In this document: positions 1 through 64,000 of the stretch, one piece after another | Position numbering within the stretch: the stretch's first letter is position 1 | Layout: each line of letters begins with the position of its first letter | Assembly (NCBI GenBank): GCA_045541215.1 | Contig: JAZQIR010000007.1 | Coordinates: 79,167-143,166, forward strand | Reading direction: 5' to 3' | DNA length: 64,000 nt | DNA from: Candidatus Nanosyncoccus sp. | GTDB lineage: Bacteria; Patescibacteriota; Saccharimonadia; Saccharimonadales; Saccharimonadaceae | Position numbers and translations under genes: made by a program | The notes under the pieces: generated by a model | What the model saw: the letters and a program-made list of their open reading frames with translations, nothing else | What the model was told of the DNA's origin: nothing | Databases searched by the model: none

Positions 1-647
1 AATAATTTAAGTGCATCTGGCTTAATTTCCGTACCAAGAATTTTAGCAGTTCTTAGAATAATCTGTTCAATTTCTGGTTCTTTATAATATTCCAGCCTAT
101 GTACAATCCCAAACCTGTCCCTAAGTGGTCCCGCAAGAGCACCAGTTCTCGTAGTCGCCCCAATCACGGTAATTTTCGGCAAATCCAATCTCATAGAACG
201 TGCCGCTGGACCTTTACCTATTACGATGTCAAGTTTATAATCTTCCATTGCGGAATATAATATTTCTTCTACCGCCCGCCTAAGCCTGTGGATTTCGTCT
301 ATAAATAATACATCACCTTCTTTCAGATTAGTTAAAATGGAAGCCAAATCTCCCGCCCGCTCTATTGCCGGACCAGAAGTTACTCTAAGAGAGGCACCTA
401 ATTCGTGCGCTATCACTCCCGCCATAGTAGTTTTACCAAGACCAGGCGGACCATAAAGAAGCACGTGGTCTAGTACAGCCCCATCTCCACGTTTTTTTAC
501 TGCATCAATCGCGAGCTTTAAGTTATTTTTGAGATGTTCCTGTCCGATATAATCAGAAAAAGTGGAAGGCCGAAGCGAGATCTCTATTTTCTCTTCTTCT
601 TTATCTTCTGTATCTAGCCTCGGCTCCACTAATCTCTCAATTGCCAT
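1..647 (-). CDS. ruvB: Holliday junction branch migration helicase RuvB (runs off the window start)
   Basis: Manual translation from ATG at 647: [10 protein letters not shown]...[14 protein letters not shown]...LFIDEIHRL...[21 protein letters not shown]. Confidence 0.96.
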
Positions 648-704
648 ACTTTTATTATAGCACTCTTTTGGACTAGCCTAACTTTTTCAAGGAAAGTTCG
701 GGTT

Positions 705-2612
705 TTATTTATCTACCACTTCACCTTCTACTGGCTCACCATCCGAGGATTTGTTGGCGCCAGCATCAGCAGAATTAGTAGCTCCCGCATCACCAGCATC
801 TTTAGACGCTTCTTGATACATTTTTGCACCAATTGGCATTATTTTGTCAGAGAGTTCTTTCGCTGCTGCTTCAAGAGCATCCTTATCCGCATCTGCATCA
901 TTCAAGACTTTTTTAGCTTCTTCTACCGCAGATTTAATAGTCTCTTTATCAGAATCCGATATTTTATCTTTATATTCATCTGGCATTTTCTCTGCCTGAT
1001 AAATCGCATTTTCTAGACGATTCTTCACGTCAATAATATCTTTCTTCTTTTTATCTTCCTCTGCATGAAGTTCTGCCTCTTTTTGGGCTTTCTCAATATC
1101 TTCTTTACTCATATTGCCAGAGTTTTGAATAGTGATAGATTGTTCCTTACCAGTCCCCTTGTCCTTAGCAGTTACGTTCAAAATACCGTTTGCGTCCAAA
1201 TTAAATGTCACCTCGATTTGTGGTACACCACGAGGAGCCGGAGCAATACCATCTAGTATAAATCTACCTAGAGACTTATTGTCTGCCGCAAATTCCCTTT
1301 CACCCTGAAGCACATGAATTTCTACCTGTGGCTGATTGTCTGAAGCGGTAGAAAACACTTCTGATTTAGAAGTAGGAATTGTAGTGTTTCTATCAATTAA
1401 TGGCGTACGTACTCCACCCATAGTTTCAATACCAAGAGTTAACGGCGTTACGTCTAGAAGTAATACATCCTTCACATCACCCTGCAAAACCCCGCCTTGA
1501 ATTGCAGCACCTACAGCCACTACTTCATCAGGATTCACGCCCTGCATAGGATCTTTACCAAAGATGGACTTCACTTTCTCCACCACTGCTGGCATCCTAG
1601 TCATACCACCTACCATCACGATTTCGTTGATGTCTTTGGTTGTGAGCTTAGCATCCTTAAGTGCTTTCTCTACTGGCTCAGCCAATCTATCAAGCAGCGG
1701 TTTCACCAATTCTTCGAGTTTAGCCCGTGTCAAAGTACATTCAAAATGTTTTGGTCCTTCTGAATCAGCAGACAAAAACGGCAAGTTAATATCCGTAGAA
1801 GTAGAAGAAGAAAGTTCCTTTTTAGCCTTTTCAGCTTCGTCTTTAATACGTTGCATCGCCGCCGCATCTTTTCTCACATCTATGCCAGACTCTTTTTTAA
1901 ACTCATCCACAAGGTATTCTACCAAAATATTATCAAAATCTTCACCGCCAAGATGAGTATCACCGTTAGTGGACATCACTTCAAACACACCGTCACCAAG
2001 TTCTAGTACAGAAACATCAAATGTGCCACCACCAAGGTCAAACACTACAATTTTTTCGTCTTTTTTAGACTCCAAACCATAAGCTAGTGCCGCTGCCGTT
2101 GGCTCATTAATGATTCTTTTCACTTCAAGTCCGGCAATTTTGCCAGCATCTTTAGTTGCTTGGCGCTGAGAATCATCAAAGTAAGCCGGCACTGTAATAA
2201 TAGCCTCGGTTACCTTTTCACCAAGAAATGCCTCGGCATCAGCCTTAATCTTAGATAGAATCATCGCCGAAATTTCTTCTGGCGTATATTCTTTTCCATC
2301 CATCTCTACTGCCACACCAGAACCTTTTTTTACGATTTTGTATGGGCAAATCTCAATATCATGTTGAACTTCTTTATCAGTAAATTTACGGCCGATTAAT
2401 CTTTTAATACCATAAATAGTATTTTTAGGATTAGTTACTCTCTGCCTTTGGGCTACTTTACCTACCAATCTTTCGCCCTTTTTTGTTACCGCCACCACGG
2501 AAGGAGTAGTTCTATCACCTTCTGAATTGGTAATCACTTCTGGTTTACCAGCGACCATATAGGCAAAAGCCGAGTTAGTTGTACCGAGGTCAATTCCGAT
2601 AATTTTACTCAT
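705..2612 (-). CDS. dnaK: Molecular chaperone DnaK (Hsp70)
   Basis: [33 protein letters not shown] motifs; 635 aa. Confidence 0.99.
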
Positions 2613-2639
2613 AATTATATGCTCCTTTTATTATTTTGT

Positions 2640-2666
2640 CTAGCACTCTACTTATACGAGTGCCAA
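2640..2666. promoter_or_regulatory. CIRCE element (HrcA operator), dnaK-proximal
   Basis: CTAGCACTC-N9-GAGTGCCAA versus consensus TTAGCACTC-N9-GAGTGCTAA. Confidence 0.9.
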
Positions 2667-2676
2667 TCTACCTCTA

Positions 2677-2705
2677 ATTATATCAAACTGGCACTCGTAT
2701 GTCAA
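2677..2705 (-). promoter_or_regulatory. Sigma70-type promoter of dnaK
   Basis: Minus strand TTGACA (2705-2700), 17 nt, TATAAT (2682-2677). Confidence 0.85.
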
Positions 2706-2714
2706 TAGTGCTAA
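2688..2714. promoter_or_regulatory. Second CIRCE element overlapping the dnaK -35 box
   Basis: CTGGCACTC-N9-TAGTGCTAA; its spacer contains the TTGACA -35. Confidence 0.85.
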
Positions 2715-2838
2715 TTAACAATTTACGTTAATATTTTTGTAAAAATCATCCTTTAAAAAGCTCTTGCACAGAATCAAAAAATATAATATCATAAAAATAT
2801 AAAATTCCTATAATCCAACGTTAAAAAATCAAAAATGC

Positions 2839-2952
2839 ATGTTTATTGTAGGTAGAAATCGGCACCAGTAGGTATCGAACGTCTACAATAGGCATCTTGC
2901 ATACTTATTTAGCGTTGGATTATAGGAGCCTACGGGTGTCGATTTTTGTAAT
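2839..2952 (+). ncRNA. Candidate structured cis-regulatory RNA, copy 1 (crossed helices) in the FISUMP gene leader
   Basis: 13-bp helix 2839-2851/2883-2895 and 19-bp helix 2854-2872/2929-2947 with G-U pairs; same architecture at 59843-59944. Confidence 0.55.
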
Positions 2953-2986
2953 TTGGCCCGTAAGGTTAATAATACAGGTCAAATAT

Positions 2987-4501
2987 ATGAAAAAATCTAT
3001 TCAAATAATCGCATTAACTATATTCTTCTCAATGATAGGCGTTCTGTTTTTTGCCCCTACCTCCGCTACTAATATCCCCACTTCTGTAACCATTAAACCA
3101 TCATTAGGTCTAACGCTTTCTAGTTCTAGTGTAGTACTTAATTTAGATCCTACAACCAATCCTTTTGATAATGAGACAGTTAATATAGTAGTAGGTACCA
3201 ATAATCCTACTGGATATTGGGTGACTATGTCTAGCAATAATAATGATACCAACCTAGTTAATACTAATGATATCACTAAGACTATTCCTACCTTAGAATC
3301 AAATATATCAGAAGCAGATTGCCCAGCTAATTATTGGGGATATAAAATTAGTAGTAATAGTAGTACTGGCGATAGTAATACTAACTATTTACCATACGTA
3401 TCAGGAGCCACTATTGCTAGCAATAATACAAAAGTGAATAACGACACTACTAATCTTACTATTGCATCTAAAATAGATTATCTTAGTGTACCAGGGTTAT
3501 ACAAACAAACTTTTAATTTTACGGCATTACCACATATTACTAATTATTATATGCAAGATCTTTCTGACCCTACTTTGGCTCAGGAAGTCTGCAGAACTGA
3601 TGCTCCAAGCATTGTCATGGACAAACGTGACGAACATCCCTACCTAGTCCAAAGACTAAAAGATAATCATTGTTGGATGCTAGACAATCTAGACTTAGAC
3701 TTAACTAACGAGTCTATCGTAGCAAACCTCACCACAGAAAATACCAATATAGACACTACAAATGATCCATACGCCCTAGAAAGCCTCAAAAACGGCGCTC
3801 GCTCTAATGGTGACAAATACGCTACTGCCGGCCTAGAATATCACAACTGGACTGGTGCCGGTATGACGCCAGTAAGTCCTAATTATAGCTTTTCTCAACC
3901 ACTAGTAAATAGAAGTGGTAGATGTGATCCCTCTAAGAACAGTGGCACCCCATGCGTAGGCAAATGGCAAGACGCTAGCTACACCAACAATACAGTCATA
4001 GACACCGCAAATGCTTCCAACACCAAATACAACTATGGCCCAGGTAGCTATAAGATTGGCACCTACTACAACTATTGCGCCGCTTCTGCCGGTACCTACT
4101 GCTATGGTGACAATACTAGTGCCGGTACTCCACCAGAGAACAGCTCCCCAACTTCAGACATCTGCCCAGCTGATTGGCATATACCAAGTGATAATGGTGG
4201 CACGAACGGCGATTACATCACTCTTTGCTCCGCTATTAAAGGCAGTGCCTGTGCAGATGCCAATTGGAACACTATGAGCATTACGGATTCCACCAGTATG
4301 CAATACCAACTATCTACACCTCTTTCCGGATATTACTTGAACAACTCTGCACATGAACATGGTTCATTCAGCACTTTCTGGTCTTCTACCTATGGCAATA
4401 GTCTTGGCATGTCTCGTCTTGCAATTAGACCATCAGGCGTCCACCCACGAGGTCTTAATTATCGCAATACCGGCGGATCTATCCGCTGTGTCTCCCCCTA
4501 G
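2987..4501 (+). CDS. Secreted FISUMP (Fib_succ_major)-domain protein
   Basis: Likely start ATG 2987 (MKKSIQII, signal peptide); CWMLDNL, YYNYCAA, ICPADWHIPS, FWSST, GGSIRCV motifs; paralog at 59976. Confidence 0.8.
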   Translation: MKKSIQIIALTIFFSMIGVLFFAPTSATNIPTSVTIKPSLGLTLSSSSVVLNLDPTTNPFDNETVNIVVGTNNPTGYWVTMSSNNNDTNLVNTNDITKTIPTLESNISEADCPANYWGYKISSNSSTGDSNTNYLPYVSGATIASNNTKVNNDTTNLTIASKIDYLSVPGLYKQTFNFTALPHITNYYMQDLSDPTLAQEVCRTDAPSIVMDKRDEHPYLVQRLKDNHCWMLDNLDLDLTNESIVANLTTENTNIDTTNDPYALESLKNGARSNGDKYATAGLEYHNWTGAGMTPVSPNYSFSQPLVNRSGRCDPSKNSGTPCVGKWQDASYTNNTVIDTANASNTKYNYGPGSYKIGTYYNYCAASAGTYCYGDNTSAGTPPENSSPTSDICPADWHIPSDNGGTNGDYITLCSAIKGSACADANWNTMSITDSTSMQYQLSTPLSGYYLNNSAHEHGSFSTFWSSTYGNSLGMSRLAIRPSGVHPRGLNYRNTGGSIRCVSP

Positions 4502-4547
4502 CCTAATATTATCCTAAAACCGCAAGAAACCAACCTAAAACCCTGCG

Positions 4548-6116
4548 TCAACACCCCAAATACTCATCAGTTTTTCCCACCAGCACCAAAATCCCAGGCA
4601 TAATCAGAATCTGAAGTGCATTCGGAATCCCCGAGAAAAAGATTAATGTCACCCCATATGCCACCACAAGACTCAGCACCATCCCACTCGCTTCACGATT
4701 TTTCAAAATCGTTTTCACCGTCATTACCACCAAAATCACAAATAGAAAAACGCCAATCAAGCCAGTTTCTAGTAGCAAAGAAGCATATTCATTCTGTACA
4801 ATTTCTTTTGGCGCCGGAGAAAGTCCATTATCATATAATGCTTGCCCAGCTCCACCAATTCCCACCCCCACCAAAGCCGTCTCAAAATCTTTTTGCCAAA
4901 TTTCTAACGCCGCCTTTGCTAATCGCAATCTAGTATTAGTAGATTCCGCCACATATCCGTCAAAAACCGCTCCTTTAGTCACATCAGAAGCACTGTCGTC
5001 ATCTAGTTTACCACCACTACCTACCACAAAACCGACTTTTACCCCACTAGCAGAAGAGTTTTCCACAGGTTCATGAGAGTTTTCCACAACCACTTCATTA
5101 TCTGCCTTTTCGTCTCCCCTAATTTTTATCACACCGAGTGAAAGTTGCTCCAATACTTTTCCTACCCCATCCACATAGGTATCGGAAGTCGGCGAACTAG
5201 CCGCCAGAATCCCCTGCAGATTCAAAGTAAACAAAAACGAAACGACAAATATTCCCAAAGTTTTCAAAATAGAAAAACAAACATTCTTTCTCTCAGTTTT
5301 TTTAGCTCTAAAATAACTAAAGAAAAACATAAACAAAAGTCCCACCACACACGCATAAATCGCCCCCCGCGACAATGTTAGAAACAAAGTTGCTGAGAAG
5401 ATAAAGAATAGTAGGAAGCTGGTTTTTTGCCGAATTTGAGGGACTCCGGAGCGCGGCAGCGCGAGGATGAGCGCGCCGCCCCCGTGGCGACGGGCGGCGG
5501 CGACGCGGCCCGAAAATTGGCAAAAACCAGCTACCACCATTATCGGCGCGAGCAATAAATTTCCCATAAACTGTGGTTCTATGGAAAACCCGTTTGGATG
5601 CGGGAATCCAAACATTCTATATACACACCCATCGCAAAGAAGCGTGATATCCTGAGAAACGCCAACAATATCTAAAACACACTGTACTATGCACCACAGA
5701 CACACTAGCAAAAACGAACCAAAAAACCACCGCCAAAAAATCTTCCAAAACTTTGTATCCAAATTTTCTTTCAGCTCCCAAAAACCAATCACCGCAAAGA
5801 AAAGTAGCCACATTACCCCTATAGTCAAAATCCCCCGCAAAGGATTTAAAGACCAAGCCACGCTAAAAGTTGCAAAAAGCGGGAACAACCACCACAAAAT
5901 ACTACCAAATACTTTCGAAAAAATCCGCGCACGATATTTCTGACAAATCATAACAAACGCCAAAATATCAAACAGCGCCAACCATATTAAAGACAGGGAA
6001 AGTTCAAAATTCATTGTTTCGTTTTCGCCAAAAGAAATAACTGGAAAATAAGAAAAACAAAGTGCCAAAGGCAAAACATACAAAAAACCTTTATATATTT
6101 TAGTCAACTTTTTCAT
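4548..6116 (-). CDS. O-antigen ligase/polymerase-like (Wzy_C) membrane protein
   Basis: Multi-TM; TLSRGA, GVGIGGAG and VQNEYASLLLETGLIG motifs. Confidence 0.8.
   Translation of the reverse strand: MKKLTKIYKGFLYVLPLALCFSYFPVISFGENETMNFELSLSLIWLALFDILAFVMICQKYRARIFSKVFGSILWWLFPLFATFSVAWSLNPLRGILTIGVMWLLFFAVIGFWELKENLDTKFWKIFWRWFFGSFLLVCLWCIVQCVLDIVGVSQDITLLCDGCVYRMFGFPHPNGFSIEPQFMGNLLLAPIMVVAGFCQFSGRVAAARRHGGGALILALPRSGVPQIRQKTSFLLFFIFSATLFLTLSRGAIYACVVGLLFMFFFSYFRAKKTERKNVCFSILKTLGIFVVSFLFTLNLQGILAASSPTSDTYVDGVGKVLEQLSLGVIKIRGDEKADNEVVVENSHEPVENSSASGVKVGFVVGSGGKLDDDSASDVTKGAVFDGYVAESTNTRLRLAKAALEIWQKDFETALVGVGIGGAGQALYDNGLSPAPKEIVQNEYASLLLETGLIGVFLFVILVVMTVKTILKNREASGMVLSLVVAYGVTLIFFSGIPNALQILIMPGILVLVGKTDEYLGC
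5418..5531. repeat. GC-rich palindromic element inserted in-frame (114 bp), copy 1
   Basis: Imperfect terminal inverted repeats GCTGGTTTTTTGCC/GGCAAAAACCAGC around a GC-rich core; core homologous to the reverse complement of 6628-6744. Confidence 0.7.
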
Positions 6117-7320
6117 TCACCTCCTTGTCAAGTTTTTTCACAGCTGACTTCACAAATTCCGTGATTTCATGGTCAAATCTAGAAACACTAAATTTCTCTG
6201 CACTTTTAGCGACTTTTGCTCGATCAAATTTCATTTTCTCAAAAGTCAAAATTGCTTCAGAAAGGGAATTAACGTTTTGTTTCTCAAACAAAACTCCATT
6301 TTTTCCATCTTCAATGTAGTCCAAAGCTCCGCCTTCACCAAATGCAATCACTGGACAACCTGCAGCCAATGCCTCTACCGGTGCAATTCCAAACGGTTCC
6401 AAACTCGGAAAAATATAACCTTTTGCCTCCGCAAGATATTTTGCTAATTCTTCCCTCTTCATTAGTGGCAAAAACTTAACAAACTCACAATTCCCTGCCA
6501 TTTTTACAAGTCGCCTATGCTCCGGCCCTTCACCTACCACAAGAAGTTCCCTTTTGAGCCTCTTACATGCTTTCACAACCAAATCTAACCGTTTCCAATT
6601 TACTTGCCGAGAAGTGGTAATGTAGTAAGGAGTCGAGAAGATGGCTCTCGGACACGGGTCACTCGCTCCCGTCGTCACGGGGCTCGTGCTCTCATTCTCG
6701 GCCGTAGCCTCCGAAAGGTCCTCAAGCCGTCTTTCTCGACTCCTAAATTCATCAATCTCCACGGGCGGGTGAATCACGATCGCATCACGATGATAATACT
6801 TAACAATCAACTCCTTCGTATATTCCGAAATCGTCACAAATTCATCTACCCTCTGAGCTGCCTCAAAGTCTGCCCGTCTTAATGGTTTCACTAATAGTTT
6901 AAAGAAAAATCTCACCATCGGGTTTAAAACTCCAAACCCAGGATTTTTTACGTAAATATCATAAAGTTGCCAATAATATTGCGTCGGTGCATGACAATAA
7001 GACACGTGTATCGCCCCAGGTTTAGTCACACGTATCGCCTTTGCTTCCGCTCCAGTCACCGAAATTACCAAATCATAATCAGATAAATCAAGATGAGAAA
7101 ACCATTTCTGTCTCAAAGGCCCTAGAACTCTCCTCATAAAAACCGGAAAAATTTGTAACCACCCCGTCCTGACATCCGCATCCAAAAACCAATCAATTCC
7201 CCGCCTAGAATATTTAGAAGTATAGATTGGTGCCTTTGGATACAATCGATGTATTTCTAGTAGCACTTTTTCTGCTCCCCCTACATTTGTCAGCCAATCA
7301 CAAACTATCGCCACTTTCAT
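6100..7320 (-). CDS. Glycosyltransferase family 4 (GT-B)
   Basis: MKVAIVCDWL..GGAEKV; FPSLEPFGIAPVEALAAGCPVIA. Confidence 0.93.
   Translation of the reverse strand: MKVAIVCDWLTNVGGAEKVLLEIHRLYPKAPIYTSKYSRRGIDWFLDADVRTGWLQIFPVFMRRVLGPLRQKWFSHLDLSDYDLVISVTGAEAKAIRVTKPGAIHVSYCHAPTQYYWQLYDIYVKNPGFGVLNPMVRFFFKLLVKPLRRADFEAAQRVDEFVTISEYTKELIVKYYHRDAIVIHPPVEIDEFRSRERRLEDLSEATAENESTSPVTTGASDPCPRAIFSTPYYITTSRQVNWKRLDLVVKACKRLKRELLVVGEGPEHRRLVKMAGNCEFVKFLPLMKREELAKYLAEAKGYIFPSLEPFGIAPVEALAAGCPVIAFGEGGALDYIEDGKNGVLFEKQNVNSLSEAILTFEKMKFDRAKVAKSAEKFSVSRFDHEITEFVKSAVKKLDKEVNEKVD
6628..6744. repeat. GC-rich palindromic element inserted in-frame (117 bp), copy 2
   Basis: Inverted repeats AGGAGTCGAGAAGATGGCT/AGCCGTCTTTCTCGACTCCT; core CCCCGTGACGACGGG matches CCCCGTGGCGACGGG of copy 1 in the opposite orientation. 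Confidence 0.7.
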
Positions 7321-7325
7321 AGCAA

Positions 7326-8750
7326 CTATTTTGCCCCTTCACCACGAAAAACCGCTGCTATCGTTCTAAAAAATATTTGTGCATCTAGAAACAAGGACCA
7401 ATTCATCACATAATAAATGTCTAGCGCCCTTCTTTCTTCAAAAGAAATATCTCGTCTACCAGACACTTGCGCAAACCCAGTCAAACCCGACTTTACTGTC
7501 AAAATCAAAGATCTATCGCCATAATCTCTTAATTCCCCTGGTATCAAAGCTCTTGGCCCAATCAAAGAAATATCACCCTTCAGAATATTAAATAACTGTG
7601 GCAATTCGTCTAAAGAAGTCCTCCTGATAAATTTCCCAAATCCAGTAATTCTAGGATCGTCTTTCAAAAAATCCCCATTTTTACGATATTTTTTAATTAG
7701 TTCTTTCTTCCCCATTTTGATAAATGCTTCTTCTGGTGTCATTCCACTCCATTCCGGTTTCATTGATCTAAATTTATAACATTTAAATTTTCGATTATAT
7801 CTCGTCAACCTTTCTGATTTATAAATCGCTGGCGCTCTTAAATTTGATAATTTCAAAATTAAAAACACCACTAGCATTGGAATCGCCGCCAGAATGAGTC
7901 CAGCCACAGAAAAGAAGATATCAAAGGCTCTTTTTACCACCGCCCAACCGCCAGAAAGCGGCGTTAATTTCACTAAAACTGCCGGAGTATTACCTACCAG
8001 TTCCAGTTCACCAAAATGCGAGGAAAGTGCCGTTTCAGAAGGCACAAAATAATACAAAAGATGATGGTGTACAGCTTGCTTATAAACATACTCTGTAGCT
8101 TTTTCATCCGTTTGAAAAATCACATCTACCTTAACCTTTTTTAAGGCCTCCTTAAGAGACGAATATTGATGAGTTTTTACATCACTAGGAATATATTTGC
8201 GATTGGCCACTACCGCTGCAAGTCTATAACCATATTCTGGCGTAGAAGTGATAAAATCCACCAAATATTCCGTGTTTTTACTGTTACCGATAATTAATAC
8301 CCGTTTCACACCGTAATTCTTTTTAAAAATTTGCCTAGCCATAAATATTATTAAAATCCGTTCCAGCATCAAAAACACAAACGACATCACTACCGCAAGT
8401 AATGCAATTACCCTCACCGGGAAAAGGTTTCTACCCACAAAAAAGTCATACACAATAAGAGCCGCTACAGATAAAATCGCCGCCAAGAACACTTTTCCCA
8501 CCTCAGGAAGACGAGATTTATTTAAAAACACCGATTTTTTATAAAGTCCTAACGCTGCTAGGATAATAATCATAATCGGCACCAGCCATATAATCTCAAG
8601 TGTAAACTCTGATAATTGAGACTCAAACATGTACGGACGCGGATCTACGTGTACTCTTATAAAATAAGATAGCGCAAAAGACAAAATCAAGACAACCGCA
8701 TCACCCAAAATTAAGGCAATTCTTAAGATATAATCGGATTTTTTCCGCAT
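7326..8750 (-). CDS. Polyprenyl glycosylphosphotransferase (WcaJ/WbaP-like priming sugar transferase)
   Basis: N-terminal TM helices; C-terminal KRAFDI, FRSM, DDPRIT, SLDELPQL, GLTGFAQVSGR. Confidence 0.93.
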   Translation of the reverse strand: MRKKSDYILRIALILGDAVVLILSFALSYFIRVHVDPRPYMFESQLSEFTLEIIWLVPIMIIILAALGLYKKSVFLNKSRLPEVGKVFLAAILSVAALIVYDFFVGRNLFPVRVIALLAVVMSFVFLMLERILIIFMARQIFKKNYGVKRVLIIGNSKNTEYLVDFITSTPEYGYRLAAVVANRKYIPSDVKTHQYSSLKEALKKVKVDVIFQTDEKATEYVYKQAVHHHLLYYFVPSETALSSHFGELELVGNTPAVLVKLTPLSGGWAVVKRAFDIFFSVAGLILAAIPMLVVFLILKLSNLRAPAIYKSERLTRYNRKFKCYKFRSMKPEWSGMTPEEAFIKMGKKELIKKYRKNGDFLKDDPRITGFGKFIRRTSLDELPQLFNILKGDISLIGPRALIPGELRDYGDRSLILTVKSGLTGFAQVSGRRDISFEERRALDIYYVMNWSLFLDAQIFFRTIAAVFRGEGAK

Positions 8751-8790
8751 ATATATATTATACCCTAACTATATAATGTCAACAAGCCTA

Positions 8791-9303
8791 TTAAATACGC
8801 GTAAATTTCATTGTTTCACCAGCAATAGTAAGAATGATGGCGCCATCTTTATATTCATAATCCGCTTCAAAAACACCATTAGCATTCTCAGCAATCATTT
8901 TATTATTAGCGTAGGTAAACTTGGTGGTAGATGCACTAGCCTCATTATTATTGTCGGAATCCGAGTCGCTCTCAGTATCTTTATCAGCTTCAGCATCTTC
9001 TGTGTCATCTGTAGCATCTTCATTATTTAGGCTATTAGCATCCATGCCGGTATTTAGTATACCTGTGCCGTCATCTTTAAATTCAATAGTATAGTTTACC
9101 CCAAGCGCCTTCATAAATTCAACGGTTTCAGTAGATTCATTGCCATTAGAATCAATCACCGCCGCAAGCGTATATTTACCCACAATCCCAGGTTTTACTA
9201 AATTTACTACTATCACTGCAACAATTGCCACAATCACGACCACTACTGCTGCACAGATACCCGCAATTATACCCTTGTTCATTTTCTTTTCTTTATTCGC
9301 CAT
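8791..9303 (-). CDS. Hypothetical membrane-anchored protein
   Basis: 170 aa; one N-terminal TM helix, acidic linker; GGAG RBS upstream. Confidence 0.7.
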   Translation of the reverse strand: MANKEKKMNKGIIAGICAAVVVVIVAIVAVIVVNLVKPGIVGKYTLAAVIDSNGNESTETVEFMKALGVNYTIEFKDDGTGILNTGMDANSLNNEDATDDTEDAEADKDTESDSDSDNNNEASASTTKFTYANNKMIAENANGVFEADYEYKDGAIILTIAGETMKFTRI

Positions 9304-9415
9304 AAAAGCTCCTTAACTTATGTATTTTTTTAAGTATAGCATAAATATTAAAAAACTTCATTTGAATAGATTCAACATTACTCAAAACATCATTTTAAAA
9401 TGTTATAATAAACAT

Positions 9416-10048
9416 ATGAAGTATCGAGAAACTTTTCAAAAATATCTTAATGACAAAATAAAATTAAAAACATACCAAAAAGTTGGCATTGCATTTTTAG
9501 TTATCGTGATCGCTGGATTTATCGGCTGGAGCTATGAGTTTATTTTGGCATGGGCCGAGAATGGTCATATTTTTATGAAGGGTGGCAATCTCCTTCCTTG
9601 GATGAATATTTACGCAATTGGTGCAATTTGTCTTATTCCAGTCACTTGGAAAATTCGCAAATATCCGTGGCTCGTTTTTATTGTTTCTGCTATTACCACT
9701 GGCATAGTTGAATTAATCGGCGGCTGGGCGGTATATATTTTGGGCAATGGGACAAGATATTGGAACTATTGCGAAGGCCCATGGGCCTTCGGAAGCATTA
9801 ACGGGTTTGTTTGTCTACTTAGCGTTATTTGCTTCGGTTTAAGCGCCTTAGCTCTTGTTTATCTTGTATTACCATTTTGTATTCATCTTGCCATCAATAT
9901 GAAAAAACGTATTTTTTTAACTCTTGCTATTTCTCTATTCGTATTAGTAATGGCCGACGAAATTACAAATCTAACCCTTAAAAATCTCAATCTCCCCAAT
10001 GCTATGGACTTTTACCGCTCGCTCGGCTTAGAATACCAAAGTTTTTGA
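9416..10048 (+). CDS. Putative ABC-transporter-permease family membrane protein (DUF1113/CmpB-like)
   Basis: GFIGWSYE..., G.LLPW..IY..GA, ELIGG, RYWNY motifs; start moved to ATG 9416, 6 nt after TGTTATAAT. Confidence 0.7.
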   Translation: MKYRETFQKYLNDKIKLKTYQKVGIAFLVIVIAGFIGWSYEFILAWAENGHIFMKGGNLLPWMNIYAIGAICLIPVTWKIRKYPWLVFIVSAITTGIVELIGGWAVYILGNGTRYWNYCEGPWAFGSINGFVCLLSVICFGLSALALVYLVLPFCIHLAINMKKRIFLTLAISLFVLVMADEITNLTLKNLNLPNAMDFYRSLGLEYQSF

Positions 10049-10059
10049 TTTATCTCAAG

Positions 10060-10088
10060 TTGCAGATATAATGTTTTTGTGCTATAAT
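10060..10088 (+). promoter_or_regulatory. Promoter of the tRNA-Lys transcript
   Basis: TTGCAG-17 nt-TATAAT with extended TG. Confidence 0.65.
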
Positions 10089-10119
10089 TATATACGAATC
10101 TGTTTTTAAACAGATTCGT

Positions 10120-10164
10120 GGTCCGGTAGCTCAGTTGGCATAAATCATGACAGCACGAGCCTCT
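10120..10164 (+). pseudogene. Duplicated 5' half of tRNA-Lys
   Basis: GGTCCGGTAGCTCAGTTGG (19/19) and AGCACGAGCCTCT (13/13) identical to the tRNA at 10211, separated by a 13-nt replacement; no T arm or acceptor 3' strand. Confidence 0.75.
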
Positions 10165-10210
10165 GGCGCTGAAAACCCGTCGCATGTTACGGTTAGTAAA
10201 TTATCAATTT

Positions 10211-10287
10211 GGTCCGGTAGCTCAGTTGGTTAGAGCACGAGCCTCTTAAGCTTGGTGTCGTGGGTTCGAGCCCCACCCGGATCACCA
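10211..10287 (+). tRNA. tRNA-Lys (anticodon CTT)
   Basis: Cloverleaf GGTCCGG/CCGGATC, D stem GCTC/GAGC, anticodon loop CT-CTT-AA, T loop TTCGAGC, encoded CCA. Confidence 0.97.
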
Positions 10288-11906
10288 ACAGGGGAACCTG
10301 TGGAAAACTCAGGTTCGAAGATGAAATTAAATGGTGATTTATATCTGTAAATCACCCTTTTTTGTGCATCAATTTCGAGGTTCTTTAACCTATTTCTGAC
10401 CAAAATGTCCTTTTCGACGAGATCTCCTTTTTCTAACCTGTTAATTAGCGAATTTAGCGAGTTCGAAAACTTTTCGATGGTCATGCGCAATTTTTCAGGA
10501 TTCTTGATTTTGGCTTCAATTTGCTTGATTCTTTCGTCGATATTTACAACATCATTTTGCAAATCCGCCATGTCCTTTTTGAGCTTGTCTTTGACGGCTT
10601 TTGGCGATTCTTTGTCGAGTTCGGCGTACTTTTCCGCGAGGTCGTCAATCTTTCTTTGTTTCTGTGTTTTCTGGCCGAGTAGCTCGTGTTTCTCGACACT
10701 TAGCTCCTGCATCTTCTTGTTGGCATATTCGGTCATGTCGTCGACAAAGCTCGTAAAATCGTATTTCTGGCTGATACGGCCGAATTCCTCGTAGAGTTGG
10801 TCCATGATGACATGCATGCGCACGTTGTTATTTGGACGCGTACAGGCTTTGTTATGGCATCGATAATTGAGGTAATACGTACCAGAATGTCCGCGGTTTC
10901 TGGCCGGTATCATATAGTGGCCACATACCGAGCATTTGATTAGGTGGCGGAACGGCAGGAAGTATTTGCCATGCGTGGCTTTTTGATTCTCGTAGCAGGA
11001 AGATTGGATCGAGCCACGGTCTTTTCTAAACATTTTCTGAACCTGGTCGAATTCTTCTTCGGTTACCATTGGCTTGAAGTTTGGCGTGACTACGCGTAAG
11101 TCTACATAGTTGCGGCCTTGCTCTAAGATTCCGTAGTAGAACGGATCGTGGAAGATGCGGTTTGCGGTGCTTTCGCAGACGCCGTAGCTTCTGACGTGTT
11201 TGTTTCGGCGTGATAATTTTGTAGAGCGTTCCACGTTGTTCATCTTCCAGTAGCGGTAAACTTCCATTTGTGACGCGCCATTTAGAATCATTTGCCAGCC
11301 TTTCTGGATCATCTTGAAGTTCTTGTCTGGCTTGTAATAACCGGATACATCGTCTCTAATGTAGCCCCACTTCGGCATACCGCCGGACTTACCTTGTTCG
11401 AGGTTAGAATCGACACCGCGTTGCACGCTTTCAGACAAATGCTCTGAGTATTGTTTTGAAAGCGCAAAGAGCATGTTTAGCGTCAGCTTGCCGCTTGAAT
11501 CGTTATGGAATTCGAAAGTCGGGAAACGCAGGTCTTTGATGACTCCGTTATCGACCATATCGACAACCATTCCGGCTTCGAGCGAGTTACGTGAAAGGCG
11601 GTCTGGGTGCCAGGCGAGAATGGCATCGTATTTGCCTTTCTCGATATCTTTTAACATCTGCGAGAAAAGCGGACGATTGCCGGATTTCTTCGCGGATTTA
11701 GATTCTTGGATCGGTTCGCCAACTAGAAGCAAACCATGATTATTCGCATATTCTTTGCAATCTGCGATTTGGTCTGGTAATGATTTGGCTTGAGCTTCGG
11801 CATCTTCGGAAGATTTACGCACGTAGAGTACGTAGCGTAACGGTTTCTGAACTATGCCGCTACTCGCATTAATTAGTGCTCTATTCATAGTTTTAGAACA
11901 CGACAA
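10230..11906 (-). CDS. Large serine recombinase (resolvase, recombinase, Zn-ribbon and coiled-coil domains); last 18 codons are antisense tRNA
   Basis: YVRKSS catalytic motif, AWHPDRLSRN, FHDPFYYG, CSVCGH...YRCHNKAC; start may be ATG 11888. Confidence 0.95.
   Translation of the reverse strand: MSCSKTMNRALINASSGIVQKPLRYVLYVRKSSEDAEAQAKSLPDQIADCKEYANNHGLLLVGEPIQESKSAKKSGNRPLFSQMLKDIEKGKYDAILAWHPDRLSRNSLEAGMVVDMVDNGVIKDLRFPTFEFHNDSSGKLTLNMLFALSKQYSEHLSESVQRGVDSNLEQGKSGGMPKWGYIRDDVSGYYKPDKNFKMIQKGWQMILNGASQMEVYRYWKMNNVERSTKLSRRNKHVRSYGVCESTANRIFHDPFYYGILEQGRNYVDLRVVTPNFKPMVTEEEFDQVQKMFRKDRGSIQSSCYENQKATHGKYFLPFRHLIKCSVCGHYMIPARNRGHSGTYYLNYRCHNKACTRPNNNVRMHVIMDQLYEEFGRISQKYDFTSFVDDMTEYANKKMQELSVEKHELLGQKTQKQRKIDDLAEKYAELDKESPKAVKDKLKKDMADLQNDVVNIDERIKQIEAKIKNPEKLRMTIEKFSNSLNSLINRLEKGDLVEKDILVRNRLKNLEIDAQKRVIYRYKSPFNFIFEPEFSTGSPVGDPGGARTHDTKLKRLVL
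10333..10363 (+). terminator. Intrinsic terminator for the tRNA transcript, embedded antisense in the LSR gene
   Basis: GGTGATTTA-tatctg-TAAATCACC followed by CTTTTTT. Confidence 0.7.
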
Positions 11907-12048
11907 CTACTCCGTCGTCGCACACTCCTTTCTCTTTGTTGGATTCGCGTTCTGGCGAATCGTCTATGTCGTCTAATGCGCAAAGTAATTGCACTAGGTT
12001 TTTGACGGCTTCTTTTCGGTCTTCTACGACCGGCTGTTCCTTTTGCAT
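11893..12048 (-). CDS. Small 51-aa acidic ORF just upstream of the LSR (not in the ORF track)
   Basis: MQKEQPVVEDRKEAVKNLVQLLCALDDIDDSPERESNKEKGVCDDGVVVVF*; stop lies 4 nt before ATG 11888. Confidence 0.45.
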   Translation of the reverse strand: MQKEQPVVEDRKEAVKNLVQLLCALDDIDDSPERESNKEKGVCDDGVVVVF

Positions 12049-12303
12049 TTAAGGTACATACTTTCTTTCTCCACCCGAAGTGTTGCCATTCGGCAAGTAT
12101 CACTTGTAGTGCAGAATCTGCGCATAAAATATGAGGGGCTACCCCCTCTCGTCTTTCGAAAGGCGCAGAGCCTGCGCCGCAATTAACATAAGTATATTAC
12201 AAGAGTTCGAAAAAGACAAGCATAAGCGTTTTAGTAGAGTGGGGAGATATATGCTTAGCGGTTTGCATATCTGTTATTTGATGAGTTCGAACTTAAAGTG
12301 TTT

Positions 12304-13530
12304 TTATCTTAAAATGTTTGCCGAAGTGACTCGTTCTTTATGCTTATGAATATAGTTAGCCATGTTGTCATTATAATGATTAGTTTTTATCATAAAGTGT
12401 TCAGATTGTGTTTCGCCCGTACTTTCTAAGTTATTAGAATACACATCTCCAATTGAACCAAAAGAATAACTGATGTAATTTCGGTCGTTATCGTCTTGGA
12501 CAAAGCTCCCTACTTTTAATTCACGATCATTAAAGTAAATAATGCCGTATTCAAACATTTTGTCGTGATTTGCACATAGCCAGAAACCGTTGTCACCATC
12601 GGTCGCTCTTCGGTTCTTTTCTTTTATACTGTATGATTCATTATGATCAATGTCAGTAACGCGCTCTATGTGGGAGCCAATGATCATGTGTTCTATATCA
12701 CAGCCACAAATGTAGCAGCGTTTTTCCCCATACTTTTCTAGTAGATTGAAGTGGAAGAGTGGTGTATCTCGGCTTGTTTCACGAGTTATTGGAACTTTGA
12801 CTTTTCCGTGGTCTAATTCGATCGTTTCGCCAAAGTCAATTCCTTCTTCTTCAAGTATCTCGATTTGATCTTCTGAGAGCGATTTTGAACCATTATCGAC
12901 TACCTGATAAAAAACAATAACCTTATCTGAAATTGCGACAAGGGTAAGTGCAAGAATGAAAGATTCCATCGCGTTTGCCCCAAATGTTTTTCCGTAAATT
13001 GATATTTGGTTAATGCCACGGTCGTTACTTTCATCTACAAAATATGTCTGTTGATTATGAGTATTGCGTTCACTCGTTTTATTCCTGTAGGATTTTAAAT
13101 CATCATATGATTCAAAAGGAGTTATGTCGGCTAGTCCGAGTTCGTCTTCATTGAGAATTTTAATGCCCATGGTTAAAAAACATCTATAGAACATTTTCGA
13201 ATAATTTGTTCTATCGTTATGATCCGGATCTATAACAAAAATATTAAAATCCTTATTTGCGCCATCGAATTTTTTATAATCCACATACGCTGGAGACACA
13301 TACTGCATGAGACGAGAGTTGCGCCCCTCGTTTGCATGCTTTTTAGATAGACATACAAAATGCGTGAATTGCCCATTGCCTTCTCTAATCTTAATATAAC
13401 GTCCATCTCTTCGGTCTTCTGTCGTAGTTGTGTATTCATTCACTCCATACAATCTGGAGACTATTGCAGATATTACGGAGTCTGCTATCTCTGAGTGTGG
13501 CCCACGATTTGGCAATATTACTTCTATCAT
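12304..13530 (-). CDS. HNH endonuclease, probable restriction subunit
   Basis: C-terminal CYICGC..IGSHI..GDNGFWLCANHDKMFE; ATGA overlap with the MTase stop. Confidence 0.8.
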   Translation of the reverse strand: MIEVILPNRGPHSEIADSVISAIVSRLYGVNEYTTTTEDRRDGRYIKIREGNGQFTHFVCLSKKHANEGRNSRLMQYVSPAYVDYKKFDGANKDFNIFVIDPDHNDRTNYSKMFYRCFLTMGIKILNEDELGLADITPFESYDDLKSYRNKTSERNTHNQQTYFVDESNDRGINQISIYGKTFGANAMESFILALTLVAISDKVIVFYQVVDNGSKSLSEDQIEILEEEGIDFGETIELDHGKVKVPITRETSRDTPLFHFNLLEKYGEKRCYICGCDIEHMIIGSHIERVTDIDHNESYSIKEKNRRATDGDNGFWLCANHDKMFEYGIIYFNDRELKVGSFVQDDNDRNYISYSFGSIGDVYSNNLESTGETQSEHFMIKTNHYNDNMANYIHKHKERVTSANILR

Positions 13531-15398
13531 TCCTCTCTCCTTTTATAGTTAGTAACTAATATTTCTTTTCTTCCTTTTCTAGCGACTTTATTGTATTCTA
13601 TGACATTGAAATTATTATCTTTAATCCATTTATTTAGCAATGTATTATGTTTTCCATTATGCTCCAGCACGTTAGAAAGTATAAATTTGATACCTTTATC
13701 GTTGGCCTTATTGAGAAAAGCATAGAGCCGCTTTTCATCAGATTCATTCCAGCCATTAAACCCCCTTTTTCCATCATTATAGCTTCCGAGCGTAATGAGA
13801 TATGGTGGATCGCAATATAAGAATGTCCCATCCTCAAAATATTGCTCCATATTCTCAAAATCGCCAGAGCAGATAAGAAGATTCTGTTCTTGCATTCGTC
13901 GACAAAAACTGATTAATTTTGACAACATGATATCATTAAAGCCAGCAGGGCCGACTGGGTTATTATAGTCGTATGAAGAATTAAAGCGAATTTGCTGATT
14001 GAAACCATACATAATTAGCACGTATAACATTTTCAAATCACGCCTATCTAGCGGCGTAGTATTATATTTGTCGCGTAGTTTTAAGTATGCTTCTTTTGCG
14101 CCAGGTTCTAGCTTATATCTTTTTACGGTCCTAGTTATATACCTGACAAGTTCGGCGGTATCGGTGTTTTTAAAGCATTCTAAAAGTCTAGCTACCATAA
14201 AGTTATAGTCGTTGTAGATAATTTGTTCAGCCTCTATATTTGCTCCAACACTATAACCGCCGCCAAAAACATCTATAAAACGTTGGATGCTTTCATTTGG
14301 TAGGTTATCTTTTATGAAATCAACTAGATCATATTTGCCACCTTGGTAATTTAGCGGCGACGCATATTTTGCCTCTAGATATGGCTTTTTCTCAATAAAG
14401 AATAAATATTCGCAATGCTCGTCTTCGGAATATGTCTGATGGTTTCGGTATTTCTTGTATGGTATCTTTTTTAGGCAATATGTTTCTTCTTTACCATATC
14501 GTTTCAATGTATTTTCTATGAATTTTTTCGACATTAACCCGTCGGAACTGTAGCTAAGAATAATGTATTTAAAATCCGCTTTTGCAATAATGAAATCAAA
14601 AACCTGCTCTACTTCGCCTTGCCTTGAAAATGCAGAGGAAGTTTCAGAAGTATTTCTAAGGCCGCCTTTTCCGTTTATTGTAGGGTTATCATATTTAGCA
14701 ATGGTTTCTAGTAGATGGTATTGAACAGAATACTGATTCTTTGTGTATGGTGGATCGAGGTATAGAATATCGCCACTGATTTCGCAGATTAGCTCCTCAA
14801 TGGTTTCATTTCTTACTTCGCTTTTGCATACTGGGTTGGATGGAGTCGATTCAACATGAATAAACGGCATGCGTTTTACAGCCCTTGGATCCCATGTTTT
14901 AAGGTATGATCCATATACTCCGGCAATATTGGCCACTTTGGATGCGGATTCGATTAACGCCGCTAGAAGATAATAATATTCCTTGTCGTTGATCTTTTCA
15001 GTTTTATACCAACTCTCTATTTTTGTGCGAATAAAATCGATTCGCTTACCGTTTTCGGTAGAGAAATACATTCTGTTTCCACTTCCGCCATCAGAATATT
15101 CGTTGAATATAAATCCTTCAATACCTTCGTCAGTATCGTTGAAATATTTAAATGGATCTAGCCCCAATTTAGGGAAGGTCATGTCTGGAGTATTTAGTTT
15201 TGCCTGCGTAATCACATAGCTGTAATATTGAACATCGTTAGCTGCTATTCGAAATTTATCTTTAAAATAATCGCCAACGGCAGCAGTTCCACTAAAGGCG
15301 TCGCAGAATGTTAAGTTGGAGTCATTTAAAATCCCTTGCTGTTTTATAAAATCAGCAATCTCTGAAAGAAGGTCTGTTTTTGCTCCTATATACCTCAT
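13527..15398 (-). CDS. Tandem two-domain N6-adenine DNA methyltransferase (D12/FokI-like)
   Basis: Domain 1 MRYIGAK, DAFSGTAAV, YLDPPY; domain 2 SPLNYQGGK, DVFGGGYSV, YCDPPY. Confidence 0.92.
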   Translation of the reverse strand: MRYIGAKTDLLSEIADFIKQQGILNDSNLTFCDAFSGTAAVGDYFKDKFRIAANDVQYYSYVITQAKLNTPDMTFPKLGLDPFKYFNDTDEGIEGFIFNEYSDGGSGNRMYFSTENGKRIDFIRTKIESWYKTEKINDKEYYYLLAALIESASKVANIAGVYGSYLKTWDPRAVKRMPFIHVESTPSNPVCKSEVRNETIEELICEISGDILYLDPPYTKNQYSVQYHLLETIAKYDNPTINGKGGLRNTSETSSAFSRQGEVEQVFDFIIAKADFKYIILSYSSDGLMSKKFIENTLKRYGKEETYCLKKIPYKKYRNHQTYSEDEHCEYLFFIEKKPYLEAKYASPLNYQGGKYDLVDFIKDNLPNESIQRFIDVFGGGYSVGANIEAEQIIYNDYNFMVARLLECFKNTDTAELVRYITRTVKRYKLEPGAKEAYLKLRDKYNTTPLDRRDLKMLYVLIMYGFNQQIRFNSSYDYNNPVGPAGFNDIMLSKLISFCRRMQEQNLLICSGDFENMEQYFEDGTFLYCDPPYLITLGSYNDGKRGFNGWNESDEKRLYAFLNKANDKGIKFILSNVLEHNGKHNTLLNKWIKDNNFNVIEYNKVARKGRKEILVTNYKRREE

Positions 15399-15581
15399 CT
15401 ATTATTATTATACCACGAGAACACCTTAAAACGGCGTCGGCACCACAAGAAATATATCAATTTTGATATACTTTTCCACAATATTATACCGTTTCGTGTC
15501 AAGAAAAAAATTCACCTCTGTTTCTTGCGCAATAACTTTTAAAACCCGATTGCAATCAAGTGGATGCTATCTATTGACTAA

Positions 15582-16031
15582 TTACCAGAATGTTTTATTA
15601 GAATCGTGACCGCAATGCACGATATCTTCCGGCTCCGCCCAAAGCGAAAGCTTGTGTACGCGCCATTTTCCAATGAAGAACATCTGGACCATTACGTCGT
15701 TTACGTCACGGTTATTTAGTGCGCGTGGAATGTATGCAAGCGAGAAATGATACCAAGTGTCGTCTTCGCTGTCTAACCGTGCAAAAACGCGCTTACCGCG
15801 GCCTAAAAGACGCACATCAAAGCGTTGAGCTAGAGTTTCTAGGGAATAAGTCTTGAGCTCGTGAATCGCGTCGCGAACAGGGGAGTAGGTAAGCTCCATA
15901 CGTTCGAGCTTGTCATAATCACGCGAATTAAACTTGCCATTATGTTCAAGCATAAAGCTTTCTAGTTGCCGAGCGGTAACCAGTATCGGTTCGCCGGGCT
16001 TTACTTTTTTGAATGTGTGGCGTTTTGCCAT
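15582..16031 (-). CDS. Hypothetical element-backbone protein (149 aa)
   Basis: GAGG RBS; truncated paralog at 19060-19245. Confidence 0.75.
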   Translation of the reverse strand: MAKRHTFKKVKPGEPILVTARQLESFMLEHNGKFNSRDYDKLERMELTYSPVRDAIHELKTYSLETLAQRFDVRLLGRGKRVFARLDSEDDTWYHFSLAYIPRALNNRDVNDVMVQMFFIGKWRVHKLSLWAEPEDIVHCGHDSNKTFW

Positions 16032-16076
16032 AGTTTACCTCGTTTCTTTGAGGTTGCGCCTAATAGGCGGTGTGCT

Positions 16077-17645
16077 TTATTCGTTTGCAATGTTTTTTAT
16101 AAGCTGAATTTCTACTTTATATCCCAGCCCACTTAGTTGCCTATTGATATTCCTAAGTGTCACTTTACTGAAAAAAGGAATGTCAAATCGCTCAATTTTA
16201 CTGGTTATAATTGCAAAGATAACTTTTCTTTTTTTGTTTGAATCATTATGAAAATTTCCTCCAGTAATCTCTTCTGCTTTTCGCAAAAATGCCGGATCGT
16301 TTCGTATTAATTCGCCCGATACGTAGCCTTGGTTAAAAAGATGGCTAAGAGCTGAAGACCCAGTGTATTTTTTCACATGTATTAAGTCACCCTCTCGCGT
16401 TTGGACATCGCAAACTTCAATCTTACTATGGCTACTACCATAAGGTATATTTTCCCCATCGTAGCATTTTCCACCTAAAACATTTGCCAATTCCTTGTTA
16501 TATTCCGCTTCTCGTTCATGATGGTAATCTATAAAATCATGCTTCTTTGTTATATCTTCATATGATTTGTTAATTTGTTTACAAAAATCATTTGCTATTT
16601 CATACCATCTACCGTTTATCAGAAGAAACACTTTGTTATTGGATGTAATTTCTGCGTATAGACATTTATACGCATTCCATCGGTCAAGCGTTTTTGACTC
16701 ATCTTCTGCCGATATTGCTGATATTTTTAATCCCTTCAAGGACTCTAGAGAGATATTGTTGCCCAGTGCTTCAATGATATAAGCCTTTTCAATATCGTCA
16801 TATTTCTTTGCTCTCTTATTATCGCCAAACCTAAATTGATATACGTCTACATAATCTATGTAATCGGGAACTGCGGCCCAAACTTTATCTGTATTTGAAG
16901 GCTCTGATGAGTTTGTTGACAGTATTTGGATTAATCGATCATTCAAGGTTTTTGTTTCTTCTTTATCTTTAACATCCTGTATTTGATCGACCCAATCAAA
17001 ATCTTTTTTGTATTCATCGCTTTCATATGCTTCAATAATGTCGTTGGCAACATCAGATATGGTATGTATATTGCAATGAAGGCGCAATGATAATGATTCC
17101 GATCCGGCTGCCGTTGTTCCTAACTTCGTAGCCCATTTGGATTTTATTTTTCCAGTCAATCCTTTAATAAGATCTTGTTCTGAACTAATCCCAAATTCTG
17201 ACGCATTTGCCGTTTTTGCAAGCTGCTCTTTTGCATTTTTTGGATTGGACTCCAAAACTGTCTTAGAGAAATTCTTAACTTCATCGCTGTCAATAATATT
17301 TAATGCCGTTCTAAGTCCAAACCTTACGTCCATAGAATCGGTTTTTAGCAAATAGCGTCCAGATCCAAATGAAAAGGCTAGCTCTTCTTTGTTTTTGCCA
17401 ATATTCTTAACGATGACAACTAGCTTTGCCGAAGAGGTGAAATATGATTTCAATTTATCTTTATCTTGAATTTGGAAAAATTGTTTTAAATAACTCGGTT
17501 CTGCATGAAATGATTCTTCGCTATAAATTATCACGTTTTGATTTATTCGGCTAAATTGTTTTGCTCTATCTGACAATTCGTTCCCAATAAAAGAGCTCTT
17601 TATTCTGAAAGCGACTATCTTATTGATTGGGATTTCTTTGTCCAT
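16077..17645 (-). CDS. DUF6119/TIGR04141-like mobilome protein with a PD-(D/E)xK-like C-terminus
   Basis: FSFGSGRYLL, RFGLRTALN, IEVCD..LIHVKK..SSALSHLFNQGYVS. Confidence 0.8.
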   Translation of the reverse strand: MDKEIPINKIVAFRIKSSFIGNELSDRAKQFSRINQNVIIYSEESFHAEPSYLKQFFQIQDKDKLKSYFTSSAKLVVIVKNIGKNKEELAFSFGSGRYLLKTDSMDVRFGLRTALNIIDSDEVKNFSKTVLESNPKNAKEQLAKTANASEFGISSEQDLIKGLTGKIKSKWATKLGTTAAGSESLSLRLHCNIHTISDVANDIIEAYESDEYKKDFDWVDQIQDVKDKEETKTLNDRLIQILSTNSSEPSNTDKVWAAVPDYIDYVDVYQFRFGDNKRAKKYDDIEKAYIIEALGNNISLESLKGLKISAISAEDESKTLDRWNAYKCLYAEITSNNKVFLLINGRWYEIANDFCKQINKSYEDITKKHDFIDYHHEREAEYNKELANVLGGKCYDGENIPYGSSHSKIEVCDVQTREGDLIHVKKYTGSSALSHLFNQGYVSGELIRNDPAFLRKAEEITGGNFHNDSNKKRKVIFAIITSKIERFDIPFFSKVTLRNINRQLSGLGYKVEIQLIKNIANE

Positions 17646-17735
17646 TCATGGGCTCCTTTTATAGCCTAATTATATCATAGAAAGCAATAATTCTTAAATT
17701 TGTCAAACTGCTTATGGCTACCTTCGTTATTGATT

Positions 17736-17986
17736 CATTGACATTGTAATTCATTTATTTTCTCCATTGTCATTGTTTTAGGCCTTTCTGGCTCCAGGTA
17801 AGCTAGAAATCTCTAAAAGTTCGAATCTCTTTGCCTGTATATGTATACCTCAGAACTCGCATGGCATCAGAATAGGGTAGTCTTTCTTAGGTATAACCTT
17901 GATCTTGGCAGTGTATTCGGGGTGGTCAATACACCAGTCTACAACCATGCAAAGCCGAGCAACAACGTCTGGTCGCCCCTCACCAA
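17736..17986 (-). repeat. P arm copy 1: CATTG box, displaced LSR C-terminal tail (17850-17985) and core
   Basis: Near-identical to 18633-18883; minus frame GEGRPDVVARLCMVVDWCIDHPEYTAKIKVIPKKDYPILMPCEF*. Confidence 0.85.
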
Positions 17987-18026
17987 ATGAAGAAATTATT
18001 GAATCCGCCGAAAGGCGGTGTTTTTA
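17987..18026 (+). terminator. B'-type arm with plus-strand terminator
   Basis: ATGAAGAAATTATTGAAT then CCGCC-gaaa-GGCGG and TGTTTTTT; recurs at 21223 and 31886. Confidence 0.8.
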
Positions 18027-18042
18027 TTTATTTGGGAGTTAT

Positions 18043-18582
18043 TTATGCGCAGTTCTTTTTATGCGCTTTGAGCTTTTTCATTGCCCAGTCGTAGTGGGAA
18101 GATAGACAACTCACAAAATACGAGCCAAGCACTGAACCGCCAACCCAAGGATACATACCTTTTGTAAATAATTGCTCTTCGCTAAGACTTTCGGCTAGTT
18201 TCATGACGTCTTTATGTGATTTTTCAAACATTTTTCTTGCGTCTTCGAGCGAAGTCTTTTGATGTTTCTTCCAGTATTCGACGTTCATATCGCCGTAAGT
18301 CTTCCAAGTGTATGGTTCTGGCAAGAATGGCGCATTACCGCCTTTATTCAGATTCGTATCTACGAATTCAAGTAGCATTCGGTGCCATTCATATAGGTGT
18401 ACCCAAATATCGCGTAGATTCTTGTCACGTCCCCAGTGGCGTTCTTTCTTCGATGGATCGCCGGAGAAATCGAATTCGGTATTCATTTCTTTCTCGCTCA
18501 TTGAATCAGCCATTTCAATCAGCTTGGCGTAGTATTCTTCGCCAGCCTTTAATAAGTCCTGTTTGTTGCGTGGTCTTGGCAT
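18043..18582 (-). CDS. ClbS/DfsB-family four-helix bundle protein (DUF1706-like)
   Basis: MPRP.NK.DLL, HLYEWH, PY.WK.Y, SSHYDWA.KK. Confidence 0.8.
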   Translation of the reverse strand: MPRPRNKQDLLKAGEEYYAKLIEMADSMSEKEMNTEFDFSGDPSKKERHWGRDKNLRDIWVHLYEWHRMLLEFVDTNLNKGGNAPFLPEPYTWKTYGDMNVEYWKKHQKTSLEDARKMFEKSHKDVMKLAESLSEEQLFTKGMYPWVGGSVLGSYFVSCLSSHYDWAMKKLKAHKKNCA

Positions 18583-18632
18583 AAATAAGTCCTTGTTTAC
18601 TACTTTAATTATATCATCGGGTGCAAGTCTGC

Positions 18633-18883
18633 CATTGACATTGTATTTCTTTTATTTTCTCCATTGTCGTTGTTTTAAGCCTCTCCAGCTCCAGCTAAGC
18701 TAAAAATCTCTAAAAGTTCGAATCTCTTTGCCTGTATATGTATACCTCAGAATTCGCACGGCATCAGAATAGGGTAATCCTTTTTAGGTATAACCTTGAT
18801 CTTGGCTGTGTATTCGGGGTGGTCAATGCACCAGTCCACGACCATGCAAAGCCGAATAAGTATGTCTACTCGCCCCTCACCAA
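18633..18883 (-). repeat. P arm copy 2: CATTG box, LSR C-terminal tail (18747-18882) and core; intact P-P' junction
   Basis: Reads ...FSTGSPVG|EGRVDILIRLCMVVDWCIDHPEY...MPCEF* across the core. Confidence 0.85.
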
Positions 18884-19073
18884 CAGGGGAACCTGTGGAA
18901 AACGAAGGGCGGAAGATGAAATTAAATGGTGATTTATATCTGTAAATCACCTTTTTTATGCATCAATTTCGAGGTTCTTTAACCTATTTCGTACCAAAAT
19001 GTCCTTTTCGCTCGCCCCTTGGGACGCGAATAGCCGGAGGCTAACGAGATCTCCTTTTTCTAACCTGTTAATT
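18884..19073 (-). pseudogene. Remnant of an LSR gene 3' end with a 33-bp insertion (19011-19043)
   Basis: Aligns to 10289-10446; fused at 19073 to the backbone-gene fragment. Confidence 0.85.
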
Positions 19074-19245
19074 CGTGAATCGCGTCATGAACTGGCGAAT
19101 CTTTCAGTTCCATACGCTCGAACTTATCGTAATCGCGTGAATTGAATCTGCCATTATGCTCGAGCATGAAACTTTCGAGCTCACGAGCAGTAACCGGTAT
19201 TGGCTCGCCGGGTTTAGCTTTCTTGAATTTGCGACGTTTCATCAT
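19060..19245 (-). pseudogene. N-terminal fragment of the 149-aa backbone protein
   Basis: MMKRRKFKKAKPGEPIPVTARELESFMLEHNG matches 15582-16031; cut by the deletion junction. Confidence 0.85.
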
Positions 19246-19298
19246 TATCTCCTTTCTTTTAAGGAGTGCGCCCTAGGCGGTATATTCTATTTAATGAA

Positions 19299-19766
19299 TT
19301 ATATTTTGATATTGTTTGAAGGTTTTCTATACTTCGGCCAGTGTTGTAAACAGGTTGGTATCATTGTTCTGACGCCGCTTGGGTCTAATACTTTTTCTTT
19401 TATCGTTCTAGCTACTCTTAAGGCAAGCGTAGCGTTCTTGCGTGGGCTTCGGCCATAATCTAGTATATTGAACCCTGAAAAAGAATTTGTGTTTTTACCG
19501 TCTGAGAAAATAAAGGAATATTCTTCGCCATCTAGAACAGTATTTGGCTCAAGGCATCCTGGTATACAAAATAACTCTGAATGTTCCTTAATAATACTTT
19601 TTATTTTATTGATCTCGCTAGTCGGGATAGTATGAAGATACTTCTTGTCGTGAAACCAAGTGATCACATTGTTTTCTTTGTCGCTTGTAACTGTAATACG
19701 GAAAATAGATTCTGGAGCGTCAGGAGAAAGCCACGTAGGAGATATCCTATATTCAAATATTGTCAT
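19299..19766 (-). CDS. Hypothetical protein (155 aa)
   Basis: ATGA overlap with the upstream TfoX gene. Confidence 0.7.
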   Translation of the reverse strand: MTIFEYRISPTWLSPDAPESIFRITVTSDKENNVITWFHDKKYLHTIPTSEINKIKSIIKEHSELFCIPGCLEPNTVLDGEEYSFIFSDGKNTNSFSGFNILDYGRSPRKNATLALRVARTIKEKVLDPSGVRTMIPTCLQHWPKYRKPSNNIKI

Positions 19767-20056
19767 TGCTTTAATCCTCTAGTGGTCGCTTCTATCATCT
19801 CGATCAGCTTTTCTTTATCATCTACGTCTTCGACTAAATACATCGGCTTAGCGCCATCGTAGGGGATAGATTCTGACATTTTGTACTGTTCGTTTTCTGG
19901 AACAATTTTTACAAGTAAACGGTCATCATAAATGCCGCCAAATAAGACGTTATTGGAATATAGCAGGAATTCGCCCATCATCGGCCGGCAAGTAATGTTC
20001 GGCGCTTCCGACAGTTGTTCTAAGATAAAATCGCGATATTCTTTGGTGCTTGCCAC
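19763..20056 (-). CDS. TfoX/Sxy N-terminal domain protein
   Basis: MASTKEY.DFILEQL, RPMMGE.LLY, FGGIYDDRLLVK. Confidence 0.85.
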   Translation of the reverse strand: MASTKEYRDFILEQLSEAPNITCRPMMGEFLLYSNNVLFGGIYDDRLLVKIVPENEQYKMSESIPYDGAKPMYLVEDVDDKEKLIEMIEATTRGLKQ

Positions 20057-20057
20057 A

Positions 20058-20315
20058 TTACGCTTTCTTCCATCTCTTGAGTGTTGGAAATACTTTCGTG
20101 CAATATTCTTTCATTTGTTCGTTCGTCATACCGGCCTGTTCGCCAAACTTCGAGCACATTTCAATATACTCTTCCATGGAAACTTTATCTACAAATTCAC
20201 CATCTTTGTAGCACCACTTGCAATAATCATTATTAATACTGCCATCTTTTTCAGTAGAGTACATATCTTCTGAAGTTAGCGGCATTGCACAGCTTTGGCA
20301 AATAGTTTGTTCCAT
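20058..20315 (-). CDS. Zinc-ribbon domain protein, copy 1
   Basis: CQSCAMPL, DYCKWCYKDG; near-identical to 32799-33056. Confidence 0.85.
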   Translation of the reverse strand: MEQTICQSCAMPLTSEDMYSTEKDGSINNDYCKWCYKDGEFVDKVSMEEYIEMCSKFGEQAGMTNEQMKEYCTKVFPTLKRWKKA

Positions 20316-20348
20316 AAAAGATCCTTTGTTTACTTACTATAATTATAC

Positions 20349-20397
20349 CATTGACATTGTATCTCTTCCATTTTCTCCATTGTCATTGTTTTAAGCC
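20349..20397. repeat. CATTG box
   Basis: CATTGACATTGT-N-TCTCCATTGTCATTGTTTTAAGCC, as at 17736, 18633 and 33090. Confidence 0.8.
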
Positions 20398-20671
20398 TCT
20401 CCGGCTCCAATAAGGCCTCGGATGGAGAAGTCGCCCCTGCCTGCAGTCTCGAACGCATCAATTGGCTTAGCGTACGTTGTCTTGCTCGGTAGTAGTCTAG
20501 CTTTCAGGACATAGTATTGGTGAAGTTGAATGTGTGTTCAGCTTTTCGTTGCACTAATAATGTAATTCCTTTTTTATGCCATTGTTTCATACTTAAAGTA
20601 TAAGCGTCTTGACTTTTACTGGTAGTTTGATATATTTGTAGTAATAAAATATTTAATTTAAGGAGTAATAA

Positions 20672-21073
20672 ATGTCAAAAAGGACATCGTACGATATAAT
20701 GAAATCATTTAGTTGGATTTACATTATTGTTGCTTTGTTTTATGCTATTGGCACAATAATTTGTTTTGCCATGCCAGAACTTCGCAATGGCTTGGAAGAA
20801 AGCTTAGGTGGTAACGATGGTATGATAAAACTTGGTGTTACAGCTGGGGTCACTATTCTACTCAACTTGTGGTACTTCTGGCTTGCAAGAAGGGTTGCGG
20901 CTAAGAAAAGCGACGGTGTGCTTTATGGAGTTTTGTTGATTTTGGGTATTGTTGGCGCTATTGTAACTTTCTTTACTACGAAGGCTGGTGTTACAAGCCT
21001 TCTGTCGATCGACTTTATTATTGATACAATAGGTCTTTATTATCTTGCTCAAGTGAGGAAAGAGAGTAAATAG
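20672..21073 (+). CDS. Hypothetical 4-TM membrane protein
   Basis: AAGGAG RBS; hydrophobic 133 aa. Confidence 0.75.
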   Translation: MSKRTSYDIMKSFSWIYIIVALFYAIGTIICFAMPELRNGLEESLGGNDGMIKLGVTAGVTILLNLWYFWLARRVAAKKSDGVLYGVLLILGIVGAIVTFFTTKAGVTSLLSIDFIIDTIGLYYLAQVRKESK

Positions 21074-21103
21074 TTAGTACATCTTATTGTCCCTCACCAT
21101 AGG

Positions 21104-21136
21104 AATAAAAGAAGCCCCAATGGGACTTCTTTTATT
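21104..21136 (+). terminator. Intrinsic terminator
   Basis: AATAAAAGAAG-CCC...GGG-A-CTTCTTTTATT. Confidence 0.7.
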
Positions 21137-21203
21137 TATTAAATTTTACTATAAATCGAGTACGATGATTTTGACTTTCGCAAATTATTTTTCATCCAGT
21201 ATT

Positions 21204-21262
21204 TCTGGTCGCCCCTCACCAAATGAAGGTATTATTAAACCCGCCGTAGTGCGGTGTTTTTT
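21204..21262. repeat. att-like junction (short P arm, core, B' terminator)
   Basis: TCTGGTCGCCCCTCACCAAATGAAG identical to 17968-17992; hairpin CCGC-cgtagt-GCGG-TGTTTTTT. Confidence 0.85.
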
Positions 21263-21753
21263 TATTCTGTACTTAAGTTAACGGAAACGTTCCCGCCGTC
21301 TAATTCTGGTAGGTTATTAATGTGTCCAATCTTTGAGTAACTATAACTTGTATCGAATGATTCATAGAAGATTACGAGACAGTTATCACCAAATAACATT
21401 ACGTCACCGGCTTCGATATGCTTCGAGCTATAAGTATTTGTTGGTAGAGATTCATTTAAATATACATATTTTTCATTACCATTTAAGTCATTCATTGAAA
21501 GTTCTAGCGGTAATAGTTTTATTAAGGCTGAAGTCGTAGAGTTATTCTCTAAATCTATTTCAAGTTTCTTGTTGTTAATATTTATATAAACTTTATCCAT
21601 AGTCATTTCCTCATTATCTATTAATTGATTTGTTTCGGGCGAAAGATTTGGATCTTTGTCTGATTCTTTATTATTCATCATGATTGTTGTAACGACAACT
21701 GAAACGATTATTACAATCAAGATTGGAATAGAAATAGCTAGCTTTTTATTCAT
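21262..21753 (-). CDS. Cyclophilin-like fold protein, membrane-anchored
   Basis: LENNSTT.AL...LPL.L.M.DLNGNEK, GDVMLFGDNCLVIFY..F.TSYSYSKIG. Confidence 0.8.
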   Translation of the reverse strand: MNKKLAISIPILIVIIVSVVVTTIMMNNKESDKDPNLSPETNQLIDNEEMTMDKVYININNKKLEIDLENNSTTSALIKLLPLELSMNDLNGNEKYVYLNESLPTNTYSSKHIEAGDVMLFGDNCLVIFYESFDTSYSYSKIGHINNLPELDGGNVSVNLSTE

Positions 21754-22794
21754 TTAAACCTCGAGGCTTTCTTTTAGGAAACCCTCGATCTTATCGAATG
21801 GAATCTTGTCAAGATTATCATACAAATCTACGTGTGAAGCTCCCTCTACGATGTAAAGTTCTTTATTGCCGACTTTGGTGCTTCCGAGTGGATAGACGCC
21901 AGTATATGGTTCTGGGATAACCCCATTAGTTTTCGTTTCTCCAGCAATCTTGTCGAACGAAGCTTCGCTATTGTAGCGCGAATGTGCTTTTTCGCCGTGA
22001 ATAATCAAAACTGGTATGTCGATTTCATTAGCATAAGTTAGGATGCGCGTATTTGCGAGGGAGCCGTTCGTCTGAATAGCCCAGCCGCCGTTAGAATTAA
22101 GGCTACGTTTATGGTAGCCGCGCGGTGTTTTGTAATATGTGTGATAGTCTTGAAGAAATTGCGGGGCCGTCTCTGGAACTGGATCTACCACGCCACCAGC
22201 GAGCTTATATTCGTCATTTTTATAATCTTCAGTGCGCTGATTATTGATTGCTGTGCGAGCATTCTTGCGTGCCTCTTTATTATTATCTGCATCGAAATAA
22301 CCATTTCCAGCTACACGCGTCATGTCATACATCGTGCTAGCAATAACGGCTTTAATGCGAGTTTCAAGGCAGGCGGCCTGAAGCGCCATACCGCCCCAAC
22401 CACAAATGCCGATAATAGCCAGTTTGTCTGGGTTTACTTCGTCTAGATTGGATAGATAATCTACGGCGGCCTGATAATCTTCTACATTTAAATCCGGGGA
22501 AGTCATGTAACGAGTTTCACCGCCGGATTCGCCAGTAAATGATGGATCGAAAGCTAGGGTCAAAAAACCGCGTTCCGCTAAGGTTTGAGCGTAGAGGCCA
22601 GACGACTGCTCTTTGACTGCACCATATGGTCCAGAAATAACAATTGCCGGCAACTTGCCGTTTCTTTCTTTTGGTTCGTATAAATCTGCCGCTATTTCAA
22701 TTCCGAAATGGTTTTTGAAAGAAACCTTTCTGTGGTTTACTTTGTCGCTTTTTTCGAATACTTTGTCCCATTCATTAGTTAGTTGTAATGCCAT
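21754..22794 (-). CDS. Alpha/beta hydrolase (YcjY-like)
   Basis: GPYGAVKEQ, AFDPSFTGESGG, GICGWGG nucleophile elbow, HVDLYD. Confidence 0.9.
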   Translation of the reverse strand: MALQLTNEWDKVFEKSDKVNHRKVSFKNHFGIEIAADLYEPKERNGKLPAIVISGPYGAVKEQSSGLYAQTLAERGFLTLAFDPSFTGESGGETRYMTSPDLNVEDYQAAVDYLSNLDEVNPDKLAIIGICGWGGMALQAACLETRIKAVIASTMYDMTRVAGNGYFDADNNKEARKNARTAINNQRTEDYKNDEYKLAGGVVDPVPETAPQFLQDYHTYYKTPRGYHKRSLNSNGGWAIQTNGSLANTRILTYANEIDIPVLIIHGEKAHSRYNSEASFDKIAGETKTNGVIPEPYTGVYPLGSTKVGNKELYIVEGASHVDLYDNLDKIPFDKIEGFLKESLEV

Positions 22795-22898
22795 AAAGGT
22801 CTCCTTTTAAAAACATAATTGCTCAATATTCTAGTTACTATTATACTATCAAATGCTACACTTACTTTTGTCATCGTTATTGCTTTGGATAAATAGAT

Positions 22899-23384
22899 TT
22901 AATATCTCTTTGCGTTCATCTTTTCGTATTCTTTGAATACTTCAAGGCACATTTCTCGGTCTTTTTCCTCTAGGAACCCTTCTGGTAAAGAAGATCTTTC
23001 TCCCATCATTTTGTCGAACTTTGCATCACGAAAACCAATCGCTTCATTGTCACTTAGTCTGCACCCGTAATATACTTTGCTGATATTTGCCCACATAATC
23101 GCCGCAAGACACATTGGACAAGGTTCTGCTGTGGTATAGATTTCGCAATTTGAAAGATCATAAGTCCCAAGCTTACTTTCGGCTTTTCGTATTGCATCGA
23201 TCTCGCCATGGCATGTCGAATCATTGGAGGAGAGTACACGATTATGACCCGATGCAATTACTTCGCCGTTTTTTACTATTACTGCTCCAAAAGGCCCGCC
23301 GTCATGATTAAAAATCCCTTTTCTTGCTTCGTTCACTGCTAATTCTATGAATTCTTTTTTGTACGTTCTGTCAGTCATTTCCAT
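22899..23384 (-). CDS. Nucleoside/guanine deaminase (cytidine deaminase fold)
   Basis: GGPFGAVIV, HGEIDAIR, EPCPMC. Confidence 0.9.
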   Translation of the reverse strand: MEMTDRTYKKEFIELAVNEARKGIFNHDGGPFGAVIVKNGEVIASGHNRVLSSNDSTCHGEIDAIRKAESKLGTYDLSNCEIYTTAEPCPMCLAAIMWANISKVYYGCRLSDNEAIGFRDAKFDKMMGERSSLPEGFLEEKDREMCLEVFKEYEKMNAKRY

Positions 23385-23422
23385 TGATGTTGTTCCCTGC
23401 TGGCTTTAGTGATTTAGCTTGT

Positions 23423-26400
23423 TTAATGAGATTTTCTTCTATGAATGAGCCAAAGTGTACTTGCTAAGGCACCTAAAGCTGTAAATGACACACTGCTAAG
23501 TGCTACGACGGCGACTTTCGTGAAGGCGCCAGTATCTGGTACTAATGGGCCGATTTCGTCTGCATTGCTGCCGCCAACCTGATTGATGTAGCCTTTGAAC
23601 CAGGCAGGGAGAAGTTCCATGTTGCGGAATTTTTCAGTTGGCCAGGTGTCGCCGTTGCTTGCTTCGTCGCCGGCACTTGCGACGCGGACAGCTAGGTATT
23701 CGTGATTGGCGCTTAGCATATCGTCTGGGTTTACGATAATATCGGTGATTTCTTGGCCTGGGGCTAGATCGCTGAATGGGACTTCTTTGTAGACTGTTTT
23801 GTTGACCGTATTATAATATACTAGTTTTCCGCTCTTGTGGCCTGGGCCTAGCGATTTGGCGGTTACGGTGTAGGCATCGCGGTTGCCATGATTGTGAAAA
23901 TCGTATTTCAGATTGGTTATTTGGACTTGACCTTCGCTGGCATCGACTACATATTCTGACTGAATACCGATGTCGGCATAATCGTCGTTGCGACTAGTAG
24001 CTCCTAGTATGTAGGTGTGAGGGTTATTGTAGTCGGCTGCTGGAAGATCTAACTCAAGCTGGTAGGTATCACCTGGGCTGAGAGTTGGAATGTCATAATC
24101 TGCTAGCTTGACGTACTTATTGCTAGATTCGCCTTCGTTCTTCAAATATAGTGAGAATTTATCGACGTGGAACAAACCAGTGTTTTTTAATAGTACGTCG
24201 ACTTTTGCTACGTTGGTGTCGACACCTAGATTTCTTAAATTGGTGATGTCGGCTGCGAGAATAGAAATGTGGTTGGTGGCAGCTCCAGACATTGCGTACA
24301 TGTCGGCTTGACCTTCTACCCAATCTGGGTCAACGTATTCGTAGTTTTGTGCTGTGTAGATAATAAACGGAACGGCGGTACTACCAGAAATGGCATTGTT
24401 GCCGACAAAGAGACCAGCATAGTAAGTTACGTTGGAATTCTCATCGACGTTTGTAACTAATACAGGATCATAATTACATTCGCCATTGGCTTTGACGTAA
24501 CCAACGAGATTCTGGCGAGAGTCAACATTGGAAAGATAGGAAACCATGAATGTTTCATTCAAATCACCGATAATCTTGAACGGAGCATATGGAAGAGAAT
24601 GATTGTCGTCGCCAAATTCGAGAATTTTCTCGCTGGCTTTTGTGGAACTGTAGAGTTTGCCATCTTCTATGAATGTTAGTACTGATTCACCATTTTTGTT
24701 AGTAAACTGAGCGCCCCAAGCGTTCGTAAAGTTAGCTACTATATTGCCTTCGGCGTCAATTACGTAAGTAATGATTACGTCTGCGAAATCGTTCCAAACA
24801 GTGTATACTGCGCTTGGTTTGCCATCATAAATACCTGCATCAAAAGAGGCGATTGTTCCCCATATATAACTTTTGATTACGTTACCATCCCATCCATCGC
24901 CGTTTTTACGGAAGAGCATGATTTTACGTTCGCCATCAACTAGGCCTTCTGGATCGGCGTCGTCATTAGTGTAAGCGAAGATATATGGTTCATGATCATC
25001 TTCGCTTCCGCCGTTGGTTACGCCAACGCCACCGTAAATATAGTATGAATCTGACGTAACTTGTTCTTGGCTATTAAAGGTGTTGGTATCAGGGTCAAAC
25101 TTTGCAAACATGATTTCGCCACTCTTTGCAACTTCAGTTAAGGTAGCACCGTTGCTGCCGTCATTTGTGAGACGTCGCCATACGAGATAGGACTCATCTG
25201 GGTCGGAGCTATGCGTGAATTTGGCGTCAAAGTCTTGACCATCACTACCGGCGACTGGTTGAGGTTGACTCATCTGCTGGGCAGAACCGTCATAGATTGA
25301 ATAGTCGAGCTCCCCGTTATTATTTGCGAAAACTGTGACAGCGTTTAATTCATTAGTAGGATGCTTGATAGCCTGAATGCCGCTATGTGGATAGACATTT
25401 TCAGCAATACGATGAGCGTAATCGTAACTATTTGCGATCTGGGCTTCGGTGCTATCGGAAGGAACGGTCAAGGATGGTCCGCCACCAAAGCCTGTAGGCT
25501 CGAAGGACGCGGAATTAGTCTCCTTGGTGGGTTTATCAAGATTTTCGAGGTTCCAAGTAGTCTCGCCTTCTTGCTTTTTTATGGTGCCAGCTGGTTTGCT
25601 GCCGTAGTCGTTAGCGACCAGCTCTTCTTGTTTTTCCCTGATGGTTTCTTGCAAATTCAGATCTGTCGTATAAGTGATTTCATCGTCTGTTTCGGTCATA
25701 TGATCGAGGAAATCATAGGAGCCTTTCACGAAAGTAAATGTTGCTACTGTGCGTCCTAGGACTTTCGCTCTTAATCCGACTTCGCCAGAAACATTGAGGC
25801 TGTAAAGGTCAAATATTGGTAAGTAGTGAGATTTGAGGGTGAGACTAGCTGCACCATAAATGCCGATTGAGGCGAGCCAGCCAGAACCGATACCGCCGTA
25901 GAGCTCTAGTCCAGCTGATGCGCCAAGGTCGAGGGTCCCGTTAAATGGTAAATCACTTTTTGGGAAGAGTAAGAAGGTGAATTCTCCATCGGCACCAATA
26001 GTTATCGTTAACGAATAAGTGAAGATAGCGTATTGGCCGGTAACTTTATATCCGGTACCAACATAGAATTGAATGGTGCCTGTCATTTTTTCTGGATGAT
26101 TGTCGTAGGAAGTAGCATAGCCGGCAACTGACCAAACTAGTCCGATGCCGCCTTTATCTTGTTGGTGCTCCTTAGTGTCTTTCCATTTTTGATACATGTT
26201 GGATTTGGAAATGCGATCCTTGAAGTTATCTTTTTCTGCATCTTCCCAGAATTCTTTATCGGTGGAATTAGTACCGATTCCGATTACTGAACGGCCGTCT
26301 GGATAGTGCTCGTATTTGATTGGAATTGGTACAGGACTAAGGGAAAAGTTCATGCCTGTGGTGATTGTGCCCATGTCGATCTTGATATCCTTCATGGGGC

Positions 26401-26866
26401 CGATGGTGACGGGTATTTCAAAATCTTCCTTGGTAGCGTTTTGTTTGATGATGAGGCCGAGCATGGTTTGGCGAACGACGTTGTCGTCCCAGTCATAGAG
26501 GATGATTTCGAGACCGGAGTTTGCTATAAGTTTGGTAGCGTTAAAGCTACATTGTTTGGTGCCGGTCTGGCATATGTTCTTAGCTTCACCGTTTTCGGTG
26601 ATGTCGCGAAGTAAAATTGTCTTTACACCATAGAATCCTTCTTCTACATCAAAATCAAGCGTTAAATCCTTGTGGTCGTCGATTGAGATGACATATGCGT
26701 TGTTGTAAATATCAACTACATCTTGGTCGTAGGTTAATGTAACTGAGTGGAGTACGTCTGCGCCCGTAGAATCTTCCGCGAATGTATTTGATGTAACAAA
26801 AAAAGTAGCTAATGCTAAAGAAAATAACATTAGCACTGCGATTTTCCATTGTTTGATATTAAACAT
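23423..26866 (-). CDS. Large secreted surface protein with a VPDTG-TM-basic C-terminus
   Basis: Signal peptide; beta-rich body; GPLVPDTG, hydrophobic helix, HRRKSH. Confidence 0.75.
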   Translation of the reverse strand: MFNIKQWKIAVLMLFSLALATFFVTSNTFAEDSTGADVLHSVTLTYDQDVVDIYNNAYVISIDDHKDLTLDFDVEEGFYGVKTILLRDITENGEAKNICQTGTKQCSFNATKLIANSGLEIILYDWDDNVVRQTMLGLIIKQNATKEDFEIPVTIGPMKDIKIDMGTITTGMNFSLSPVPIPIKYEHYPDGRSVIGIGTNSTDKEFWEDAEKDNFKDRISKSNMYQKWKDTKEHQQDKGGIGLVWSVAGYATSYDNHPEKMTGTIQFYVGTGYKVTGQYAIFTYSLTITIGADGEFTFLLFPKSDLPFNGTLDLGASAGLELYGGIGSGWLASIGIYGAASLTLKSHYLPIFDLYSLNVSGEVGLRAKVLGRTVATFTFVKGSYDFLDHMTETDDEITYTTDLNLQETIREKQEELVANDYGSKPAGTIKKQEGETTWNLENLDKPTKETNSASFEPTGFGGGPSLTVPSDSTEAQIANSYDYAHRIAENVYPHSGIQAIKHPTNELNAVTVFANNNGELDYSIYDGSAQQMSQPQPVAGSDGQDFDAKFTHSSDPDESYLVWRRLTNDGSNGATLTEVAKSGEIMFAKFDPDTNTFNSQEQVTSDSYYIYGGVGVTNGGSEDDHEPYIFAYTNDDADPEGLVDGERKIMLFRKNGDGWDGNVIKSYIWGTIASFDAGIYDGKPSAVYTVWNDFADVIITYVIDAEGNIVANFTNAWGAQFTNKNGESVLTFIEDGKLYSSTKASEKILEFGDDNHSLPYAPFKIIGDLNETFMVSYLSNVDSRQNLVGYVKANGECNYDPVLVTNVDENSNVTYYAGLFVGNNAISGSTAVPFIIYTAQNYEYVDPDWVEGQADMYAMSGAATNHISILAADITNLRNLGVDTNVAKVDVLLKNTGLFHVDKFSLYLKNEGESSNKYVKLADYDIPTLSPGDTYQLELDLPAADYNNPHTYILGATSRNDDYADIGIQSEYVVDASEGQVQITNLKYDFHNHGNRDAYTVTAKSLGPGHKSGKLVYYNTVNKTVYKEVPFSDLAPGQEITDIIVNPDDMLSANHEYLAVRVASAGDEASNGDTWPTEKFRNMELLPAWFKGYINQVGGSNADEIGPLVPDTGAFTKVAVVALSSVSFTALGALASTLWLIHRRKSH

Positions 26867-26985
26867 TTGACCTCCTAATTAACAATGTATGACATTTATG
26901 CTTATTATAACACAGTGTTTATAATTTTGGTTCGGTATTTGAGTAAAGCAGAGCGCTACTACGAATTTTCAATTAGATGTTACTG

Positions 26986-27050
26986 CAATGCACCAGTCCA
27001 CCACCATGCAAAGCCGAATAAGGCAGTCTCTCGCCTCTCGCCAAATGAAG
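26986..27050. repeat. Degenerate att-like junction
   Basis: CAATGCACCAGTCCACCACCATGCAAAGCCGAATAAG matches the P arm; core TCGCCAA, then ATGAAG; 1-nt deletion near the core. Confidence 0.75.
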
Positions 27051-27103
27051 ATGCACGTAATATATAGCAATTAAAACATCACTGATTATGATATAATTTA
27101 CTT

Positions 27104-27754
27104 ATGTACAAGGTAAACATATTGCTTACAGAAGCTAATGGTAATCTTTCTGATAGTAGGGAGATAATTATAGATGCTGTTAAAACTGCCGAAGAATATG
27201 TATTTCCAAAACTTAAAGTCAATTGGGATATCGATTTGCTAATAACTAACCGCTTGTATGATATTATTATTCCAGAAGACGGAGTCGGTGGACGCACTAG
27301 GACTTCTGACTTTATTGAATTTGCTGTCAATGAGGAAAAAGCAACTGAGAACTTGATTTCTGAAATGGTAGCTCATGAACTTTGTCATGCCGCTCGCTGG
27401 GGCAAGAATGACGAGTGGATTAATACGTTGTTCGATAGCATGATTAGCGAGGGTATTGCAACTTATCTAGAAGCTGAGTTTGTCAAAGACCGAGAAGAAA
27501 AAACAGTCTTTATTAAAACAATTCTCGAACGAACAGACGACGAAAACAAAAAGATTCTCGAAGAGCTTCGCGATCAATTAGATTCCAATTATTACGATTA
27601 TAATACTATATTCTTCAATGGCAACGACAAACTACCACGTTGGTCGGGTTATTCACTTGGATATTATTTAGTCAAAAAGTATCTCGAGAAAACTAATAAA
27701 AAAATCGAAGATGCTTTCGCAGATAAATATACAGAATTCAAGATTGCTTTGTAA
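27104..27754 (+). CDS. DUF2268-like putative Zn-dependent protease
   Basis: HELCH (HExxH), SEGIATYL, RWSGYSLGY. Confidence 0.8.
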   Translation: MYKVNILLTEANGNLSDSREIIIDAVKTAEEYVFPKLKVNWDIDLLITNRLYDIIIPEDGVGGRTRTSDFIEFAVNEEKATENLISEMVAHELCHAARWGKNDEWINTLFDSMISEGIATYLEAEFVKDREEKTVFIKTILERTDDENKKILEELRDQLDSNYYDYNTIFFNGNDKLPRWSGYSLGYYLVKKYLEKTNKKIEDAFADKYTEFKIAL

Positions 27755-27757
27755 ATG

Positions 27758-27787
27758 AAAAAGCACGGATATAAACCCGTGCTTTTT
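27758..27787. terminator. Bidirectional intrinsic terminator
   Basis: AAAAAGCACGG-N8-CCGTGCTTTTT between convergent genes. Confidence 0.8.
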
Positions 27788-27802
27788 GTTAATCTCTAGC
27801 CC

Positions 27803-29947
27803 TTAGGCAAAGTAGTGTGGCATTCTCAAGCCGTCCGGATCGACACCAACAGAATGCTGAATGATTGGGTGCGTATAATGTGCCGAATCGAACCCGAAGT
27901 TGATAGGTACAAGCCAAGGGCTGAATACGCGGACGACCTTAATATCCGATTTTCTATCGGACAGATCCACTGTTACAAGTTGCAGGTGTTCATTATAGAA
28001 CCAATTAAGGCTCTTTACTACCATGCTCTCCTGAATGTGGCTCTCGGAGATCATATTTTTCCAAAGCCAATGAAGCTTGTCGGCATTTTCCTTGAAGTAG
28101 TAAACCTTTCCATGATCTGCTGGCGTAGAAACACTAAACGGATCTATTGGTGTCATATCTGGATAACGCAAAGCTAACAGAAGATTGTATTCCGCTTCCT
28201 GCGCAGACTTCAGAATCGCATCATCTACGGATTTTTTATCGATCGTAGCCGCTGCTCCGCTTACGAAACATGGATATTCATCGCCGACAATTACCGTCTC
28301 AAAGACCATTCCGAAATCACTTGGAATTTGAAGAACAATCAATTGGCGTTTTTGCTTCAAGAAGTGAGTAATACGCTTTCTGACATGAATCGGGAGGATC
28401 CTTTCATCGACTCGATACGGAGATTCCTGAGAAAACCAGTTACACATCAACGCATCGCGTTCAATTAGTTCGATGACGGCTCGTTTCTTGGCTTCGTCAA
28501 AGTCAAAATGAGCTGCAATGCCAGATGAATTGCCATAGTAAATGCGGTTTTTGTCATCTTTCTGACCATAATAAACTAAATCCGACGGAACATAAATTTC
28601 AGAGCCGTCATAATTAGTCCCCAATGTCCAGTTGATAACAAGATCGTTCGTAAAGAACTTTACCCCGCACTTTTTAGCTTGTTCTTCCGTAAGCGGAAAA
28701 TACACTTTTGGGTCAAGCCATTTACCTGGCACTTGATTTGCTGAGCCGTGGAAGTCCACTCGCACCTGACTAGATTGGTAGCGTTCGTAGCCCTCAATAG
28801 TCGCCTTGAAAACGGCGTCCGCATAAGATGGACTAGTCGCTCCAGCATATTGAATGTTGCCACTTTCATCTAGATACGTAGTTGTAGCTCCAAAGAATGA
28901 ACCATCACTATCAAATACGCGTGTCCATACGTCTTTAACTGGATGATCTGCGCCAACACGCTCCTCAACGAAACGAATCTTATTAAACTGCTCCGTTTCG
29001 AAGCCTGCTGGGTAACCTACCGGAATTGCGATTATGGGCCAAATATTACCAGAGAGCTCAAGCTCTTGCTTCAATGGTCCATCCTGAACACCACCCATCT
29101 CGCAAGCACCAAGACCTTGCTCGGCACAATAGAGGCTAATGTTTTCAGCAACATGACCTACTTCAATGAGCGTCAAGCGATAGCCACGATTAGCGTACTT
29201 GTATGGCTGACGCTCAAGATCTGCCGCAATGACGATTTGCACAGAAGAGCCAAAAGGCATTTCTTCCTGGTTAAAACAGTATTTCAGTTGCTCAACATCG
29301 ACCTCGTCACTGAAGCAGACAAGACGATTTTGTTCGGCGTCATACTCGTAGTAACCAGGTTCAAGTCCATCTTGTGGTTTTTCGATTAGCACATAAATCC
29401 TAAGCGGATAGAGTGCTCCGCCACTCGGTACCGAATGATCAGGGATCGAGTAGGCGAAGTGGCAAATACTACCGATTTGATTAACTGTCATCTTCCTCTC
29501 TGAAAAAGAGCGACAAGAGCGTCGATTTTCCCTGACCCAGGATAGCGCCGAAGATGTGTCGCAATCAAACTGGATAACCTCACCAGACTTAATCGGCAAC
29601 CTTTCACTTTTAGTGTAGGCTTCGACCTCGTCTTGAGTAAGATTCGAGTTGATAGCGGACGGGTAGTTACTGATACGATGAAAATGCATGAACTGATGCC
29701 TTGAATCAACAATAAGTTCCATATCCTCTAGTTCAACGAGAATTTCCATCACTTCATCTTTTGGTAAGCCAGAAGACTCAATGATAGAGGAAACATTCGT
29801 ATATCCATTGCAAAAGCCCAAAATCTTCCAAACTTCATCAGCCATATCGTGACCGATGTCTATCTGGTTCTCGCGATGGAGGAATCTTATCCCTCCTTTA
29901 TATGGAACCGCTGAAACCACTAAGATTGGGATAAAATTGATGTCCAT
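27803..29947 (-). CDS. Fused wHTH/RRE-like + SagB/ThcOx dehydrogenase + YcaO cyclodehydratase
   Basis: RRSCRSF, PSGGALYP, RGYRLTLIEVGHVAENI (SagB); KATIEGYERY, NSSGIAAH, ELIERDA, C-terminal MPHYFA (YcaO). Confidence 0.9.
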   Translation of the reverse strand: MDINFIPILVVSAVPYKGGIRFLHRENQIDIGHDMADEVWKILGFCNGYTNVSSIIESSGLPKDEVMEILVELEDMELIVDSRHQFMHFHRISNYPSAINSNLTQDEVEAYTKSERLPIKSGEVIQFDCDTSSALSWVRENRRSCRSFSERKMTVNQIGSICHFAYSIPDHSVPSGGALYPLRIYVLIEKPQDGLEPGYYEYDAEQNRLVCFSDEVDVEQLKYCFNQEEMPFGSSVQIVIAADLERQPYKYANRGYRLTLIEVGHVAENISLYCAEQGLGACEMGGVQDGPLKQELELSGNIWPIIAIPVGYPAGFETEQFNKIRFVEERVGADHPVKDVWTRVFDSDGSFFGATTTYLDESGNIQYAGATSPSYADAVFKATIEGYERYQSSQVRVDFHGSANQVPGKWLDPKVYFPLTEEQAKKCGVKFFTNDLVINWTLGTNYDGSEIYVPSDLVYYGQKDDKNRIYYGNSSGIAAHFDFDEAKKRAVIELIERDALMCNWFSQESPYRVDERILPIHVRKRITHFLKQKRQLIVLQIPSDFGMVFETVIVGDEYPCFVSGAAATIDKKSVDDAILKSAQEAEYNLLLALRYPDMTPIDPFSVSTPADHGKVYYFKENADKLHWLWKNMISESHIQESMVVKSLNWFYNEHLQLVTVDLSDRKSDIKVVRVFSPWLVPINFGFDSAHYTHPIIQHSVGVDPDGLRMPHYFA

Positions 29948-30044
29948 CTAAAACACCTTCCTTTCTAAAGACTAAAGTTTTTAAGGTCCCAGAGACAATT
30001 CTCCATTATATTATAACATTTTTATAGAGTTTAAGCAAGAAAGA

Positions 30045-30068
30045 GGCCCGGAATCTAGGTTCCGGGCC
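30045..30068 (-). terminator. Hairpin/terminator after the RiPP precursor
   Basis: GGCCCGGAA-N6-TTCCGGGCC followed on the minus strand by TCTTTCTT. Confidence 0.65.
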
Positions 30069-30136
30069 AGGGGCGAAGGTTTGGCATGTGTGAGGCCAAA
30101 CATTCTTGCATATCTTATGTTTGGTGAGTGGTGGAA

Positions 30137-30322
30137 TTACTTTCCGCCGCCGCCGCAGCCTCCGCCGCCGCCTCCGTTACAACCGGAACCGCCGCCGCAA
30201 GAGCCGCCACCACCACCGCAGCCACCGCCACAACCAGAGCCACATCCGGCTCCGCCGCAGTTACCAGCCGCAGCAACATTCACATCGTAAGGCGTACGCT
30301 TAACGTCAAGAAGCTCCTTCAT
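30137..30322 (-). CDS. Gly/Cys-rich RiPP precursor (microcin B17-like azole peptide)
   Basis: About 21-aa leader, then CGGAGCGSGCGGGCGGGGGSCGGGSGCNGGGGGGCGGGGK (7 Cys, 3 Ser); adjacent to YcaO. Confidence 0.85.
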   Translation of the reverse strand: MKELLDVKRTPYDVNVAAAGNCGGAGCGSGCGGGCGGGGGSCGGGSGCNGGGGGGCGGGGK

Positions 30323-30540
30323 AACGAATCACCGTCCTTCCCTGGAATAATGAGTGTATATATAGACAACAAAACAGCCCGTCGCGCCCCAAAGGAGCCA
30401 CACATATACGACAAACTGAGATGTTTGCCAAAACATAAGAAAAATACTAAAAATATCCAACAATTTTCCACTTGTCTTGTTAGTATTATACCATGTTTCT
30501 CTAAATATGCAATATTTAGTATTAGGTTTTATTCTATTAA

Positions 30541-30631
30541 TCATTGTTTTAAGCCCTCACCAACAGGAGAACTCGTGGAAAACTCAGGTTCGAAAACTTT
30601 TCTAGGCCCAAGCGCAATTTTTCAGGGTTCT
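30541..30631. repeat. att-like junction: half CATTG box, core, internally deleted LSR 3' remnant
   Basis: TCATTGTTTTAAGCC|CTCACCAACAGG; right part matches 10289-10319 then 10461-10504 via GTTCGAA microhomology. Confidence 0.8.
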
Positions 30632-30638
30632 GCATATG

Positions 30639-31541
30639 CTATTTGCAGATTTTTTCTTGACACTCCTCATCCGCCTGCTCGATCTCTATTACAGAATGTG
30701 AAATATTGTGTTTCTTCAAAACTTCCTTTACAGTATTCTTAATAATCTTGTCGTATTTTTTGACTACAACATGGAGCGTGGCATGATTTTCTTCGCCATT
30801 TATACTCCTAACGTGGATATGATGAATATCTACAACACCCTTAACATGTTTGATATCTATCTTAATTTCCTCTAAATCTATATCTTTTGGCGTAATCTCC
30901 AAAAATATCTTTACGATTTCGCGTAGATTTTTAGCTGCTTCGATTAAGATGAATGTCGCGACACCCAGTGAGAGAATTGGGTCTATAACTGCGATTCCTG
31001 TGAATTTCATTACAATAGAACCAATTAGCACTACTGCCCAGCCTAGTACATCTTCCAGCATATGGAGATTTACCGATTTTTGGTTTAATGAATCGCCATC
31101 ACGTGTGACATAAGTCGCGATGCTATTTATGACTAAGCCAATAATCGCAAAGATAATCATGCCATCGTAATTTATTTCGACAGGGTCTGCGATACGCTGA
31201 ATTGCTTCATAAATCACGAATGAAGAGCCGACGAGTAGAATTACCGTTGTAATAATGCTCCCAACTAATGAATACCGTGCGTAACCGTAAGTATGCTTCG
31301 CGTCTGGTCCTTTCTTACTTTTTCGTTCCAGGCCATATGCAATGCCGATACTTAAAGCATCCCCTAGATCATGGACTGCATCGGAAGTGATAGCGATGCT
31401 TCCAGTAATAATGCCACATATGAACTCAAATATTGAAAAGTTGGCATTTAGAAGAAATGCTATTAATATATTTTTCTCGGTTTTATATGCATGATGATGT
31501 GAATGATGCGCATGCTCCGAGCCGTGAAAAGATTTACTCAT
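30639..31541 (-). CDS. Cation diffusion facilitator (CzcD-like) transporter
   Basis: His-rich N-terminus, SDAVHDLGD, HMLEDVLGW. Confidence 0.93.
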   Translation of the reverse strand: MSKSFHGSEHAHHSHHHAYKTEKNILIAFLLNANFSIFEFICGIITGSIAITSDAVHDLGDALSIGIAYGLERKSKKGPDAKHTYGYARYSLVGSIITTVILLVGSSFVIYEAIQRIADPVEINYDGMIIFAIIGLVINSIATYVTRDGDSLNQKSVNLHMLEDVLGWAVVLIGSIVMKFTGIAVIDPILSLGVATFILIEAAKNLREIVKIFLEITPKDIDLEEIKIDIKHVKGVVDIHHIHVRSINGEENHATLHVVVKKYDKIIKNTVKEVLKKHNISHSVIEIEQADEECQEKICK

Positions 31542-31661
31542 AAAAATCCTTGGAGTATTAATGGGTTATCAAAATTTAGAGAATAAAGACTAATTTCCGT
31601 ATCGCGCTAAGGACATAATATTGATACGTACTTAAAGATATTATATCATAAAAGTCTTGTA

Positions 31662-31924
31662 ATTGACATTGTAGGAATAAGTTATTCCTTTACATTGGTT
31701 CAATGTTCATTTCCTTGTGATTCCTGATCAGAACGTAACATCTACTAAAACAGGGTAGTCCTTCTTCGTTATGACCTTTGTCTTAGGGTTGTATTCTGGA
31801 TGCTCAAACATCCAATCGATCACGTTATAGAGGCGGAGCATTATCTCGTCTGCTGCATCAATAAGTTCTCTGCAACGTTCACCAAATGAAGAAATTATTG
31901 AACCCGCCGCAAAGCGGCGTTTTT
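31662..31924. repeat. Divergent P arm (LSR tail 31728-31883), core and B' terminator
   Basis: Minus frame GERCRELIDAADEIMLRLYNVIDWMFEHPEYNPKTKVITKKDYPVLVDVTF*; CACCAAATGAAGAAATTATTGAA; CGCCGC-aaa-GCGGCG-TTTTT. Confidence 0.8.
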
Positions 31925-32375
31925 ATTTAAGCGCTTTGACCGCTTTCAGTAACTCTGCAGTAGCTTTTCTGTCTGTGTTGTCTTGATATGTTACTTTCTC
32001 TTTGGTGACCATTTCAACTACTTTACGGCCAACAAAACCCATTTTTGACGGGTTGGTGCCACCTTCAAAACAGTATAGTGGAGTGTCGCCTAGTTTATTA
32101 TCTTCGGCCATTTTCTTTAAGTCTACTTTGGCTTTCGGTGTAAAGCCAACACCAAATACGATCAATCGCTTTGGAGCGAAGCTTTTAATTTTTTTGTACC
32201 CACTAATTACCCCACCAAATATCCACCCGCCATGAATCACGAGATCGTATTTTGCGACATCTTTAGAGGAAACATTTTTTATATCTTTCGTTTCACAGTT
32301 TAGTTCTTCGGCAATCCATTTTGCATACTTTTTCGTAAATCCAGTTTTGCTTTTATAAGTAACTAAAATTTTCAT
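31923..32375 (-). CDS. Flavodoxin-domain protein
   Basis: YKSKTGFTKKYAKWIAEEL, GGWIFGG. Confidence 0.85.
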   Translation of the reverse strand: MKILVTYKSKTGFTKKYAKWIAEELNCETKDIKNVSSKDVAKYDLVIHGGWIFGGVISGYKKIKSFAPKRLIVFGVGFTPKAKVDLKKMAEDNKLGDTPLYCFEGGTNPSKMGFVGRKVVEMVTKEKVTYQDNTDRKATAELLKAVKALK

Positions 32376-32380
32376 AATAT

Positions 32381-32797
32381 TTACACTTCAAAATCCTCTG
32401 TTTTTAGGTCGCAATAATACCGACCGCTTGTTGCAGTGAATTTTAGCACGCAGTAATCTGGATCTGTAACACCTTTCTTATAAAACATCGTGTCGCCACG
32501 CTTCCAAATCATGTCCTTTGTCTTCTGGTCCGTTAAAACTTCCATTTTGCCTTTTAACATAACACCAACGTACTTGATTAGGCCTTTGTGATAAAAATAG
32601 ATACTGGCTTTTGGATTCTTTTTGTATTGACTTACCCTCATAGACGAAGTGTTAGTAGAAAAGTAAAACTCTTTCAGTCCATTTCGTTTTCTAGGTTTTA
32701 GCATTGCCTTAACGTTTGGGTATTCTTGATTGTCAATAGAACAAATAATGCAAACTTTTTGCTTGTCGATAAATCTTTCAATCTTTTTTAGATCCAT
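32381..32797 (-). CDS. Pyridoxamine 5'-phosphate oxidase-family (general stress) protein
   Basis: FSTNTSS.RV, NPKASIYF, GVTDPDYCVLKF. Confidence 0.85.
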   Translation of the reverse strand: MDLKKIERFIDKQKVCIICSIDNQEYPNVKAMLKPRKRNGLKEFYFSTNTSSMRVSQYKKNPKASIYFYHKGLIKYVGVMLKGKMEVLTDQKTKDMIWKRGDTMFYKKGVTDPDYCVLKFTATSGRYYCDLKTEDFEV

Positions 32798-32798
32798 A

Positions 32799-33056
32799 TT
32801 ACACTTTCTTCCATCTCTTGAGTGTTGGAAATACCTTCGTGCAATATTCTTTCATTTGTTCGTTCGTCATACCGGCCTGTTCGCCAAACTTCGAACACAT
32901 TTCGATGTATTCTTCCATGGAAACCTTATCTACGAATTCGCCATCTTTATAGCACCACTTACAGTAGTCTTTATTGATACTACCGTCTTTTTCAGTAGAA
33001 TACATATCTTTTGAAGTTAGTGGCATTGCACAGCTTTGGCAAATAGTTTGTTCCAT
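32799..33056 (-). CDS. Zinc-ribbon domain protein, copy 2
   Basis: 82/85 aa identical to 20058-20315 by manual comparison. Confidence 0.85.
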   Translation of the reverse strand: MEQTICQSCAMPLTSKDMYSTEKDGSINKDYCKWCYKDGEFVDKVSMEEYIEMCSKFGEQAGMTNEQMKEYCTKVFPTLKRWKKV

Positions 33057-33089
33057 AAAAGATCCTTTGTTTACTTACTATAATTATAC

Positions 33090-33150
33090 CATTGACATTG
33101 ACATTGACATTGTTATTCTTTTATTTTTTTCATTGTCATTGTCTTAAGCT
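33090..33150. repeat. CATTG box with an expanded left half (4 CATTG units)
   Basis: CATTGACATTGACATTGACATTGT...CATTGTCATTGTCTTAAGCT. Confidence 0.8.
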
Positions 33151-33151
33151 T

Positions 33152-33670
33152 CTACGGCTCCAATAGGTTATTTAGCCAATCATCCAGCTTTTTAATTCCC
33201 TCTTCCGTCCGCGCCATGGATCCAGTCATATTAAACCCATCGCCTTTCAAAATTGCACCCGACATGAGAGATTTCAAAGTTTCATAAGTCCCAGCATTAC
33301 CAGATCCTTCATGCGTATTAAACGGAACCACCGTCCTGCCCGAAAAATCATGTTTTTCAATAAAACTATAGACCACCATCGGCAAATCTTCCCACCAAAT
33401 TGGATAGCCAAAGAAAATTGTATCATAGCCAGCGATATCTACATCTTCAACATACTCTGGACGCGCACCAATCTTTTGCTCATCAGCCGCACGCTCTATC
33501 GCCTCCTGATAACTCAAAGGATATTTATTTTTTGGCTCAATCTTAAACTCATCAGCACCAGTTTTCGCTACAATCTCTTTTGCTAATAATTCCGTATTGC
33601 CAACCTCTACAGTGCCGACATTATAATTTTCCCCCGCATGTGAAAAATAAATAACTAAAATTTTATCCAT
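33152..33670 (-). CDS. Flavodoxin
   Basis: ILVIYFSHAGEN..GNT, FFGYPIWW, FNTHEGSG; start moved to ATG 33670. Confidence 0.9.
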   Translation of the reverse strand: MDKILVIYFSHAGENYNVGTVEVGNTELLAKEIVAKTGADEFKIEPKNKYPLSYQEAIERAADEQKIGARPEYVEDVDIAGYDTIFFGYPIWWEDLPMVVYSFIEKHDFSGRTVVPFNTHEGSGNAGTYETLKSLMSGAILKGDGFNMTGSMARTEEGIKKLDDWLNNLLEP

Positions 33671-33719
33671 AATATATTGATTATAGCATGTCAAAACTCT
33701 CGCCAAATAACCCCATTTT

Positions 33720-34673
33720 CTAAGTAAAGACTACCACAAATTTAGTGGTATGTTTATCGCTCTCACAAGTTATTCTCCATCCGTTTTGTTCACAAAGCAT
33801 CTTGGCAATAGCAAGGCCGAGTCCAGAACCACTTTTAGTTTTATCGGTTTGATAAAAACGATCGAATACCTTCCCTACTTCATCCTCAGCAATCGTCGTA
33901 CCATCATTTATGATACTAAATCCGTCCTCATCTAGAAAGATAGCTATTTTTTTATCACCATATTTTGTAGCATTATCCAACAAAATATCCAACACTTGGA
34001 GAAAATCTTGTTTTAAAATAGCTCTACTTTTTCCCTCAAAAGAGCCATCAAAAGAGGCTTTAAAAGAAATTTTACCAGCAAATTTTGGTTTAAACATCTC
34101 TATGCGTTTTTCTATTTCTTTTTTCAAATCAACGTCCTCAAGCACACCTTTTTCTATATTTCCCGCATCCATTTTGGCTAGTTGCAATAAATCTAGTACC
34201 AATTTGTTAGCATGGCTTATTTCATCTTCAATATTAGACTTCCACTTTTCGTTTTCTCTACTAACATCCAAGGCTTCCATATTAGCTTGAATAATCGCAA
34301 GCGGAGTTTTTAGTTCATGCGAAGCATTGGCGATAAATAATTTTTGTTTGTCGTATGAATTTTTAACTGGCTCAACTATTTTTTGCGACGCAAAGTAAAC
34401 GATCAAAAAGGTAGCAACTTCAATAATTGCCCCAACACATAAAAGAGTGACGAGAAGACGCTCACTACCTTCTTTTCGATCGTTTTCGATAAAATCTTTT
34501 AATTCTTGATCATCATATAAAGCAGGGTTTGGCATACCAAAATCTGGCCCAGGTTTTGGTTCTGGCCGTGTAGTCGATGAAAAAATCATAATTAGCACGC
34601 CGGATAAAACTAGGACGGTAGTTGTGACAGCCATCGTGATAATAATGATTCGGTTTCTTAATTTCTTAAACAT
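33720..34673 (-). CDS. Sensor histidine kinase
   Basis: FIANASHELKTPL, LLDNATKY, GSGLGLAI. Confidence 0.95.
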   Translation of the reverse strand: MFKKLRNRIIIITMAVTTTVLVLSGVLIMIFSSTTRPEPKPGPDFGMPNPALYDDQELKDFIENDRKEGSERLLVTLLCVGAIIEVATFLIVYFASQKIVEPVKNSYDKQKLFIANASHELKTPLAIIQANMEALDVSRENEKWKSNIEDEISHANKLVLDLLQLAKMDAGNIEKGVLEDVDLKKEIEKRIEMFKPKFAGKISFKASFDGSFEGKSRAILKQDFLQVLDILLDNATKYGDKKIAIFLDEDGFSIINDGTTIAEDEVGKVFDRFYQTDKTKSGSGLGLAIAKMLCEQNGWRITCESDKHTTKFVVVFT

Positions 34674-34674
34674 A

Positions 34675-35334
34675 TTATTTACTCGTTAATTTATATCCTA
34701 AACCGCGAATGGTAACGATTCTGGCTTTGCTATGGATTTTCTTTAGCAATTTACGAATTCTAGACATGTAGGATTCTACATAATTATCTTCGCCGAGACC
34801 ATCTTCTCCCCAAACTTTGGCAAGTAAATGTTCTTTACTAATTAATGTTTCTGGTGATTTCATAAATTCGGCAATAATTTCAATTTCTTTAGCGGTAAGT
34901 TGCTCGCCATTTAGGGTTGCATTTGTTTTGTCTAATATTAAATCACCATAAGTAATGTTTGCATTATCAATGACTTTTGGCCGACGAACTAAGGCCTTAA
35001 TTCTAGCTACGAGTTCGGCGGTCTTAAATGGCTTGGCAAGGTAATCGTCTGCGCCATGATCTAAGTGACTAATTTTGGTTTCAACTTCTGACAATGCGGA
35101 TAACATAATTACTGGTGTTTGGATATTCTTTTCGCGCATGCGTTTTAAAAGGTCAGTACCAGATAGTTTTGGCAACATAATATCAAGAACGACACAGTCA
35201 TAAATGTCGCTCATGGCATTTTCTAGGCCGTCTTCCCCATTATTTGCAAGATCAACCGAAATCCCTTGTTTTTCTAAATTATGTTTAACAGCTTCGGCTA
35301 GAAAGGTTGCGTCTTCTACATAGAGTACTCTCAT
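34675..35334 (-). CDS. OmpR-family response regulator
   Basis: VLYVED, VLDIMLP, GADDYLAKPF, TIRGLGY. Confidence 0.95.
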   Translation of the reverse strand: MRVLYVEDATFLAEAVKHNLEKQGISVDLANNGEDGLENAMSDIYDCVVLDIMLPKLSGTDLLKRMREKNIQTPVIMLSALSEVETKISHLDHGADDYLAKPFKTAELVARIKALVRRPKVIDNANITYGDLILDKTNATLNGEQLTAKEIEIIAEFMKSPETLISKEHLLAKVWGEDGLGEDNYVESYMSRIRKLLKKIHSKARIVTIRGLGYKLTSK

Positions 35335-35478
35335 GATATTCTCCTTATTTAATTATAATATAATTTTGCTCCTTTAACCTCAAACGAAACTGAAATTATC
35401 TCTTTGCTTACTTTTAAGTTCTATTTCAGGAAAGCGGTTGATAATGGTATTGTATAATAATTAAAAGGAGACGAATTT

Positions 35479-35757
35479 ATGGAAAACGAAAATATTAAAA
35501 AGAAAGATATTGCAAAAGAGAAAATTATTCTCTTTGTAATCGGTGTACTCGTAGGAGCGGTGATTTCTACTACGGCTTTCTTTGTTTATACAAAGACTTT
35601 AGGAACTAGTAGTTCAGCCAGCGATTCATCATCACAACAAATGCCAGGTGGTGGCACTCCGCCAGAAATGCCTAACGGCATGAGTGGCTCAGACAATCAG
35701 GGCGGTACTCCCCCAGAAAAACCAAGCGATGACAATAGCTCACAAAGCAATAATTGA
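35479..35757 (+). CDS. Small membrane protein with a low-complexity tail
   Basis: AAGGAG RBS; TM helix; GGTPPE repeated twice. Confidence 0.75.
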   Translation: MENENIKKKDIAKEKIILFVIGVLVGAVISTTAFFVYTKTLGTSSSASDSSSQQMPGGGTPPEMPNGMSGSDNQGGTPPEKPSDDNSSQSNN

Positions 35758-35776
35758 AGAGAAGATAGGAGGTCAA

Positions 35777-37123
35777 GTGCAAAAGAAAGATAAGATTACC
35801 TATACCGCTATAATTGTTGTTTTGGCTATAACTCTAGGCGTATTGTGGTTCTTGATTATAGATACGATAAACTCTAACTATATTACTAGTGAGGGTAGTG
35901 CGCCAGCAATGAATGGTGACGGCAGTTCATCATCTGCATCCTACTCGGCAGTTAAAGAGATTACGTCGGACGAGAATATCACAAGTGGCGAATTCTTATC
36001 ATCTAACGCCGACGAGAACGCCATTTCCGTATCTGGAGATATTACAGCCACTTTATCTGGAATTACAGTCACCAAAACTGGTGATTCGAATGGTGGCGAC
36101 AACACGAGCTTTTACGGTACTAATTCTGCAATTATTGCAAAAGGTGGTGCTAATTTAACTATTAAGGATGCCGACATCACAACTGACGCAACTGGTGCTA
36201 ACGGTGTGTTTTCTTATGGCGGTTCAGCTACAACCAACAACTCATCATCTGATGGAACAACGGTGAATATTTCCGATTCGACCATCACAACTAGTAAAGA
36301 TAATTCCGGTGGTATTATGACTACTGGTGGTGGCATAATGAATGCTGAGAATCTTACTATTACTACTGCAGGCACTTCTAGTGCGGCAATCCGTTCGGAT
36401 CGTGGTGGCGGCACAGTGACAGTAGATAAAGGTACTTACAAGACTAATGGTAAGGGTTCTCCAGTTATCTATTCTACAGCAGACATTACTGTGAAGAATG
36501 CCACATTAATTGCTACCGCTTCTGAGGGCGCGATTATCGAGGGCAAGAATAGCATTACGCTTGAGAATGTAACTTTGACCGACACCAATAGCTCGCTCAA
36601 CGGTCAATCTACCACTTACAAGAACATTTTCCTCTATCAGTCTATGAGTGGTGACGCGGCAACTGGCAAGGCTGTCTTTACCGCCAAAAACTCAACTATC
36701 ACGACCAATAAAGGCGATAGCTTCTATGTAACAAATACCACTGCAGAAATTAACCTTGAGAATAACACAATCACAAACAACGACAATACTGGCAATTTCT
36801 TAAGAATCCAAAAAGATTCTTGGGGCAAATCTGGTAGCAATGGTGGTACGGTTACACTTAATATGACCAACCAAAAAGCTACCGGCAACATAGTTGTAGA
36901 TTCAATTTCTAAACTCACCATGAATCTTGTTAACGGTTCATCATTTAGCGGTGCCATTAATAGTGATAATGCTGGTGAAGTCGAGCTCGTCTTAGATGAT
37001 TCTAGCTCGATAACTTTAACAGGCGATACTTATGTTAAGTCATTAACAAATGCCGATGCAACCAATAGCAATATTCATACAAATGGCTATAAGCTTTACG
37101 TAAATGGTACTTTACTAAAGTAA
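35777..37123 (+). CDS. Membrane-anchored beta-helix-like Thr/Gly/Asn-rich protein
   Basis: GTG start 35777 with AGGAGG RBS; repeated ITT.G..S motifs. Confidence 0.7.
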   Translation: MQKKDKITYTAIIVVLAITLGVLWFLIIDTINSNYITSEGSAPAMNGDGSSSSASYSAVKEITSDENITSGEFLSSNADENAISVSGDITATLSGITVTKTGDSNGGDNTSFYGTNSAIIAKGGANLTIKDADITTDATGANGVFSYGGSATTNNSSSDGTTVNISDSTITTSKDNSGGIMTTGGGIMNAENLTITTAGTSSAAIRSDRGGGTVTVDKGTYKTNGKGSPVIYSTADITVKNATLIATASEGAIIEGKNSITLENVTLTDTNSSLNGQSTTYKNIFLYQSMSGDAATGKAVFTAKNSTITTNKGDSFYVTNTTAEINLENNTITNNDNTGNFLRIQKDSWGKSGSNGGTVTLNMTNQKATGNIVVDSISKLTMNLVNGSSFSGAINSDNAGEVELVLDDSSSITLTGDTYVKSLTNADATNSNIHTNGYKLYVNGTLLK

Positions 37124-37128
37124 ACAAC

Positions 37129-37159
37129 AAAGCCAGTTGCATAACGCGACTGGCTTTTT
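37129..37159 (+). terminator. Intrinsic terminator
   Basis: AAAGCCAGT-N11-ACTGGCTTT-TT. Confidence 0.8.
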
Positions 37160-37161
37160 GT

Positions 37162-37176
37162 CTCACCATATGAAGG
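37162..37176. repeat. Possible distal att core
   Basis: CTCACCATATGAAGG is 14/15 identical to CTCACCAAATGAAGG at 21215. Confidence 0.5.
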
Positions 37177-37277
37177 GACTATGAAACTGCTGTATGGTAA
37201 TACGCCCAATCTTTGAATAATTATAATTTGTATCAAATGATTCGTAAAAGATTACAAGACAGTGATATAAACTTTAT

Positions 37278-38810
37278 TCATAAGTAATTGCGAATAAATT
37301 TAGCACATCCTAACAATACTAGCGCCACGCAACATAGCGCAACCATTATTGTCATCTCCATAGTTCCATTTTCTATGCCATTTTCACCAGTGAAACTTCC
37401 GGTATTGGGGACAAGCGGTCCTGATTCGCTATCCGCCTCGGTCTCTGCTTCTGCTACTACAAAACTCGCTCTGGCTATCCCACCAAACTCAGTGTCAAAG
37501 AAGTATATTTCGATATCATGCCTACCAACCGCTAGGGTATCTAAATATTCACTTAGCAACGTGATAGTTTGCATTTCCGATTTTACAATACTGTCATTCT
37601 CCAAATCTACATAAGTATCATCTACAATAATCATTACATCTTCATCAGTGTAACTAGCAGGATCTTTATCAACTACAAACGCCAAATCATCCCCACTGCC
37701 TTTTATATGCTCATCACCATTGCCATCAGTCACTTGATAAACTTGACGGAAAGCAACTACAATTTCGGCATTCTCATTGACACCCTCTATATCAAGAGAA
37801 TTATCTTCGTTCAAAAGCTCAGTCACGTCGTTGTCGTTATGTTCTACCCAAACTATTTCATAGCCTTCCGCCGGCATGATATCGACATGTAAATCACCAC
37901 CCTTATCGACGTATTGCGGTGCAGACACTTCACCGTGACCAGCCCATATATCAGTATTAACAGTTATATAATCTTTAATAGTAAAAGGTACTCTAAGCGA
38001 TGCTCTATAATTATCATTTTCAAATGAATATTCAACTAGGTAAAATTCTCCTGGATCTGTCGGTCGGTCAATCGGCGTAAAAGATGAATCAGAATCGTCG
38101 TATATATAGTATCGTTCTGTCAAGTCTTCCGCAGTAATATCATCATCGTTTTCCTCTACAGTTAAATCACCTTGGAGTACTACTGGGTGATCCGTATAGG
38201 TCACATCTTGCCTTTCTACACCACTAATCATTAGCACATCTTTATCGTAGTCAGGTGATACAGTTAACACAGAATCTAACACCATATTTTCAATCGTCCT
38301 CATCTCGCCATTGACCTCATAGTGAGCAGAATTAATCGTTATCGGCAAATTACGCTTAAAAGTCGCTGGCGGATTCAAACTCGACATTGGAACTATATAC
38401 CAATATCCAAAAAGATCGTCGCCCGATTCCTCTGGAGTAAACTCAACGTAATCAACATCCTCTCGTTCGTCTTCTTTTCCACTCCATATCATATGTAGTC
38501 CATGATTAAATTCTTCAACGTTAGTAAGGTCATAGTTATTATCTGAGTGAAGTGGTATCAGACCTTCAACACCATCTATGTCGGAAAAACTTACATCCAT
38601 GTCGTAGAGTTTTATTTTGCAAGTACTCCCAACTCTCACATAAAATGCATCGCTATGAAGCTGATCACTCCATATAATTTCCTGATATGGCGTCGTTTCC
38701 ATACAATTGTCCACCGCATGAGCCTTCGGCAAGTGTATCATTGGCAATATCATTACACCTACTAAACCACACACTAAAGCTTTTATTTTTATATTTTTTT
38801 TCTTAAACAC
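37278..38810 (-). CDS. Secreted acidic surface protein with a VPNTG-TM-basic C-terminus
   Basis: GTG start with GGAGG; signal peptide; GPLVPNTG. Confidence 0.75.
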   Translation of the reverse strand: MFKKKNIKIKALVCGLVGVMILPMIHLPKAHAVDNCMETTPYQEIIWSDQLHSDAFYVRVGSTCKIKLYDMDVSFSDIDGVEGLIPLHSDNNYDLTNVEEFNHGLHMIWSGKEDEREDVDYVEFTPEESGDDLFGYWYIVPMSSLNPPATFKRNLPITINSAHYEVNGEMRTIENMVLDSVLTVSPDYDKDVLMISGVERQDVTYTDHPVVLQGDLTVEENDDDITAEDLTERYYIYDDSDSSFTPIDRPTDPGEFYLVEYSFENDNYRASLRVPFTIKDYITVNTDIWAGHGEVSAPQYVDKGGDLHVDIMPAEGYEIVWVEHNDNDVTELLNEDNSLDIEGVNENAEIVVAFRQVYQVTDGNGDEHIKGSGDDLAFVVDKDPASYTDEDVMIIVDDTYVDLENDSIVKSEMQTITLLSEYLDTLAVGRHDIEIYFFDTEFGGIARASFVVAEAETEADSESGPLVPNTGSFTGENGIENGTMEMTIMVALCCVALVLLGCAKFIRNYL

Positions 38811-38941
38811 GAAACCTCCCTTAAATTGTATAACCTATTTTCTCAATTATACCACAAAAATCTTATGGTTTTGCAAAAACATTTAAAGGCCTAGCTGAGC
38901 AATCAATATTCGCGCAAATAGATAAATTCGTACAAATAAGA

Positions 38942-39454
38942 TTAATTTAATATACCGATTCCAATATTAAGGTATGCCGCAAAAGTCGTCCAAATTATAT
39001 ATGGTAAAAGACACCAAAAGGCAGCACGTGAAATCTTAAATGTTAGCACAAGCAAAGCAATTTCCGCAATCCACATCAACATTAAAACTGCAAAAGCTAC
39101 CCAATACAACTCACCCGCGAAAAATAACGGAGTCCAAATAAAATTCAAAAACAATTGTACTCCATATATAATTAACCCGGCTCTACTTAAAGATTTTTCT
39201 TGCTTTTTGCCATCTCGATATTTCGTATAAATCAAATATGATGCCACACCCATCAGTACATATAAAATTGTCCAAGCTACCGGGAAAAGCCATGCCGGAG
39301 GAGCCAACGGCGGTTGATTGAATGTTCCAAACTTCTCCATCATATTGCGCATGAGTAGAGAGATTATCAAACCACCGCCGAGTGGCACCAAGATACAAAG
39401 TGCCACTCGCCAAATCTTTCCAAAAGTTGAAGTCTTATTTTTTGTTTTCACCAT
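38942..39454 (-). CDS. tspO: TspO/MBR family tryptophan-rich sensory protein
   Basis: PPLAPPAWLFPVAWTILY, QLFLNFIWTPLFF, LLPYIIWTTFAAYLN. Confidence 0.92.
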   Translation of the reverse strand: MVKTKNKTSTFGKIWRVALCILVPLGGGLIISLLMRNMMEKFGTFNQPPLAPPAWLFPVAWTILYVLMGVASYLIYTKYRDGKKQEKSLSRAGLIIYGVQLFLNFIWTPLFFAGELYWVAFAVLMLMWIAEIALLVLTFKISRAAFWCLLPYIIWTTFAAYLNIGIGILN

Positions 39455-39539
39455 TTTTATTTTCCTATTTAGATATCTCTATGATACCACATTTTCAAAA
39501 AATCTCCATACCCAAAAAATATTATAATTATACCCTATT

Positions 39540-41324
39540 TTATCCCACTAAAACTTTTTTGCAAATATAGAAACCCGCTACTAGTATTATCGACGGTAAT
39601 ACTACAATCAAGATATTGGGAGCTACCAAAAAATCTTTTTTGTATATTGCGCCAATTCCACCAGTATTAGGAACGAGAGGTATCGAACCCTCACCGTTGT
39701 CATCTGGAATCAAACTCTTTAAAATCGGCATAATACTTTCGGGAATATGCCCTACCACTAGATTCTCGGCATTACTAACCAAAGAATAAGTATAAAACAA
39801 TGAGTAGCTGTCGCCATAAGTAGCCTGGGTGTATTTCGCATCCGCCACTATTATCGGCGCCAAAGTCTTCACGAGCTTTGGTAAGTTTTCCTTAATCATC
39901 GCAAATTCCGCTTCTGTTACTTTTGGGTCCGTATCAAGCATGGTATAAGTATCGTATTCATCAATATAATTTGTTAGGTAATCTAGCAGCTCATCAACAT
40001 CAGCATCAACTGCAGTTCCCTTCAAGACTTTAACAATATCTATATACGGTGGAAAATTTGCTAAAGCCTCTGCTATAGTGCTGTAACCACTGTTAATTAA
40101 ATCAATAAAAGCATTACCGGCTACTTTTCCGGCCATTCCGCCATCAGTGTTCTTAATAAAATCCAAAACTTCACTTTGTCTATCAAGCGTTCTCGACTGA
40201 TATACTTTCATCAACGCGGAAAGTGGCGGTTTTACTTCAGTATCAAAATACTCACGAGTCAAACCATTCTCAGTCACAAATTGCATCCATGCATCAATAA
40301 AGTCCCTACCGTTAACAGTAGAAATTTCTTTAGTAATACTTGTATTAGAAGCAAGTAAATTCATCGCCCTATCACTATCAGCAAGATCGGAAATATCAAG
40401 CACCGCCGTTGTCACTGTCATATCGGCAGGATGAATTTCCTCATAAACACCAGTATTATAAAATCCCCAAGCCTCCGGGAATAAATACCCCAACAGCAAA
40501 TCATTTCCGTCTTTCACGTCATGAATATTTGCATAATTAGTCTCTACAATACTTGCTCTTGGTGCACCAAAAGTATAAACGTAAAAATCGTTTGCCGACA
40601 TATTATAATTTGAAATATTAACATTAATGGCTTTAGCGAACAAATCTACTACAGCACCACCTCTCGAATAACCCACTACCCAAACCTTATAATCACCAAA
40701 ATTATGATCTAAAATATATTGATTAAATCTATCTACCATCAAACCAGCTGACTCAGAAAATCCCGCGTGATCACCATTAGTTCCTACGTTAAAATTCGAT
40801 AACCACTCCGTCATGTAATTGTAATTTCGTGGGGCCACCACGACCAACTTTTGACCCGTGCTCAGTGTTTTATGTCCAATCGTTGTTCCCATTGAATGTC
40901 CGTTCTCTTCAGATTTTACATCCCAGCTCTCAAAATCTGAGAATCCCATCTGTTCTAACATACCATACAATTTCGGATTGACCATAGAAGGATCAGTCGG
41001 ATATCCGTCAGCTTGATTTTCGTACCCAGCTAATGCCAAGGCATAAGACACCGCTCGAAGCTCAGGATGGTCACCCGGCGAAGGCAATTCAAAATATTCG
41101 TCACTATATTGCACTTCACCAGTTTCATCCAATGCATCATAGACAGATCCCCAAGGATTTTCAGGGTCTTCTACAAATCCATAATAAGGATATGTCACCG
41201 TAATCTCATTCTTGTTTATACTAGTCGCCCACGCGGCAGTTGTTGTTAAACTGCTTATAACCAAACCTACCGACAACCCCAAAAATAGTAGTCCGCCAAA
41301 CTTATAATCAAGCGCTCGCATCAT
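39540..41324 (-). CDS. Secreted lipase-class-3-like hydrolase with a VPNTG C-terminus
   Basis: VVGYSRGG (GxSxG), YTFGAP; IPLVPNTG plus TM helix. Confidence 0.75.
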   Translation of the reverse strand: MMRALDYKFGGLLFLGLSVGLVISSLTTTAAWATSINKNEITVTYPYYGFVEDPENPWGSVYDALDETGEVQYSDEYFELPSPGDHPELRAVSYALALAGYENQADGYPTDPSMVNPKLYGMLEQMGFSDFESWDVKSEENGHSMGTTIGHKTLSTGQKLVVVAPRNYNYMTEWLSNFNVGTNGDHAGFSESAGLMVDRFNQYILDHNFGDYKVWVVGYSRGGAVVDLFAKAINVNISNYNMSANDFYVYTFGAPRASIVETNYANIHDVKDGNDLLLGYLFPEAWGFYNTGVYEEIHPADMTVTTAVLDISDLADSDRAMNLLASNTSITKEISTVNGRDFIDAWMQFVTENGLTREYFDTEVKPPLSALMKVYQSRTLDRQSEVLDFIKNTDGGMAGKVAGNAFIDLINSGYSTIAEALANFPPYIDIVKVLKGTAVDADVDELLDYLTNYIDEYDTYTMLDTDPKVTEAEFAMIKENLPKLVKTLAPIIVADAKYTQATYGDSYSLFYTYSLVSNAENLVVGHIPESIMPILKSLIPDDNGEGSIPLVPNTGGIGAIYKKDFLVAPNILIVVLPSIILVAGFYICKKVLVG

Positions 41325-41401
41325 TTACCCCATCTTCTTTTTCTATTTGTTTCATGTATAACCTCCTTTGGTATGCTTATTTTATTATACCATAAGAACT
41401 T

Positions 41402-42295
41402 TTAAACAACTAGTTCATATTGACGCGACCCAAGCCCCAACGATTCTGCATACGGCAAAATCTCACGACCCAAACGAGTGTCTATTCTTTCCTGTAGAGA
41501 TTTGACTCCCGCATGTTCTGGATGTTCATCAGCATACTTCCATACAAAATCTATAAACGCTTGGTCATTCGCAACAGGGTCCAGAGATGCAATTATGCCA
41601 AGATCCGGCATCACCGGATCATCCTGGTTCTCGTCGCAATCGCAAGAAGTAGAAATTGCATTCATCACAGTAATATATATTATTTGCTTTCCCGAATCAG
41701 TTACATAATCCGCTACCGCTTTAGCCGCTTCTGCCATACTCTCAATAAAATCAATCTGCTCATGTTTGTCCTGCCAACATTTATCTGGATCTTCTGTATG
41801 CCCACAAGAATGAATATAAGCCTTACCATTTCTAGAAGCAAATCCAATACTTTGATTTTTGAGATTAGCTCCAAATCCTCCCATCATGTGACCTTTGGCA
41901 TGTGCAAGATTAATATAAGCATCGTAATTATCAAAATTTTTGCCAATCAAATCATATTTAAGATGTTTACCATTATGTACTGGTATTTTTATCTCACCAT
42001 CCGCATCCATTATGTCAACATCAGCAAAACTAGTAAATCCATGTTCTCTAGCTACTTCTAAATGTTCGGCTACAGTATTTCTAGCTCCTGGATATGCAGT
42101 GTTACATTCAATAATTGTGCCATCTAAAGATTTAACAAATGGACCAATTAAATCGGCTTTTAGATAATTTTTAGCACCTTTTTCACCAGTAGAAACTTTT
42201 ACGCCAATTTTTCCTTTCAAATTCACACCAAGAGCTTCATAAATTTTTCTTAAACCATCTGCACTAATATCTTTAGTAAAAAATACTTTTGCCAT
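41402..42295 (-). CDS. DUF362 domain Fe-S protein
   Basis: KVSTGE, IIECNTAY.G.R, KGH.MGGFG..LKN.SIG, SCDCD. Confidence 0.85.
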   Translation of the reverse strand: MAKVFFTKDISADGLRKIYEALGVNLKGKIGVKVSTGEKGAKNYLKADLIGPFVKSLDGTIIECNTAYPGARNTVAEHLEVAREHGFTSFADVDIMDADGEIKIPVHNGKHLKYDLIGKNFDNYDAYINLAHAKGHMMGGFGANLKNQSIGFASRNGKAYIHSCGHTEDPDKCWQDKHEQIDFIESMAEAAKAVADYVTDSGKQIIYITVMNAISTSCDCDENQDDPVMPDLGIIASLDPVANDQAFIDFVWKYADEHPEHAGVKSLQERIDTRLGREILPYAESLGLGSRQYELVV

Positions 42296-42342
42296 TTTTC
42301 TCCTTTATTATAGCCTATTATATCACAAAGCAAATTGACAAC

Positions 42343-43110
42343 TTAACCCAATATTTTTTGCGGATTTAAAATCAGCATTTCCTCAATTTTTTGTTTACTA
42401 CAATACTTACTAAGTTCATTTACCGCATTACGCACAAAAGACTCCCCACGAGGATGATGAATGTCACTTCCAAAGCCAAAAACCATATTTTGTTTCAGCA
42501 TATTAATTAAAGTTTTCTTAGCAGACTTACCATACTGCCCCACAATGCTACCAAAATTACATTGGAACAATACTCCCATATTGTATAAATCGACAATCAA
42601 ACTAAAATCTTTTTGAAAACTCGAATATCTTTCCGGATGTGCCAAAACTACGTAATATCCAGCCCTAATTAGCTCCAACAAAATATCTCTATATCCAGGA
42701 AAATCTCCATTCATCGGAAGTTCTACTAACAAATATGGGGAATCCGTTAGCGTAGAGATTGTTCCATCATTTAGCAAATTCAAAAGTTCTCGCGAAATAT
42801 AAATTTCATTTCCTAAATGCAGTTTTACGTTAATCCCCTCTACGCTAATACGTTCCCGTAACTGTTCCAAAAGTGAAACATTATTTATTTTTGGAGAAAC
42901 ATATACTGTCTCATCCACATAGTGCGGAGTTGCAAAAATATCAGTCACGCCACTAGATACTAATTCTTTTATTAATTTAATACTCGCATCAAAATCACTT
43001 GCCCCATCGTCGATTCCGGGTAAAATATGAGAATGTAAATCAATAATTCCGTCCAAATTTAAATCACATTTTTTAATACCAAAATGCCTCATACAAACTT
43101 CAAGTTCCAA
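42343..43110 (-). CDS. CpsB/CapC-type PHP tyrosine phosphatase
   Basis: IDLHSHILPGIDDGA, ATPHY, LAHPERY, GSDIH. Confidence 0.93.
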   Translation of the reverse strand: MELEVCMRHFGIKKCDLNLDGIIDLHSHILPGIDDGASDFDASIKLIKELVSSGVTDIFATPHYVDETVYVSPKINNVSLLEQLRERISVEGINVKLHLGNEIYISRELLNLLNDGTISTLTDSPYLLVELPMNGDFPGYRDILLELIRAGYYVVLAHPERYSSFQKDFSLIVDLYNMGVLFQCNFGSIVGQYGKSAKKTLINMLKQNMVFGFGSDIHHPRGESFVRNAVNELSKYCSKQKIEEMLILNPQKILG

Positions 43111-43115
43111 TTAGT

Positions 43116-44498
43116 TTATTTTCTTTTAACTGACTTTTTTGTATCATCTTCACCATAATAATAGTAGTAATATTTAGAAGAAGTTCTATTTACCATATTG
43201 AAAACCACGCCAGCAATTTTTGCGCCAACTTTCTCGAGTTCAAGTTTTGCAGCCGATAAATCTGCTCTAGAAGTAGATCCATCTTTCACTACTATCAAAG
43301 TCTCGTCCATCATACTAGATAAAATTACTGAATCAGCCAAACCGCCAATTGGTGCACCATCAAAAATTATAATATTATAACGATGTTTAAGTTCAGATAA
43401 TAATTTTTTATTCTTTTTAGAAGATAATAGTTCCGAAGGATTTGGTGGATAAGTTCCACAAGTAATAATGTCGAGATTTTGAACGCTCGTGTTGTGAATG
43501 TAATGAGAAATATTCTCAAGTTTATCAGTCAAAAGATTAGACAAACCATTCGTATTTGGTATGTCAAACAATCTGTGCACGCGACCTTTACGCAAATCGC
43601 AATCTACTAATAGAACCTTCTTTTCGGCCTGTGCAAACGAAATTGCCAAATTTGCTGACACAAAACTTTTTCCCTCGCCAGCATTGGTAGAAGTCACTAG
43701 GATAGTTTTTAAATTTTTATCAATTGCTGTAAACTGCAAATTAGTTCTTAAACTCTTAATATTCTCACTTACAATAGCTTTTGGATATTTTTCCAAAACC
43801 AATTCCGTATCAGCACTCCGTTTAGATTTCATATCGTTCTTAGAAATTCTTCCCGCCGTTGCTAATCCATAGATTCTCTCCACATCATCAGTATGTTTAA
43901 CGGTGTCATCCAAATAAAATCTTAGAAAAGCAAATCCACCAACTGCAGCAATTGCTACCACTACCGCCAAAATAACATCACGCGTAATCGTATTATTAGA
44001 AGGCGTCGTTGGTACTTTAGCTACTGAAAGTTGACTTACATTGTCTAGTTTGTAAATTTGTGAGACTTCCTCTGAAAATACATTAGCAATCTCATTTGCA
44101 ATTCTTGCCGCAAGATCTGGATCCAAATTTCTGACTGTCACACTAAGTATAGATGTGTCTTCTACAGGTTTAACGGTCAAATTTTTACCAATTTCTTTCA
44201 CGCTCGCCGAAAGTCCCAAATTTTCTATTACCTTATTCAAGACCAATTCACTTTTTGCAATCTCACCATAAGTAGTCGCCAATTTCTGGCTAGCGTTCAC
44301 ATCACTAAGCGCAGAAGCAGATGTTGCCGCGCTATCACTTTTTGCAATCACAATTGTGGTTTGCGCTTGATAAACTGGTTTTTTAAAAACCATATCGTAG
44401 GTCAAAATGCCACCCACTGCCAGAGCAATCACCAAAACAAAAGCCAATATATAATGCTTCAAATAACTTAAAAAATCTTTTATATTTATTTCTTCCAT
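43116..44498 (-). CDS. Fused chain-length determinant/BY-kinase (CpsC-CpsD, Wzc-like)
   Basis: Wzz-like N-terminus; LRTNL, GEGKS Walker A, VDCDLR; C-terminal YYYYYY cluster. Confidence 0.93.
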   Translation of the reverse strand: MEEINIKDFLSYLKHYILAFVLVIALAVGGILTYDMVFKKPVYQAQTTIVIAKSDSAATSASALSDVNASQKLATTYGEIAKSELVLNKVIENLGLSASVKEIGKNLTVKPVEDTSILSVTVRNLDPDLAARIANEIANVFSEEVSQIYKLDNVSQLSVAKVPTTPSNNTITRDVILAVVVAIAAVGGFAFLRFYLDDTVKHTDDVERIYGLATAGRISKNDMKSKRSADTELVLEKYPKAIVSENIKSLRTNLQFTAIDKNLKTILVTSTNAGEGKSFVSANLAISFAQAEKKVLLVDCDLRKGRVHRLFDIPNTNGLSNLLTDKLENISHYIHNTSVQNLDIITCGTYPPNPSELLSSKKNKKLLSELKHRYNIIIFDGAPIGGLADSVILSSMMDETLIVVKDGSTSRADLSAAKLELEKVGAKIAGVVFNMVNRTSSKYYYYYYGEDDTKKSVKRK

Positions 44499-44575
44499 AA
44501 AAAATCCTTACCCTCTTATAATTTTATCATAAAATCTCAAAATAGTAAACCATAGACGCTTTTTTTGACAGGTTA

Positions 44576-45877
44576 TTATCTTGCCAAATATGCTTCGATT
44601 TTAGCTCGAGCCGCCGCCACCGACTCTGGATATGGCAACATTACATAAAGCGGTCTAGAGGCTCCCATACTATAAGTGCCTTGCATTGAGCCAACACCAT
44701 CTATCGCAATTGATTCAACATCCCATTTAATCCCATCATTTAATTGCATCCTAATAAACGAACTGATATCATCCCTTGTAAATGAGGTTTCAAACGAATC
44801 CGCAGCAATATCCAAAATCTCCGGCAATCTTACTAAATAATTTTTAGAACCAGATAACTTAGCAATGATACTTGTGATCACCTGCTGTTGATTCTCACCA
44901 CGATGCCGATCGCCCGTCTTATAAGATTTTCTTTCTCTTGCAAATCTCAGTGCACAATCACCATCCACCCATTGTTTTCCAATTACATAGGTACATTTTT
45001 TGTCTTTACCTTCCACGCCAAGCGTCATCTCTGTATCCGAATCAATTTCAATTCCCCCTAATTCATCCACTATTTTAACTACCGTACCAAAACTTACCTT
45101 AGCAGTATAATCAATTTTTACATCCAAGAAATCCTCTATCGTTGTCTTGCTCATGCTGATACCGTATACTCCGGCATGAGTCAATTTATCCTTAATTCCA
45201 GTAGTTCCATGCAACTGTACATAAGTATCACGCGGGATAGAAACCAAAAGAATTTTGCCTTTAGTCGGATTCACTACCGCTAATATATTTACATCGGATC
45301 TCGCCGTAGCTTTCACCCCATTCCTAGAATCAGTGCCAGATATATATAGCACAAATGGCTCCTTAGTTATCTGCTTTTCTACAACTTCCACGTTATCAGT
45401 TTTTAGCTCTATCTCAAAAGTATAAATCACTCGTGTGTTTTTTACGGAATCCGCCGCTTCATCTTGCAAGATTTCCATGCGGTCAGTTTCAATTACAATT
45501 CCATCCACGATCTCATTATTAAAAGACGTCATCAAAGTGTCCAAATCATCATAAAAATTCGCTTCAAATTTTATTTTTTCCTGCAAATATTGCTCCGCAT
45601 TACCTACTTTTTCGTCTATTTTCAAAAAACCAATGTTTTTATCCGTAAGACCATCTAGATTCTGAATCTCACTTTTATCCAAAACTACCACGCTATACTC
45701 TTTCACCTCAGGTTCTCTATTAGTAATTTTATTCAAAAAATTATTAAACGCCGTAGAATATCTAATCACTACTGCCAAAATAACAATCAAAATTATTGTT
45801 ATGATTGCAGCTATAATTCTTGCGCCAATAGAACGATGCTTCTTTTTTGCCTTAACCTGTTCTTGATTATCCGTCAT
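44576..45877 (-). CDS. LCP family protein (CpsA-like)
   Basis: ISGTDSR, RSDVNIL, SIPRDTYV, FARER, GD..RGENQQ. Confidence 0.93.
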   Translation of the reverse strand: MTDNQEQVKAKKKHRSIGARIIAAIITIILIVILAVVIRYSTAFNNFLNKITNREPEVKEYSVVVLDKSEIQNLDGLTDKNIGFLKIDEKVGNAEQYLQEKIKFEANFYDDLDTLMTSFNNEIVDGIVIETDRMEILQDEAADSVKNTRVIYTFEIELKTDNVEVVEKQITKEPFVLYISGTDSRNGVKATARSDVNILAVVNPTKGKILLVSIPRDTYVQLHGTTGIKDKLTHAGVYGISMSKTTIEDFLDVKIDYTAKVSFGTVVKIVDELGGIEIDSDTEMTLGVEGKDKKCTYVIGKQWVDGDCALRFARERKSYKTGDRHRGENQQQVITSIIAKLSGSKNYLVRLPEILDIAADSFETSFTRDDISSFIRMQLNDGIKWDVESIAIDGVGSMQGTYSMGASRPLYVMLPYPESVAAARAKIEAYLAR

Positions 45878-45920
45878 TTTGTCCCTTCAGATTAGCGGTA
45901 TCACTATATATTATATAATA

Positions 45921-47105
45921 TTAATCCCTATAAAACAAATCTCTAGTATAGATTTTGTCTTTTACGTCATCCAAATCTTTCGTTATCCGATTAGTCAAAA
46001 TCACCGAACAATTTTCTTTGAAAGAATCCAAATCAGAAGTCACCGGCGCTCCGTTAAATTCGTCAGCATCTAGAGCCGGCTCGTAAATTAGCACGTCCTT
46101 CCCTTCTGCCATGATGTATTTAATTACATCCTGAATTGCTGAAGCCCGAAAATTATCAGAATTGGATTTCATTGTTAATCGATAAAAACCAACCACTTCT
46201 GGCTCAAGTGCAAGTACCTCGTCAGCGATAAATCTCTTCCTAGTACCATTAGATTTTACAATCGCTTCAATCAAATCTTGTGGTACATCTTTATAATTAG
46301 CCAAAAGTTGTTTGGTATCTTTTGGTAAGCAATAGCCGCCATAGCCAAAAGACGGATTGTTGTAGTGAGAGCCAATTCTTGGATCTAAAGACACGCCTTC
46401 TATGATGCTTTTTGAATCTAGATTTTTGGTCGCGGCATAAGTGTCTAACTCGTTAAAATACGCTACTCTAAGAGCCAAATAAGTATTAGCAAAAAGTTTT
46501 ACAGCTTCCGCTTCTGTACTGTTCATAAATAAAACTGGCACATCTTTTTTGAGCGAGGCATTTTTGAGAAGTTCTGCAAATTTATGTGCTTCCTGAGAAT
46601 TGTCACCTATGATAATACGCGAAGGATATAAATTGTCATACAGAGCCTTTCCCTCACGCAAAAATTCTGGCGAAAAGAAAATATTTTTGATATCGTATTT
46701 AGCACGCACTGATTCTATATACCCTACCGGAATTGTAGATTTAATCACCATCGTAGTGTTTGTGCTACCGAGTGAAATTACTTTTTCGATTATGTCTTCT
46801 ACAGAAGAAGTATCAAAAAAGTTTTGTTTTTCGTCATAATTCGTAGGGGTAGATATAATTACAAAATCTGCATTTTCAAATGCGTCTTTGTAATCCAGGG
46901 TCGCCCGCAAATTTAATTTGCGAGTACCTTTTTTTGCTTCATCAAAATATTTTTCTATGTATTCGTCTTGAATCGGCGAAACAAAATCATTAATCATTTT
47001 GACTTTTTCTGGAACGATATCAAGCGCCACTACTTCCGAATCTTGACTGAGCAATGTGGCCAATGACAAACCTACATACCCAGTCCCCGCAATTGCAATT
47101 TTCAT
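45921..47105 (-). CDS. ugd: UDP-glucose 6-dehydrogenase
   Basis: [32 protein letters not shown]; start moved to ATG 47105. Confidence 0.96.
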
Positions 47106-47155
47106 ATTCTTAATATTATACCCCATCTTATGTCTTTTGTCAAAGACAACCGTTT

Positions 47156-47377
47156 CTAATCGTTTTTATCCGTAATATTCCCTTTAATAAATTCAAAATT
47201 AGAGAATCCCTCCAGCCACGACAAACGATGCTCTTTCAAACTTACATCATAATAATCGTTCACCGAATCAAACCCAATTACCTTAGCCTCTGGATTTTCC
47301 GCGCATATCCGCTTAGCCAAATACGCCCCCACAAACCCCGCCACACCTGTGATTAAAATTGTTTTATTATCAAACAT
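47156..47377 (-). pseudogene. N-terminal fragment of an NAD-dependent nucleotide-sugar epimerase
   Basis: ILITGVAGFVG, DSVNDYYDVSLKE.RL; only 73 aa, no YxxxK catalytic region. Confidence 0.85.
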
Positions 47378-48920
47378 TATTTTTCTCCTTCCTCTTCATA
47401 ACAACCCTTATAACCTTTTTTATAAATATATACGTATCCCTATACCTCTTCGTATATCTTATGCCTATAAAATAAATTAAATTTGGCACCACCGAGCACA
47501 CCAAAGCTCTCAAAATTATATTAACAATCCCGTCGACTGGCAACCACTCGCAGGAAACAAATGATACTACCAAACCAATCGCAGTTAAAAACATATAATA
47601 AAATTGCTCCTTGTAGAATACCACTAGACTTTGGTTTTTGAAATAATTTTTAAATAAAATATAATTTCTCTGTAAATAATTAAATGCAAAAATTGTAATT
47701 ATCGTCGCCCATATCACACCAGTTATTCCAAATAATTTACCTAATATAAAATTTAGTCCAAGATTAGCAAGTGCCTCAATCACATAAGACCATTTAAGTT
47801 TCCACCACATCCCATTACCAGATATGTATTGATTTCTAATATTATTCATATTTATAACATAGAAATATATACAAAATAGCAGCATATCAAAAGTAGGTAG
47901 TAGCAACTCTTCTCCCGCCCAAATCTTCATAAACGGTTGATACAAGCAAGCAAGCCCTACAGTGCAAAATCCTATAATTCCAGCAAATATCTGCGAAAAA
48001 GTCAGCATATGTTTATAATTAACTTCCTCAGAATTTTTCACAATACTATTTCCTACACTAGCACTCATAGCGTGAACAATCACCAGCATAATTCCATAAA
48101 GCGCTGAATATATATAATAATAATTCCCATATATTGCAGTGGCGGTAAGTCCAATAAAACTAGAAATAATTAAGCTATCAAAAGAATTTCTAAATGTATC
48201 ACAAATTTTATTTATAACCAACCCCCTTACTTGTTTCCTCATTTCTGTAGGGATTTTCATCTTAATTGTAATTTTCTTATAGAATGGATACCGTTTTCTT
48301 GTTGATATATGTATAAGCACATTGGTAACAATAGTTCCGAATACTGCTACTATTAAATACATATAAAAATCTTTAGTAATAATTAAAACCAAGAGCTGCG
48401 CCAAATACCTTACAATATTAACAATCGTACGAATGTTTTTAGCTATATCCTCTCTTTGATCCGCAATCAACAAACATTCCTTGTATGCAAACATATAATA
48501 ACTAACTGCAGAATTAATCAAATACAATAAATAGACAATGTACAAATTAATCGTATCAGGATAAGACCCTTTTATAAGATATGGCAAGAATGGCATTACC
48601 GCAAGCCCCCCCACCAATACAACTGTACCTACCACGGTATATATTTTCTTAAACAAAGACACAATTTCACAAATCTTCTTATGGTCTTTGTCAGCCATCG
48701 GTTTATACAGACTATAAACAATCGCGGTATTAAAACCAAGTTCTGCAATATTTAGTACATTCAAAATAGAAGAAAAAAGACCAGCCAAACCAGTGAACTC
48801 TGCACCAAGCGTCCAAAGAATTGCAGTACGGTTAATAAAGGGCAAAACAATAGAAATAATCTGGTTAATAAGCCCTGCACCGATATTCCTAGTCGTATTT
48901 TTAGTTCTACTTTTTTCCAT
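47370..48920 (-). CDS. Oligosaccharide flippase (Wzx-like)
   Basis: Many TM segments; LNIAELGF..AI.YSLYKP. Confidence 0.88.
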   Translation of the reverse strand: MEKSRTKNTTRNIGAGLINQIISIVLPFINRTAILWTLGAEFTGLAGLFSSILNVLNIAELGFNTAIVYSLYKPMADKDHKKICEIVSLFKKIYTVVGTVVLVGGLAVMPFLPYLIKGSYPDTINLYIVYLLYLINSAVSYYMFAYKECLLIADQREDIAKNIRTIVNIVRYLAQLLVLIITKDFYMYLIVAVFGTIVTNVLIHISTRKRYPFYKKITIKMKIPTEMRKQVRGLVINKICDTFRNSFDSLIISSFIGLTATAIYGNYYYIYSALYGIMLVIVHAMSASVGNSIVKNSEEVNYKHMLTFSQIFAGIIGFCTVGLACLYQPFMKIWAGEELLLPTFDMLLFCIYFYVINMNNIRNQYISGNGMWWKLKWSYVIEALANLGLNFILGKLFGITGVIWATIITIFAFNYLQRNYILFKNYFKNQSLVVFYKEQFYYMFLTAIGLVVSFVSCEWLPVDGIVNIILRALVCSVVPNLIYFIGIRYTKRYRDTYIFIKKVIRVVMKRKEKNNV

Positions 48921-50046
48921 TATTTTTTTCCTTTAAAGCATTCTCGTATATATTTTCTAGTTGCTTTGTGATTTTTTTAATATCCCACTCTCTATCATTC
49001 AAAACCACCCTTTGAGGCTTTTTATATTTCATTATTACTCCAGCCCATTTTTTAGCACCATCATCAAGCGGCAACATCGTCACCAAATTCGAAATTACTG
49101 CATGCTCTGACACTACATCAGATACAAAACATGATAATTTAGCCTCTTGTACCTCAACTAAAGACACCGGCAGCCCTTCGTGTTTTGATGGAAATACAAA
49201 AACATCCATAGCTGCTAGAATATCTGGTATATCATCACGATTAGACAAAATCAGATATTGATCGTCTAACCCATACTTGCATAACTTGTCCGTTATTCTT
49301 ACGGCATCATGGCCATCCCCTACCATCAACAAAAATTTATCTTTATTTTTTATTTCATTAAAAACTTCCACCAAAAAATCATGATTTTTTTGTTTTGCAA
49401 ATCTACCAATATGTCCAACAACAAAAGATTTCTCAGGAATTCCCAATCGTAACCGTACAGTGTTTTTATTCTTTAAATTTTTATATTTAGAAATATCAAT
49501 ACCATTATTTAACACAACTGAATTAACACCAAATAGAACATCTATTTCTTCCTTCATTTTTTCATGCAATACAATGAAACGCATCTCATAATGTTTTACA
49601 AGCCATTTTGCCGCTCTCAAGTCTAATCTCCGAAGCACGCCATTATTAAACCATATTTTTCTTGGCTCATTATGCACTGTATGTAAAATAACGGTTTCGC
49701 GTTTTGGCCTAGCAAATTTAACAAAAGTATTCACTGAAAGATGGGTGTGCAAAATATCTGGAGCCTCTTTTTTAATTATTTTACGCACTATGATACATCT
49801 ACAGAAATGGTTTATGACTTTTATTATGATATTTGTGTTCTTTTTGAATATCAAATAATCTTCCACATAAAATATTTTAATACCATCATTTTCTAAAATC
49901 TTTTCGTATGGAGATTCTTTTCTATGTTCCAAACACAAAAGCGAAATATTAAATTTCTTTCTATCTAAATTTAACAGGTAATCTTTTACTAGAGTCTCCG
50001 CACCACCAGTATTTAAACCATGTATAAAATGCATCATCTTTTTCAT
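48907..50046 (-). CDS. Glycosyltransferase family 4
   Basis: GGAE, GHIGRF..QKNH, FPSKHEGLP. Confidence 0.92.
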   Translation of the reverse strand: MKKMMHFIHGLNTGGAETLVKDYLLNLDRKKFNISLLCLEHRKESPYEKILENDGIKIFYVEDYLIFKKNTNIIIKVINHFCRCIIVRKIIKKEAPDILHTHLSVNTFVKFARPKRETVILHTVHNEPRKIWFNNGVLRRLDLRAAKWLVKHYEMRFIVLHEKMKEEIDVLFGVNSVVLNNGIDISKYKNLKNKNTVRLRLGIPEKSFVVGHIGRFAKQKNHDFLVEVFNEIKNKDKFLLMVGDGHDAVRITDKLCKYGLDDQYLILSNRDDIPDILAAMDVFVFPSKHEGLPVSLVEVQEAKLSCFVSDVVSEHAVISNLVTMLPLDDGAKKWAGVIMKYKKPQRVVLNDREWDIKKITKQLENIYENALKEKNNGKK

Positions 50047-51125
50047 CCTAACAATCCTCCTTGATATATAATATACGGATCTATAATAGAACCCTCAATT
50101 GAATACCACATAAAGCCTGACAATAGCACAAAAATCAAAAATTCTAATATATGTATAATTTTCTGATCTTTATATTGTTCAAGTACTGCAGGAATTAATA
50201 TTACCAAAAAAATTGAATAAAATTGTAAACCACGCGCAAAGTTATCATTATAAAGCCCTATTATAGAAAAATAGATAGCAAATATCAAAGCAAAACAAGA
50301 AACCGAATCAATCTTGTTATTTATATTTTTAAAATTATAGAAGAAAAGCACAAGCAAAGAAATTCCCGCAAGTAACATAAACATGTTGTTCATTATCATA
50401 TCATGCCCTGCATATCCTTTGCCCATAGATGACATCATAGATATCACCACATTATTATATAAAACCCCAGACAGCAACAATAATGGCAAGCTCAGCAATA
50501 ATAATGCAATAAATTTATTTTTGGTTATATATTTTGTACGGGACAAAAACAACAAAGGAATTGCTATTATAGCAATCCTATGGAACCCAAATGCCATAAT
50601 GAAAGAGATTATTGAACCAATATATTTTTTCTTATCCAAAAGTATATACGACCACAATATCATCGATAACGCCAATGATTGTCTAATTATCCCAAAATCA
50701 TATACGAAAAATCCAAACGCCACAAAAATAACAAAACTTAGCCATGGCTTTTTAGAATATTTATAAATAAAATAACTAACACTACTAATATTTATCGCAG
50801 CACAAACAACCAAAAAAGCATGAAAGCTAAACCCAATATGCGATACTACCCAGTTAAAAACTGTGTATCCATTTTCATAAGAAAATGGATACACTAAATC
50901 TGCTATTCCAGAAATTCCAAGTCTAGAAAACATATCACCAAAATCTAAACCACTTATATATTTATATCCAGCAGAATAATTAGGCAAATCAACCCCTAAA
51001 GTAACGTCTCTAAGTGCCAATATTAAAAACAGTTGAAAAGCCACCAAAATTACAAAAAATTTTTTGTTTTTTATTAGTTTATAATAGATCGGTATAGTTA
51101 CAATATTGAATATATATACCCACAT
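50043..51125 (-). CDS. EpsG-family polysaccharide polymerase (Wzy)
   Basis: LR..TLGVD..NY, ENGY, IRQSLA, FHRIA; multi-TM. Confidence 0.85.
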   Translation of the reverse strand: MWVYIFNIVTIPIYYKLIKNKKFFVILVAFQLFLILALRDVTLGVDLPNYSAGYKYISGLDFGDMFSRLGISGIADLVYPFSYENGYTVFNWVVSHIGFSFHAFLVVCAAINISSVSYFIYKYSKKPWLSFVIFVAFGFFVYDFGIIRQSLALSMILWSYILLDKKKYIGSIISFIMAFGFHRIAIIAIPLLFLSRTKYITKNKFIALLLLSLPLLLLSGVLYNNVVISMMSSMGKGYAGHDMIMNNMFMLLAGISLLVLFFYNFKNINNKIDSVSCFALIFAIYFSIIGLYNDNFARGLQFYSIFLVILIPAVLEQYKDQKIIHILEFLIFVLLSGFMWYSIEGSIIDPYIIYQGGLLG

Positions 51126-51128
51126 ATC

Positions 51129-52229
51129 CTACTCCATGTCCCCATCCTCTATAGAGTTCAACTCATCCAAAAACGGTTTCATCGCTGTTTTTGGCAAATA
51201 CTTACTTGCTAACCGACTATTCTGTTCCGACATATCAACAAAAAGTTTCTTATCATGTGCTAATTTTATCATTGCTTGAGCAATTTCTCCAGGAGATCTT
51301 ATTCCAACTTTTATAGCATTTTTATTTTCTTCTAGAATCTCAAAATTATCATTCCAATCCGTAGCTATAACTGGAATAGATGCGAAAAGCGCATCTATCA
51401 GCACACCTGGGAATCCCTCACTATCCCAATACGTAGGAAAAAGCAAGGTGTCATAATTAGAAAGTACTTTAGGTGCATCATTAAAATCAACAGTTCCTTT
51501 ATAAGATAAAAACTTACGGTTATTCTTTAGTAAATCGTTAAATTCGTTTTCATAGCGTTTCTTAATATTTCCATATACATCAACATGATAAAATATATCG
51601 TTATCCGCAAAATTTGCCATTTTAATCGCAGTTACCGCATCTAAAATCCCCTTCTCTTTTATCACCCTACCAAACGTACAAACATTAAATTGTTTCTTTT
51701 TAGAATAGTCGATTTTCTTGGGTTTTTTAGCAAGATTTTTAAAATTCGGTATCACCTTTACGTTATTTATACCACGTTTTTTGTATTCTCTCATTATTCT
51801 ATCCGTTTCTACATAAATACCATTAAAACTTCTTGCATATTTTTTTAATTTTTTATTTTTATCAAAAAGCTTAAATCTTGAACCACCTATCACAAAATCA
51901 AATATTTTTCTCTTAAAGTATCTGTTAAATTTCACTATTATTGGAGATAATATTTTATATCCTCTAAAAGAAACCACCAATAAAATAACATCATTATTAT
52001 TCATAGCCTTATATATGCGCATAAAAATAATCACGGGATTTCTTTTCAAAAAATATGTATCTACTGTACTAACCACATAACCATATTTAACTAAAAAATT
52101 TTGTATCTCTTTTGTTTTTACAGTTTGGCCATCCGTAAATTTCTTATCACCACCAAAATGTCCTATTATACAAATCTTAATATTTCTTTTATTAGTCTCT
52201 ACCACTGCAACTACCTCAATACTAACCAA
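51129..52229 (-). CDS. Glycosyltransferase family 4
   Basis: GRV..EKGI, LFPTYW.SEGFPGVLIDA. Confidence 0.9.
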   Translation of the reverse strand: MVSIEVVAVVETNKRNIKICIIGHFGGDKKFTDGQTVKTKEIQNFLVKYGYVVSTVDTYFLKRNPVIIFMRIYKAMNNNDVILLVVSFRGYKILSPIIVKFNRYFKRKIFDFVIGGSRFKLFDKNKKLKKYARSFNGIYVETDRIMREYKKRGINNVKVIPNFKNLAKKPKKIDYSKKKQFNVCTFGRVIKEKGILDAVTAIKMANFADNDIFYHVDVYGNIKKRYENEFNDLLKNNRKFLSYKGTVDFNDAPKVLSNYDTLLFPTYWDSEGFPGVLIDALFASIPVIATDWNDNFEILEENKNAIKVGIRSPGEIAQAMIKLAHDKKLFVDMSEQNSRLASKYLPKTAMKPFLDELNSIEDGDME

Positions 52230-53173
52230 GAAATTATTTTTGATAAATAATAATTAGGGTATATTAACCAACGCAAAAAAAATCGTTTTTTTGCCGACAA
52301 ACAAGACTTAAAAAACTCAGTATTATTGTTTGAAAAATAACGATTCTTTTTTAAAATTTTCTTTGCATCATAATAAATTTTCTTTTGACTATTTTTACTA
52401 GCTACAGCCATTAAAATCAAATTATAATACAGATACGAATAAAAGAAATAGTTTTGAATATCTTTTTGTAGTTTATTCTCTTGTGCATATATATACTTAG
52501 TATAATTATCTAAAACTACCCGTTCAAACCAAGCAACATTATTATAGTTAGTAGAAAACGATTCATGCCCTACACGATAATTATATAATGGCGTATCAAT
52601 TGTCAAAATCTTATTCGTACTAGCTAGCATAATTGCAAAAGCATTTTCTCCCATCATCAAAAAAAGCTTGCTAACTTTCGTTTTTTTAACCAAATCACTC
52701 TTTATAATCTTATTCCAAGGAACCGTATTTCTAGCAATAAAACGCCAATCATTTTTGCCCACATATGGACGGTACCAAACATCCTTATTCTGTATTTTTT
52801 TCGGGAAAAAATTATAATTACAAATTACTATATCACAATTATTATCCTCTGCTTTCTTTACCATTTCTTCATATGCATTTATTTCCAAAAAATCATCGCT
52901 ATCTATACAGGTTATATATTTACCAGACGCTTTTTTATAACCCTCTGCCCGTGCCACATTCACACCTCTATTCTTTTGATCAATAATCACAAATCGTTTA
53001 TCATTCTTCGCAAAATCTTTTAAAATATCTAACGAACCATCCGTCGAGCCGTCGTTTACGCAAATAACTTCCAAATCTTTAAAAGTTTGGTTCTGCACAG
53101 ATTCCAAACATTCACGAAGATATTTTTCTGCGTTATATACTGGTATAATTACCGAAATCGCCGGACGTTTCAC
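52211..53173 (-). CDS. Glycosyltransferase family 2
   Basis: ISVIIPVYN, VNDGSTDGS, CIDSDD. Confidence 0.92.
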   Translation of the reverse strand: MKRPAISVIIPVYNAEKYLRECLESVQNQTFKDLEVICVNDGSTDGSLDILKDFAKNDKRFVIIDQKNRGVNVARAEGYKKASGKYITCIDSDDFLEINAYEEMVKKAEDNNCDIVICNYNFFPKKIQNKDVWYRPYVGKNDWRFIARNTVPWNKIIKSDLVKKTKVSKLFLMMGENAFAIMLASTNKILTIDTPLYNYRVGHESFSTNYNNVAWFERVVLDNYTKYIYAQENKLQKDIQNYFFYSYLYYNLILMAVASKNSQKKIYYDAKKILKKNRYFSNNNTEFFKSCLSAKKRFFLRWLIYPNYYLSKIISWLVLR

Positions 53174-53955
53174 CCCACCCTCCTCTTCACTGCATTAAAA
53201 CAGTACCACGAAAAACAATGTAAGCTCTTCAAAATATTCAAATGCTCCACATTACGATAAAGATTCCAGGTTCTTTTAAGCGCAGTTAATTTATTAGAAG
53301 ACAAGCTCCCATCGCTTCTCCGATAAATCGCCAACACTTCATTCAAACCATACGCTTTATCTATCTTCTTAAGTACTTTCCACCATGTCGCCGTATCTTG
53401 TCCACGCCTCACATCTGGCATCTCAATATCCGCTTTACTAAGCTTCCCCATATCAAACATCACCGTACTCGTCCAAATCGTCGTATTCTTAAGTGCCTGT
53501 CTATAAGAAATCGTCGCTGGCACATGCACCACTTTTCCATTTGGCCGTCCAGAAGCATCGGCAAACACATACCCAGCAAAAGCAAATTCTGCCCCCGTCT
53601 CTTTCATAAAAGCTAATTGTTTTTCCAATTTCTCTGGTTGCCAAAGATCATCCGCATCAATAAAACAAATATACTTGCCTTTACTCTTTTTTATTCCACA
53701 ATTTCTTGCCTTTGCCGCACCACCGTTCTTTTTAAGCGCAACTGTCTTAATCTTCTTAGAAGAAAATTGTTTTATCACCTTCAAAGTATCATCAGAAGAA
53801 CAGTCATCTACAATAATCAATTCCCAATTTCCGTAAGTCTGACCCAAAACCGAATGAATCGTATCATCAATAAACTTTGCCCCATTATAAACCGGCATCA
53901 CAATACTCACAAGCGGTTTTTCATTAACACCAACTCTAGATAGTTTTTTTACCAT
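53170..53955 (-). CDS. Glycosyltransferase family 2
   Basis: VSIVMPVYN, VDDCSSD, FIDADDLW..EKLEKQ. Confidence 0.92.
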   Translation of the reverse strand: MVKKLSRVGVNEKPLVSIVMPVYNGAKFIDDTIHSVLGQTYGNWELIIVDDCSSDDTLKVIKQFSSKKIKTVALKKNGGAAKARNCGIKKSKGKYICFIDADDLWQPEKLEKQLAFMKETGAEFAFAGYVFADASGRPNGKVVHVPATISYRQALKNTTIWTSTVMFDMGKLSKADIEMPDVRRGQDTATWWKVLKKIDKAYGLNEVLAIYRRSDGSLSSNKLTALKRTWNLYRNVEHLNILKSLHCFSWYCFNAVKRRVG

Positions 53956-54187
53956 ACTTCAAAATATTTCCACACTAAAATTATTTAACTCTATCTTTAA
54001 TTATACCACCAAACCCCTATTTTAGTCAACTAACCGCAACCGCTACACACCTCCTAGACCGCAACCGCTACCACTAGGACCCGTAGCAACCAAGCCTAGC
54101 AATCTCAACCCCTTACATATGCCCATATGCGTTCAATAATCCCCACACTCATTTCCCCAACCCCACACACAAAATTTTCACAAAACA

Positions 54188-55495
54188 CTAAACCAAATAC
54201 CTTTTCCACCATTCTCCCGCCATCCCCGCAAGATATATTGGTAAATTTAGTAGTCCATCATCATATTTTAACGGCTTCAGAGAAAACCGAACCGCTAACT
54301 TTGACTGATATTTATCCCGAAACACTCTTAAACTCTTTGCTTTTACATTCATTCCACTCTTTACCTCTATTGGCACCACCGCACCACTGAGTTCAGTTAC
54401 AAAATCCACCTCCGCGTTCGCTTCTGAACTCCAGTAGTACATTGGATATTTCTCTGCCATTTGTTGCAACACAAATTGCTCTACAAAAAACCCACTAAAC
54501 TCACTAAACAAGACTTCATCGCTCATTACAATCTCAGAACTCGCCCCGGCAAGATGCCAAAAAAGCCCCACATCCAAAAAATACAATTTAAATGCTGTTC
54601 TGTCAACATACGCTTTTAGGGGCAGTCTATCCCCCACCTTTAATCGCTCCACCTTCCGTACTATTTTGCAATCCACCAACCACTGCACCGCTAACTCATA
54701 TTCTCTAGCTCTTGCTCCTTCACGAACCACATTGAACATAAATTTTTCATTCCGTTTTGCAAATTGCGCCGGCAAACTATCCCACACCTGACGAATTCGT
54801 ATCGTCATTGTAGGATCCGTATGCTTAGAAATATCATTAAGATACGCCAGCAAAATCAGATTTTGAATTTTATCCACTTCTGCATAATCATGATTATTCA
54901 CCCAAGCCATTACTGCTTCTGGCATCCCTCCAACCACCAAATATTCGCGAAACAATGTTTCTAACTTGTCCGCAAAAATGTTCAAATTATCTTTATCATT
55001 AATAATACTAAGAAATCTCTCATTTCCAGTTGCAATCATAAACTCTTCAAAGTCAAACGGACCAAGTTCCAGTACATCCACTTTTCCCACAGGGAAAGAA
55101 GTGCCCTCATGCAGAGCCACCCCAAGCAGGCTACCAGACGCCGCCACAAAATATTCAGGTGCATCTTCACAAAAATATTTTAACGCCGTCAATGCTCTTG
55201 GTATTTCTTGTATTTCATCAAATATTATCAAGGTCCGCGCCATATCAATCTTCTTACCAATAATTGTCTCCAATTTTTCAATGATATCGCCTGGCTTAAC
55301 CGAATTTTTAAAAACCACTTCATATTTTTCCCGTTCCGCATCCAAGTTCAAATATACCACTTCTTCAAATTCATTTTTTGCAAATTCCTTCAAAAGATAT
55401 GTCTTTCCCACCTGACGAGCCCCCGTCACAAGTAATGGCTTTCTCTCTTCACCAACTTTCCATTTGAGCAATTTTTCATACGCTTTTCGTCTCAT
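54188..55495 (-). CDS. AAA family ATPase with DUF4143 domain
   Basis: GARQVGKT, FDEIQE, KLYFLDVGL, EVDFV, PIEVKSG. Confidence 0.9.
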   Translation of the reverse strand: MRRKAYEKLLKWKVGEERKPLLVTGARQVGKTYLLKEFAKNEFEEVVYLNLDAEREKYEVVFKNSVKPGDIIEKLETIIGKKIDMARTLIIFDEIQEIPRALTALKYFCEDAPEYFVAASGSLLGVALHEGTSFPVGKVDVLELGPFDFEEFMIATGNERFLSIINDKDNLNIFADKLETLFREYLVVGGMPEAVMAWVNNHDYAEVDKIQNLILLAYLNDISKHTDPTMTIRIRQVWDSLPAQFAKRNEKFMFNVVREGARAREYELAVQWLVDCKIVRKVERLKVGDRLPLKAYVDRTAFKLYFLDVGLFWHLAGASSEIVMSDEVLFSEFSGFFVEQFVLQQMAEKYPMYYWSSEANAEVDFVTELSGAVVPIEVKSGMNVKAKSLRVFRDKYQSKLAVRFSLKPLKYDDGLLNLPIYLAGMAGEWWKRYLV

Positions 55496-55545
55496 AAATA
55501 CTCCTTATTTTTATTTTACTATATTTTCGGTTATTTTCAAGAGTA

Positions 55546-55601
55546 TTTACACATTTTTCGACCCAAAAACGTGTAATTTTACACATTTTTCGACCCAAAA
55601 A
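55546..55601. repeat. 24-bp direct repeat x2 upstream of the AAA-DUF4143 gene
   Basis: TTTACACATTTTTCGACCCAAAAA at 55546 and 55578; palindrome GTGTAA-tt-TTACAC at 55571-55584. Confidence 0.85.
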
Positions 55602-55647
55602 GTATGCTCAAAAATCTCTTTTACTACAGTTAATGGGCTAGACCGAA

Positions 55648-56376
55648 CTAAGCCCCCCTCCTCAAACTCCGAATATCGTCCATCACCCCCTCTTTACCAG
55701 CATCCACATCTGAGCCGGCGAGGACCGTCTTGATGGTTAAAAGTACAATCTTCACATCCTGCAAAAAAGAAAAGTTATTCACATAAGTCAGATCGTATCC
55801 AATCTTTTGAAAAATCGAAATCCCATTTCTTCCTTTTACTTGCGCCAAACCAGTAATCCCAGGCAACACCTTACCTCGCTTTCTCTCTTCTTCATTCATG
55901 TTAGTCCAATATTCCATCACCCACGGCCTTGGTCCCACAAAAGACATCTGCCCCATCAATACGTTAAATAGCTGCGGCAGCTCATCAATCGAAAATCGTC
56001 TTAATGTCTTCCCTACTTTAGTATACTTATCCGAACAAGACACATCTCTCATATCGTTATCAGAAACCATACTTCTAAACTTAAAAATCTTAAACAATTT
56101 GCCATTCCTACCAACTCGTTCTTGCTTGAACAATACCGGCCCAGGACTATCAATCTTAATAATAATTGCCACTATTATAAAAACTGGGAAGAGCAACGCC
56201 AAAAGAAACAATGCCAAAACAAAATCTAGAACTCTCTTTATAGCAAAATATGTATAAAATCGCACTGAACGTAAAGTTTCAAAAAAAGAAACCGACAAAA
56301 TTCCCCACGCAGGCTTTACTGTCACCGATTCCTGATTTATAGATTTTGGACTAGTCTTTGACACTTTCTCTCCCAA
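55648..56376 (-). CDS. Sugar transferase (Bac_transf, priming-type)
   Basis: KRVLD, FKFRSM, SIDELPQL, PGITGLAQVKGR. Confidence 0.92.
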   Translation of the reverse strand: MGEKVSKTSPKSINQESVTVKPAWGILSVSFFETLRSVRFYTYFAIKRVLDFVLALFLLALLFPVFIIVAIIIKIDSPGPVLFKQERVGRNGKLFKIFKFRSMVSDNDMRDVSCSDKYTKVGKTLRRFSIDELPQLFNVLMGQMSFVGPRPWVMEYWTNMNEEERKRGKVLPGITGLAQVKGRNGISIFQKIGYDLTYVNNFSFLQDVKIVLLTIKTVLAGSDVDAGKEGVMDDIRSLRRGA

Positions 56377-56527
56377 CTTATCCTGTCACCAAACAGGCTG
56401 CCACTTTTAGTTTATCCCAAACTATTTGGTTATATTCTAACAAAATAGTTTAAATCCGTCAACCAAAAGCACAATCATCAAAAGTATAATCCCAATACAA
56501 CCCATAAAGCGGTTAGGTTAAAAACTA

Positions 56528-58045
56528 CTACTTTGCGTATTCTACTGCTCTAGTTTCTCTAATCACATTTACTTTAATTACGCCAGGATAGCTCATTGTA
56601 GCTTCAATCTTATTAGCAATATCGCGCGCCAATTTGAGAGCTGACAAATCATCAATTTGCTTTGGTTCTACAATCACCCGAATTTCACGCCCAGCCGAAA
56701 TTGCATAAGCCTTATCAATACCCGGGAACGATGTAGCGATATTCTCAAGATCTCGCATTCTTTCCGCAAAGTTCTCCGCCGAAATATTGCGTGCCCCTGG
56801 TCTAGCCGCACTCATTGCATCACAAATCTTTACAATCACTGCTTCAGGTGTAGTTGGTTCGATATCGTCATGATGGGCTGCAATCGCATGTACAACTTCA
56901 TCTGGCATACCATATTTTTTAGCGAGTTCTGCGCCAATTTCTGCATGTTTGCCCTCAATTTTATGTGTCACTGCTTTACCCATATCATGCATTAGAGCTG
57001 CCGTTTTTGCTATTCTTTTGTCTGCACCAATTTCTTCAGCAATCATTCCTGCTACATGCGCCATTTCAATCGAATGCAAAAGCACATTTTGCCCATAAGA
57101 CGTACGGAACTTCAACTCACCAAGAAGATGTACCAACTCTCGTGGAATCCCTACCAAGCCAACTTCCCTTACAGCGTCTTCACCAGCACGCATTACTTCT
57201 TTTTCAATTTCTTTCTCGCCCTTTGCTACTGCTTCTTCTATTGAAGCCGGATTCACCCGACCATCTTTCATCAAGCGCTCCAAGGCATAACGAGCCACTT
57301 GTCGTCTAATCGGATCAAACGAAGACAAAACCACCATTCCAGGTGTATCGTCCACCAAAATATCCACACCAGTCGCGCGTTGCAAAGCCTGAATGTTCCT
57401 ACCTTCCTTACCGATAATTCTTCCCTTCATGTCATCATCCGGGAGTTTCAAAGCAGTCACGGTTCTGTCTGCAGTTACTTCAGACGACATCCTTTCCATT
57501 GCAGTTAAGAGAATTGCTTGCGCAGTTTCATCTACATCATGTTTGATTTCTTTTTGCTCTTTAGCTACTAAATTCACCAAATCCTGTTTAATATCGTTTT
57601 CGGTCATCTTCATCAACTTATCACGAGCTTCAGTCTTAGAAAGACCTGCAATTTTCTCTAATTTTTCGTGCTGTTTATTGCGAATTTCCCTAACTTCATT
57701 TTTCAAATCTTCTAATTCTTTTTCTTCATTTGCTAATTTTTCTGTCTTCTTTTCTAGCTGGTCCAACTTTGCGTCTAAACTATTCTCACGCTCAGTCAAA
57801 CGATTCTCGGTTTTTTTCCATTCTTTACGACGCTCGTTTTCTTCTGTTTGATTTTTCTCGGTAATAGAAGAAGCCTCTTTCCTAGCGGTCAAGACAATCT
57901 CCGACGCTTCTCTTTTAGCTTTTCGAACTAAATCATCAGCTTTATCTTTGCCACCATTCTCATTATGTTTATTATAAGCAAAAATTCCTCCTGCGCCAAC
58001 CGCAAGTCCAGCCACGGCGGCAACAATTGGGATTATAATTTCCAT
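56528..58045 (-). CDS. rny: Ribonuclease Y
   Basis: N-terminal TM and coiled coil; KH (GRIIGKEGRNI); HD (LMHDMGK); DAMSAARPGAR. Confidence 0.97.
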   Translation of the reverse strand: MEIIIPIVAAVAGLAVGAGGIFAYNKHNENGGKDKADDLVRKAKREASEIVLTARKEASSITEKNQTEENERRKEWKKTENRLTERENSLDAKLDQLEKKTEKLANEEKELEDLKNEVREIRNKQHEKLEKIAGLSKTEARDKLMKMTENDIKQDLVNLVAKEQKEIKHDVDETAQAILLTAMERMSSEVTADRTVTALKLPDDDMKGRIIGKEGRNIQALQRATGVDILVDDTPGMVVLSSFDPIRRQVARYALERLMKDGRVNPASIEEAVAKGEKEIEKEVMRAGEDAVREVGLVGIPRELVHLLGELKFRTSYGQNVLLHSIEMAHVAGMIAEEIGADKRIAKTAALMHDMGKAVTHKIEGKHAEIGAELAKKYGMPDEVVHAIAAHHDDIEPTTPEAVIVKICDAMSAARPGARNISAENFAERMRDLENIATSFPGIDKAYAISAGREIRVIVEPKQIDDLSALKLARDIANKIEATMSYPGVIKVNVIRETRAVEYAK

Positions 58046-58181
58046 AAATTCCCTTTCTAATTGTTTTTGTCGATATTTTCCTCTATATCAACGGGTTAAC
58101 AAATAACATCAAATTAAATAATTTCCACTCCTATTATACCACATTCCGAGCAAAATAAAACCAAAACCGCTTAAAGCACAA

Positions 58182-58400
58182 CTAGGCAGCAATCCTCATC
58201 TCTACCGCGCCAGTAGATACATTTCTCACTACAAGATCTACCCCGTTACATGCCCTTTCAATTTTGTGTGTCACCCATCCAGATGAGTTTCTCACCACCA
58301 AAGAATTAGATAAAAGACTTCCTTCAATATGCGCCGAAGTTCCATCAGGCGCCCGATAAATCACTCCATTCCTTACTAGCATATCCTCCAGATATCCCAT
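58182..58400 (-). CDS. Small hypothetical protein (72 aa)
   Basis: GGAGG RBS before ATG 58400 (MGYLEDML...). Confidence 0.6.
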   Translation of the reverse strand: MGYLEDMLVRNGVIYRAPDGTSAHIEGSLLSNSLVVRNSSGWVTHKIERACNGVDLVVRNVSTGAVEMRIAA

Positions 58401-58592
58401 TTTTACCTCCACTTTATTTTTCTTCATTTTAACCTTCAAAAAAATAAAAAACAAGCATAACCAAAATCTCATCAGATTACACAAAAAGTTTTTTTTACAA
58501 CATTATTTTAGATTAAAAATACCATTATTAGACTAAAAATATCACTAGCCTAAAAGCATCGTCGATAAATCAAAGTATCATTAAATCAAAAA

Positions 58593-59498
58593 CTATCTTC
58601 CAAATATTCCGCGTTTTTTAGCCGATTTAAATTCTTCCAAAAGCTCTTTTTGTTTTCTAGATAGATTCCTAGGTGTTTCCACTAAAATCGTCACAATATG
58701 TGGGCCTCTATCACCGTCATTCCTAAATGGCACTCCATGCCCAGACAATTTAAACGGCGTACCGCTCTGCGTACCTGCTGGCACTTTCATAGTCACCACT
58801 CCGTCCACCGTCAAAACTTCCACCTCACACCCAAGTGCCGCATCCACCATGTCAATTGTCTGCTCCGATAAGATAATTGCGCCTTCACGAGTCAAAGATT
58901 TATGTGGTTTAACTCGTATTCGCACGTACAAATCGCCTGGCTCCGAACCACCCTCAGGAGCTGGGCCACCTTTGCCACGAAGTTTTATACTCATTCCATC
59001 ATCAATCCCAGCCGGAATTTTTACTTTTATATTTTCACCATTATGATCAATGTCTTTGGTCGTACCAAAAATTGCCTCTTCAAAAGTCAAGGTCACTGTA
59101 GTCTGATAATCTGCACCTTTCCTAGGTCTCCTTGGCCCTCCAAAACCAAACAAACTACCCAAAATATCATCAAACACACCCCCACCACCAAAGTCAAAGT
59201 TAAACGACTGACCATTGTAATTAAAACCGCCACCAAACGGGTTGCCACCGCCAAACCCACCAGCGCCACCACCCACACCAGCATGTCCAAACTGGTCATA
59301 ACGCGCTCGTTTTTGTTTATCAGAAAGCACGTCATGTGCCTCGTTAATTTCTTTAAACTTAGCTTCGGCTGTCTTATCACCAGGATTCTTGTCTGGATGA
59401 TACTTGATTGCTAATTTTCGGTAAGCCTTTTTTATTTCATCATCAGAAGCATTTTTTGATACTCCTAAAACTTCATAGTAATCACGTTTTTCCGCCAT
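58593..59498 (-). CDS. dnaJ: DnaJ-class chaperone lacking the zinc-finger domain
   Basis: [15 protein letters not shown] motif, G/F-rich linker, C-terminal domain; no CxxCxGxG repeats. Confidence 0.93.
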
Positions 59499-59518
59499 AA
59501 TACATCTATTATACATTA

Positions 59519-59545
59519 CTAGCACTCAAAAAGCAAGAGTGCCAA
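59519..59545. promoter_or_regulatory. CIRCE element upstream of dnaJ
   Basis: CTAGCACTC-N9-GAGTGCCAA, arms identical to the dnaK-proximal copy. Confidence 0.9.
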
Positions 59546-59842
59546 CCCAAACTTTCCAAGTATTGTAAAAATTACAATACTTAAACTTGACATTTATGCA
59601 CAAGTTTGTTATAATTAGGAAAAGATTGGTTAATAGCCACGACACCCCAGACCCAAAAATCTGGGGAATATTATTTCTTAAATACATCAAAAAAACACCC
59701 TCAATCACGATTAAATAATATTGTAAAAATTACAATACTATTTTTAACATAAAGATGATAATTATGATACAATTAAAGTGCGATAATTAAATATGTATAT
59801 CAAAGGCAGCCAATTTTTATAGAAAAATAATTTGGCAGTCAA

Positions 59843-59944
59843 ATACAACATAGAAATGGCATCATGAGGAAGTCAAAATGTTGTATCTGGCAATGCCCGA
59901 TATACATGTTTGATTATCGCACCTCGTGGTGCCATTTTTGTAAT
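59843..59944 (+). ncRNA. Candidate structured cis-regulatory RNA, copy 2
   Basis: Helix 59843-59851/59878-59886 and 18-bp helix 59852-59869/59922-59939 with G-U pairs; shares TAGAAAT, GATTAT and ATTTTTGTAAT with copy 1. Confidence 0.55.
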
Positions 59945-59975
59945 GGTATCACCTATAAATCATAAGTGAGGTACC

Positions 59976-61403
59976 ATGACCATACATATAATTAAAACCA
60001 AAAGAGCAACATCATACATAAAAGCACCAATACATACAATAATATATGGTATTCCGGCATTACTCTTGATATCAGCAATACTGATTTTAAATTTATTCTT
60101 AATTAGTCCTACCCACGCCGACTCACTCACCTATTCTGTCACTATAGACCCTAGTCTTAATATAGCTCTGTCTTCCAACAGCCTCATTTTAGATTTAAAC
60201 CCAGTCACGAAAGCTTTTGCCACTAGAGATTTAGACGTTACTATATCCAGCAATGGTGGTAATGGCTATAAACTTAATATAACTTCTGATAGTAATACTA
60301 CCAATCTAGTTAATACACTAGATAGCACTAAGACTATTAGCACTCTACCCATTGTTATAGGTACTACTTCCGGTAGTAGTATTACAACTTACACTGAAAG
60401 TGATTTCCCAGTCAACAAATGGGGTTATAAAATAGGTACTACTAGTACTGGCTATCTTCCATTCATTTCTGGTACTACTATTGCTCTAAATAATACTCCT
60501 ACCACAGAAGATACTACTAGACTCACCTTTGCTTCTAAAATAGACTACAGCCAACCCTCAGGTTTATATTCTATCAATCTCACTCTAAATGGCACCGTTA
60601 ACCCTACCAGTCCCCCTTATATGCAAAACTTAGATCCTAGTGTATGCGTCAAAGAACATCCTACCCTAGTAGTAGATTCTAGAGACAATAGATCCTATTA
60701 CATCCAAAGATTGCTAGACAACAAATGTTGGATGATTCAAAATTTAAGATTAGGGCAAGATTTAGAACCAGTTACTGGAGCCTTAATTCTTACAGACCAA
60801 GATACCAATATTAATACGAATGATGCCTACAATCCTAGAAAGGAATTCGTGTTAACAAATAAGCTAGTAGAGGGCAAAATGCCAAGTAAAAAAGTTGATG
60901 ACCCATTGGCTAGCGATGAAATTGGCACTATTTGGGATGATTCTGCTTTTTATTGTACGTCATACGGCTGTTATTATAATTTCTACACCGTTACAGCAGG
61001 TATAAACGCAGAAGGGGATGAAACAGTTACAGGAGAAGTAAATATTACTACTACTATTTGCCCTAAAGGTTGGACCTTGCCTACTGGCAACAAAACTGCC
61101 AGTGATACGTCGGACCTTAAAATATTGGCGTCAGCATATGCATATCAACCCGCAAAGATAATTGTAAATCCCAATTCTGCTACAGAGAATATTAATGGCG
61201 CCTCTACACCTGGATTCACGCTGGGAGGCAATTATCATGCTAACGGAGCCTATCATGTAGGCCAAAGCGGAGATTATTGGACTCGTAGCAACTTTTCGAA
61301 ATCCTACGCTCATGATTTATATTTCAATAGTTCGGTAATCTACTATACTAATCGACATACCAAAGACAATGGCCGTTCCGTCCGCTGCCTCCTCCAAGAA
61401 TAG
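59976..61403 (+). CDS. FISUMP (Fib_succ_major)-domain protein, paralog of 2987-4501
   Basis: Same N-terminal domain (YMQ.L, LASKIDY); CWMIQNL, ICPKGWTLPT, YWTRS, GRSVRCL. Confidence 0.8.
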   Translation: MTIHIIKTKRATSYIKAPIHTIIYGIPALLLISAILILNLFLISPTHADSLTYSVTIDPSLNIALSSNSLILDLNPVTKAFATRDLDVTISSNGGNGYKLNITSDSNTTNLVNTLDSTKTISTLPIVIGTTSGSSITTYTESDFPVNKWGYKIGTTSTGYLPFISGTTIALNNTPTTEDTTRLTFASKIDYSQPSGLYSINLTLNGTVNPTSPPYMQNLDPSVCVKEHPTLVVDSRDNRSYYIQRLLDNKCWMIQNLRLGQDLEPVTGALILTDQDTNINTNDAYNPRKEFVLTNKLVEGKMPSKKVDDPLASDEIGTIWDDSAFYCTSYGCYYNFYTVTAGINAEGDETVTGEVNITTTICPKGWTLPTGNKTASDTSDLKILASAYAYQPAKIIVNPNSATENINGASTPGFTLGGNYHANGAYHVGQSGDYWTRSNFSKSYAHDLYFNSSVIYYTNRHTKDNGRSVRCLLQE

Positions 61404-61410
61404 TAATCCT

Positions 61411-61601
61411 TAAGTACGGGTGGTTGCACATGTTTTTCTAACATCCTAAAATGATTTAAAATTTTAACACGTATATTCCAGACGGACCGGACAGGTTCGT
61501 CTCCTTTAGAAGACGGTTCTGCCCGCGTCCCTGCGTATGACGTGCTTAAAATTTTAAGTCCACGATGTTAGAAAAATATGTGCGACCAAGGCCCGCACTT
61601 A
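61411..61601 (+). ncRNA. 191-nt rod-like RNA candidate (6S-like or palindromic element)
   Basis: 24-bp helix 61422-61445/61564-61587 with 2 G-U pairs, outer helix 61411-61421/61591-61601, AT-rich centre, GC-rich apex. Confidence 0.4.
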
Positions 61602-61608
61602 GAGATTA

Positions 61609-62895
61609 CTAGTTTATCCTTCTATACACATTGTAATGTCTAGCCCCACCCCCAGTTCCTCCATCAGACAAATACACCCCCGCAAAATGTTCACCAGTTC
61701 TATCGTTATACGAAGCCGAGGCCTGCATTTGTACGCCATCTATCTCGCCTAAATACAAATAAATATGCCTTCCATTTTCAGTCGTTACCAAAATATCTCC
61801 CGGCTCAAGATCACTCACATCAGAAGCCTCCACCTTCGTATACATTTCCGTATGCGATAGCATATATTGTTCCTGTACTCCAGGTCCAAAAGTTGGAAAA
61901 TCCGGATCAGAGCCAGAATATCGCATCACTGTGGCTACAAACACATCACAGCTTGCCCCTACTGGCGCACAATCCCCCGCACTTCTACAAGGCTGATTGT
62001 AGGTCCCCACTTCTTTCATTGCATCCACATACTCTGGCTTCGGATCATTTTTAAGATGTCCATGCCCATCCCAAGAAATTAGCAAAGCCGTATCTACAAT
62101 CTCTCCACCTTCATTCTCACAATAAGAATTACCCGCCAATGCTTCATATTTTACGAAGGCACCAAACTGAGTGCTCGTAGAATCTGCTGTATATTTCCCG
62201 TCGTATATATATCTTCCTGGCCAATGGGAATCCATTTCCGCACTAGTAGGATCTCTCCTCGCATCGTAACGATTCATCACATAAGCCGAACCTTCGCCGT
62301 TTCTAGCCTCAGACTCCGAAAACCCCATCGCAATTGCCTTATTTATATAAGCAAGCGAGGCTCCATTATATCTAAAAAACAATCTTTTTATGTTATCTGG
62401 GTCATTCAAATCACCCTCCATCGAATGTATCACCTCAGCGGCAATCATAGTTTGATTTCTAAATTCTTCTTCAGACACACTAGCACTCGGAGCAAATCGA
62501 TTTACACCCGTGCCACCATTAGTATATGAATAAAGCTGATAAATTCCCTGTCCATTTGCAGGATTAAAACGTCTAAGAGCTGTCTCCGAACTATGAATCA
62601 CCGCCAAAATTTGCCACGGAAAATCAAATTTTTCTGCTGCTTCCTCATAAATAGAGCGGTTCTCAGCTATCGCGGCGAGCTCCGCTTCGCTCCATACAGT
62701 TTCTCCTGCATAATTTTGATTACCGCCATCACTTACATCACATTTATCACTATTATTATCCCTATAAAAATAAATACCATTTTGCCCATAAAAATACAGT
62801 TTTGCCTCATCTACCAATTTCAAACCCGATACTGAAGAAGGCATAAAAGCCAAAAGAAGAGCAACAACGCCTATCAAAAAACCCTTGAGTTTCAT
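61609..62895 (-). CDS. Secreted two-domain peptidoglycan hydrolase (lysozyme-like + NlpC/P60/CHAP-like)
   Basis: Signal peptide from ATG 62895; FPWQILAVIHSSET; SCDVFVA...GDILV...HIYLY. Confidence 0.7.
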   Translation of the reverse strand: MKLKGFLIGVVALLLAFMPSSVSGLKLVDEAKLYFYGQNGIYFYRDNNSDKCDVSDGGNQNYAGETVWSEAELAAIAENRSIYEEAAEKFDFPWQILAVIHSSETALRRFNPANGQGIYQLYSYTNGGTGVNRFAPSASVSEEEFRNQTMIAAEVIHSMEGDLNDPDNIKRLFFRYNGASLAYINKAIAMGFSESEARNGEGSAYVMNRYDARRDPTSAEMDSHWPGRYIYDGKYTADSTSTQFGAFVKYEALAGNSYCENEGGEIVDTALLISWDGHGHLKNDPKPEYVDAMKEVGTYNQPCRSAGDCAPVGASCDVFVATVMRYSGSDPDFPTFGPGVQEQYMLSHTEMYTKVEASDVSDLEPGDILVTTENGRHIYLYLGEIDGVQMQASASYNDRTGEHFAGVYLSDGGTGGGARHYNVYRRIN

Positions 62896-63009
62896 AAATA
62901 TATTATAACATAAAATAAGCAAAAAGGAAATTAAAACTTCTGTTTTTGAGTCATAAAATTTTAAGTCCACGACGAAAAAATATAAGTTTAATTTCTTTAC
63001 TATTTTATA

Positions 63010-64000
63010 CTACTTCTGCCCAGGATTTGTGGTAATCAAACTCTCTTCCGTCTCTGACGCAATTACCTGAATATGTACATGGTTCTGCCCAGCAAAGAAC
63101 AATCCTTGTCCAACCGGGAAATTAGCCAAACGTCTTTTTTCTTCTTCTGTTAATTTAAATACATCAGCTAATACATCTACCGCCGATGCAGATTGTTTTA
63201 GCAATAGTTGCATTGAAGAGTTTGCTACAATTGCACGCCCCATTTTCATGCCCATAAAATCTTCTACATCTTGTGTAATAGTAGTAAGACCTAGATAATA
63301 CTTACGTGCTCGTTTTGCTAAAGAAAACAAGAAATTAGCCGAATCTTCGTACTGCATCAATTGCCATGCTTCATCCACAATCAAAAGACGTTTTTTCTGG
63401 TTTGCTCTTACAATATTCCAAATGTGCGAAAGTACAATATACATCGCCACCGGCCGAAGCTCATCTTCAAGATCCCGAATATTAAACACTACCATCTGAT
63501 TATTAATATCCACATTTGACTGTTGTGAAAAAATCCCTGCAAAAGTTCCTGTTGTATATTTGCGAAGTCTTTGTGCTAACTGCGGACCAGTTCCTTCCAT
63601 ATGAAGCAAAGTATCGTATAAATTCATAATCGTTGGTGGCGTAGATTGGTGGGTTAAAGGATCCGAGGTGATCCCCGCCCTTGCATATGTATCTATCAAG
63701 GCTTGATCCAAATCCGCTTCTTCATTCGCAGTCAAAGCCGGACCCATTTGTCCATTCACACTATTACTCGCTCCACCAAGCATCAATCTAAACAAACCAT
63801 GCAAAGTCACCAAATTAGCGCGCAAGGCGTCATTTGCATCTTCACTATCTACTACTTTAGGGAGATCAAACGGGTTAATTCTTACATCAGAATTTAATGA
63901 CAAACGTATGTAAGAACCGCCCACGGCATCACACAATTTTTGATACTCATTTTCTGGATCAATAATAATAATTTCTGCGCCAGTCATCATTGAACGAAGC
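63010..64000 (-). CDS. VirB4-like ATPase, C-terminal part (begins beyond the window)
   Basis: IIIDPENEY, RLLIVDEAWQLM, AKRARKY, TITQDVEDF, GQGLF. Confidence 0.88.
   Translation of the reverse strand, partial: LRSMMTGAEIIIIDPENEYQKLCDAVGGSYIRLSLNSDVRINPFDLPKVVDSEDANDALRANLVTLHGLFRLMLGGASNSVNGQMGPALTANEEADLDQALIDTYARAGITSDPLTHQSTPPTIMNLYDTLLHMEGTGPQLAQRLRKYTTGTFAGIFSQQSNVDINNQMVVFNIRDLEDELRPVAMYIVLSHIWNIVRANQKKRLLIVDEAWQLMQYEDSANFLFSLAKRARKYYLGLTTITQDVEDFMGMKMGRAIVANSSMQLLLKQSASAVDVLADVFKLTEEEKRRLANFPVGQGLFFAGQNHVHIQVIASETEESLITTNPGQK

Follow-up and report, generated by a model that had tools for sequence, protein, structure and literature searches.

In trp- and pyr-type attenuators and in riboswitch platforms, one conserved strand has two mutually exclusive partners, a GC-rich helix stands before a U-run, and the whole device is placed between the promoter and the regulated gene. 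All of these traits are shared by the leaders described here. Other described systems resemble them in single respects. The E. coli rpsO/S15 and alpha-operon S4 leaders likewise pair a hairpin loop with a downstream segment near the translation start and likewise switch between a pair of conformers, with room for a factor to stabilise one of them. The rpsO/S15 and alpha-operon S4 pseudoknots are small, overlap the ribosome-binding site (RBS) directly and control translation only. T-box leaders, too, have a conserved box whose partner is the 5' arm of a terminator-like helix. The 5' stabilisers of ompA, ermC and aprE also place a stable stem-loop at or near the 5' end, on highly expressed envelope-protein mRNA.

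How Saccharibacteria and other CPR bacteria regulate their genes is poorly understood, and a literature search found nothing linking these bacteria to riboswitches or leader RNAs. They spend their lives fixed to host bacteria, with surface proteins as the likely contact molecules. Two stretches of the 64-kb window (the whole piece of DNA that was analysed), 2806-2989 (copy 1) and 59778-59978 (copy 2) on the + strand, are copies of an uncatalogued, strongly covarying family of cis-leader RNAs that belongs to surface-protein genes of gut Saccharibacteria. The leaders are ~150-200 nt long in all, with ~127 nt from helix C to box B' (median 127). From 5' to 3' the element consists of a promoter, C, A, B, A', C', B', an invariant A+UUUUU, B'' and the RBS. 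A sequence-only reading of the window had described the crossed order A-B-A'-B' for both leaders, and the four segments were found at the places it gave in both copies. Three further features emerged. Around A lies an outer helix, C:C' (20-24 bp), which crosses B and unites with A in a single 5'-terminal hairpin of ~45 bp. The invariant U-run is a possible terminator tail, and B'' is a second partner for B'. The coordinates are collected in Table 1.

Table 1. Parts of the two leader copies in the window and the genes that follow them.
Copy	Feature	Position	Strand	Remarks
1	Candidate -10 boxes	TATAAT 2782-2787, TATCAT 2787-2792, TATAAA 2798-2803	+	Predicted from sequence
1	Helix C, 5' arm	2806-2825	+	Partner 2908-2927
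1	Helix A, 5' arm	2840-2852	+	Partner 2882-2894; 13 bp, 3 G.U
1	Box B, hairpin tip	2853-2872	+	Core GGCACCAGTAGG at 2861-2872, complementary to B'
1	Helix A, 3' arm (A')	2882-2894	+	Base-by-base pairing
1	Helix C, 3' arm (C')	2908-2927	+	Includes GTTGGATTAT at 2914
1	Box B'	2929-2952	+	CCTACGGGTGTC at 2929-2940, then GATTTTTGTAAT; U-run 2943-2947
1	Box B''	2955-2965	+	GGCCCGTAAGG; alternative partner for the 5' half of B'
1	Downstream gene	2987-4501	+	504-aa protein, signal peptide, C-terminal FISUMP domain
2	Promoter	59744-59773	+	TTAACA-18-TACAAT, extended TG, ends 4 nt before helix C (predicted)
2	Helix C, 5' arm	59778-59801	+	Partner 59899-59922
2	Side hairpin and junction	59805-59840	+	Conserved U-rich bulge motif AUUUUUAUA, ~59813-59821
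2	Helix A, 5' arm	59843-59851	+	Partner 59878-59886; 9 Watson-Crick pairs
2	Box B, hairpin tip	59850-59869	+	Core GGCATCATGAGG at 59858-59869
2	Helix A, 3' arm (A')	59878-59886	+	Base-by-base pairing
2	Helix C, 3' arm (C')	59899-59922	+	Includes GTTTGATTAT at 59908
2	Box B'	59922-59944	+	CCTCGTGGTGCC at 59922-59933, then ATTTTTGTAAT; U-run 59935-59939
2	Box B''	59942-59953	+	AATGGTATCACC; two alternative partners
2	Downstream gene	59976-61403	+	475-aa signal-anchored protein, C-terminal FISUMP domain

The helices were laid out base by base. Helix A of copy 1 has the 13 bp first assigned to it. Helix A of copy 2, for which at least 9 bp had been claimed, has 9 bp and gains 4 further pairs beyond a bulge. 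The B helices, given earlier as 19 bp and 18 bp, are present over 21 positions in copy 1 (2852-2872/2929-2949; 16 Watson-Crick, 4 G.U and 1 A.G) and 20 positions in copy 2 (59850-59869/59922-59941; 16 Watson-Crick and 4 G.U). Helix C:C' spans 20 positions in copy 1, 19 Watson-Crick and 1 G.U, and is part of the minimum-energy fold; in copy 2 it spans 24 positions, 22 Watson-Crick and 2 G.U. The non-canonical pairs had been described as nearly all G-U, and the three helices of both copies contain 14 G.U pairs, 0 A.C and 1 other mismatch in 107 positions. Copy 1 has a minimum free energy of -66.3 kcal/mol (z = -7.5) and copy 2 of -78.9 kcal/mol (z = -9.2); for each, 0/200 shuffles were as stable. 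The - strand folds ~13 kcal/mol more weakly in both.

The segments listed as shared and fixed between the two leaders were all located: TAGAAAT at 2853 and 59851, GTTGGATTAT at 2914 with GTTTGATTAT at 59908, and ATTTTTGTAAT at 2942 and 59934. The second of these, GTTKGATTAT, is indeed common to both window copies, but it is just the 3' arm of helix C and covaries freely across the family. Copy 1 lacks the middle helix (M) and the U-rich bulge; its promoter candidate is TGCACA-16-TATCAT, ending at 2792. Its B':B'' pairing consists of CCT/AGG plus ACGGG/CCCGT, and the neighbourhood of B'' also pairs with 2975-2985, beside the start codon. In copy 2, B'' pairs with B' over 11 bp (59926-59936/59942-59952), and the whole leader has this helix in its minimum-energy fold. 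Alternatively it pairs with the RBS and start codon GTGAGGTACCAT at 59966-59977 (AUGGUA/UACCAU plus UCAC/GUGA).

The genes behind the two leaders were compared with protein family models. The copy 1 protein matched PF09603 (E = 3.9e-7) and TIGR02145 (E = 1.2e-9) with scores slightly under both curated cut-offs, and the copy 2 protein was above cut-off for both PF09603 (E = 3.3e-10) and TIGR02145 (50 bits). Across the family nearly all downstream genes encode signal-anchored proteins of ~500 aa, and 6/10 of those tested had FISUMP matches, mostly under the curated threshold. The proposed association with a surface-protein family is borne out. Each genome (<1 Mb) has 10-30 paralogous surface genes that bear the same elaborate leader. 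Another 23 paralogues in the source genome of the window look phase-variable, through slippage of a (TA)n tract instead of a leader.

The source genome is 0.88 Mb in 32 contigs with ~40% GC. Its DnaK is 90-94% identical to the DnaK-encoding regions in loci of two gut Saccharibacteria MAGs, one of which is labelled Candidatus Nanosyncoccus. The divergent genes upstream of the window leaders are dnaK and dnaJ, with CIRCE-like palindromes at each. A heat-shock or thermometer link was considered and rejected. dnaK/dnaJ adjoin both window copies and paralogues at four other loci, and since their orientations differ among these loci the proximity is loose synteny only.

Copies of the element were sought in genomes and metagenomes. 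Motif searches found at least 11 leaders in the source genome. A scan of one genome per prokaryotic species with the B' plus U-run pattern returned 69 loci. About a dozen animal-gut Candidatus Saccharibacteria/Nanosyncoccus genomes contributed ~48 of these, with up to 17 in one genome, and the remainder were chance matches or ordinary terminators in unrelated bacteria. Metagenomes were scanned with a B...B' pattern that left the bases after B' unconstrained, which added 33 Saccharibacteria-type copies along with 37 GC-rich chance matches. RNAalifold applied to a plain MAFFT alignment recovered B:B' only. The variable helices were missed because MAFFT had misaligned them, a problem solved with a covariance model, R1, seeded from two near-identical copies. 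R1 recovered 78 full-length leaders at E < 1e-5 in the gut Saccharibacteria loci fetched from genomes and metagenomes, both window copies among them (41.8 and 38.9 bits). On the seed sequences R1 scored ~20 bits on the reverse strand versus 200 on the forward strand.

The element had not been recognised as a known riboswitch, and database searches agree. At gathering thresholds the sole Rfam 15 match in the 64-kb window is a tRNA. With E values up to 10, the surroundings of both copies gave weak miRNA, snoRNA and sRNA noise far below gathering scores. Phage and plasmid collections contained no match to the element, and a full-text literature search found no paper describing one like it.

The structure is real and is that of an RNA on the + strand. 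In the 78-sequence model alignment 94.6% of cells pair and 44/52 pairs are changed on both sides; 0/500 shuffles reach the observed pairing, and slid controls are 35-41% paired. This alignment is fitted to the hairpin, so pairs were also counted on a plain MAFFT alignment. This alignment, which covers 48 copies and does not depend on the model, shows 96.9% pairing for helix C (15/16 pairs changed on both sides) and 99.1% for B:B'. B:B' is absent from the structure in the model, and its count is therefore unbiased by the fit. Among the 78 copies every one of the 15 helix A pairs has changes in both partners; for B:B' this holds for 4 pairs, and pairing in its three segments amounts to 95-99.7%. 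The observation that the stems differ in sequence and keep their pairing thus extends from two leaders to 78 homologues, in which the crossed helices A:A' and B:B' are both under selection and are maintained by compensatory changes.

Folding energies point the same way. The whole hairpin averages -47.6 kcal/mol with its own arms versus -17.4 kcal/mol with foreign arms, and the A region -19.0 versus -6.5 kcal/mol; the arms flanking A are 33% identical between copies. The + strand is more stable than the - strand in 50/50 copies, by a mean of 12.9 kcal/mol. Hairpins across the family contain 258 G.U pairs versus 12 A.C single mismatches.

In 59/76 copies a gap of exactly 4 nt separates the end of the -10 box from helix C, and 52 have an extended TG, so the transcript is predicted to begin at the hairpin base. 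The 5'-terminal hairpin is built from C, usually the middle helix M, and A, whose arms drift in sequence yet stay paired. In 70/78 copies the 5' strand has a conserved U-rich bulge resembling AUUUUUAUA where M gives way to A. Conserved bases are limited to B, B', the U-run and this bulge. A set of conserved unpaired bases of the kind that forms a ligand pocket was not evident in the leaders, and the surface-protein gene context suggests no metabolite.

Box B reads AAUGGCRCC-GNRA-GG in most genomes, and GGCRCCGUAAGG in most copies; the source genome has GGCACCAGUAGG or GGCAUCAUGAGG. B' follows C' after 0-2 nt as a near-invariant CCUYGYGGUGCC and is the most conserved element of the leader. Changes in B are restricted to positions where they are wobble-compatible or compensated, and one B:B' position occurs as A-U, G-C, G.U and U-A. 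The arms of B:B' are a median of 51 nt apart, and the helix crosses both A:A' and C:C'. B'' shows the same R/Y variation as B, facing the same bases of B'. Its sequence and position differ by subfamily, and a local hairpin with B' is predicted in nearly all copies.

A+U5 directly follows B' in 33/33 Saccharibacteria-type copies from the metagenome scan, which placed no constraint there. One copy in the source genome has a degenerate U-run, TTTCTGTG. The tail resembles those of ordinary terminator-like sites in the window (CTTTTTTGTG, TGTTTTTATT and AGTTTTTAAC). The simple terminator scan called no terminator-like site in copy 1. In copy 2 it called a small hairpin, GCACC-TCGT-GGTGC (59919-59932). 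This contiguous hairpin (GCACC-loop-GGUGC, 5 bp) was rejected as the real terminator. The call is confined to copy 2, and some family members lose the fifth pair through covariation of C:C', which leaves the hairpin a weak contributor at most.

The segments follow the order of an H-type pseudoknot (S1a-S2a-S1b-S2b, here A-B-A'-B'), with covariation in both helices. B' starts 0-2 nt past the base of the ~45-bp hairpin while B lies at its tip. Coexistence of A:A' and B:B' would need a sharp bend or a melted helix A; the leader may be a pseudoknot or a two-state switch.

The layout of the leader suggests, short of proof, an on/off switch for surface-protein genes. B' has two selected partners and the highest conservation, which is the signature of a switch element. 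The best explanation, to which we give an even chance, is that B' is the shared strand of a conformational switch that works as a transcription attenuator, with a translational component in some copies. When the polymerase stands on the U-run, B would be the only partner present, B'' not yet having been made. B:B' (-26.1 +/- 2.0 kcal/mol, less a pseudoknot penalty) would then compete topologically with helix A and the tip (~-19 plus a few more), a nearly balanced contest by these estimates. The full hairpin amounts to ~-50 kcal/mol, too much for B:B' to unfold entirely, so B:B' would have to form with C (and M) still in place, whether by sharp bending or by melting of A alone. Formation of B:B' would place a GC-rich duplex against the U-run, and transcription would end prematurely (OFF). 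Read-through would follow if the tip and helix A were kept closed, perhaps by a factor on the tip or the U-rich bulge. B'' could then capture B' in the local hairpin and the RBS would stay accessible (ON); RBS accessibility with real B'' was 0.58 versus 0.45 with shuffled spacers (p = 3e-5). In short-spacer copies such as copy 2, free B'' may also mask the SD and AUG, which would add a translational layer.

As expected of an attenuator, a GC-rich helix has its 3' arm against a U-run: B' ends in ...GGUGCC and continues into A+UUUUU, including in both window copies. A contiguous stem-loop with a short loop is not what the leader offers, since the partner of B' lies a median of 51 nt upstream. 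Several points speak against attenuation. Among them are the degenerate U-run of one source-genome copy, the absence of a called terminator-like site in copy 1, the absence of an evident pocket-like set of conserved bases, and a B''-to-RBS relay that overall does not exceed shuffled spacers. The full hairpin together with B':B'' is far more stable at equilibrium, and B:B' would need to act kinetically. B:B' is also unlike a normal terminator hairpin in that it crosses a very stable hairpin with arms ~51 nt apart. We know of no precedent for a natural pseudoknot terminator. Yarnell and Roberts (1999) reportedly found that transcripts can be released when a strand, even one supplied in trans, anneals immediately before a U-tract, which makes a long-range terminator helix mechanistically conceivable.

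A more far-reaching form of the attenuator is put forward tentatively, and on balance we doubt it. Here the leaders would form a new attenuator class, in which a long-range pseudoknot helix between the hairpin tip and the strand before the U-run serves as the terminator helix and competes topologically with an inner helix without sharing nucleotides. Under the same joint proposal, episymbiotic CPR bacteria would use this device family-wide, with 10-30 copies in each genome, to regulate their repertoire of surface adhesins. A common trans factor might act on the conserved tip or the U-rich bulge, for example upon host contact.

The same helices could also belong to a static fold without a switch, in which the 5'-terminal hairpin stabilises the mRNA against 5'-end-dependent RNases and B:B' is a tertiary lock, a long-range pseudoknot in a bent hairpin, that forms alongside C, M and A. 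Helix C begins within a few nt of where transcription is predicted to start, the hairpin combines great stability with a conserved length (median 127 nt, C to B'), the large U-rich bulge between M and A could serve as a hinge, and all helices covary, as expected if they coexist. We nevertheless consider a static fold unlikely. It does not explain the conserved second partner B'', the top conservation of the shared strand B', or the invariance of A+U5, which pairing does not need there. Moreover, a stabiliser needs no ~45-bp hairpin with a conserved tip.

Part of the evidence points to translation. In a purely translational switch, B' or B'' would mask the RBS in one conformer and free it in the other, and the U-run would be a loop or enhancer. 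Box B'' AUGGUAUCAC of copy 2 and of its twin on contig C1 has two alternative partners, B' and GUGAGGUACCAU, the latter spanning the SD and AUG. Blocking B' lowered RBS accessibility by >0.1 in 16/30 copies and raised it in 2, and the amplitude of this switch was larger than with shuffled spacers (p = 8e-6). With B' blocked, however, the real spacers masked the RBS no better than shuffled ones (0.48 versus 0.51, p = 0.2). A general relay from B'' to the RBS was rejected on this result and retained only for short-spacer copies such as copy 2. The hairpin at the start codon noted in the earlier reading is, in copy 2, this pairing of B'' with the RBS; as a general relay the pairing is statistically weak. 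Anywhere from ~30 to ~260 nt separate B' from the start codon, which disfavours a purely translational device, and many copies have 180-260 nt between B'' and the start codon. Such a device would also leave the invariance of A+U5 unexplained. We regard it as improbable, and prefer attenuation with a translational component in some copies.

Processing or action in trans is a further candidate, and a poor one. Helix C (18-24 bp) could be a substrate for RNase III, given the long, near-perfect duplexes at the hairpin base, or the B loop could pair with B' in the mRNAs of paralogues. B and B' are conserved across paralogues whose stems differ, so any leader could pair with any other, and an intermolecular B:B' helix would be free of the topological problem. 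The place of B' is nevertheless fixed, always immediately behind C', and this argues for action in cis. The idea of an sRNA that carries such a box and acts in trans was also rejected, as no free-standing B-like or B'-like gene was found outside the leaders in the source genome. We judge this candidate very unlikely. A DNA-level element (an invertible promoter with inverted repeats, a cruciform or a mobile repeat of the MITE kind) is scarcely credible and was rejected: inverted repeats of 20-24 bp do flank a segment of ~80-100 bp beside surface-protein genes, and other paralogues in the source genome do look phase-variable at a (TA)n tract, but the arm sequences are wholly different between copies and so offer no common recombinase site, the bias towards G.U over A.C and the greater stability of the + strand (50/50) are properties of RNA, and phage and plasmid collections had no match.

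The transcription attenuator with B' as its shared strand remains the preferred reading, and it can be set against the known systems. In a few leader copies box B contains UGGUACCGCG, a string similar to the core UGGNACCGCG of T-box riboswitches. The Saccharibacteria leaders differ from these in lacking the Stem I/specifier architecture, and their genes encode surface proteins rather than aminoacyl-tRNA synthetase or amino-acid functions. The T-box model RF00230 gave no match at E up to 10, and with FISUMP surface proteins encoded downstream this identity was rejected. Compared with the ompA, ermC and aprE stabilisers, the leader is far longer; its conserved tip pairs with a downstream box, and it has a second partner and an invariant U-run. 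Relative to the rpsO/S15 and S4 leaders, its hairpin is large (~45 bp), its pairing is long (12-20 bp) and leads into a U-run, and the distance to the start codon can exceed 200 nt. The trp- and pyr-type attenuators use a simple stem-loop, whereas the Saccharibacteria leader uses a long-range helix (~51 nt) that crosses a pre-formed hairpin. Its alternative partner B'' lies downstream of the U-run, and the leader has no leader peptide, known aptamer or known binding protein.

The same leader on 10-30 surface genes, together with (TA)n slippage on others, points to a dedicated layer of control at the RNA level. The family is uncatalogued and can be placed as a variant of the known alternative-pairing leaders, for which we infer an attenuation mechanism. 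If true, its terminator-like design with crossed helices would widen the range of attenuators known so far.

Leader-bearing genes are not the only members of the surface-protein family, the paralogous secreted FISUMP-type proteins of gut Saccharibacteria. Outside the window, the same genome carries 23 more paralogues with a leaderless-style start, TATAAT-N6-ATG, encoding MLKATN... at the N-terminus. All of them contain a (TA)9-13 tract, located roughly at codons 14-22, and the start is in frame with the long ORF in only 4/23. The tract looks like a site of slipped-strand phase variation, and such slippage looks like a second control regime for the family that also uses the leader.

A palindrome may connect the two groups. 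It occurs twice upstream of leader copy 2. In the (TA)n paralogues the -10 box is preceded by a near-identical sequence, GTTGTAAAAATTACAAC, and similar sites precede paralogues on contigs C10 and C2 of the same genome. The palindrome may be an operator common to the surface-gene family and bound by a transcription factor.

Within the leader, 70/78 copies in A5, the covariance-model alignment of full-length leaders, keep a single-stranded motif resembling AUUUUUAUA in the U-rich bulge that separates helices M and A on the 5' strand. This motif is similar to AUUUUUGUA, which comes after the conserved box B', and one factor could bind at both. Where the start codon of a leader is 180-260 nt past B'', the downstream alternative partner of B', the spacer contains another long hairpin, whose core is CGTGATGTGATAAGAAATTTTATCACATCACG. 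A 50-aa ORF initially called in these spacers by the ORF finder is actually this hairpin.

Between dnaJ and copy 2, a perfect consensus promoter is followed after ~30 nt by a hairpin (59645-59666) and a T-rich tail. The stretch could produce a short independent transcript.

Features near the leader and in paralogous loci.
Feature	Position	Strand	Remark
Promoter TTGACA-17-TATAAT with TG, then hairpin and T-rich tail	59587-59680	+	
Palindrome (G)TATTGTAAAAATTACAATA(C)	59560-59580; 59719-59737		
CIRCE-like palindromes CTAGCACTC-N9-GAGTGCCAA	2640-2666; 2688-2714; 59519-59545		ahead of divergent dnaK, dnaJ
dnaK	705-2612	minus	divergent
dnaJ	58593-59525	minus	divergent
Bulge motif	A5 columns 46-112; window ~59813-59821		
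Second hairpin	L044 (downstream of 361-514), L059, L004, L031, L034, others		fetched loci
(TA)n paralogues (examples)	C10:25590; C32:139043		own genome
(TA)n paralogue (example)	C7 ~40256	minus	own genome

Leader-bearing genes also adjoin dnaK (L001, L051) or dnaJ (L027, L063) in other Saccharibacteria genomes. Since their orientation relative to the chaperone gene varies among loci, this adjacency amounts to loose synteny and not to regulation in common. The CIRCE-like palindromes, presumably HrcA operators, are part of the chaperone genes and not of the leader.

Follow-up and report, generated by a model that had tools for sequence, protein, structure and literature searches.

Two GC-rich hairpins in neighbouring genes

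The window, the whole stretch of 64,000 nt that was analysed, contains two neighbouring genes on the - strand, each of which carries a GC-rich hairpin. One is an ORF of 522 aa (4548..6116, -) assigned to the O-antigen ligase family (Wzy_C) by its homologues and by Pfam PF04932. The other (6100..7320, -) encodes a GT4 glycosyltransferase of 406 aa, identified by its translation and orthologue alignments. The hairpin in the ligase-family gene, element A, occupies 5417-5532, with its core sense on the + strand and antisense to its host. It is composed of a 5' arm (5417..5437, +; AGCTGGTTTTTTGCCGAATTT), a 76-nt GC-rich core of the form GA...GA (5438..5513, +) and a 3' arm (5514..5532, +; AAATTGGCAAAAACCAGCT), and in the calculated fold the 5' arm pairs with 5514-5532 to form the closing stem. 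The core was matched by nhmmer and by a covariance model (CM; 105.9 bits), and comprises a GGG/CCC helix, a P2 hairpin and a long P3 hairpin. Over its 76 nt it is 100% identical to the core of a copy in polA (C20:10802-10877). The 5' arm is copy-specific and common to no other copy; G021 (L012), at the orthologous site, and the P0124 contig have arms homologous to those of element A. Four of the six frames of element A are open. In the host frame it reads ...AGFCQFSGRVAAARRHGGGALILALPRSGVPQIRQKTS..., in which the 3' arm encodes AGFCQF, and the conceptual reading of the peptide stretch spanning the insert is ...SGRVAAARRHGGGALILALPR.... The minimum free energy is -73.9 kcal/mol (z = -5.6), and none of 200 shuffled sequences folds equally well. 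Both filled and empty alleles of the ligase-family gene occur among the orthologues, and the empty loops are about 26 aa shorter.

Element B (6628-6744) has its core sense on the - strand and lies in the linker that joins the two Rossmann-like halves of the GT4 protein. In core-sense orientation its 3' arm is 6628..6647 (-; AGGAGTCGAGAAGATGGCTC on the + strand), placed by the fold, and its 5' arm is 6724..6744 (-; AAGCCGTCTTTCTCGACTCCT on the + strand), placed by the fold and by comparison with other alleles. Homologues of the outer 12 bp of the 3' arm occur in two other alleles, P0050 and P0010. The core between them (6648..6723, -, sense to the host gene) was matched by both nhmmer and the CM (73.8 bits, E = 1e-23) and belongs to a B-type subfamily. 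The host-frame reading is RSRERRLEDLSEATAENESTSPVTTGASDPCPRAIFSTP, and the conceptual peptide stretch spanning the insert is ...LSEATAENESTSPVTTGASDPCPR.... The calculated fold reaches -62.9 kcal/mol (z = -6.4), again unmatched by any of 200 shuffles. Empty GT4 alleles have a linker of 9-10 aa at this position, and other GT4 alleles hold an element in different frames or in the other orientation. The cores of A and B align in opposite orientation, and the inverted repeats that close them are unrelated in sequence. The first-pass annotation had described two homologous, oppositely oriented palindromes in these genes, richer in GC than their hosts. This description is confirmed with slightly corrected ends, the GC content being 0.64-0.71 in A and 0.56-0.60 in B against about 0.3-0.45 in the surroundings.

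A repeat family in one genus

The genome-wide search for the core that the first-pass annotation had proposed reveals a repeat family. An nhmmer search seeded with element A alone recovered element B and 13 more copies, giving 15 copies in the 880-kb genome; the covariance model finds 17. The family is present in 23 of the 25 sampled genomes of the genus, with 1-34 copies each, and in none of 16 other genera of the order. Matches in an exact-pattern scan come only from Candidatus Saccharibacteria MAGs of the ruminant gut (buffalo, goat and similar hosts), and the same kind of scan of IMG/VR gave no match to viral contigs that would indicate carriage by phages. The hairpins are 113-128 nt long across copies.

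The distinct copies number 95. Of these, 67 are inside ORFs, in frame and free of stops (38 antisense, 27 sense and 2 ambiguous), and 28 are intergenic. No copy was seen disrupting a gene (0/95), since the two flanks of the 28 non-ORF copies lie in different neighbouring ORFs or one flank has no match in G000. The intergenic copies often follow a stop codon and precede the next promoter-like TATAAT, with runs of A and T on their flanks. In this genome, the intragenic hosts include aminopeptidase N, PriA (priA), DNA polymerase I (polA), GyrA (gyrA), PheT (pheT), TruB (truB) and a P-type ATPase, together with a LeuRS-like ORF assigned by motif only. The same element DNA occurs in both orientations, uses at least four reading frames and is also found between genes. 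Orthologues of the host proteins differ by indels of about 26-43 aa at the element sites, in line with the indels of about 38 aa expected in the first-pass annotation, and presence at the same site differs among close strains and species. The copies remain in the DNA, and selection has left only intergenic copies and in-frame, stop-free ones in permissive loops, including those of essential proteins. From this conservation of frame, the intragenic copies are probably transcribed and translated along with the host gene.

Conserved fold and strand constraint

The unit of the family is a core of about 76 nt and a closing stem of about 20-22 bp whose sequence is different at each locus. From the stem, the core fold proceeds through a tandem GA/GA internal loop into a three-way junction formed by the GGG/CCC helix, the short P2 hairpin and the long P3 hairpin. 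In the alignment, the share of cells that are paired is 96.7%, compared with 72.8% in shuffles, and both sides have changed in 26 of 28 pairs. The covariation score is 0.616 against 0.17 for shuffles and 0.06-0.11 for slid controls, so covariation in core and stem is very strong. Compensatory changes in the arms are seen between G000 C7:46407 and G004. It had been suggested from the two elements of the window that their ends are conserved in structure rather than in sequence, and this holds for the family, in which the arms differ at every copy and covary.

The mismatches bear on the strand that folds. Isolated stem mismatches on the core-sense strand are G·U in 42 cases and A·C in 11 (p = 2e-5). 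Among copies antisense to the host gene, the counts on the core-sense strand are 18 and 2, respectively. It is the core-sense single strand, and not the host mRNA, whose folding is under constraint.

Origin of the stems

No two of the 95 copies have arms in common, even where the cores are identical, as in element A and the polA copy. The arm lengths are narrowly distributed and most often 20-22 bp. A bias, to YTTC/GAAA, is confined to about 4 bp at the inner end of the arms, and the remainder is unrelated between copies; the consensus at the junctions of core and stem, marked here by slashes, is ...YTTC/GAGGG...CCCGA/GAAA.... The family as a whole has no terminal repeat in common in its stems, and several loci have one arm that appears to be coding sequence of the host itself. 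Such an alignment of one arm to native residues is seen at four loci, and other comparisons fit two new arms. In ValRS of G005, the filled allele YKLT[EEVTKSSS+core]EEDGFVTSLIVSTT is compared with YKLAEDSDGPVHSLIVSTT in the empty allele of G071. G012 has a LeuRS-like gene in which one arm spans the conserved AEI(D/E)F, the arm SDNS matches the native DSNS in an MnmA-like gene (identified by motif) of G011, and the native LLLFVF is spanned by one arm in the ligase allele P0128. We considered that the native arm might always lie 3' of the core sense, as in ValRS of G005 and G006. This rule was rejected, because the ligase allele P0128 and the LeuRS-like gene of G012 have the native arm on the 5' side; flipping of the core may erase such polarity.

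Cores can be exchanged or flipped with the arms retained. The copy at C2:6371 and its counterpart in G017 have homologous arms and cores of different subfamilies. The GT4 alleles of G000, P0050 and P0010 share an equal length of 171 nt and homologous outer arms, and the core is inverted in P0050 and P0010. Ordinary gene conversion by homologous recombination was ruled out as the sole source of identical cores, since it cannot swap core subfamilies between non-homologous arms.

The net insert relative to empty alleles is mostly 81-105 nt, which is below the 113-128 nt of the hairpin. In roughly nine comparisons it is close to the whole hairpin, as expected if both arms arrived with the element. 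Instead of peaks at quantised sizes (core only, core and one arm, or whole hairpin), the values spread over 63-144 nt, a spread attributable to the sites being variable loops. The ValRS loop of G047 retains a hairpin consisting of the arms only. Some 'empty' alleles could accordingly be partial deletions of filled ones, and such a deletion would mimic a native arm. No fresh insertion beside a near-identical empty allele was found, so the placement of the junctions is approximate.

Terminal repeats, target duplications and candidate enzymes

Conserved terminal repeats are absent across the family. For target-site duplications, three candidate layouts of the junctions were compared in 83 copies, and the longest direct matches are as long as those of the permutation control; a 7-bp repeat, GAAGAAG, occurs once, in G005, and is not general. 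A cmscan of 5300-6900 against Rfam 15 (E <= 10) returned only matches at chance level (LPR10, mir-1909) and no ribozyme or intron family. The RAYT/TnpA-type (Y1) transposase that the first-pass annotation had proposed to look for elsewhere in the genome was not found: Y1_Tnp (PF01797) is absent from 24 of the 25 genomes of the genus, this one included, and Y1/RAYT was rejected as the driver on this ground. RVT_1 genes occur in 19 of the 25 genomes against 3 of the 16 other genera, an enrichment in the genus. The link between reverse transcriptase and the family is weak, because RVT_1 is missing from three element-rich genomes (G010-G012; 16-33 copies). Of the two RVT_1 matches in this genome, one is a DGR-type reverse transcriptase (VIGNVTSQ motif) and the second lies on a plant Ty3/gypsy contaminant contig. 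The DGR-type enzyme is a weak candidate for the mobilising enzyme.

Comparison with known palindromic elements

Rickettsia palindromic elements (RPEs) are short palindromic repeats (about 100-150 bp) of a reduced genome, with many in-frame copies in unrelated housekeeping ORFs, where they are apparently tolerated as extra peptide; their families are defined by shared sequence, each encoding a conserved peptide in one frame (PMC10969869). The present hairpins resemble them in length and in their frequent in-frame position within ORFs. However, the two differ by description in that only the 76-nt core is conserved here, and it encodes no conserved peptide, being read in several frames and both orientations. 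Moreover, every copy has a closing stem of its own, which appears to derive in part from the host, the fraction of copies in ORFs is higher (67/95), the fold is constrained on one strand and the host phylum is different. Coding palindromes of the Nematomorpha type are long near-perfect inverted repeats in protein genes with arms made of host coding sequence, and their authors propose that conversion or template switching keeps the arms identical (PMC6649704, where the 'byp' elements of yeast mitochondria are also mentioned). The likeness lies in an inverted repeat within a coding gene. Here one arm aligns with native residues at the four loci, and other comparisons fit two new arms. Those palindromes, however, are mitochondrial and do not form a dispersed sequence family; they have no common GC-rich structured core at their tip, and both of their arms encode conserved residues.

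Like bacterial MITEs and REP/BIME sequences (Correia, ERIC, REP with RAYT), the elements are small non-autonomous hairpin repeats with many copies, some in ORFs. Members of a MITE family share their terminal inverted repeats, are flanked by target-site duplications and have a related IS; here only the inner 4 bp or so of the arms are biased, and no target-site duplication is seen. REPs are extragenic sequences of 20-40 bp linked to a Y1 (RAYT) transposase, whereas these elements are about 115 nt long and mostly intragenic, and PF01797 occurs in one of the 25 genomes of the genus, which is not this one. With integron attC sites and IS200/IS605 ends they share a logic only: structure is partly conserved over sequence, and one strand must fold. 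The excess of G·U over A·C mismatches fits such a requirement for one folding strand. In attC, conserved boxes stand at the outer ends (R boxes) around a variable centre and are used by the IntI integrase. The layout here is the reverse, with a conserved centre and a variable outer stem. Finally, the mobile GC clusters and byps of yeast mitochondria are GC-rich palindromic mobile elements that enter coding regions of an AT-richer genome. The ribosome bypasses byps, which interrupt the frame; in the present elements, which are bacterial and not organellar, the frame is always kept. A search for descriptions of MITEs or palindromic elements in Saccharibacteria found none. The proposal of the first-pass annotation that this is an undescribed family of repeats invading coding sequences is supported by the further copies in the genome and the genus, by the indels among orthologues and by the variety of frames, orientations and positions in which the DNA occurs.

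Proposed origin and mobility of the family

The best reading of the family is an RPE-like selfish element that is translated. Somewhat in preference to all other explanations taken together, we regard elements A and B as copies of a non-autonomous mobile DNA repeat restricted to one genus of rumen and gut Candidatus Saccharibacteria, in which the core moves and the stem is built from target sequence. The moving part would be little more than the core, accompanied by no more than a few inner pairs of the stem, and its intermediate would be single-stranded and strand-specific, as ssDNA or as an RNA copy. On arrival, fold-back or template-switch copying of the target's flank would make the second arm or overwrite an existing flank. 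The arms might afterwards stay complementary by selection or by conversion within the hairpin, and hairpins already present could serve again as landing sites. Against this reading, the narrow arm length of 20-22 bp also fits arms that belong to the mobile unit, and with RVT_1 missing in G010-G012 and Y1 absent, the mobilising enzyme was not found. The inserts close to the whole hairpin in length, the empty alleles that could be partial deletions, the changing side of the native arm and the failure to find a fresh insertion count against it as well.

A stricter form of the proposal is more tentative, and we would not give it even chances. It holds that the mobile unit is only the core of about 76 nt, single-stranded and strand-specific, without terminal repeats of its own; that the stem is copied from the target flank or overwritten with it on arrival; and that incoming cores replace or flip those in existing hairpins. 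If true, such core-only mobility would have no counterpart among described bacterial repeats, given that no TIR, TSD or dedicated transposase was detected. It would also mean continual reshaping of the loops of essential proteins in an ultra-small genome.

The principal competitor, which we consider unlikely, is a conventional MITE, the whole hairpin being moved in trans by a transposase and the arms being terminal inverted repeats that diverge fast and yet stay complementary. The narrow arm length, the bias of the inner 4 bp to YTTC/GAAA and the co-evolution of the arms all suit it, as does a net insert close to the whole hairpin in several comparisons (numbers 27, 35, 45, 58 and 89). Against it, the 95 copies have no arms in common even though some cores are identical, homologous arms enclose different core subfamilies, and arms overlap conserved host residues at four loci. 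Target-site duplications do not rise above the permutation control in any of the three architectures, and no partner IS was seen in a transposase search that covered the Y1 family, which 24 of the 25 genomes lack. It is less probable still that the hairpins are kept for the host as RNA pause, terminator or stability signals or as protein-binding sites in DNA, and are not selfish. The constrained fold, the persistence of copies at orthologous sites across species with compensatory changes, and the intergenic copies between stop codons and promoter-like TATAAT with A/T runs are what such signals would show. Against this, the intragenic copies are mostly antisense, and in these it is not the mRNA strand that is constrained (G·U 18, A·C 2). 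Insertions are found in unrelated housekeeping proteins, genomes of the one genus have anything from 0 to 34 copies, and presence at a given site varies among close strains and species.

Two further readings concern the protein product. The hairpin might be cut from the transcript, for example by cleavage and religation at the stem, or be skipped by the ribosome as in the yeast mitochondrial byp. The first-pass annotation had raised the question of splicing, and a long perfect stem would indeed juxtapose both junctions. We rate this as very improbable: all 67 intragenic copies keep the frame and are stop-free, and not one of the 95 interrupts a gene, a filter that only a translated segment would require. 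The antisense orientation, in which the core fold differs, accounts for over half of the copies within genes, and Rfam yielded no ribozyme or intron match. The last reading, that these GC-rich segments have long been part of the proteins and were never inserted, had been named in the first-pass annotation as a finding that would overturn its proposal. Some orthologues of other species do carry the segment at the same place. However, many orthologues lack it (GT4 linkers of 9-10 aa; ligase loops about 26 aa shorter), and the same nucleotides occur in unrelated proteins, in at least four frames and both orientations, and between genes. This distribution of copies refutes the ancestral-loop reading, to which we attach practically no probability.

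On the preferred reading, a mobile repeat with a target-derived stem, the family bears on how selfish DNA persists in small genomes. Ultra-small symbionts have almost no non-coding DNA, so where selfish DNA survives in them is an open question; here it appears to survive inside proteins. About 70% of the copies occupy in-frame positions within genes, among them gyrA, polA, priA, pheT and the LeuRS-like gene, and the same loops are hit repeatedly across species, making the family a natural source of variable protein loops. For annotation and alignment, the resulting GC-rich indels of 26-43 aa in marker genes of Saccharibacteria MAGs are a trap. Because the elements have no terminal repeats, target duplications or recognisable transposase and have stems that are partly host sequence, they offer a tractable case for the creation and upkeep of palindromes in coding DNA, and possibly a new route of transposition via a folded single strand.

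A related 36-nt module

The first-pass annotation had also pointed to a 33-bp insert at 19011 as a possible relative of the elements. The relationship was upheld, although not in the form of a degenerate copy of element B. The segment is a 36-nt module (19010..19045, +; GCTCGCCCCTTGGGACGCGAATAGCCGGAGGCTAAC), and the long family variants C32:118214 and C2:6395 contain a near-identical module, nested within the loop of P3. The module forms a small hairpin that itself shows a compensatory change, TAGCC/GGCTA versus TTGCC/GGCAA.

Hairpins A and B belong to a genus-restricted repeat family

Element A folds at 5417–5532 (core sense +; 21-nt 5′ arm, 76-nt core at 5438–5513, 19-nt 3′ arm) within a 522-aa O-antigen-ligase-family ORF on the minus strand, and element B at 6628–6744 (core 6648–6723, sense minus) within a 406-aa GT4 ORF. 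Here, the core is the ~76-nt GC-rich centre, the arms are the two strands of the closing stem and the core sense is the strand on which the core folds. GC is 0.64–0.71 in A and 0.56–0.60 in B, compared with about 0.3–0.45 in the surroundings, and both elements are much more stable than shuffles (z = −5.6 for A and −6.4 for B). The cores can be aligned only after one is reverse-complemented, and the two closing stems show no sequence relationship. The first-pass annotation had described GC-rich hairpins in two neighbouring genes with oppositely oriented cores, which the GC profile, folding and core alignment bear out; the unrelated stems agree with its view that the ends are conserved by structure and not by sequence.

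A and B are members of an undescribed, genus-restricted, structured repeat family. In the source genome (880 kb, 32 contigs, GC about 40%, with the window at C7:79167–143166; close homologues of the window proteins are named Candidatus Saccharibacteria in their source records), blastn and three nhmmer rounds seeded with A alone found 15 copies, and a covariance model built on 13 of the nhmmer copies found 17, so that the genome-wide search set beforehand as a check did yield further copies. By the same model, 23 of the 25 genus genomes sampled contain the element, with 1–34 copies per genome; the 16 genomes representing other genera of the order gave no hit. An exact 24-base pattern, searched in one genome per species, has matches confined to Candidatus Saccharibacteria MAGs recovered from ruminant gut samples and none in IMG/VR. 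Rfam contains no family matching the element, and a full-text literature search returned no description of an element of this type in Saccharibacteria or Patescibacteria.

All copies share a copy-specific closing stem (mode 20–22 bp), a symmetric GA/GA internal loop, a GGG/CCC helix and a three-way junction, which carries the short hairpin P2 (UCC-GGA-GCGC GGCA GCGC-GA-GGA) and the long hairpin P3, terminating in CCCGUGGCGACGGG. Among 101 aligned copies, standard pairs occupy 96.7% of cells (72.8% in shuffles), both sides have changed in 26 of 28 pairs, and the covariation score is 0.616 compared with 0.17 for shuffles and 0.06–0.11 for slid partners; these figures are somewhat inflated since the model itself guided the alignment, but the margin is still large. 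The cores form A-type and B-type subfamilies, and a long variant has a 36-nt module nested within the P3 loop. Sequence bias in the stem is confined to the inner ~4 bp (YTTC on the 5′ side, GAAA on the 3′ side).

Position in genes and the strand that folds

The family resides mainly in frame within genes. We compared 95 distinct copies (15 from the source genome and 80 from relatives), with a copy taken as in frame when a stop-free frame spans the hairpin and 120 nt on either side. This applies to 67 copies: 38 antisense to the host frame, 27 sense and 2 ambiguous. The moderate antisense excess fits the number of open frames, which is four of six in A and three of six in B. The two flanks of the other 28 copies never matched one and the same source-genome ORF; where both flanks match, one falls at the end of a gene and the other at the start of its neighbour, which places these copies between genes. 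The source-genome hosts are aminopeptidase N, PriA, DNA polymerase I, GyrA (in its N-terminal extension), PheT, TruB, a P-type ATPase, GT4, the ligase-family protein and a LeuRS-like ORF assigned by motif only. In relatives, motifs suggest further aminoacyl-tRNA synthetases and translation factors as hosts.

Orthologue alignment, proposed earlier as a check, revealed filled alleles (with the element) and empty alleles (without it) for both the linker of GT4 and the loop of the ligase. The element lies there in varying frames and orientations, and these differences, together with the empty orthologues, exclude the reading of the insert as an ancestral protein segment or as a conserved peptide.

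The intragenic inserts are probably translated. No gene is split by a copy among the 95, which is expected of a translated insert and runs contrary to what an intron or a bypassed element would lead one to expect. The strand that folds can be judged from the stem mismatches. For this, isolated single mismatches flanked by at least three Watson–Crick pairs were counted, with G·U and A·C treated alike. On the core-sense strand, the count was 42 for G·U and 11 for A·C (p = 2e-5, which is approximate because the copies are not all phylogenetically independent). The numbers are 14 versus 6 in sense copies, 10 versus 2 in intergenic copies and 18 versus 2 in antisense copies, where the excess is strongest. 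Thus, the fold is constrained on one strand, the element's own sense, and not on the host mRNA, which argues against host-mRNA regulation. Such a constraint suggests that one strand in particular exists in single-stranded form, as ssDNA or as a transcript of the element itself.

The closing stem is locus-specific and probably partly host-derived

No pair among the 95 copies has arms in common; the 76-nt cores of A and the polA copy are identical. Target-site duplication was not detected, as three junction layouts gave the match lengths of permuted controls, and a 7-bp direct repeat (GAAGAAG), seen once in genome G005, is not general. At its ends, the family shows none of the features typical of MITEs, REPs and RPEs.

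Four loci have one arm that can be aligned with residues native to the host protein. In ValRS, the filled allele of G005 reads YKLT[EEVTKSSS + core]EEDGFVTSLIVSTT and the empty allele of G071 reads YKLAEDSDGPVHSLIVSTT. In the LeuRS-like gene of G012, AEIEF lies within one arm where the source genome has AEIDF, and in a MnmA-like gene of G011 (named by motif) the native DSNS is matched by SDNS in the arm. Lastly, LLLFVF is covered by one arm in ligase allele P0128 and lies outside the element in allele P0124, with 93–96% identity in the element-flanking DNA. The native arm occurs on either side relative to the core sense. Compared with empty alleles, the net insert is mostly 81–105 nt and the hairpins are 113–128 nt; the filled loop of element A exceeds empty loops by 26 aa (78 nt), approximately the length of the core alone. 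About nine filled/empty comparisons fit insertion of the whole hairpin, and some of the empty alleles may have arisen by partial deletion. In the ValRS hot spot of G047 (locus L066), an arms-only hairpin (AAGAGTCAGAGA...TTTTTGACTCTT) is kept without the GC-rich core, possibly as a relic after core loss.

Inheritance and exchange of cores

Orthologous copies are inherited. Element A is common to the source genome, G021 and the P0124 genome, the copy at C7:46407 is common to the source genome and G004, and the arms of orthologous copies differ by compensatory changes. At C2:6371, the source genome and G017 have homologous arms with cores from different subfamilies. At the GT4 site, three alleles of exactly equal length share homologous outer arms (AGGAGTCGAGAA/TTCTCGACTCCT), and the core is inverted in two of the three. 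The same protein loops are filled in many lineages with differing arms; the ValRS loop has an insert in about 20 of 60 genus genomes, some with another core family. Ordinary homologous conversion cannot exchange dissimilar cores between non-homologous arms, which implies that some process handles the core as a discrete unit.

In the G017 ligase orthologue (L003), a 280-nt stretch in the loop of element A folds at −130 kcal/mol, and its long arms (FKKQNNKN... / ...KFLLFYFF) enclose a further, different core; one ligase loop thus hosts several element families across species. Outside the window, C2:4334–4537 forms a nested hairpin of 200 nt between genes (−80 kcal/mol), and its GC-rich centre is a different one. 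In G021 (L013), the orthologous spacer holds a copy of the A/B family, and the outer A-run and T-run arms of the two are homologous.

Candidate enzymes and proposed mechanism

The idea of a RAYT/TnpA-type transposase elsewhere in the genome was not borne out, as Y1/RAYT is missing in 24 of 25 genus genomes. RVT_1 (~390-aa reverse transcriptases) occurs in 19 of 25 genus genomes versus 3 of 16 from other genera, and is missing in three element-rich genomes. The source genome has two matches, both outside the window. The reverse transcriptase encoded at C32:3143–4363 is 407 aa long and carries the DGR-type motif VIGNVTSQVFSN as well as YVDDF. The 850-aa ORF at C15:2–2551, with a zinc knuckle, an aspartic protease, a reverse transcriptase (YIDDIL) and RNase H, is a plant Ty3/gypsy Gag-Pol, so this contig probably entered the MAG as contamination from feed plants. 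No enzyme candidate stands out among the Y1/RAYT and RVT_1 genes surveyed.

The mobile unit appears to be the core. We propose that the core would move as a unit, that the stem would be made or lengthened when the target is copied by fold-back or template switching, and that it would afterwards be maintained by conversion or selection. This would resemble the process proposed for coding palindromes in Nematomorpha mitochondria (PMC6649704). Functionally, the Rickettsia palindromic element (PMC10969869) comes closest; membership in that group is not supported.

Other modules and repeat families

At 19010–19045, a 36-nt module (GCTCGCCCCTTGGGACGCGAAT and a small hairpin) stands alone within a remnant of a serine-recombinase island. 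Two long-variant copies (C32:118214 and C2:6395) also contain it within their P3 loop, and its hairpin differs between the free and nested forms by a compensatory change; a partial copy lies at C20:2138. The module may be a mobile sub-module in its own right. The suggested relationship of an insert near 19011 to A and B holds in part: the module is common to long-variant copies of the family, but what is shared is the nested P3-loop module.

A second hairpin repeat family is represented at 61456–61557 (C7:140622–140723). Its core of ~74–78 nt (CACGTATATTCCAGACG...GGTTCG...GTCCCTGCGTATGACGTGC) is closed by 12-bp AT-only arms. Further copies lie at C1:3679, C1:62882, C1:101510, C10:64632 and C7:44236, and a long-armed copy at C7:17363–17556 folds at −115 kcal/mol. 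The '191-nt rod-shaped RNA' noted earlier overlaps this family, so that candidate is a repeat and not a single-copy RNA gene. Finally, the ValRS ORF on C28, outside the window (10274–10924 region and downstream), has an acidic insert (...HDSESETGNFGEESPERCDFDDREPSTLRN...), and an unrelated second ORF (C28_-_0_2672) has a similar one (...HESESETGNFGEDSTERCDFDDRATRTLRN...), probably a third in-frame repeat family.

Follow-up and report, generated by a model that had tools for sequence, protein, structure and literature searches.

The window analyzed here is a 64,000-nucleotide stretch of the ~0.88-Mb genome of a Nanosyncoccus-like Candidatus Saccharibacteria, taken from a ruminant gut metagenome assembly. 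Behind its tRNA-Lys(CTT) gene (10211-10287, plus strand; ARAGORN; Rfam tRNA 66.6 bits) stands an array of ~27 kb (10289-37168), ~3% of the genome, in which a short core with flanking arms recurs. We write O for the core, P and P' for the arms of the element's site (attP), and B and B' for those of the chromosomal site (attB). The first core, TCACCAA at 10282-10288, consists of the final six bases of the tRNA plus one and forms an attL, B-O-P'. Next to it, on the minus strand, is the gene for a large serine recombinase (LSR), which in its integrated form encodes 558 aa (10230-11906) with Pfam Resolvase (PF00239, 9e-23), Recombinase (PF07508, 5e-8) and Zn_ribbon_recom (PF13408, 3e-6) domains and the serine motif VRKSS at residues ~29-33. 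Its classification as an LSR draws on these catalytic, recombinase and zinc-ribbon domains together with the short core, the hybrid attL and attR, and the existence of occupied and empty sites. The ORF shares 58 nt with the tRNA; its frame continues across the core, and its last 18 residues are encoded by the antisense strand of the tRNA. When the same frame is joined to the P arm, as in the circle, it encodes 584 aa with a 44-residue tail that is conserved in most of ~70 copies, and the inner 150 nt of the P arm are fully explained as coding sequence for this tail. attP thus lies inside the LSR gene, and integration swaps the conserved 44-residue tail for antisense tRNA. This is the single LSR of the genome, in agreement with an earlier note on this DNA, which had placed one intact recombinase in unit 1; Pfam scans of 30 ORFs across 7326-41324 found no other recombinase gene, no directionality factor was recognizable among the element genes, and the repeated arm had no family match in Rfam or by structure.

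Pfam and backbone comparison define unit 1 (E1; 10289-17979, minus strand) as an intact 7.7-kb element. The LSR gene is followed by a conserved upstream region (11857-12294), an HNH endonuclease (12304-13530), a fused double D12 methyltransferase (13527-15398), a 149-aa backbone gene (15582-16031) whose product has no family match and a poor predicted fold, a TIGR04141/DUF6119 gene (16077-17645) and the P arm (17736-17979). Its backbone is shared with genomes G004 and G011 and with metagenome loci, and its cargo is missing from conspecific strains. E1 is closed by an attR, P-O-B', whose core and B'a arm (17980-18042, plus strand) comprise ATGAAG and then a hairpin terminator; an arm of the B'a type also closes the single island of G004. 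Unit 2 (17987-18876, minus strand) contains B'a, a DUF1706 gene (18043-18582; Pfam DUF1706, 4e-52) and a full P arm (18633-18876), and ends at an attP-like junction (18877-18883, plus strand), where P and P' flank the core to the left and right, respectively. Self-comparison, Pfam, repeats and alignment identify unit 3 (18884-21215, minus strand) as a miniaturized element, in which P' with an LSR stub (18884-19080) and a stub of the 149-aa gene (19073-19281) precede a 155-aa ORF, TfoX_N (19763-20056) and Zn_ribbon_2 (20058-20315) genes assigned by Pfam, an outer P piece (20341-20409), a plus-strand 133-aa ORF, a degenerate core with a foreign terminator (21094) and, at the end of the unit, the last 19 nt of P. 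The block from DUF1706 through P-O-P' to the LSR stub is found in G011 as well, at 91%.

The next core, with B'b (21223-21261), opens unit 4 (21216-27037, minus strand), which carries genes for a cyclophilin-like protein (21262-21753), an alpha/beta hydrolase (21754-22794), a deaminase (22899-23384) and a 1147-aa protein (23423-26866), the last also found inside an island of G007, and ends in a 50-nt remnant of P (26986-27037). Unit 5 (27038-30556, mixed strands) starts with a mutated core, TCGCCAA, and an ATGAAG stub, and holds a DUF2268 gene (27104-27754, plus strand) and a YcaO-dehydrogenase fusion (27803-29947, minus strand) with small ORFs upstream; at its end an internal deletion has brought an outer P piece directly up against the next core. 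Its opening junction, P-O-ATGAAG followed directly by ATGCA, recurs in at least four other assemblies. Unit 6 (30557-31878 with its core, minus strand) is again a miniaturized element, made of a P' stub (30564-30631) with an internal LSR deletion, a cation-efflux gene (30639-31541) and a divergent P arm (~31728-31878) with the tail peptide GERCRELIDAADEIMLRLYNVIDWMFEHPEYNPKTKVITKKDYPVLVDVTF. Unit 7 (31879-37161 with its core and B'c at 31886-31922, mixed strands) contains flavodoxin_5, PNPOx, Zn_ribbon_2, flavodoxin_4, histidine kinase and response regulator genes, an outer P piece (33094-33162) and a plus-strand gene for a 479-aa protein; its Zn_ribbon_2 gene duplicates 20053-20352. The probable true right end of the array is 37162-37266 (plus strand), where CTCACCA, T and an ATGAAGG stub of B' are followed by the 3'-end fragment of a cyclophilin-like gene (37198-37266, matching 21318-21386).

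The 7-mer TCACCAA is common in the window (26 copies against 9 expected), so that the bare motif alone proves nothing. The eight core junctions listed in the earlier note are all present with the arms it had assigned to them, long homologous arms flank these cores, and a genome-wide comparison finds the arms confined to the array. Besides the B-O-P' at 10282 and the P-O-B' at 17980, the junction at 18877 is P-O-P' (P 90% identical over 251 nt, P' 93% over 135 nt), 21216 has the terminal 19 nt of P before O-B', 27038 has 50 nt of P before TCGCCAA and ATGAAG alone, 30557 is O-P' (P' 92% over 38 nt), and 31879 is O-B', preceded by the divergent P arm that still codes for an LSR tail. The left arms at 30557 and 37162 look unusual but are P arms that have suffered internal deletions. 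At 30557 the outer P is fused to the core through a deletion of ~190 nt, and UBA3749 has a full P arm at the equivalent place; at 37162 the P arm is entirely deleted, and a full P arm stands behind the same 479-aa gene in G089, G021 and G106. The degenerate site at 21094 adds a ninth junction to those listed before. B, B', P and P' are seen in all four combinations around the shared core TCACCA(A), and the truncated arm lengths form a continuum on either side (P 250, 184, 162, 107, 50, 19 and 0 nt; P' 160, 38 and 8 nt; B' full, 12 and 6 nt). As read from the sequence, attP is partly dyad-symmetric, GGTCGCCCC...GGGGAACC, centered on the CC of the core. The unit sizes of 0.9-7.7 kb given earlier were reproduced, as was the claim that most cargo points towards the tRNA, the cargo being mostly on the minus strand; the proposed promoters of individual genes are borne out by ten TGnTATAAT boxes on the minus strand and one on the plus strand, and most units begin with a terminator. 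As had been noted, the majority of units have no recombinase and are core-bounded nonetheless.

The element family is widespread in the genus. All genomes used were short-read metagenome assemblies; among them we surveyed ~70 P-core junctions, ~10 of which are P-O-P'. P arms are present in ~40 of 101 species and several P arms in at least 13 of the 101, and only 8 of 131 species have a complete or nearly complete cognate LSR, most array-bearing genomes being without it. G004 and a metagenome locus (L189) have islands of a single element with these arms. The sister species G032 comes close to the empty site that the earlier note had called for, with only an 85-nt P' scar; there TspO (38942-39454 in the window) lies 1.1 kb behind the tRNA. 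Where complete LSR genes have readable context, the tRNA arm or other non-P sequence stands across the core, and a P arm in none; behind each of the nine P-O-P' junctions with enough sequence to judge lies a broken LSR, a stub of 7-55 codons. B'-gene-P units delimited exactly by cores at either end occur in the window array (three), G017, G031 and UBA3749. In at least five assemblies the DUF2268 unit has the same left boundary, and on its right stands one of three different neighbors. Metagenome contigs show alternative joints that fit excision and strain differences alike. The same core also borders other types of insert: one consists of 63-81-nt units that terminate in a duplicated 3' end of the tRNA, another belongs to a second LSR subfamily.

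The earlier note had read the array as integron-like. What stands is a multi-unit array assembled by an LSR at the tRNA-Lys 3' end; cassette-like movement of fixed units is not supported. B' does not belong permanently to a moving unit: for DUF1706 and for the cyclophilin-hydrolase block, the match to other genomes begins only just after B', the latter block being common to G011 (from 21307) and G106 (from 21251). Comparison of unit order, another test proposed in the note, showed UBA3749 to have the same genes in a different order without cores between them. Conspecific indels do not end at cores, as in one strain from which the block 26941-30637 is missing, and several arms are too short or too mutated to work as sites. 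Three to four B' arms had been taken to imply circles. Multiple B' arms can, however, arise by homologous recombination alone, and the unit-2 DUF1706 gene is a mosaic of flank type and cargo type, its 5' 150 nt being 99% identical to the cargo copy of G011 and its middle 98% identical to the flank copy of the same genome. P arms are likewise mosaic, with all four combinations of two nearby variants (PD/VD with VVA/ILI), and shared blocks cross cores in the window array, G011 and G097.

How, then, might such an array have come about? We favor, with moderate confidence, an accretion hotspot of small (~5-9 kb) integrative elements of rumen Saccharibacteria, followed by decay and homologous exchange. 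The LSR of an element would pair its attP (P-TCACCAA-P') with an attB made of the last bases of tRNA-Lys and the terminator behind; its tail would be cut off on integration and would reappear only on the circle after excision or at a junction of P-O-P' type. New elements appear to enter adjoining the tRNA, pushing older ones outward, and we infer that the outward elements then lose the LSR and parts of their arms through deletion. Canonical attP x attB recombination alone cannot yield P-O-P' junctions or several B' arms, and homologous-recombination routes to both are plausible. Homologous recombination might act between shared modules, which include cargo genes (DUF1706, TfoX_N, cyclophilin-like and Zn_ribbon_2 among them) as well as the P arm of 250 nt, the 3' end of the LSR and the gene for the 149-aa backbone protein. 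It would take place inside one species as well as across species, with natural transformation as the probable route. Natural competence is documented for Saccharibacteria (PMC10633639), and recA is present here. If the exchanged blocks include junctions, extra B' arms would be imported from other lineages. What the sequences show directly is the anatomy of the array, its distribution, its mosaicism and its variation between strains; the order of events, the part played by the tail and the route of transfer are our inference. Against this reading, exchange at the core would neatly explain the recurring B'-gene-P units and the varied right neighbors of the DUF2268 unit; the products would be the same whether the exchange took place at the core or within the P arm, and sequence cannot tell the two apart.

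Let us consider, however, that the one LSR present, possibly aided by a directionality factor, uses the internal junctions as substrates and mobilizes the LSR-less units in trans, in the manner of pseudo-SCC or CIMEs. If the LSR follows the usual rules, cutting out unit 1 would produce attB (B-O-B') in direct repeat with the attP-like junction at 18877, an arrangement that could release unit 2 as a circle. With unit 1 out, recombination of attB (B-O-B'a) with 18877 would give a unit 2 circle carrying P-O-B', and the reverse reaction with attL would insert such circles by the tRNA and regenerate attB. The predicted order, B-O-P'[E1]P-O-B'a-gene-P-O-P'[E3]P-O-B'b, matches the window exactly, and the arms are full or nearly so at 10282, 17980, 18877, 21216 (P only 19 nt) and 31879. 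The B'-X-P units directly behind the tRNA in G017 and G031, the frequency of P-O-P' junctions and the apparent youth of the element adjoining the tRNA are in keeping with this scheme, and CcrAB of SCC, an LSR pair lax in its choice of sites, offers a precedent. Against it stand the lack of linkage between B' and cargo across genomes, the reshuffling of modules without cores, the degenerate sites at 27038, 30557, 37162 and 21094, and the absence of the cognate LSR from most array genomes. Nor is a directionality factor identified, the 149-aa backbone protein being without a family, and typical LSRs are not known to pair attL or attR with attP or attB. On balance we consider trans mobilization possible, though rather unlikely.

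A more far-reaching version appears doubtful to us. It would make the locus a serine-recombinase gene-exchange platform, in which the LSR cuts core-bounded promoter-gene-terminator units into P-O-B' circles and reinserts them at the tRNA, with attB regenerated each time so that elements and units stack, as a CPR analogue of the integron switched by an LSR tail regained only on excision. A true integron we rejected: IntI, attI and Pc are absent and the sole recombinase among the 30 ORFs scanned is of the serine type, the units have their own promoters and terminators, the repeated arm codes for a protein tail and matches no RNA or structure family, and the cassette boundaries are not fixed, homology to other genomes beginning past B' and gene orders differing without cores.

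It is improbable that the window is an assembly chimera of the arrays of several co-occurring strains or species, fused through near-identical modules that they share, with some adjacencies, above all B'a-DUF1706-P-O-P', existing in no single cell. The short-read origin of the assembly, the very abundant and very variably joined element modules of gut metagenomes, and the absence of the whole array from any public run would fit such an origin; a switch of strand within a shared gene would likewise yield a mosaic DUF1706, and one contig with the E1 DUF6119 gene departs from the window at 17795. However, the repeats inside the window are only 77-93% alike and would therefore not collapse in a de Bruijn graph, independent contigs of conspecific strains read straight across 37003-41000, units 4-7 are covered at flank-like depth, both halves of the suspect adjacency exist in G011, and similar B'-X-P units occur in independent assemblies. 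Most improbable of all, the P arm and core might be the target of another recombination system (for example a tyrosine recombinase or a competence-linked signal for uptake or recombination) with the LSR as one user, as the 63-81-nt units and second LSR subfamily on the same core, paired CATTG boxes at cargo promoters as well as in the outer P arm, and the good conservation of orphan P arms could suggest, but the tail-coding function accounts for the inner P arm, Rfam gives no match, and the array holds no further recombinase gene.

Accretion followed by decay and exchange has closest parallels in known island arrays, which this one resembles more than it does an integron, the nearest being SCC composite islands and the Dehalococcoides ssrA islands. 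At orfX (rlmH) of staphylococci, LSRs insert SCC and SCCmec, ccr-less pseudo-SCC included, at the 3' end of a conserved gene. Units there are arrayed between short direct repeats of the target, several of them lack a recombinase and are thought to be helped in trans, and the cargo comprises accessory and defense genes; the same layout is found here, with nine junctions and one LSR. In contrast to SCC, the present array has one LSR instead of a CcrA/CcrB pair (with the NCBIfam CcrB model it reaches 64.6 bits, where the cut-off is 900, and there is no second recombinase), a tRNA target, a 6-7 bp core, a repeated downstream arm (B') and a CPR host with a 0.88-Mb genome.

The Dehalococcoides islands, for which the SCC analogy has been discussed, form tandem arrays of a small genome downstream of a gene for a small stable RNA. 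Their serine integrase of ~540 aa is encoded on the reverse strand next to attL, the 3' end of its gene running into the RNA gene; the authors suggested that the integrase is perhaps complete only on the circle or behind a neighboring island, and proposed integrase-less islands as cis-mobilizable elements (PMC3146451). A reverse-strand LSR by an attL overlapping an RNA gene, with tandem islands downstream, is what we see here. Unlike here, the repeat there is 20 bp of ssrA rather than 6-7 bp, the DsiB C-termini are reported to be divergent whereas the displaced tail is strongly conserved in our elements, repeated B' arms are not described, and a six-gene module encodes DsiB, DsiA, a RecF-like, a ParB-like, a Mom-like and a large primase-like protein, the DsiA/DsiB module including a second small serine recombinase (PMC3146451). 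No such module forms the backbone here, which is made of the LSR, the ~400-nt upstream region and the 149-aa protein without a family.

ICESt1/ICESt3-type elements of streptococci also accrete in tandem, and their deleted derivatives (CIMEs) keep att sites and are mobilizable in cis. They share the stacking of related elements at one site, with homologous exchange added in competent hosts, but use tyrosine integrases with long identical cores for which attL and attR are ordinary substrates, whereas for the serine recombinase here attL/attR pairs are normally forbidden. Integrons resemble the array in their mostly single-function units in one orientation beside a fixed insertion point, the newest apparently nearest to it; they differ in having IntI, attI/Pc and folded attC, in fixed unit boundaries and units without promoters and terminators of their own, and in that the repeated right arm here is the coding end of the recombinase gene. 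In the integration-dependent switches of temperate mycobacteriophages, attP lies inside a gene, the proteins concerned being a repressor and a tyrosine integrase that carry degradation tags. An attP within coding sequence and different C-termini in the integrated and excised states are common to both, but here it is the serine recombinase itself that is altered, not a repressor.

Saccharibacteria and other CPR bacteria have tiny genomes in which few mobile elements have been described, and a full-text literature search found no paper on serine-recombinase islands in this phylum. The array differs between strains of one species, which makes it a main source of their accessory gene content; its cargo includes restriction-modification, a YcaO peptide cluster, metal efflux and TfoX-like genes. 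The repeated B' arms raise the mechanistic question of LSR action on hybrid sites. In a phylum whose genetics has only just begun (PMC10633639), an endogenous LSR with its attP and an attB at a conserved tRNA is a possible integration tool, and its split recombinase gene may offer an on/off logic for integration.

In the 0.88-Mb host genome (98.8% complete), tRNA-Lys(CTT) at 10211-10287, the sole tRNA gene within the window, is followed by an array of units meeting at the core TCACCAA (O). The 7-mer has 26 copies in the window against 9 expected; most are unrelated, so the bare 7-mer was rejected as evidence and, because it is common, the case rests on its flanks. Flank printing, repeat search and an arm-versus-genome BLAST (880 kb) confirmed four kinds of arm: the chromosomal arms of attB, B (tRNA 3' end) and B' (ATGAAG, then a hairpin terminator), and the arms of attP, P' (the 3' end of the gene for a large serine recombinase, LSR) and P (a module of ~250 nt). 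BLAST of that genome found no arm copies outside the array. In a sister species (G032), an 85-nt P' scar and a single membrane-protein gene separate the tRNA from TspO; since TspO lies at 38942 in the window, this comparison delimits the array to 10289-37168 (~26.9 kb, 3% of the genome).

The multi-unit array described in the earlier note thus stood, with all eight junctions and their arms: B-O-P' at 10282, P-O-B' at 17980, P-O-P' at 18877, P(19 nt)-O-B' at 21216, P(50 nt)-TCGCCAA-ATGAAG at 27038, O-P' at 30557, O-B' at 31879 and CTCACCA-T-ATGAAGG at 37162. Three left arms, taken there as P arms of varying length, needed refinement. At 30557 the outer part of P is fused to the core through a ~190-nt internal deletion (the related assembly UBA3749 keeps full P behind the same gene cluster); at 31879 P is divergent, with the recombinase tail still recognisable in coding; and at 37162 P is wholly lost, a full P following the homologous 479-aa gene in G089, G021 and G106. 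A ninth, degenerate junction lies at 21094 (ttgtCCC-TCACCAT and a hairpin terminator of foreign type); the 'empty' unit that it opens (21094-21215) has 115 nt, no gene, and the last 19 nt of P at its end. Truncated arms grade continuously in length, and several junction sites would be too short or too mutated to work as sites. Of B', the window has three complete arms plus two stubs; paired changes distinguish the hairpins of the complete arms, so these arms come from different lineages.

In the outer 70 nt of P, paired CCATTG(A/T)CATTG boxes surround a ribosome-binding site and the start of a short ORF (MTMEKIKEIQCQ). This module, at 17728-17796, 18625-18693, 20341-20409 and 33094-33162, also stands alone upstream of both Zn_ribbon_2 genes and looks like a shared operator or promoter module. 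We dropped a structured RNA or riboswitch as an explanation of P, which has no Rfam match and whose inner 150 nt code for the LSR tail.

Unit 1 (E1, 10289-17979) carries the only LSR of the genome. Its other products are a 149-aa protein, a TIGR04141/DUF6119 protein, and an HNH endonuclease plus a fused double D12 methyltransferase that together resemble a type II restriction-modification pair. G004, G011 and metagenome contigs have the unit 1 backbone too: the LSR, the ~400 nt upstream of it, variable cargo, the 149-aa gene, a second stretch of variable cargo and the P arm. The 149-aa protein, with only 290 close relatives and an AlphaFold model of pLDDT 50, matched no family in Pfam, NCBIfam or PADLOC, and was set aside as a recognisable excision factor or regulator. 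The LSR frame, on the minus strand, continues through the core: the integrated gene encodes 558 aa and ends after 18 residues of antisense tRNA, while joined to the P arm, as in the circle, it continues GEGRPDVVARLCMVVDWCIDHPEYTAKIKVIPKKDYPILMPCEF to a total of 584 aa. This tail frame is kept, with mostly conservative changes, in ~70 P arms from many species, which places attP inside the recombinase gene. Expression of the orphan tail alone at attR sites is out, there being no in-frame upstream start codon, and the element as a phage or plasmid was rejected as no LSR relatives were found in a viral contig collection.

Units 3 and 6 are miniaturised copies that kept P' and a P arm and lost the LSR almost wholly. 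Unit 5 (27803-30544) encodes a 714-aa YcaO-nitroreductase (dehydrogenase) fusion with small upstream ORFs of 61 and 71 aa, likely a thiazole/oxazole-type peptide cluster, and the YcaO cluster is shared with UBA3749 and locus L145 at 92-93%. A TfoX_N-domain gene (97 aa, 19763-20056 in the window) is among the commonest cargo of the element family, often immediately following B' (as in G017 and G097, and at a metagenome joint of 18029 to 19785); its frequency is notable in a naturally competent phylum. Array content differs between strains of one species: in gut metagenomes (runs X25-X33) conspecific strains are without the E1 cargo (12156-17467), and one conspecific strain lacks exactly 26941-30637, that is, unit 5 plus arm remnants of both neighbours. 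Public-read joints were discarded as a test for circles, for excision and strain differences give alike joints in mixed runs.

Named genomes with pattern matches were gut assemblies (sheep, goat, deer, buffalo) of Candidatus Saccharibacteria and Ca. Nanosyncoccus. A unit 2 probe (DUF1706 plus P arm) had matches in 60 of the 101 species sampled from the genus; the P arm itself was matched in roughly 40 of the 101, and at least 13 have more than one P arm. A complete or near-complete cognate LSR (identity of at least 88%) was present in only 8 of 131 species, others having LSRs of more distant subfamilies. Right arms at the ~70 P-core junctions are B'-type terminators in many variants, full P' in ~10, and otherwise truncated or different. 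Complete LSR genes with readable context face the tRNA arm or other non-P sequence across the core, and P in none, and every P-O-P' junction with room to judge (9/9) is followed by an LSR stub of 7-55 codons. On these grounds newcomers seem to enter at the tRNA, with decay of older elements farther out.

The same site bears other traces. Units of 63-81 nt start directly after the core, include a hairpin and close with the core preceded by 15-25 nt copied from the tRNA 3' end, each recreating a B-O half-site (L030 of G017, 19740-19900, minus strand; L053 of G031; L022 of G007, 18059-18120; L119; L143; L183). Sometimes tandem, and in G031 flanking a B'-DUF1706-P unit on both sides, they are probably footprints of another element family. 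G017 was rejected as a candidate empty site, being occupied by two 63-nt units and one B'-TfoX_N-P unit. The core also serves a second LSR subfamily (49-56% identity), whose P' has another sequence (GACCGAGATTTCTCGGTCAAACG), in L022 (G007), L052 (G025) and L179; in L179 the element of this subfamily stands in tandem directly behind a type-1 element. In the window, a degenerate 5' tRNA-Lys fragment at 10079-10170 (GGTCCGGTAGCTCAGTTGG, insert, AGCACGAGCCTCT), 91 nt upstream of the real gene and behind a TGCTATAAT box, could be what remains of an older tRNA copy or belong to the tRNA leader. The entire array is inverted against the left-flank genes (window 4700-10050) in G021 (L031) and G106 (L049), and in G012 (L032) a CmpB-like gene alone is flipped; the surroundings of tRNA-Lys have been rearranged repeatedly within the genus.

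Canonical attP x attB recombination leaves a single B', and the earlier note had taken the extra arms to mean integron-like cassettes, LSR-less circles moved by the one LSR. Core-bounded LSR-less units and extra B' arms did hold up, and B'-gene-P units with exact core boundaries recur outside the window: directly behind the tRNA in two genomes without a cognate LSR (B'-TfoX_N-P, 600 nt, in G017; B'-DUF1706-P in G031), and as a 5-kb unit of this type in UBA3749. After E1 excision, attB and the attP-like 18877 would lie in direct repeat, and an ordinary LSR could cut unit 2 out. However, DUF1706-unit homology in most genomes starts at the stop codon, just past B', behind varying left neighbours (the 149-aa gene, TfoX_N, another gene or a different terminator), and sharing of the cyclophilin-hydrolase block begins only at 21251 or 21307; B' thus does not travel with its cargo as a fixed part of a moving unit. 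In UBA3749 the cyclophilin-like, TfoX_N, DUF1706, DUF2268 and YcaO-cluster genes are contiguous in another order with no cores between, and strain indels miss cores; blocks shared between genomes often span cores. Fixed unit boundaries fell as well, as did promoterless cassettes, since promoters and terminators are the units' own, and every defining integron feature tested failed. More facts thus speak against a dedicated cassette mechanism than for it. We regard LSR action on internal junctions as an unlikely but live rival, since exchange within the 250-nt P arm would give the same products as exchange at the core. An assembly chimera is far less probable still: although the whole array is in no public run, the best holders being mixtures of relatives, 5.6-kb contigs of conspecific strains cross 37003-41000 in two independent runs.

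We favor accretion next to the tRNA, decay and homologous exchange, in which the extra B' arms would need no new chemistry. Several cargo genes occur in two settings, beside B' and beside P. A circle might integrate by homologous recombination through such a shared gene, giving B-O-B'-gene-P-O-P'-element, and a new element might then integrate normally at the intact attB, giving the order at 10282-21222; alternatively, transforming DNA could replace the resident stretch, crossing over in the tRNA or LSR and again in the shared gene, with the same outcome. A chimeric gene is predicted by either route. In unit 2 DUF1706, the 5' 150 nt are 99% identical to the G011 cargo copy versus 85% to its flank copy, and the middle is 98% identical to the flank copy versus 95% to the cargo copy. 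P arms are mosaic too, all four combinations of two nearby variants occurring. The host genome has recA (found by motif), and natural competence is known in Saccharibacteria (PMC10633639).

The two closest known systems are the SCC composite islands of staphylococci, where LSRs have likewise built arrays, some of their units lacking a recombinase, at a conserved gene's 3' end, and the Dehalococcoides ssrA islands, likewise tandem with a reverse-strand serine integrase (~540 aa) overlapping the RNA gene (PMC3146451); for the latter, cis-mobilisation of integrase-less islands and an integrase complete only on the circle have been suggested (PMC3146451). By curated models the LSR here belongs to neither family; this array further differs in its backbone, in the strong conservation of the displaced tail and in the repeats of the downstream target arm. 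Full-text literature searches returned no description of such elements in Saccharibacteria. The array is a variant of known LSR island arrays and is found widely in a CPR genus. Its practical value would be as the origin of an integration tool; mechanistically, the split recombinase gene and the repeated B' arms make it interesting.

Follow-up and report, generated by a model that had tools for sequence, protein, structure and literature searches.

Tyrosine integrases of the SSV1 type (Fuselloviridae, archaeal plasmid) have attP inside the int gene: the crossover falls within the recombinase ORF, integration into a tRNA gene leaves its parts at the two ends of the element, and excision restores the ORF. 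Canonical serine recombinases of the LSR family (LSRs), with resolvase, recombinase and zinc-ribbon domains and a coiled coil, have attP outside the int ORF and take their directionality from a separate protein, the RDF (phiC31/gp3, Bxb1/gp47, SPbeta SprA/SprB). Control of direction is a central problem in serine integrase biology and in its use for genome writing, and to our knowledge all characterised serine integrase systems need a separate, hard-to-predict RDF. Engineered integrase-RDF fusions show that a C-terminal appendage can control directionality (PMC5737554; 10.1101/2025.05.02.651858; PDB 9dxd). In the integration-dependent immunity of mycobacteriophages (BPs, Brujita and M. abscessus prophages), integration removes a C-terminal degradation tag, according to PMC8092301 (citing Broussard 2013); there attP lies in a gene, often at a tRNA 3' end, and the free and integrated products differ at the C-terminus only, by 20-35 residues that serve as a state sensor. 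Finally, SCC/SCCmec (CcrAB, rlmH 3' end) and the tycheposon arrays at tRNA genes (10.1101/2020.12.28.424599) are tandem units at a gene end with defence and niche cargo, some with a recombinase and many cargo-only with the same site, for which a recombinase ORF crossing the site has not been described. In the full-text literature searched, which includes attP-split repressors and engineered integrase-RDF fusions, we found no description of an LSR ORF spanning its own attP, although absence there is no proof.

The locus examined here resembles the SSV1 type in its crossover within a recombinase ORF, its parts at opposite ends of an element at a tRNA gene, and an excision that would restore the ORF. 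It differs in having a serine recombinase, and a CPR bacterium instead of an archaeon as host, and in detaching only a module of ~45 aa beyond a complete fold, with no inactivated int(N)/int(C) pair. It resembles mycobacteriophage immunity in having attP in a gene at a tRNA 3' end and predicted products that differ only at the C-terminus; however, the phages split a repressor with an ssrA-like tag (xxxAA) and usually use a tyrosine integrase, whereas here the recombinase itself is split, and the part exchanged is a conserved module of at least 33 residues ending ...LMPCEF. Compared with canonical LSRs, a natural appendage is apparently added or removed by recombination itself, with directional control as a candidate role. 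Like SCC and tycheposons, the units are arranged in tandem, some with a recombinase and many without; unlike them, every unit here, including those without an LSR, keeps a coding tail arm. We put at about 70% the probability of the overall explanation set out in the Discussion, in which the LSR gene of an integrative element is split and would encode a tail-bearing long isoform, the integrating enzyme, when excised.

Results

An LSR gene that crosses the 3' end of tRNA-Lys

The window (the whole stretch of 64,000 nucleotides that was analysed) is C7:79167-143166 of an 880-kb genome in 32 contigs. Related DNA is present in pig, bovine and goat gut metagenomes and in manure metagenomes. One LSR homologue has an NCBI name from Candidatus Saccharibacteria. 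The features discussed below are:

10211-10287, plus strand: tRNA-Lys(CTT), the attB target and the single tRNA in the window (ARAGORN; Rfam RF00005, 66.6 bits)
10282-10288: core TCACCAA, made by the 3' CACCA end of tRNA-Lys(CTT)
10230-11888, minus strand: LSR-1, CDS from its ATG start, integrated short isoform of 552 aa (Pfam, translation)
10288-10453, minus strand: P' arm, the LSR 3' coding end (repeat families D8-D10, D14, D16; blastn)
17728-17849: conserved non-coding P arm, the CATTG-box region (repeat families D1, D4)
17850-17984, minus strand: tail copy 1, GEGRPDVVARLCMVVDWCIDHPEYTAKIKVIPKKDYPILMPCEF and stop, at the far end of unit 1
17980-18030, plus strand: attR-type junction (repeat families D5, D6)
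18747-18881, minus strand: tail copy 2, in the P arm of an 897-bp DUF1706 cassette (17986-18883; DUF1706 by Pfam)
18877-19080, minus strand: P-P' (attP-like) fossil junction, core plus truncated LSR-1 3' stub, in frame with tail copy 2
26986-27044, minus strand: partial fourth tail copy, DCLIRLCMVVDWCI and then decayed (tblastn; repeat family D7)
31728-31883, minus strand: divergent tail copy 3, GERCRELIDAADEIMLRLYNVIDWMFEHPEYNPKTKVITKKDYPVLVDVTF and stop, adjoining a terminator-type arm

LSR-1 (10230..11906 on the minus strand if read from a TTG start) has the Pfam domains Resolvase, Recombinase and Zn_ribbon_recom. PF00239 matched residues 26-173 (E 9e-23), YVRKSSED is present, and R26, K27, S28 and S29 of the R-x-S-S nucleophile motif are near-invariant across 66 LSR relatives; PF07508 and PF13408 also matched, with four Cys invariant among relatives. 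The protein reads ...YRYKSPFNFIFEPEFSTGSPVG (...FSTGSPVG) and then DPGGARTHDTKLKRLVL to its stop, the gene crossing the core and overlapping tRNA-Lys(CTT) such that its final 18 codons are antisense tRNA-Lys. An earlier reading made from the sequence alone (the sequence-only reading) had described this ending, and both the translation and the overlap with the tRNA bear it out. The 552-aa form occurs intact in ~50 database clusters. An SSV1-type tyrosine enzyme loses its catalytic integrity on integration; the integrated serine recombinase, by contrast, retains every LSR domain and has stayed intact across many genomes. Its integrated gene still specifies an LSR that is full-length and apparently functional. 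It is the only intact LSR of this clade in the genome. No RDF was recognised among the backbone genes, of which a 149-aa gene had no match in Pfam, PHROG or PADLOC.

Orthologous tRNA-Lys genes in relatives include both empty and occupied sites, the empty site in other genomes of the genus being the tRNA followed by its own terminator. The sequence common to all junctions is TCACCA(A) and nothing longer, and the P-P' junction is an imperfect inverted repeat, GGTCGCCCCT-CACCAAC-AGGGGAACC; short att sites with a small common core and an imperfect attP dyad are as expected of the LSR family.

A tandem array whose units end in a coding tail

The stretch from 10288 to ~33700 consists of seven or more units in tandem, every one of which ends in the tail arm or its stub. 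Some units start with LSR stubs (18884, 30564), the P' arm being repeated as stubs at 18877-19080 and 30557-30631, and others start with one and the same terminator-type arm (17986, 21223, 31886). As cargo the units carry a type II restriction-modification pair, DUF6119, DUF1706, TfoX_N with a zinc-ribbon protein, hydrolases, a deaminase, a YcaO-nitroreductase fusion, a cation-efflux transporter and flavodoxins. Unrelated metagenomes abound in four of these parts (LSR, tail arm, 149-aa backbone gene, DUF1706 cassette) but lack the cargo that lies between them.

Tail copy 1 lies where circularising 10288-17985 would join it in frame to the LSR. The TCACCAA-CAGGGGAACCTGTGGAAAAC... sequence of 10282 is found again at 18877, upstream of which lies a 251-nt repeat with 90% identity to 17736-17986; both repeat copies encode GEGR(P/V)D...RLCMVVDWCIDHPEYTAKIKVIPKKDYPILMPCEF and a stop on the minus strand. 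The CATTG-box region (9 differences in 114 nt between copies 1 and 2) also lies 5' of cargo genes at 18625, 20341 and 33097. The attR-type junction, repeated at 21216-21266 and 31879-31929, runs TCACCAA, ATGAAGAAATTATTGAA, a hairpin (CCGCC-GAAA-GGCGG) and a T-run, which together form a tRNA-terminator-like arm, and in relatives the upstream partners of the tail are species-specific terminator hairpins. The divergent copy 3 keeps the GGT codon and its frame at the core, as the sequence-only reading had noted, with 52% amino-acid identity (alignment) and a 21-nt in-frame insertion; relatives of its subfamily are P0116, P0118, P0122 and P0126. No tail was found elsewhere in this genome, outside the window.

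At 18883 the frame reads ...FSTGSPVG/EGRVDILIRLCMVVDWCIDHPEYTAKIKVIPKKDYPILMPCEF and then stops, so the continuation past the junction into the tail that had been read from the letters holds in translation, as an ORF of 67 aa (18747-18950). The accompanying claim that the LSR is split by its own attP is supported, with a qualification on this junction. The tail is indeed encoded on the P arm and the LSR 3' end on the P' arm, and the two share one frame at the core. However, the LSR part at 18883 is a stub of ~24 codons with stops upstream, and the junction is a fossil tandem junction and not the live attP of LSR-1. Since this stub is dead and the genome has no second intact LSR of its clade, the integrated DNA in its present form encodes no long isoform. 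The two parts that integration separates are LSR 10230-11888 and tail 17850-17984, and the two forms differ only at the C-terminus, with a 44-aa tail in the long form and 18 aa of antisense tRNA in the short form.

Amino-acid-level selection on the tail

Tail copies 1 and 2 differ at 9 positions in codons 12-44, and all 9 differences are synonymous, in agreement with what had been reported for the late codons (9 changes in 18.3 synonymous sites, 0 in 80.7 non-synonymous sites; P ~2.6e-7 under random placement). Codons 1-11 hold six further codon differences, which are non-synonymous. For a broader set we used 18 distinct main-family copies from 15/37 genomes of the genus, in which codons 12-44 gave pS 0.44, pN 0.022 and pN/pS 0.05, and entropy by codon position was 0.20, 0.16 and 0.73. 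These ratios and entropies indicate purifying selection on the tail protein. At the DNA level codons 1-4 (GGTGAGGGGCGA) do not vary, and codons 5-11 change among hydrophobic alternatives (VVA, ILI, YLI), with pN/pS 1.7 for codons 1-11 overall; we read this patch as sitting inside the recombinase-binding P arm. A plus-strand ORF over the tail (17841-17990) was dropped as a candidate, as its translation varies freely between copies; the variable tail sites are its first codon positions. A non-coding RNA at the tail was ruled out as well, with no Rfam match there when the whole window was scanned at gathering score; at E <= 0.1, Rfam gave 0 matches in 9800-34000, leaving the tail region without a family.

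In the integrated state, nearly every copy lies in an open frame of only 50-70 codons, and the upstream parts of these frames are mutually unrelated (terminator hairpins or the ends of other cassettes). Tail copy 1 has a stop upstream, and its sole start is an internal Met13 without a ribosome-binding site. When 1.84 billion representative proteins were searched exhaustively with HMMER, 86 ORFs proved to carry the tail, nearly all of them short, with unrelated N-termini and without a conserved start codon; independent tail ORFs with a start of their own, which the sequence-only reading had named as evidence against a split gene, are thus not the pattern. Selection acts on the tail at the amino-acid level even though the tail cannot be translated while the element is integrated.

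Full-length LSRs with the tail, and a shared arm in the genus

The same reading had proposed looking for full-length LSRs that end in the tail, and we found them. Contiguous LSR-plus-tail ORFs occur in metagenome contigs for three further LSR lineages: P0002 (LSR-2, 578 aa, 48% identical to the window LSR, on contigs from two samples), which ends ...TEKSRSG/EGRVDVVARLCMVVDWCIDHPEYTAKIKVIPKKDYPVLMPCEF, and likewise the tail-ended P0053 (LSR-3) and P0064 (LSR-4 fragment). The contigs of all three are tandem junctions rather than proven circles. Five LSR lineages at tRNA-Lys, full-length or stub, all cross the core in the GGT frame; at the orthologous tRNA-Lys in the genus, LSR-1, LSR-2, LSR-3 and a fifth lineage do so.

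The tail-bearing arm is common to LSR-less cassettes and at least five LSR lineages. Near-identical tails accompany LSRs with just 48% identity and also occur on LSR-less cassettes, which argues against tight co-evolution of the tail with one LSR and fits arm exchange at the shared site; the tail arm is a common arm of the tRNA-Lys array, not private to one LSR. As near-identical tails adjoin different LSRs, we also considered whether the tail is host (attB-side) sequence. This was ruled out by the arm beyond the core, which consists of species-specific tRNA terminators (attR), and by single elements at tRNA-Leu (below), where the tail is on the element side.

None of the junctions recovered was a circular one with an intact LSR; those of L001 to L003 are tandem P-P' junctions. 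L001 and L002 have no terminal repeat and run on into a DUF1706 cassette, which in L001 is of the window type (92.8% identity) and follows the tail. An exact-pattern scan for the LSR-1 P-P' junction found one metagenome contig, in which the LSR is decayed, and gave no match in viral contigs. Logan contigs of four gut or manure metagenomes were fragmentary unitigs, one of which joins the tail to the LSR 3' end (17958 to 10286), as fits a circle and a tandem array alike.

The same arrangement across the order

With P0002 as the seed, 3108 relatives were retrieved at E <= 1e-20, and we inspected C-termini among the best 120 (41-100% identity), some of which are fragments ending before the core. 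All inspected C-termini that reach the core cross T-GGT-G, the antisense of the tRNA ...CACCA or ...GCACCA end, and most of these relatives stop 3-18 codons later (after SGAPD, SGARDWT or GDPGGTRTHDTKLKRLVL, for example). Long members of 575-597 aa are rare (P0163, P0187, P0190, P0209). Their tails follow the pattern hydrophobic-E-L-I-x-x-I-x-(D/Q)-W-(L/C/W)-(F/I)-(E/D)-(N/H)-x-x-(Y/F), and in their DNA TGGTGCA marks the exact switch point. The two tail groups align in a profile-profile comparison (hhalign; probability 94.9%, E 4.7e-8, 27 columns). A homologue search with the tail region of P0187 returned only P0187 itself.

We searched 301 genomes of the order in six frames with the second tail group, which yielded single copies in nine genomes, each of a different genus: eight other genera and, as a weak partial match (profile positions 1-18), a second genome of this genus. 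Four loci in four other genera could be resolved (L078 to L081), and all are single elements at tRNA-Leu. The LSR abuts the tRNA, its last codons (SGARERT or LGADERT before the stop) being antisense tRNA, and an orphan tail lies at the opposite end, 3.4-8 kb off on the same strand (e.g. GATNAQTFELINRIAEWLYKNPDESIFKLPKLTLSEKQNQRLQQVYAY and stop), so that the two ORF parts are separated as in the window. These orphan tails start at their own TGGTGCA core in the same frame as the LSR and without their own start codon; in L078 a stop lies directly 5' of the tail, with a tRNA-terminator hairpin just before, and the tail has no Met. Pairs of group-2 tails that are unsaturated gave pN/pS 0.12-0.27. 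The tRNA-Leu elements are the geometry inferred for the window, seen independently at a different tRNA and in different families.

An appendage beyond a complete fold

P0002 aligns to the SPbeta integrase over residues 23-507 of 578. In an AlphaFold2 model of P0002 built with 66 homologues, the body is confident (pLDDT 85-90 for the catalytic and recombinase domains, zinc ribbon and coiled coil), with long helices at 375-500 (the coiled coil) and a closing beta hairpin at 501-516. The LSR fold is therefore complete before the tail, which is an appendage beyond it. The tail has pLDDT 38-69, with a helix at 536-554 at 50-69 and no confident docking. The module is an amphipathic helix with an invariant Trp (...RLCMVVDWCIDHPEY) followed by KIKVIPKKDYP. 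Profile searches of the PDB with both tail alignments gave chance-level matches only.

Discussion

A proposed switch of the recombinase C-terminus

We observe the geometry, the shared frame, the strong purifying selection on the tail and the order-wide conservation of the arrangement directly. In the explanation that we favour, the 7.7-kb unit 10288-17985 would be an integrative element that targets the 3' CCA end of tRNA-Lys, and its LSR gene reaches the crossover site without a stop codon. In the excised (attP) state, or beside the P arm of another unit, the ORF would extend 44-51 codons into the P arm. The expected excision product would read ...FSTGSPVG/EGRPDVV..., and the matching empty site would be tRNA-Lys joined to ATGAAGAAATT.... 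On integration the tail module would come to lie at the opposite element end, the LSR would terminate in an antisense-tRNA peptide, and selection on the tail would act only in the attP state. The idea that circular and integrated states make two isoforms, put forward in the sequence-only reading, is well supported by the contiguous LSR-plus-tail ORFs, the lineages sharing the GGT frame, the long-form LSRs and the tRNA-Leu elements, and we regard the existence of two isoforms with a functional tail as highly likely.

As a circle would encode the long form only, the long form would have to perform attP x attB integration in a new host, and as the integrating enzyme it would expose the tail to selection as part of an integration-competent recombinase. 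The short form, kept intact in the ~50 clusters, may be the form on hand for excision or maintenance. Loss of the tail would then make the short form behave differently, most likely through altered directionality (excision-permissive or attenuated) or half-life. RDFs fused to the LSR C-terminus are active, and the extreme C-terminus of the phiC31 integrase contacts the RDF (10.1101/2025.05.02.651858; PDB 9dxd), which indicates that a C-terminal module can reach the direction-setting surface (the zinc-ribbon/coiled-coil hinge). A specific role of the tail in directionality is nonetheless a tentative proposal, which we hold to be possible and not probable. We are more doubtful still of its furthest form, in which the tail would be a built-in integration-state sensor, the tailed enzyme a unidirectional integrase and the tail-less enzyme excision-permissive or held in check, without an RDF.

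The main rival accepts the long isoform and makes the tail a determinant of stability, as a degron or protective cap, instead of a directionality module. The tails end non-polar (LMPCEF, VDVTF, EANYAY, ANYAF), and those of group 2 have endings that we take to resemble the E. coli ssrA tag ...ENYALAA. Integration-state-dependent C-termini with ssrA-like tags from an attP inside a gene have a precedent in these mycobacteriophages (PMC8092301, citing Broussard 2013). Purifying selection nevertheless spans the whole module of 33-48 residues, including the internal helix with its invariant Trp, and not just the last residues, and neither a tmRNA nor a tag peptide was found in this genome by ARAGORN and a regular-expression scan; we consider this account unlikely.

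Two further explanations would remove the tail from the recombinase protein altogether, and both appear highly improbable. The tail might be an independent micro-protein (RDF-like or a regulatory peptide) that ends every cassette and is translated from its own start, such as Met13: almost every main-family copy has this ATG, gene callers place some starts there (P0103 to P0105, P0109), and cassettes without an LSR keep intact tails as well. Yet Met13 is missing from L015, window copy 3, P0122, P0163 and P0187, and it lacks the Shine-Dalgarno sequence that neighbouring genes do have; the Met-less tail of L078, with its stop directly upstream, and the unrelated N-termini of the called tail ORFs also speak against it. 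Conservation of amino acids moreover extends 5' of Met13 (R10, L11, C12; GERCxExxDA in the divergent subfamily). Given a Met13 without a Shine-Dalgarno sequence and absent from L015, the divergent subfamily and distant tails, we reject independent translation as the conserved mode. Alternatively, read-through could be incidental, attP lying at the LSR 3' end with a P arm conserved as DNA (for recombinase binding or regulation) and the extension functionless in the protein. The DNA-level conservation of the first 4 codons, the lack of coding-type constraint in codons 1-11, the conservation of the neighbouring non-coding CATTG-box region and the mostly decayed internal LSRs at P-P' junctions are what such an arm would give. 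However, an LSR attP requires only ~25 bp per arm, and the three-base periodicity of variation in codons 12-44, together with their low pN/pS, is the mark of amino-acid-level selection. The tail motif also persists at 20-30% identity in lineages whose DNA is unalignable, and the frame is kept by in-frame indels (21 nt in the tail, 9 nt in the LSR linker).

Implications

Genes split by attP were known among archaeal tyrosine integrases and mycobacteriophage repressors, and the split LSR adds bacterial serine recombinases to them. For annotation, it means that the C-terminus of a clade LSR in an integrated genome is a tRNA antisense product and that the native C-terminus lies kilobases away. Recombination that itself rewrites the recombinase C-terminus is a natural candidate for RDF-free control of direction or stability. 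If the sensor proposal were true, the whole clade of tRNA-CCA Saccharibacteria LSRs would be self-switching recombinases, and LSR-less cassettes would keep the tail arm to supply a C-terminus to any adjoining LSR. The array also shows ultra-small CPR genomes (~0.9 Mb) acquiring and shuffling defence and accessory cassettes at tRNA genes.

An array of tandem units at tRNA-Lys

At least seven units stand in tandem at the tRNA-Lys site (window 10288-33700) and make up about 2.7% of this genome. An intact large serine recombinase (LSR) is present in one of them, two retain LSR stubs (18884-19080 and 30557-30631), and the others are cargo-only; the arm encoding the conserved C-terminal tail is common to these cargo-only cassettes. 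One cassette (27803-29947) encodes a nitroreductase-YcaO fusion of 714 aa. Directly upstream of the real tRNA-Lys lies a degenerate copy of its 5' half (10119-10190), which matches exactly over 20 nt before being interrupted, and which was called by neither ARAGORN nor Rfam. Further features of the array are:

15582-16031, 149-aa backbone gene accompanying the element of LSR-1 (the intact recombinase)
17986-18030, 21223-21266 and 31886-31929, terminator-type arm following the core, three occurrences of identical type
27045-27051, short form of the terminator-type arm

The backbone gene, plentiful in metagenomes, shows 75% similarity to 19073-19281, next to the unit-3 LSR stub. Searches of Pfam, PHROG and PADLOC gave no match for it, and we consider it a candidate recombination directionality factor (RDF) or regulator. 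The terminator-type arm consists of ATGAAGAAATTATTGAA, then a GC hairpin, then a T-run. If this is the native tRNA-Lys terminator, that is, the host side B', simple attP x attB integration does not account for its recurrence within the array; the other reading is that it serves cassettes lacking an LSR as their P' arm.

Variation and spread of the tail

Codons 5-11 of the tail are hypervariable (PDVVA, VDILI, VDYLI; window 17951-17972 and 18848-18869), and pN/pS over codons 1-11 as a whole is 1.7, versus 0.05 immediately downstream. At a distance of 14-27 nt from the core, the patch falls where a zinc-ribbon domain is predicted to contact attP, and its variability may thus be linked to site specificity and not to the function of the protein.

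Tail acquisition extends to a non-recombinase ORF: P0078, a 206-aa entry of the representative library, has no stop before the core and reads into the tail as ...KTKNKNG|EGRPDVVARLCMVVDW...; therefore, any gene located at a P' end can gain the tail. In the distant group-2 tail family (L078-L081, L064-L067), tails end in ...EANYAY, ...EANYAF or ...QQVYAY, endings that we take to resemble the ssrA tag (...ENYALAA). This likeness hints at a possible degron function; ARAGORN found no tmRNA in the genome of the window.

Related elements and arrays

At L064/L065, the long-form LSR P0190 adjoins a TrwB/VirD4-type coupling protein, a Replic_Relax protein and a DNA methylase, and some members of the LSR clade are therefore part of conjugative or mobilisable elements. 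An array akin to that of the window was found on a 19-kb metagenome contig (L003), around a frameshifted LSR-3 (another lineage at tRNA-Lys) fused to the tail. Its cargo comprises Thoeris ThsB-TIR, Shedu SduA_C, Hachiman HamA with a helicase, a restriction-modification system and AIPR. The tRNA-Lys array is comparable to an SCC-like or tycheposon-like accretion hotspot, here in a CPR genome, and arrays of the window and L003 type act as defence islands.
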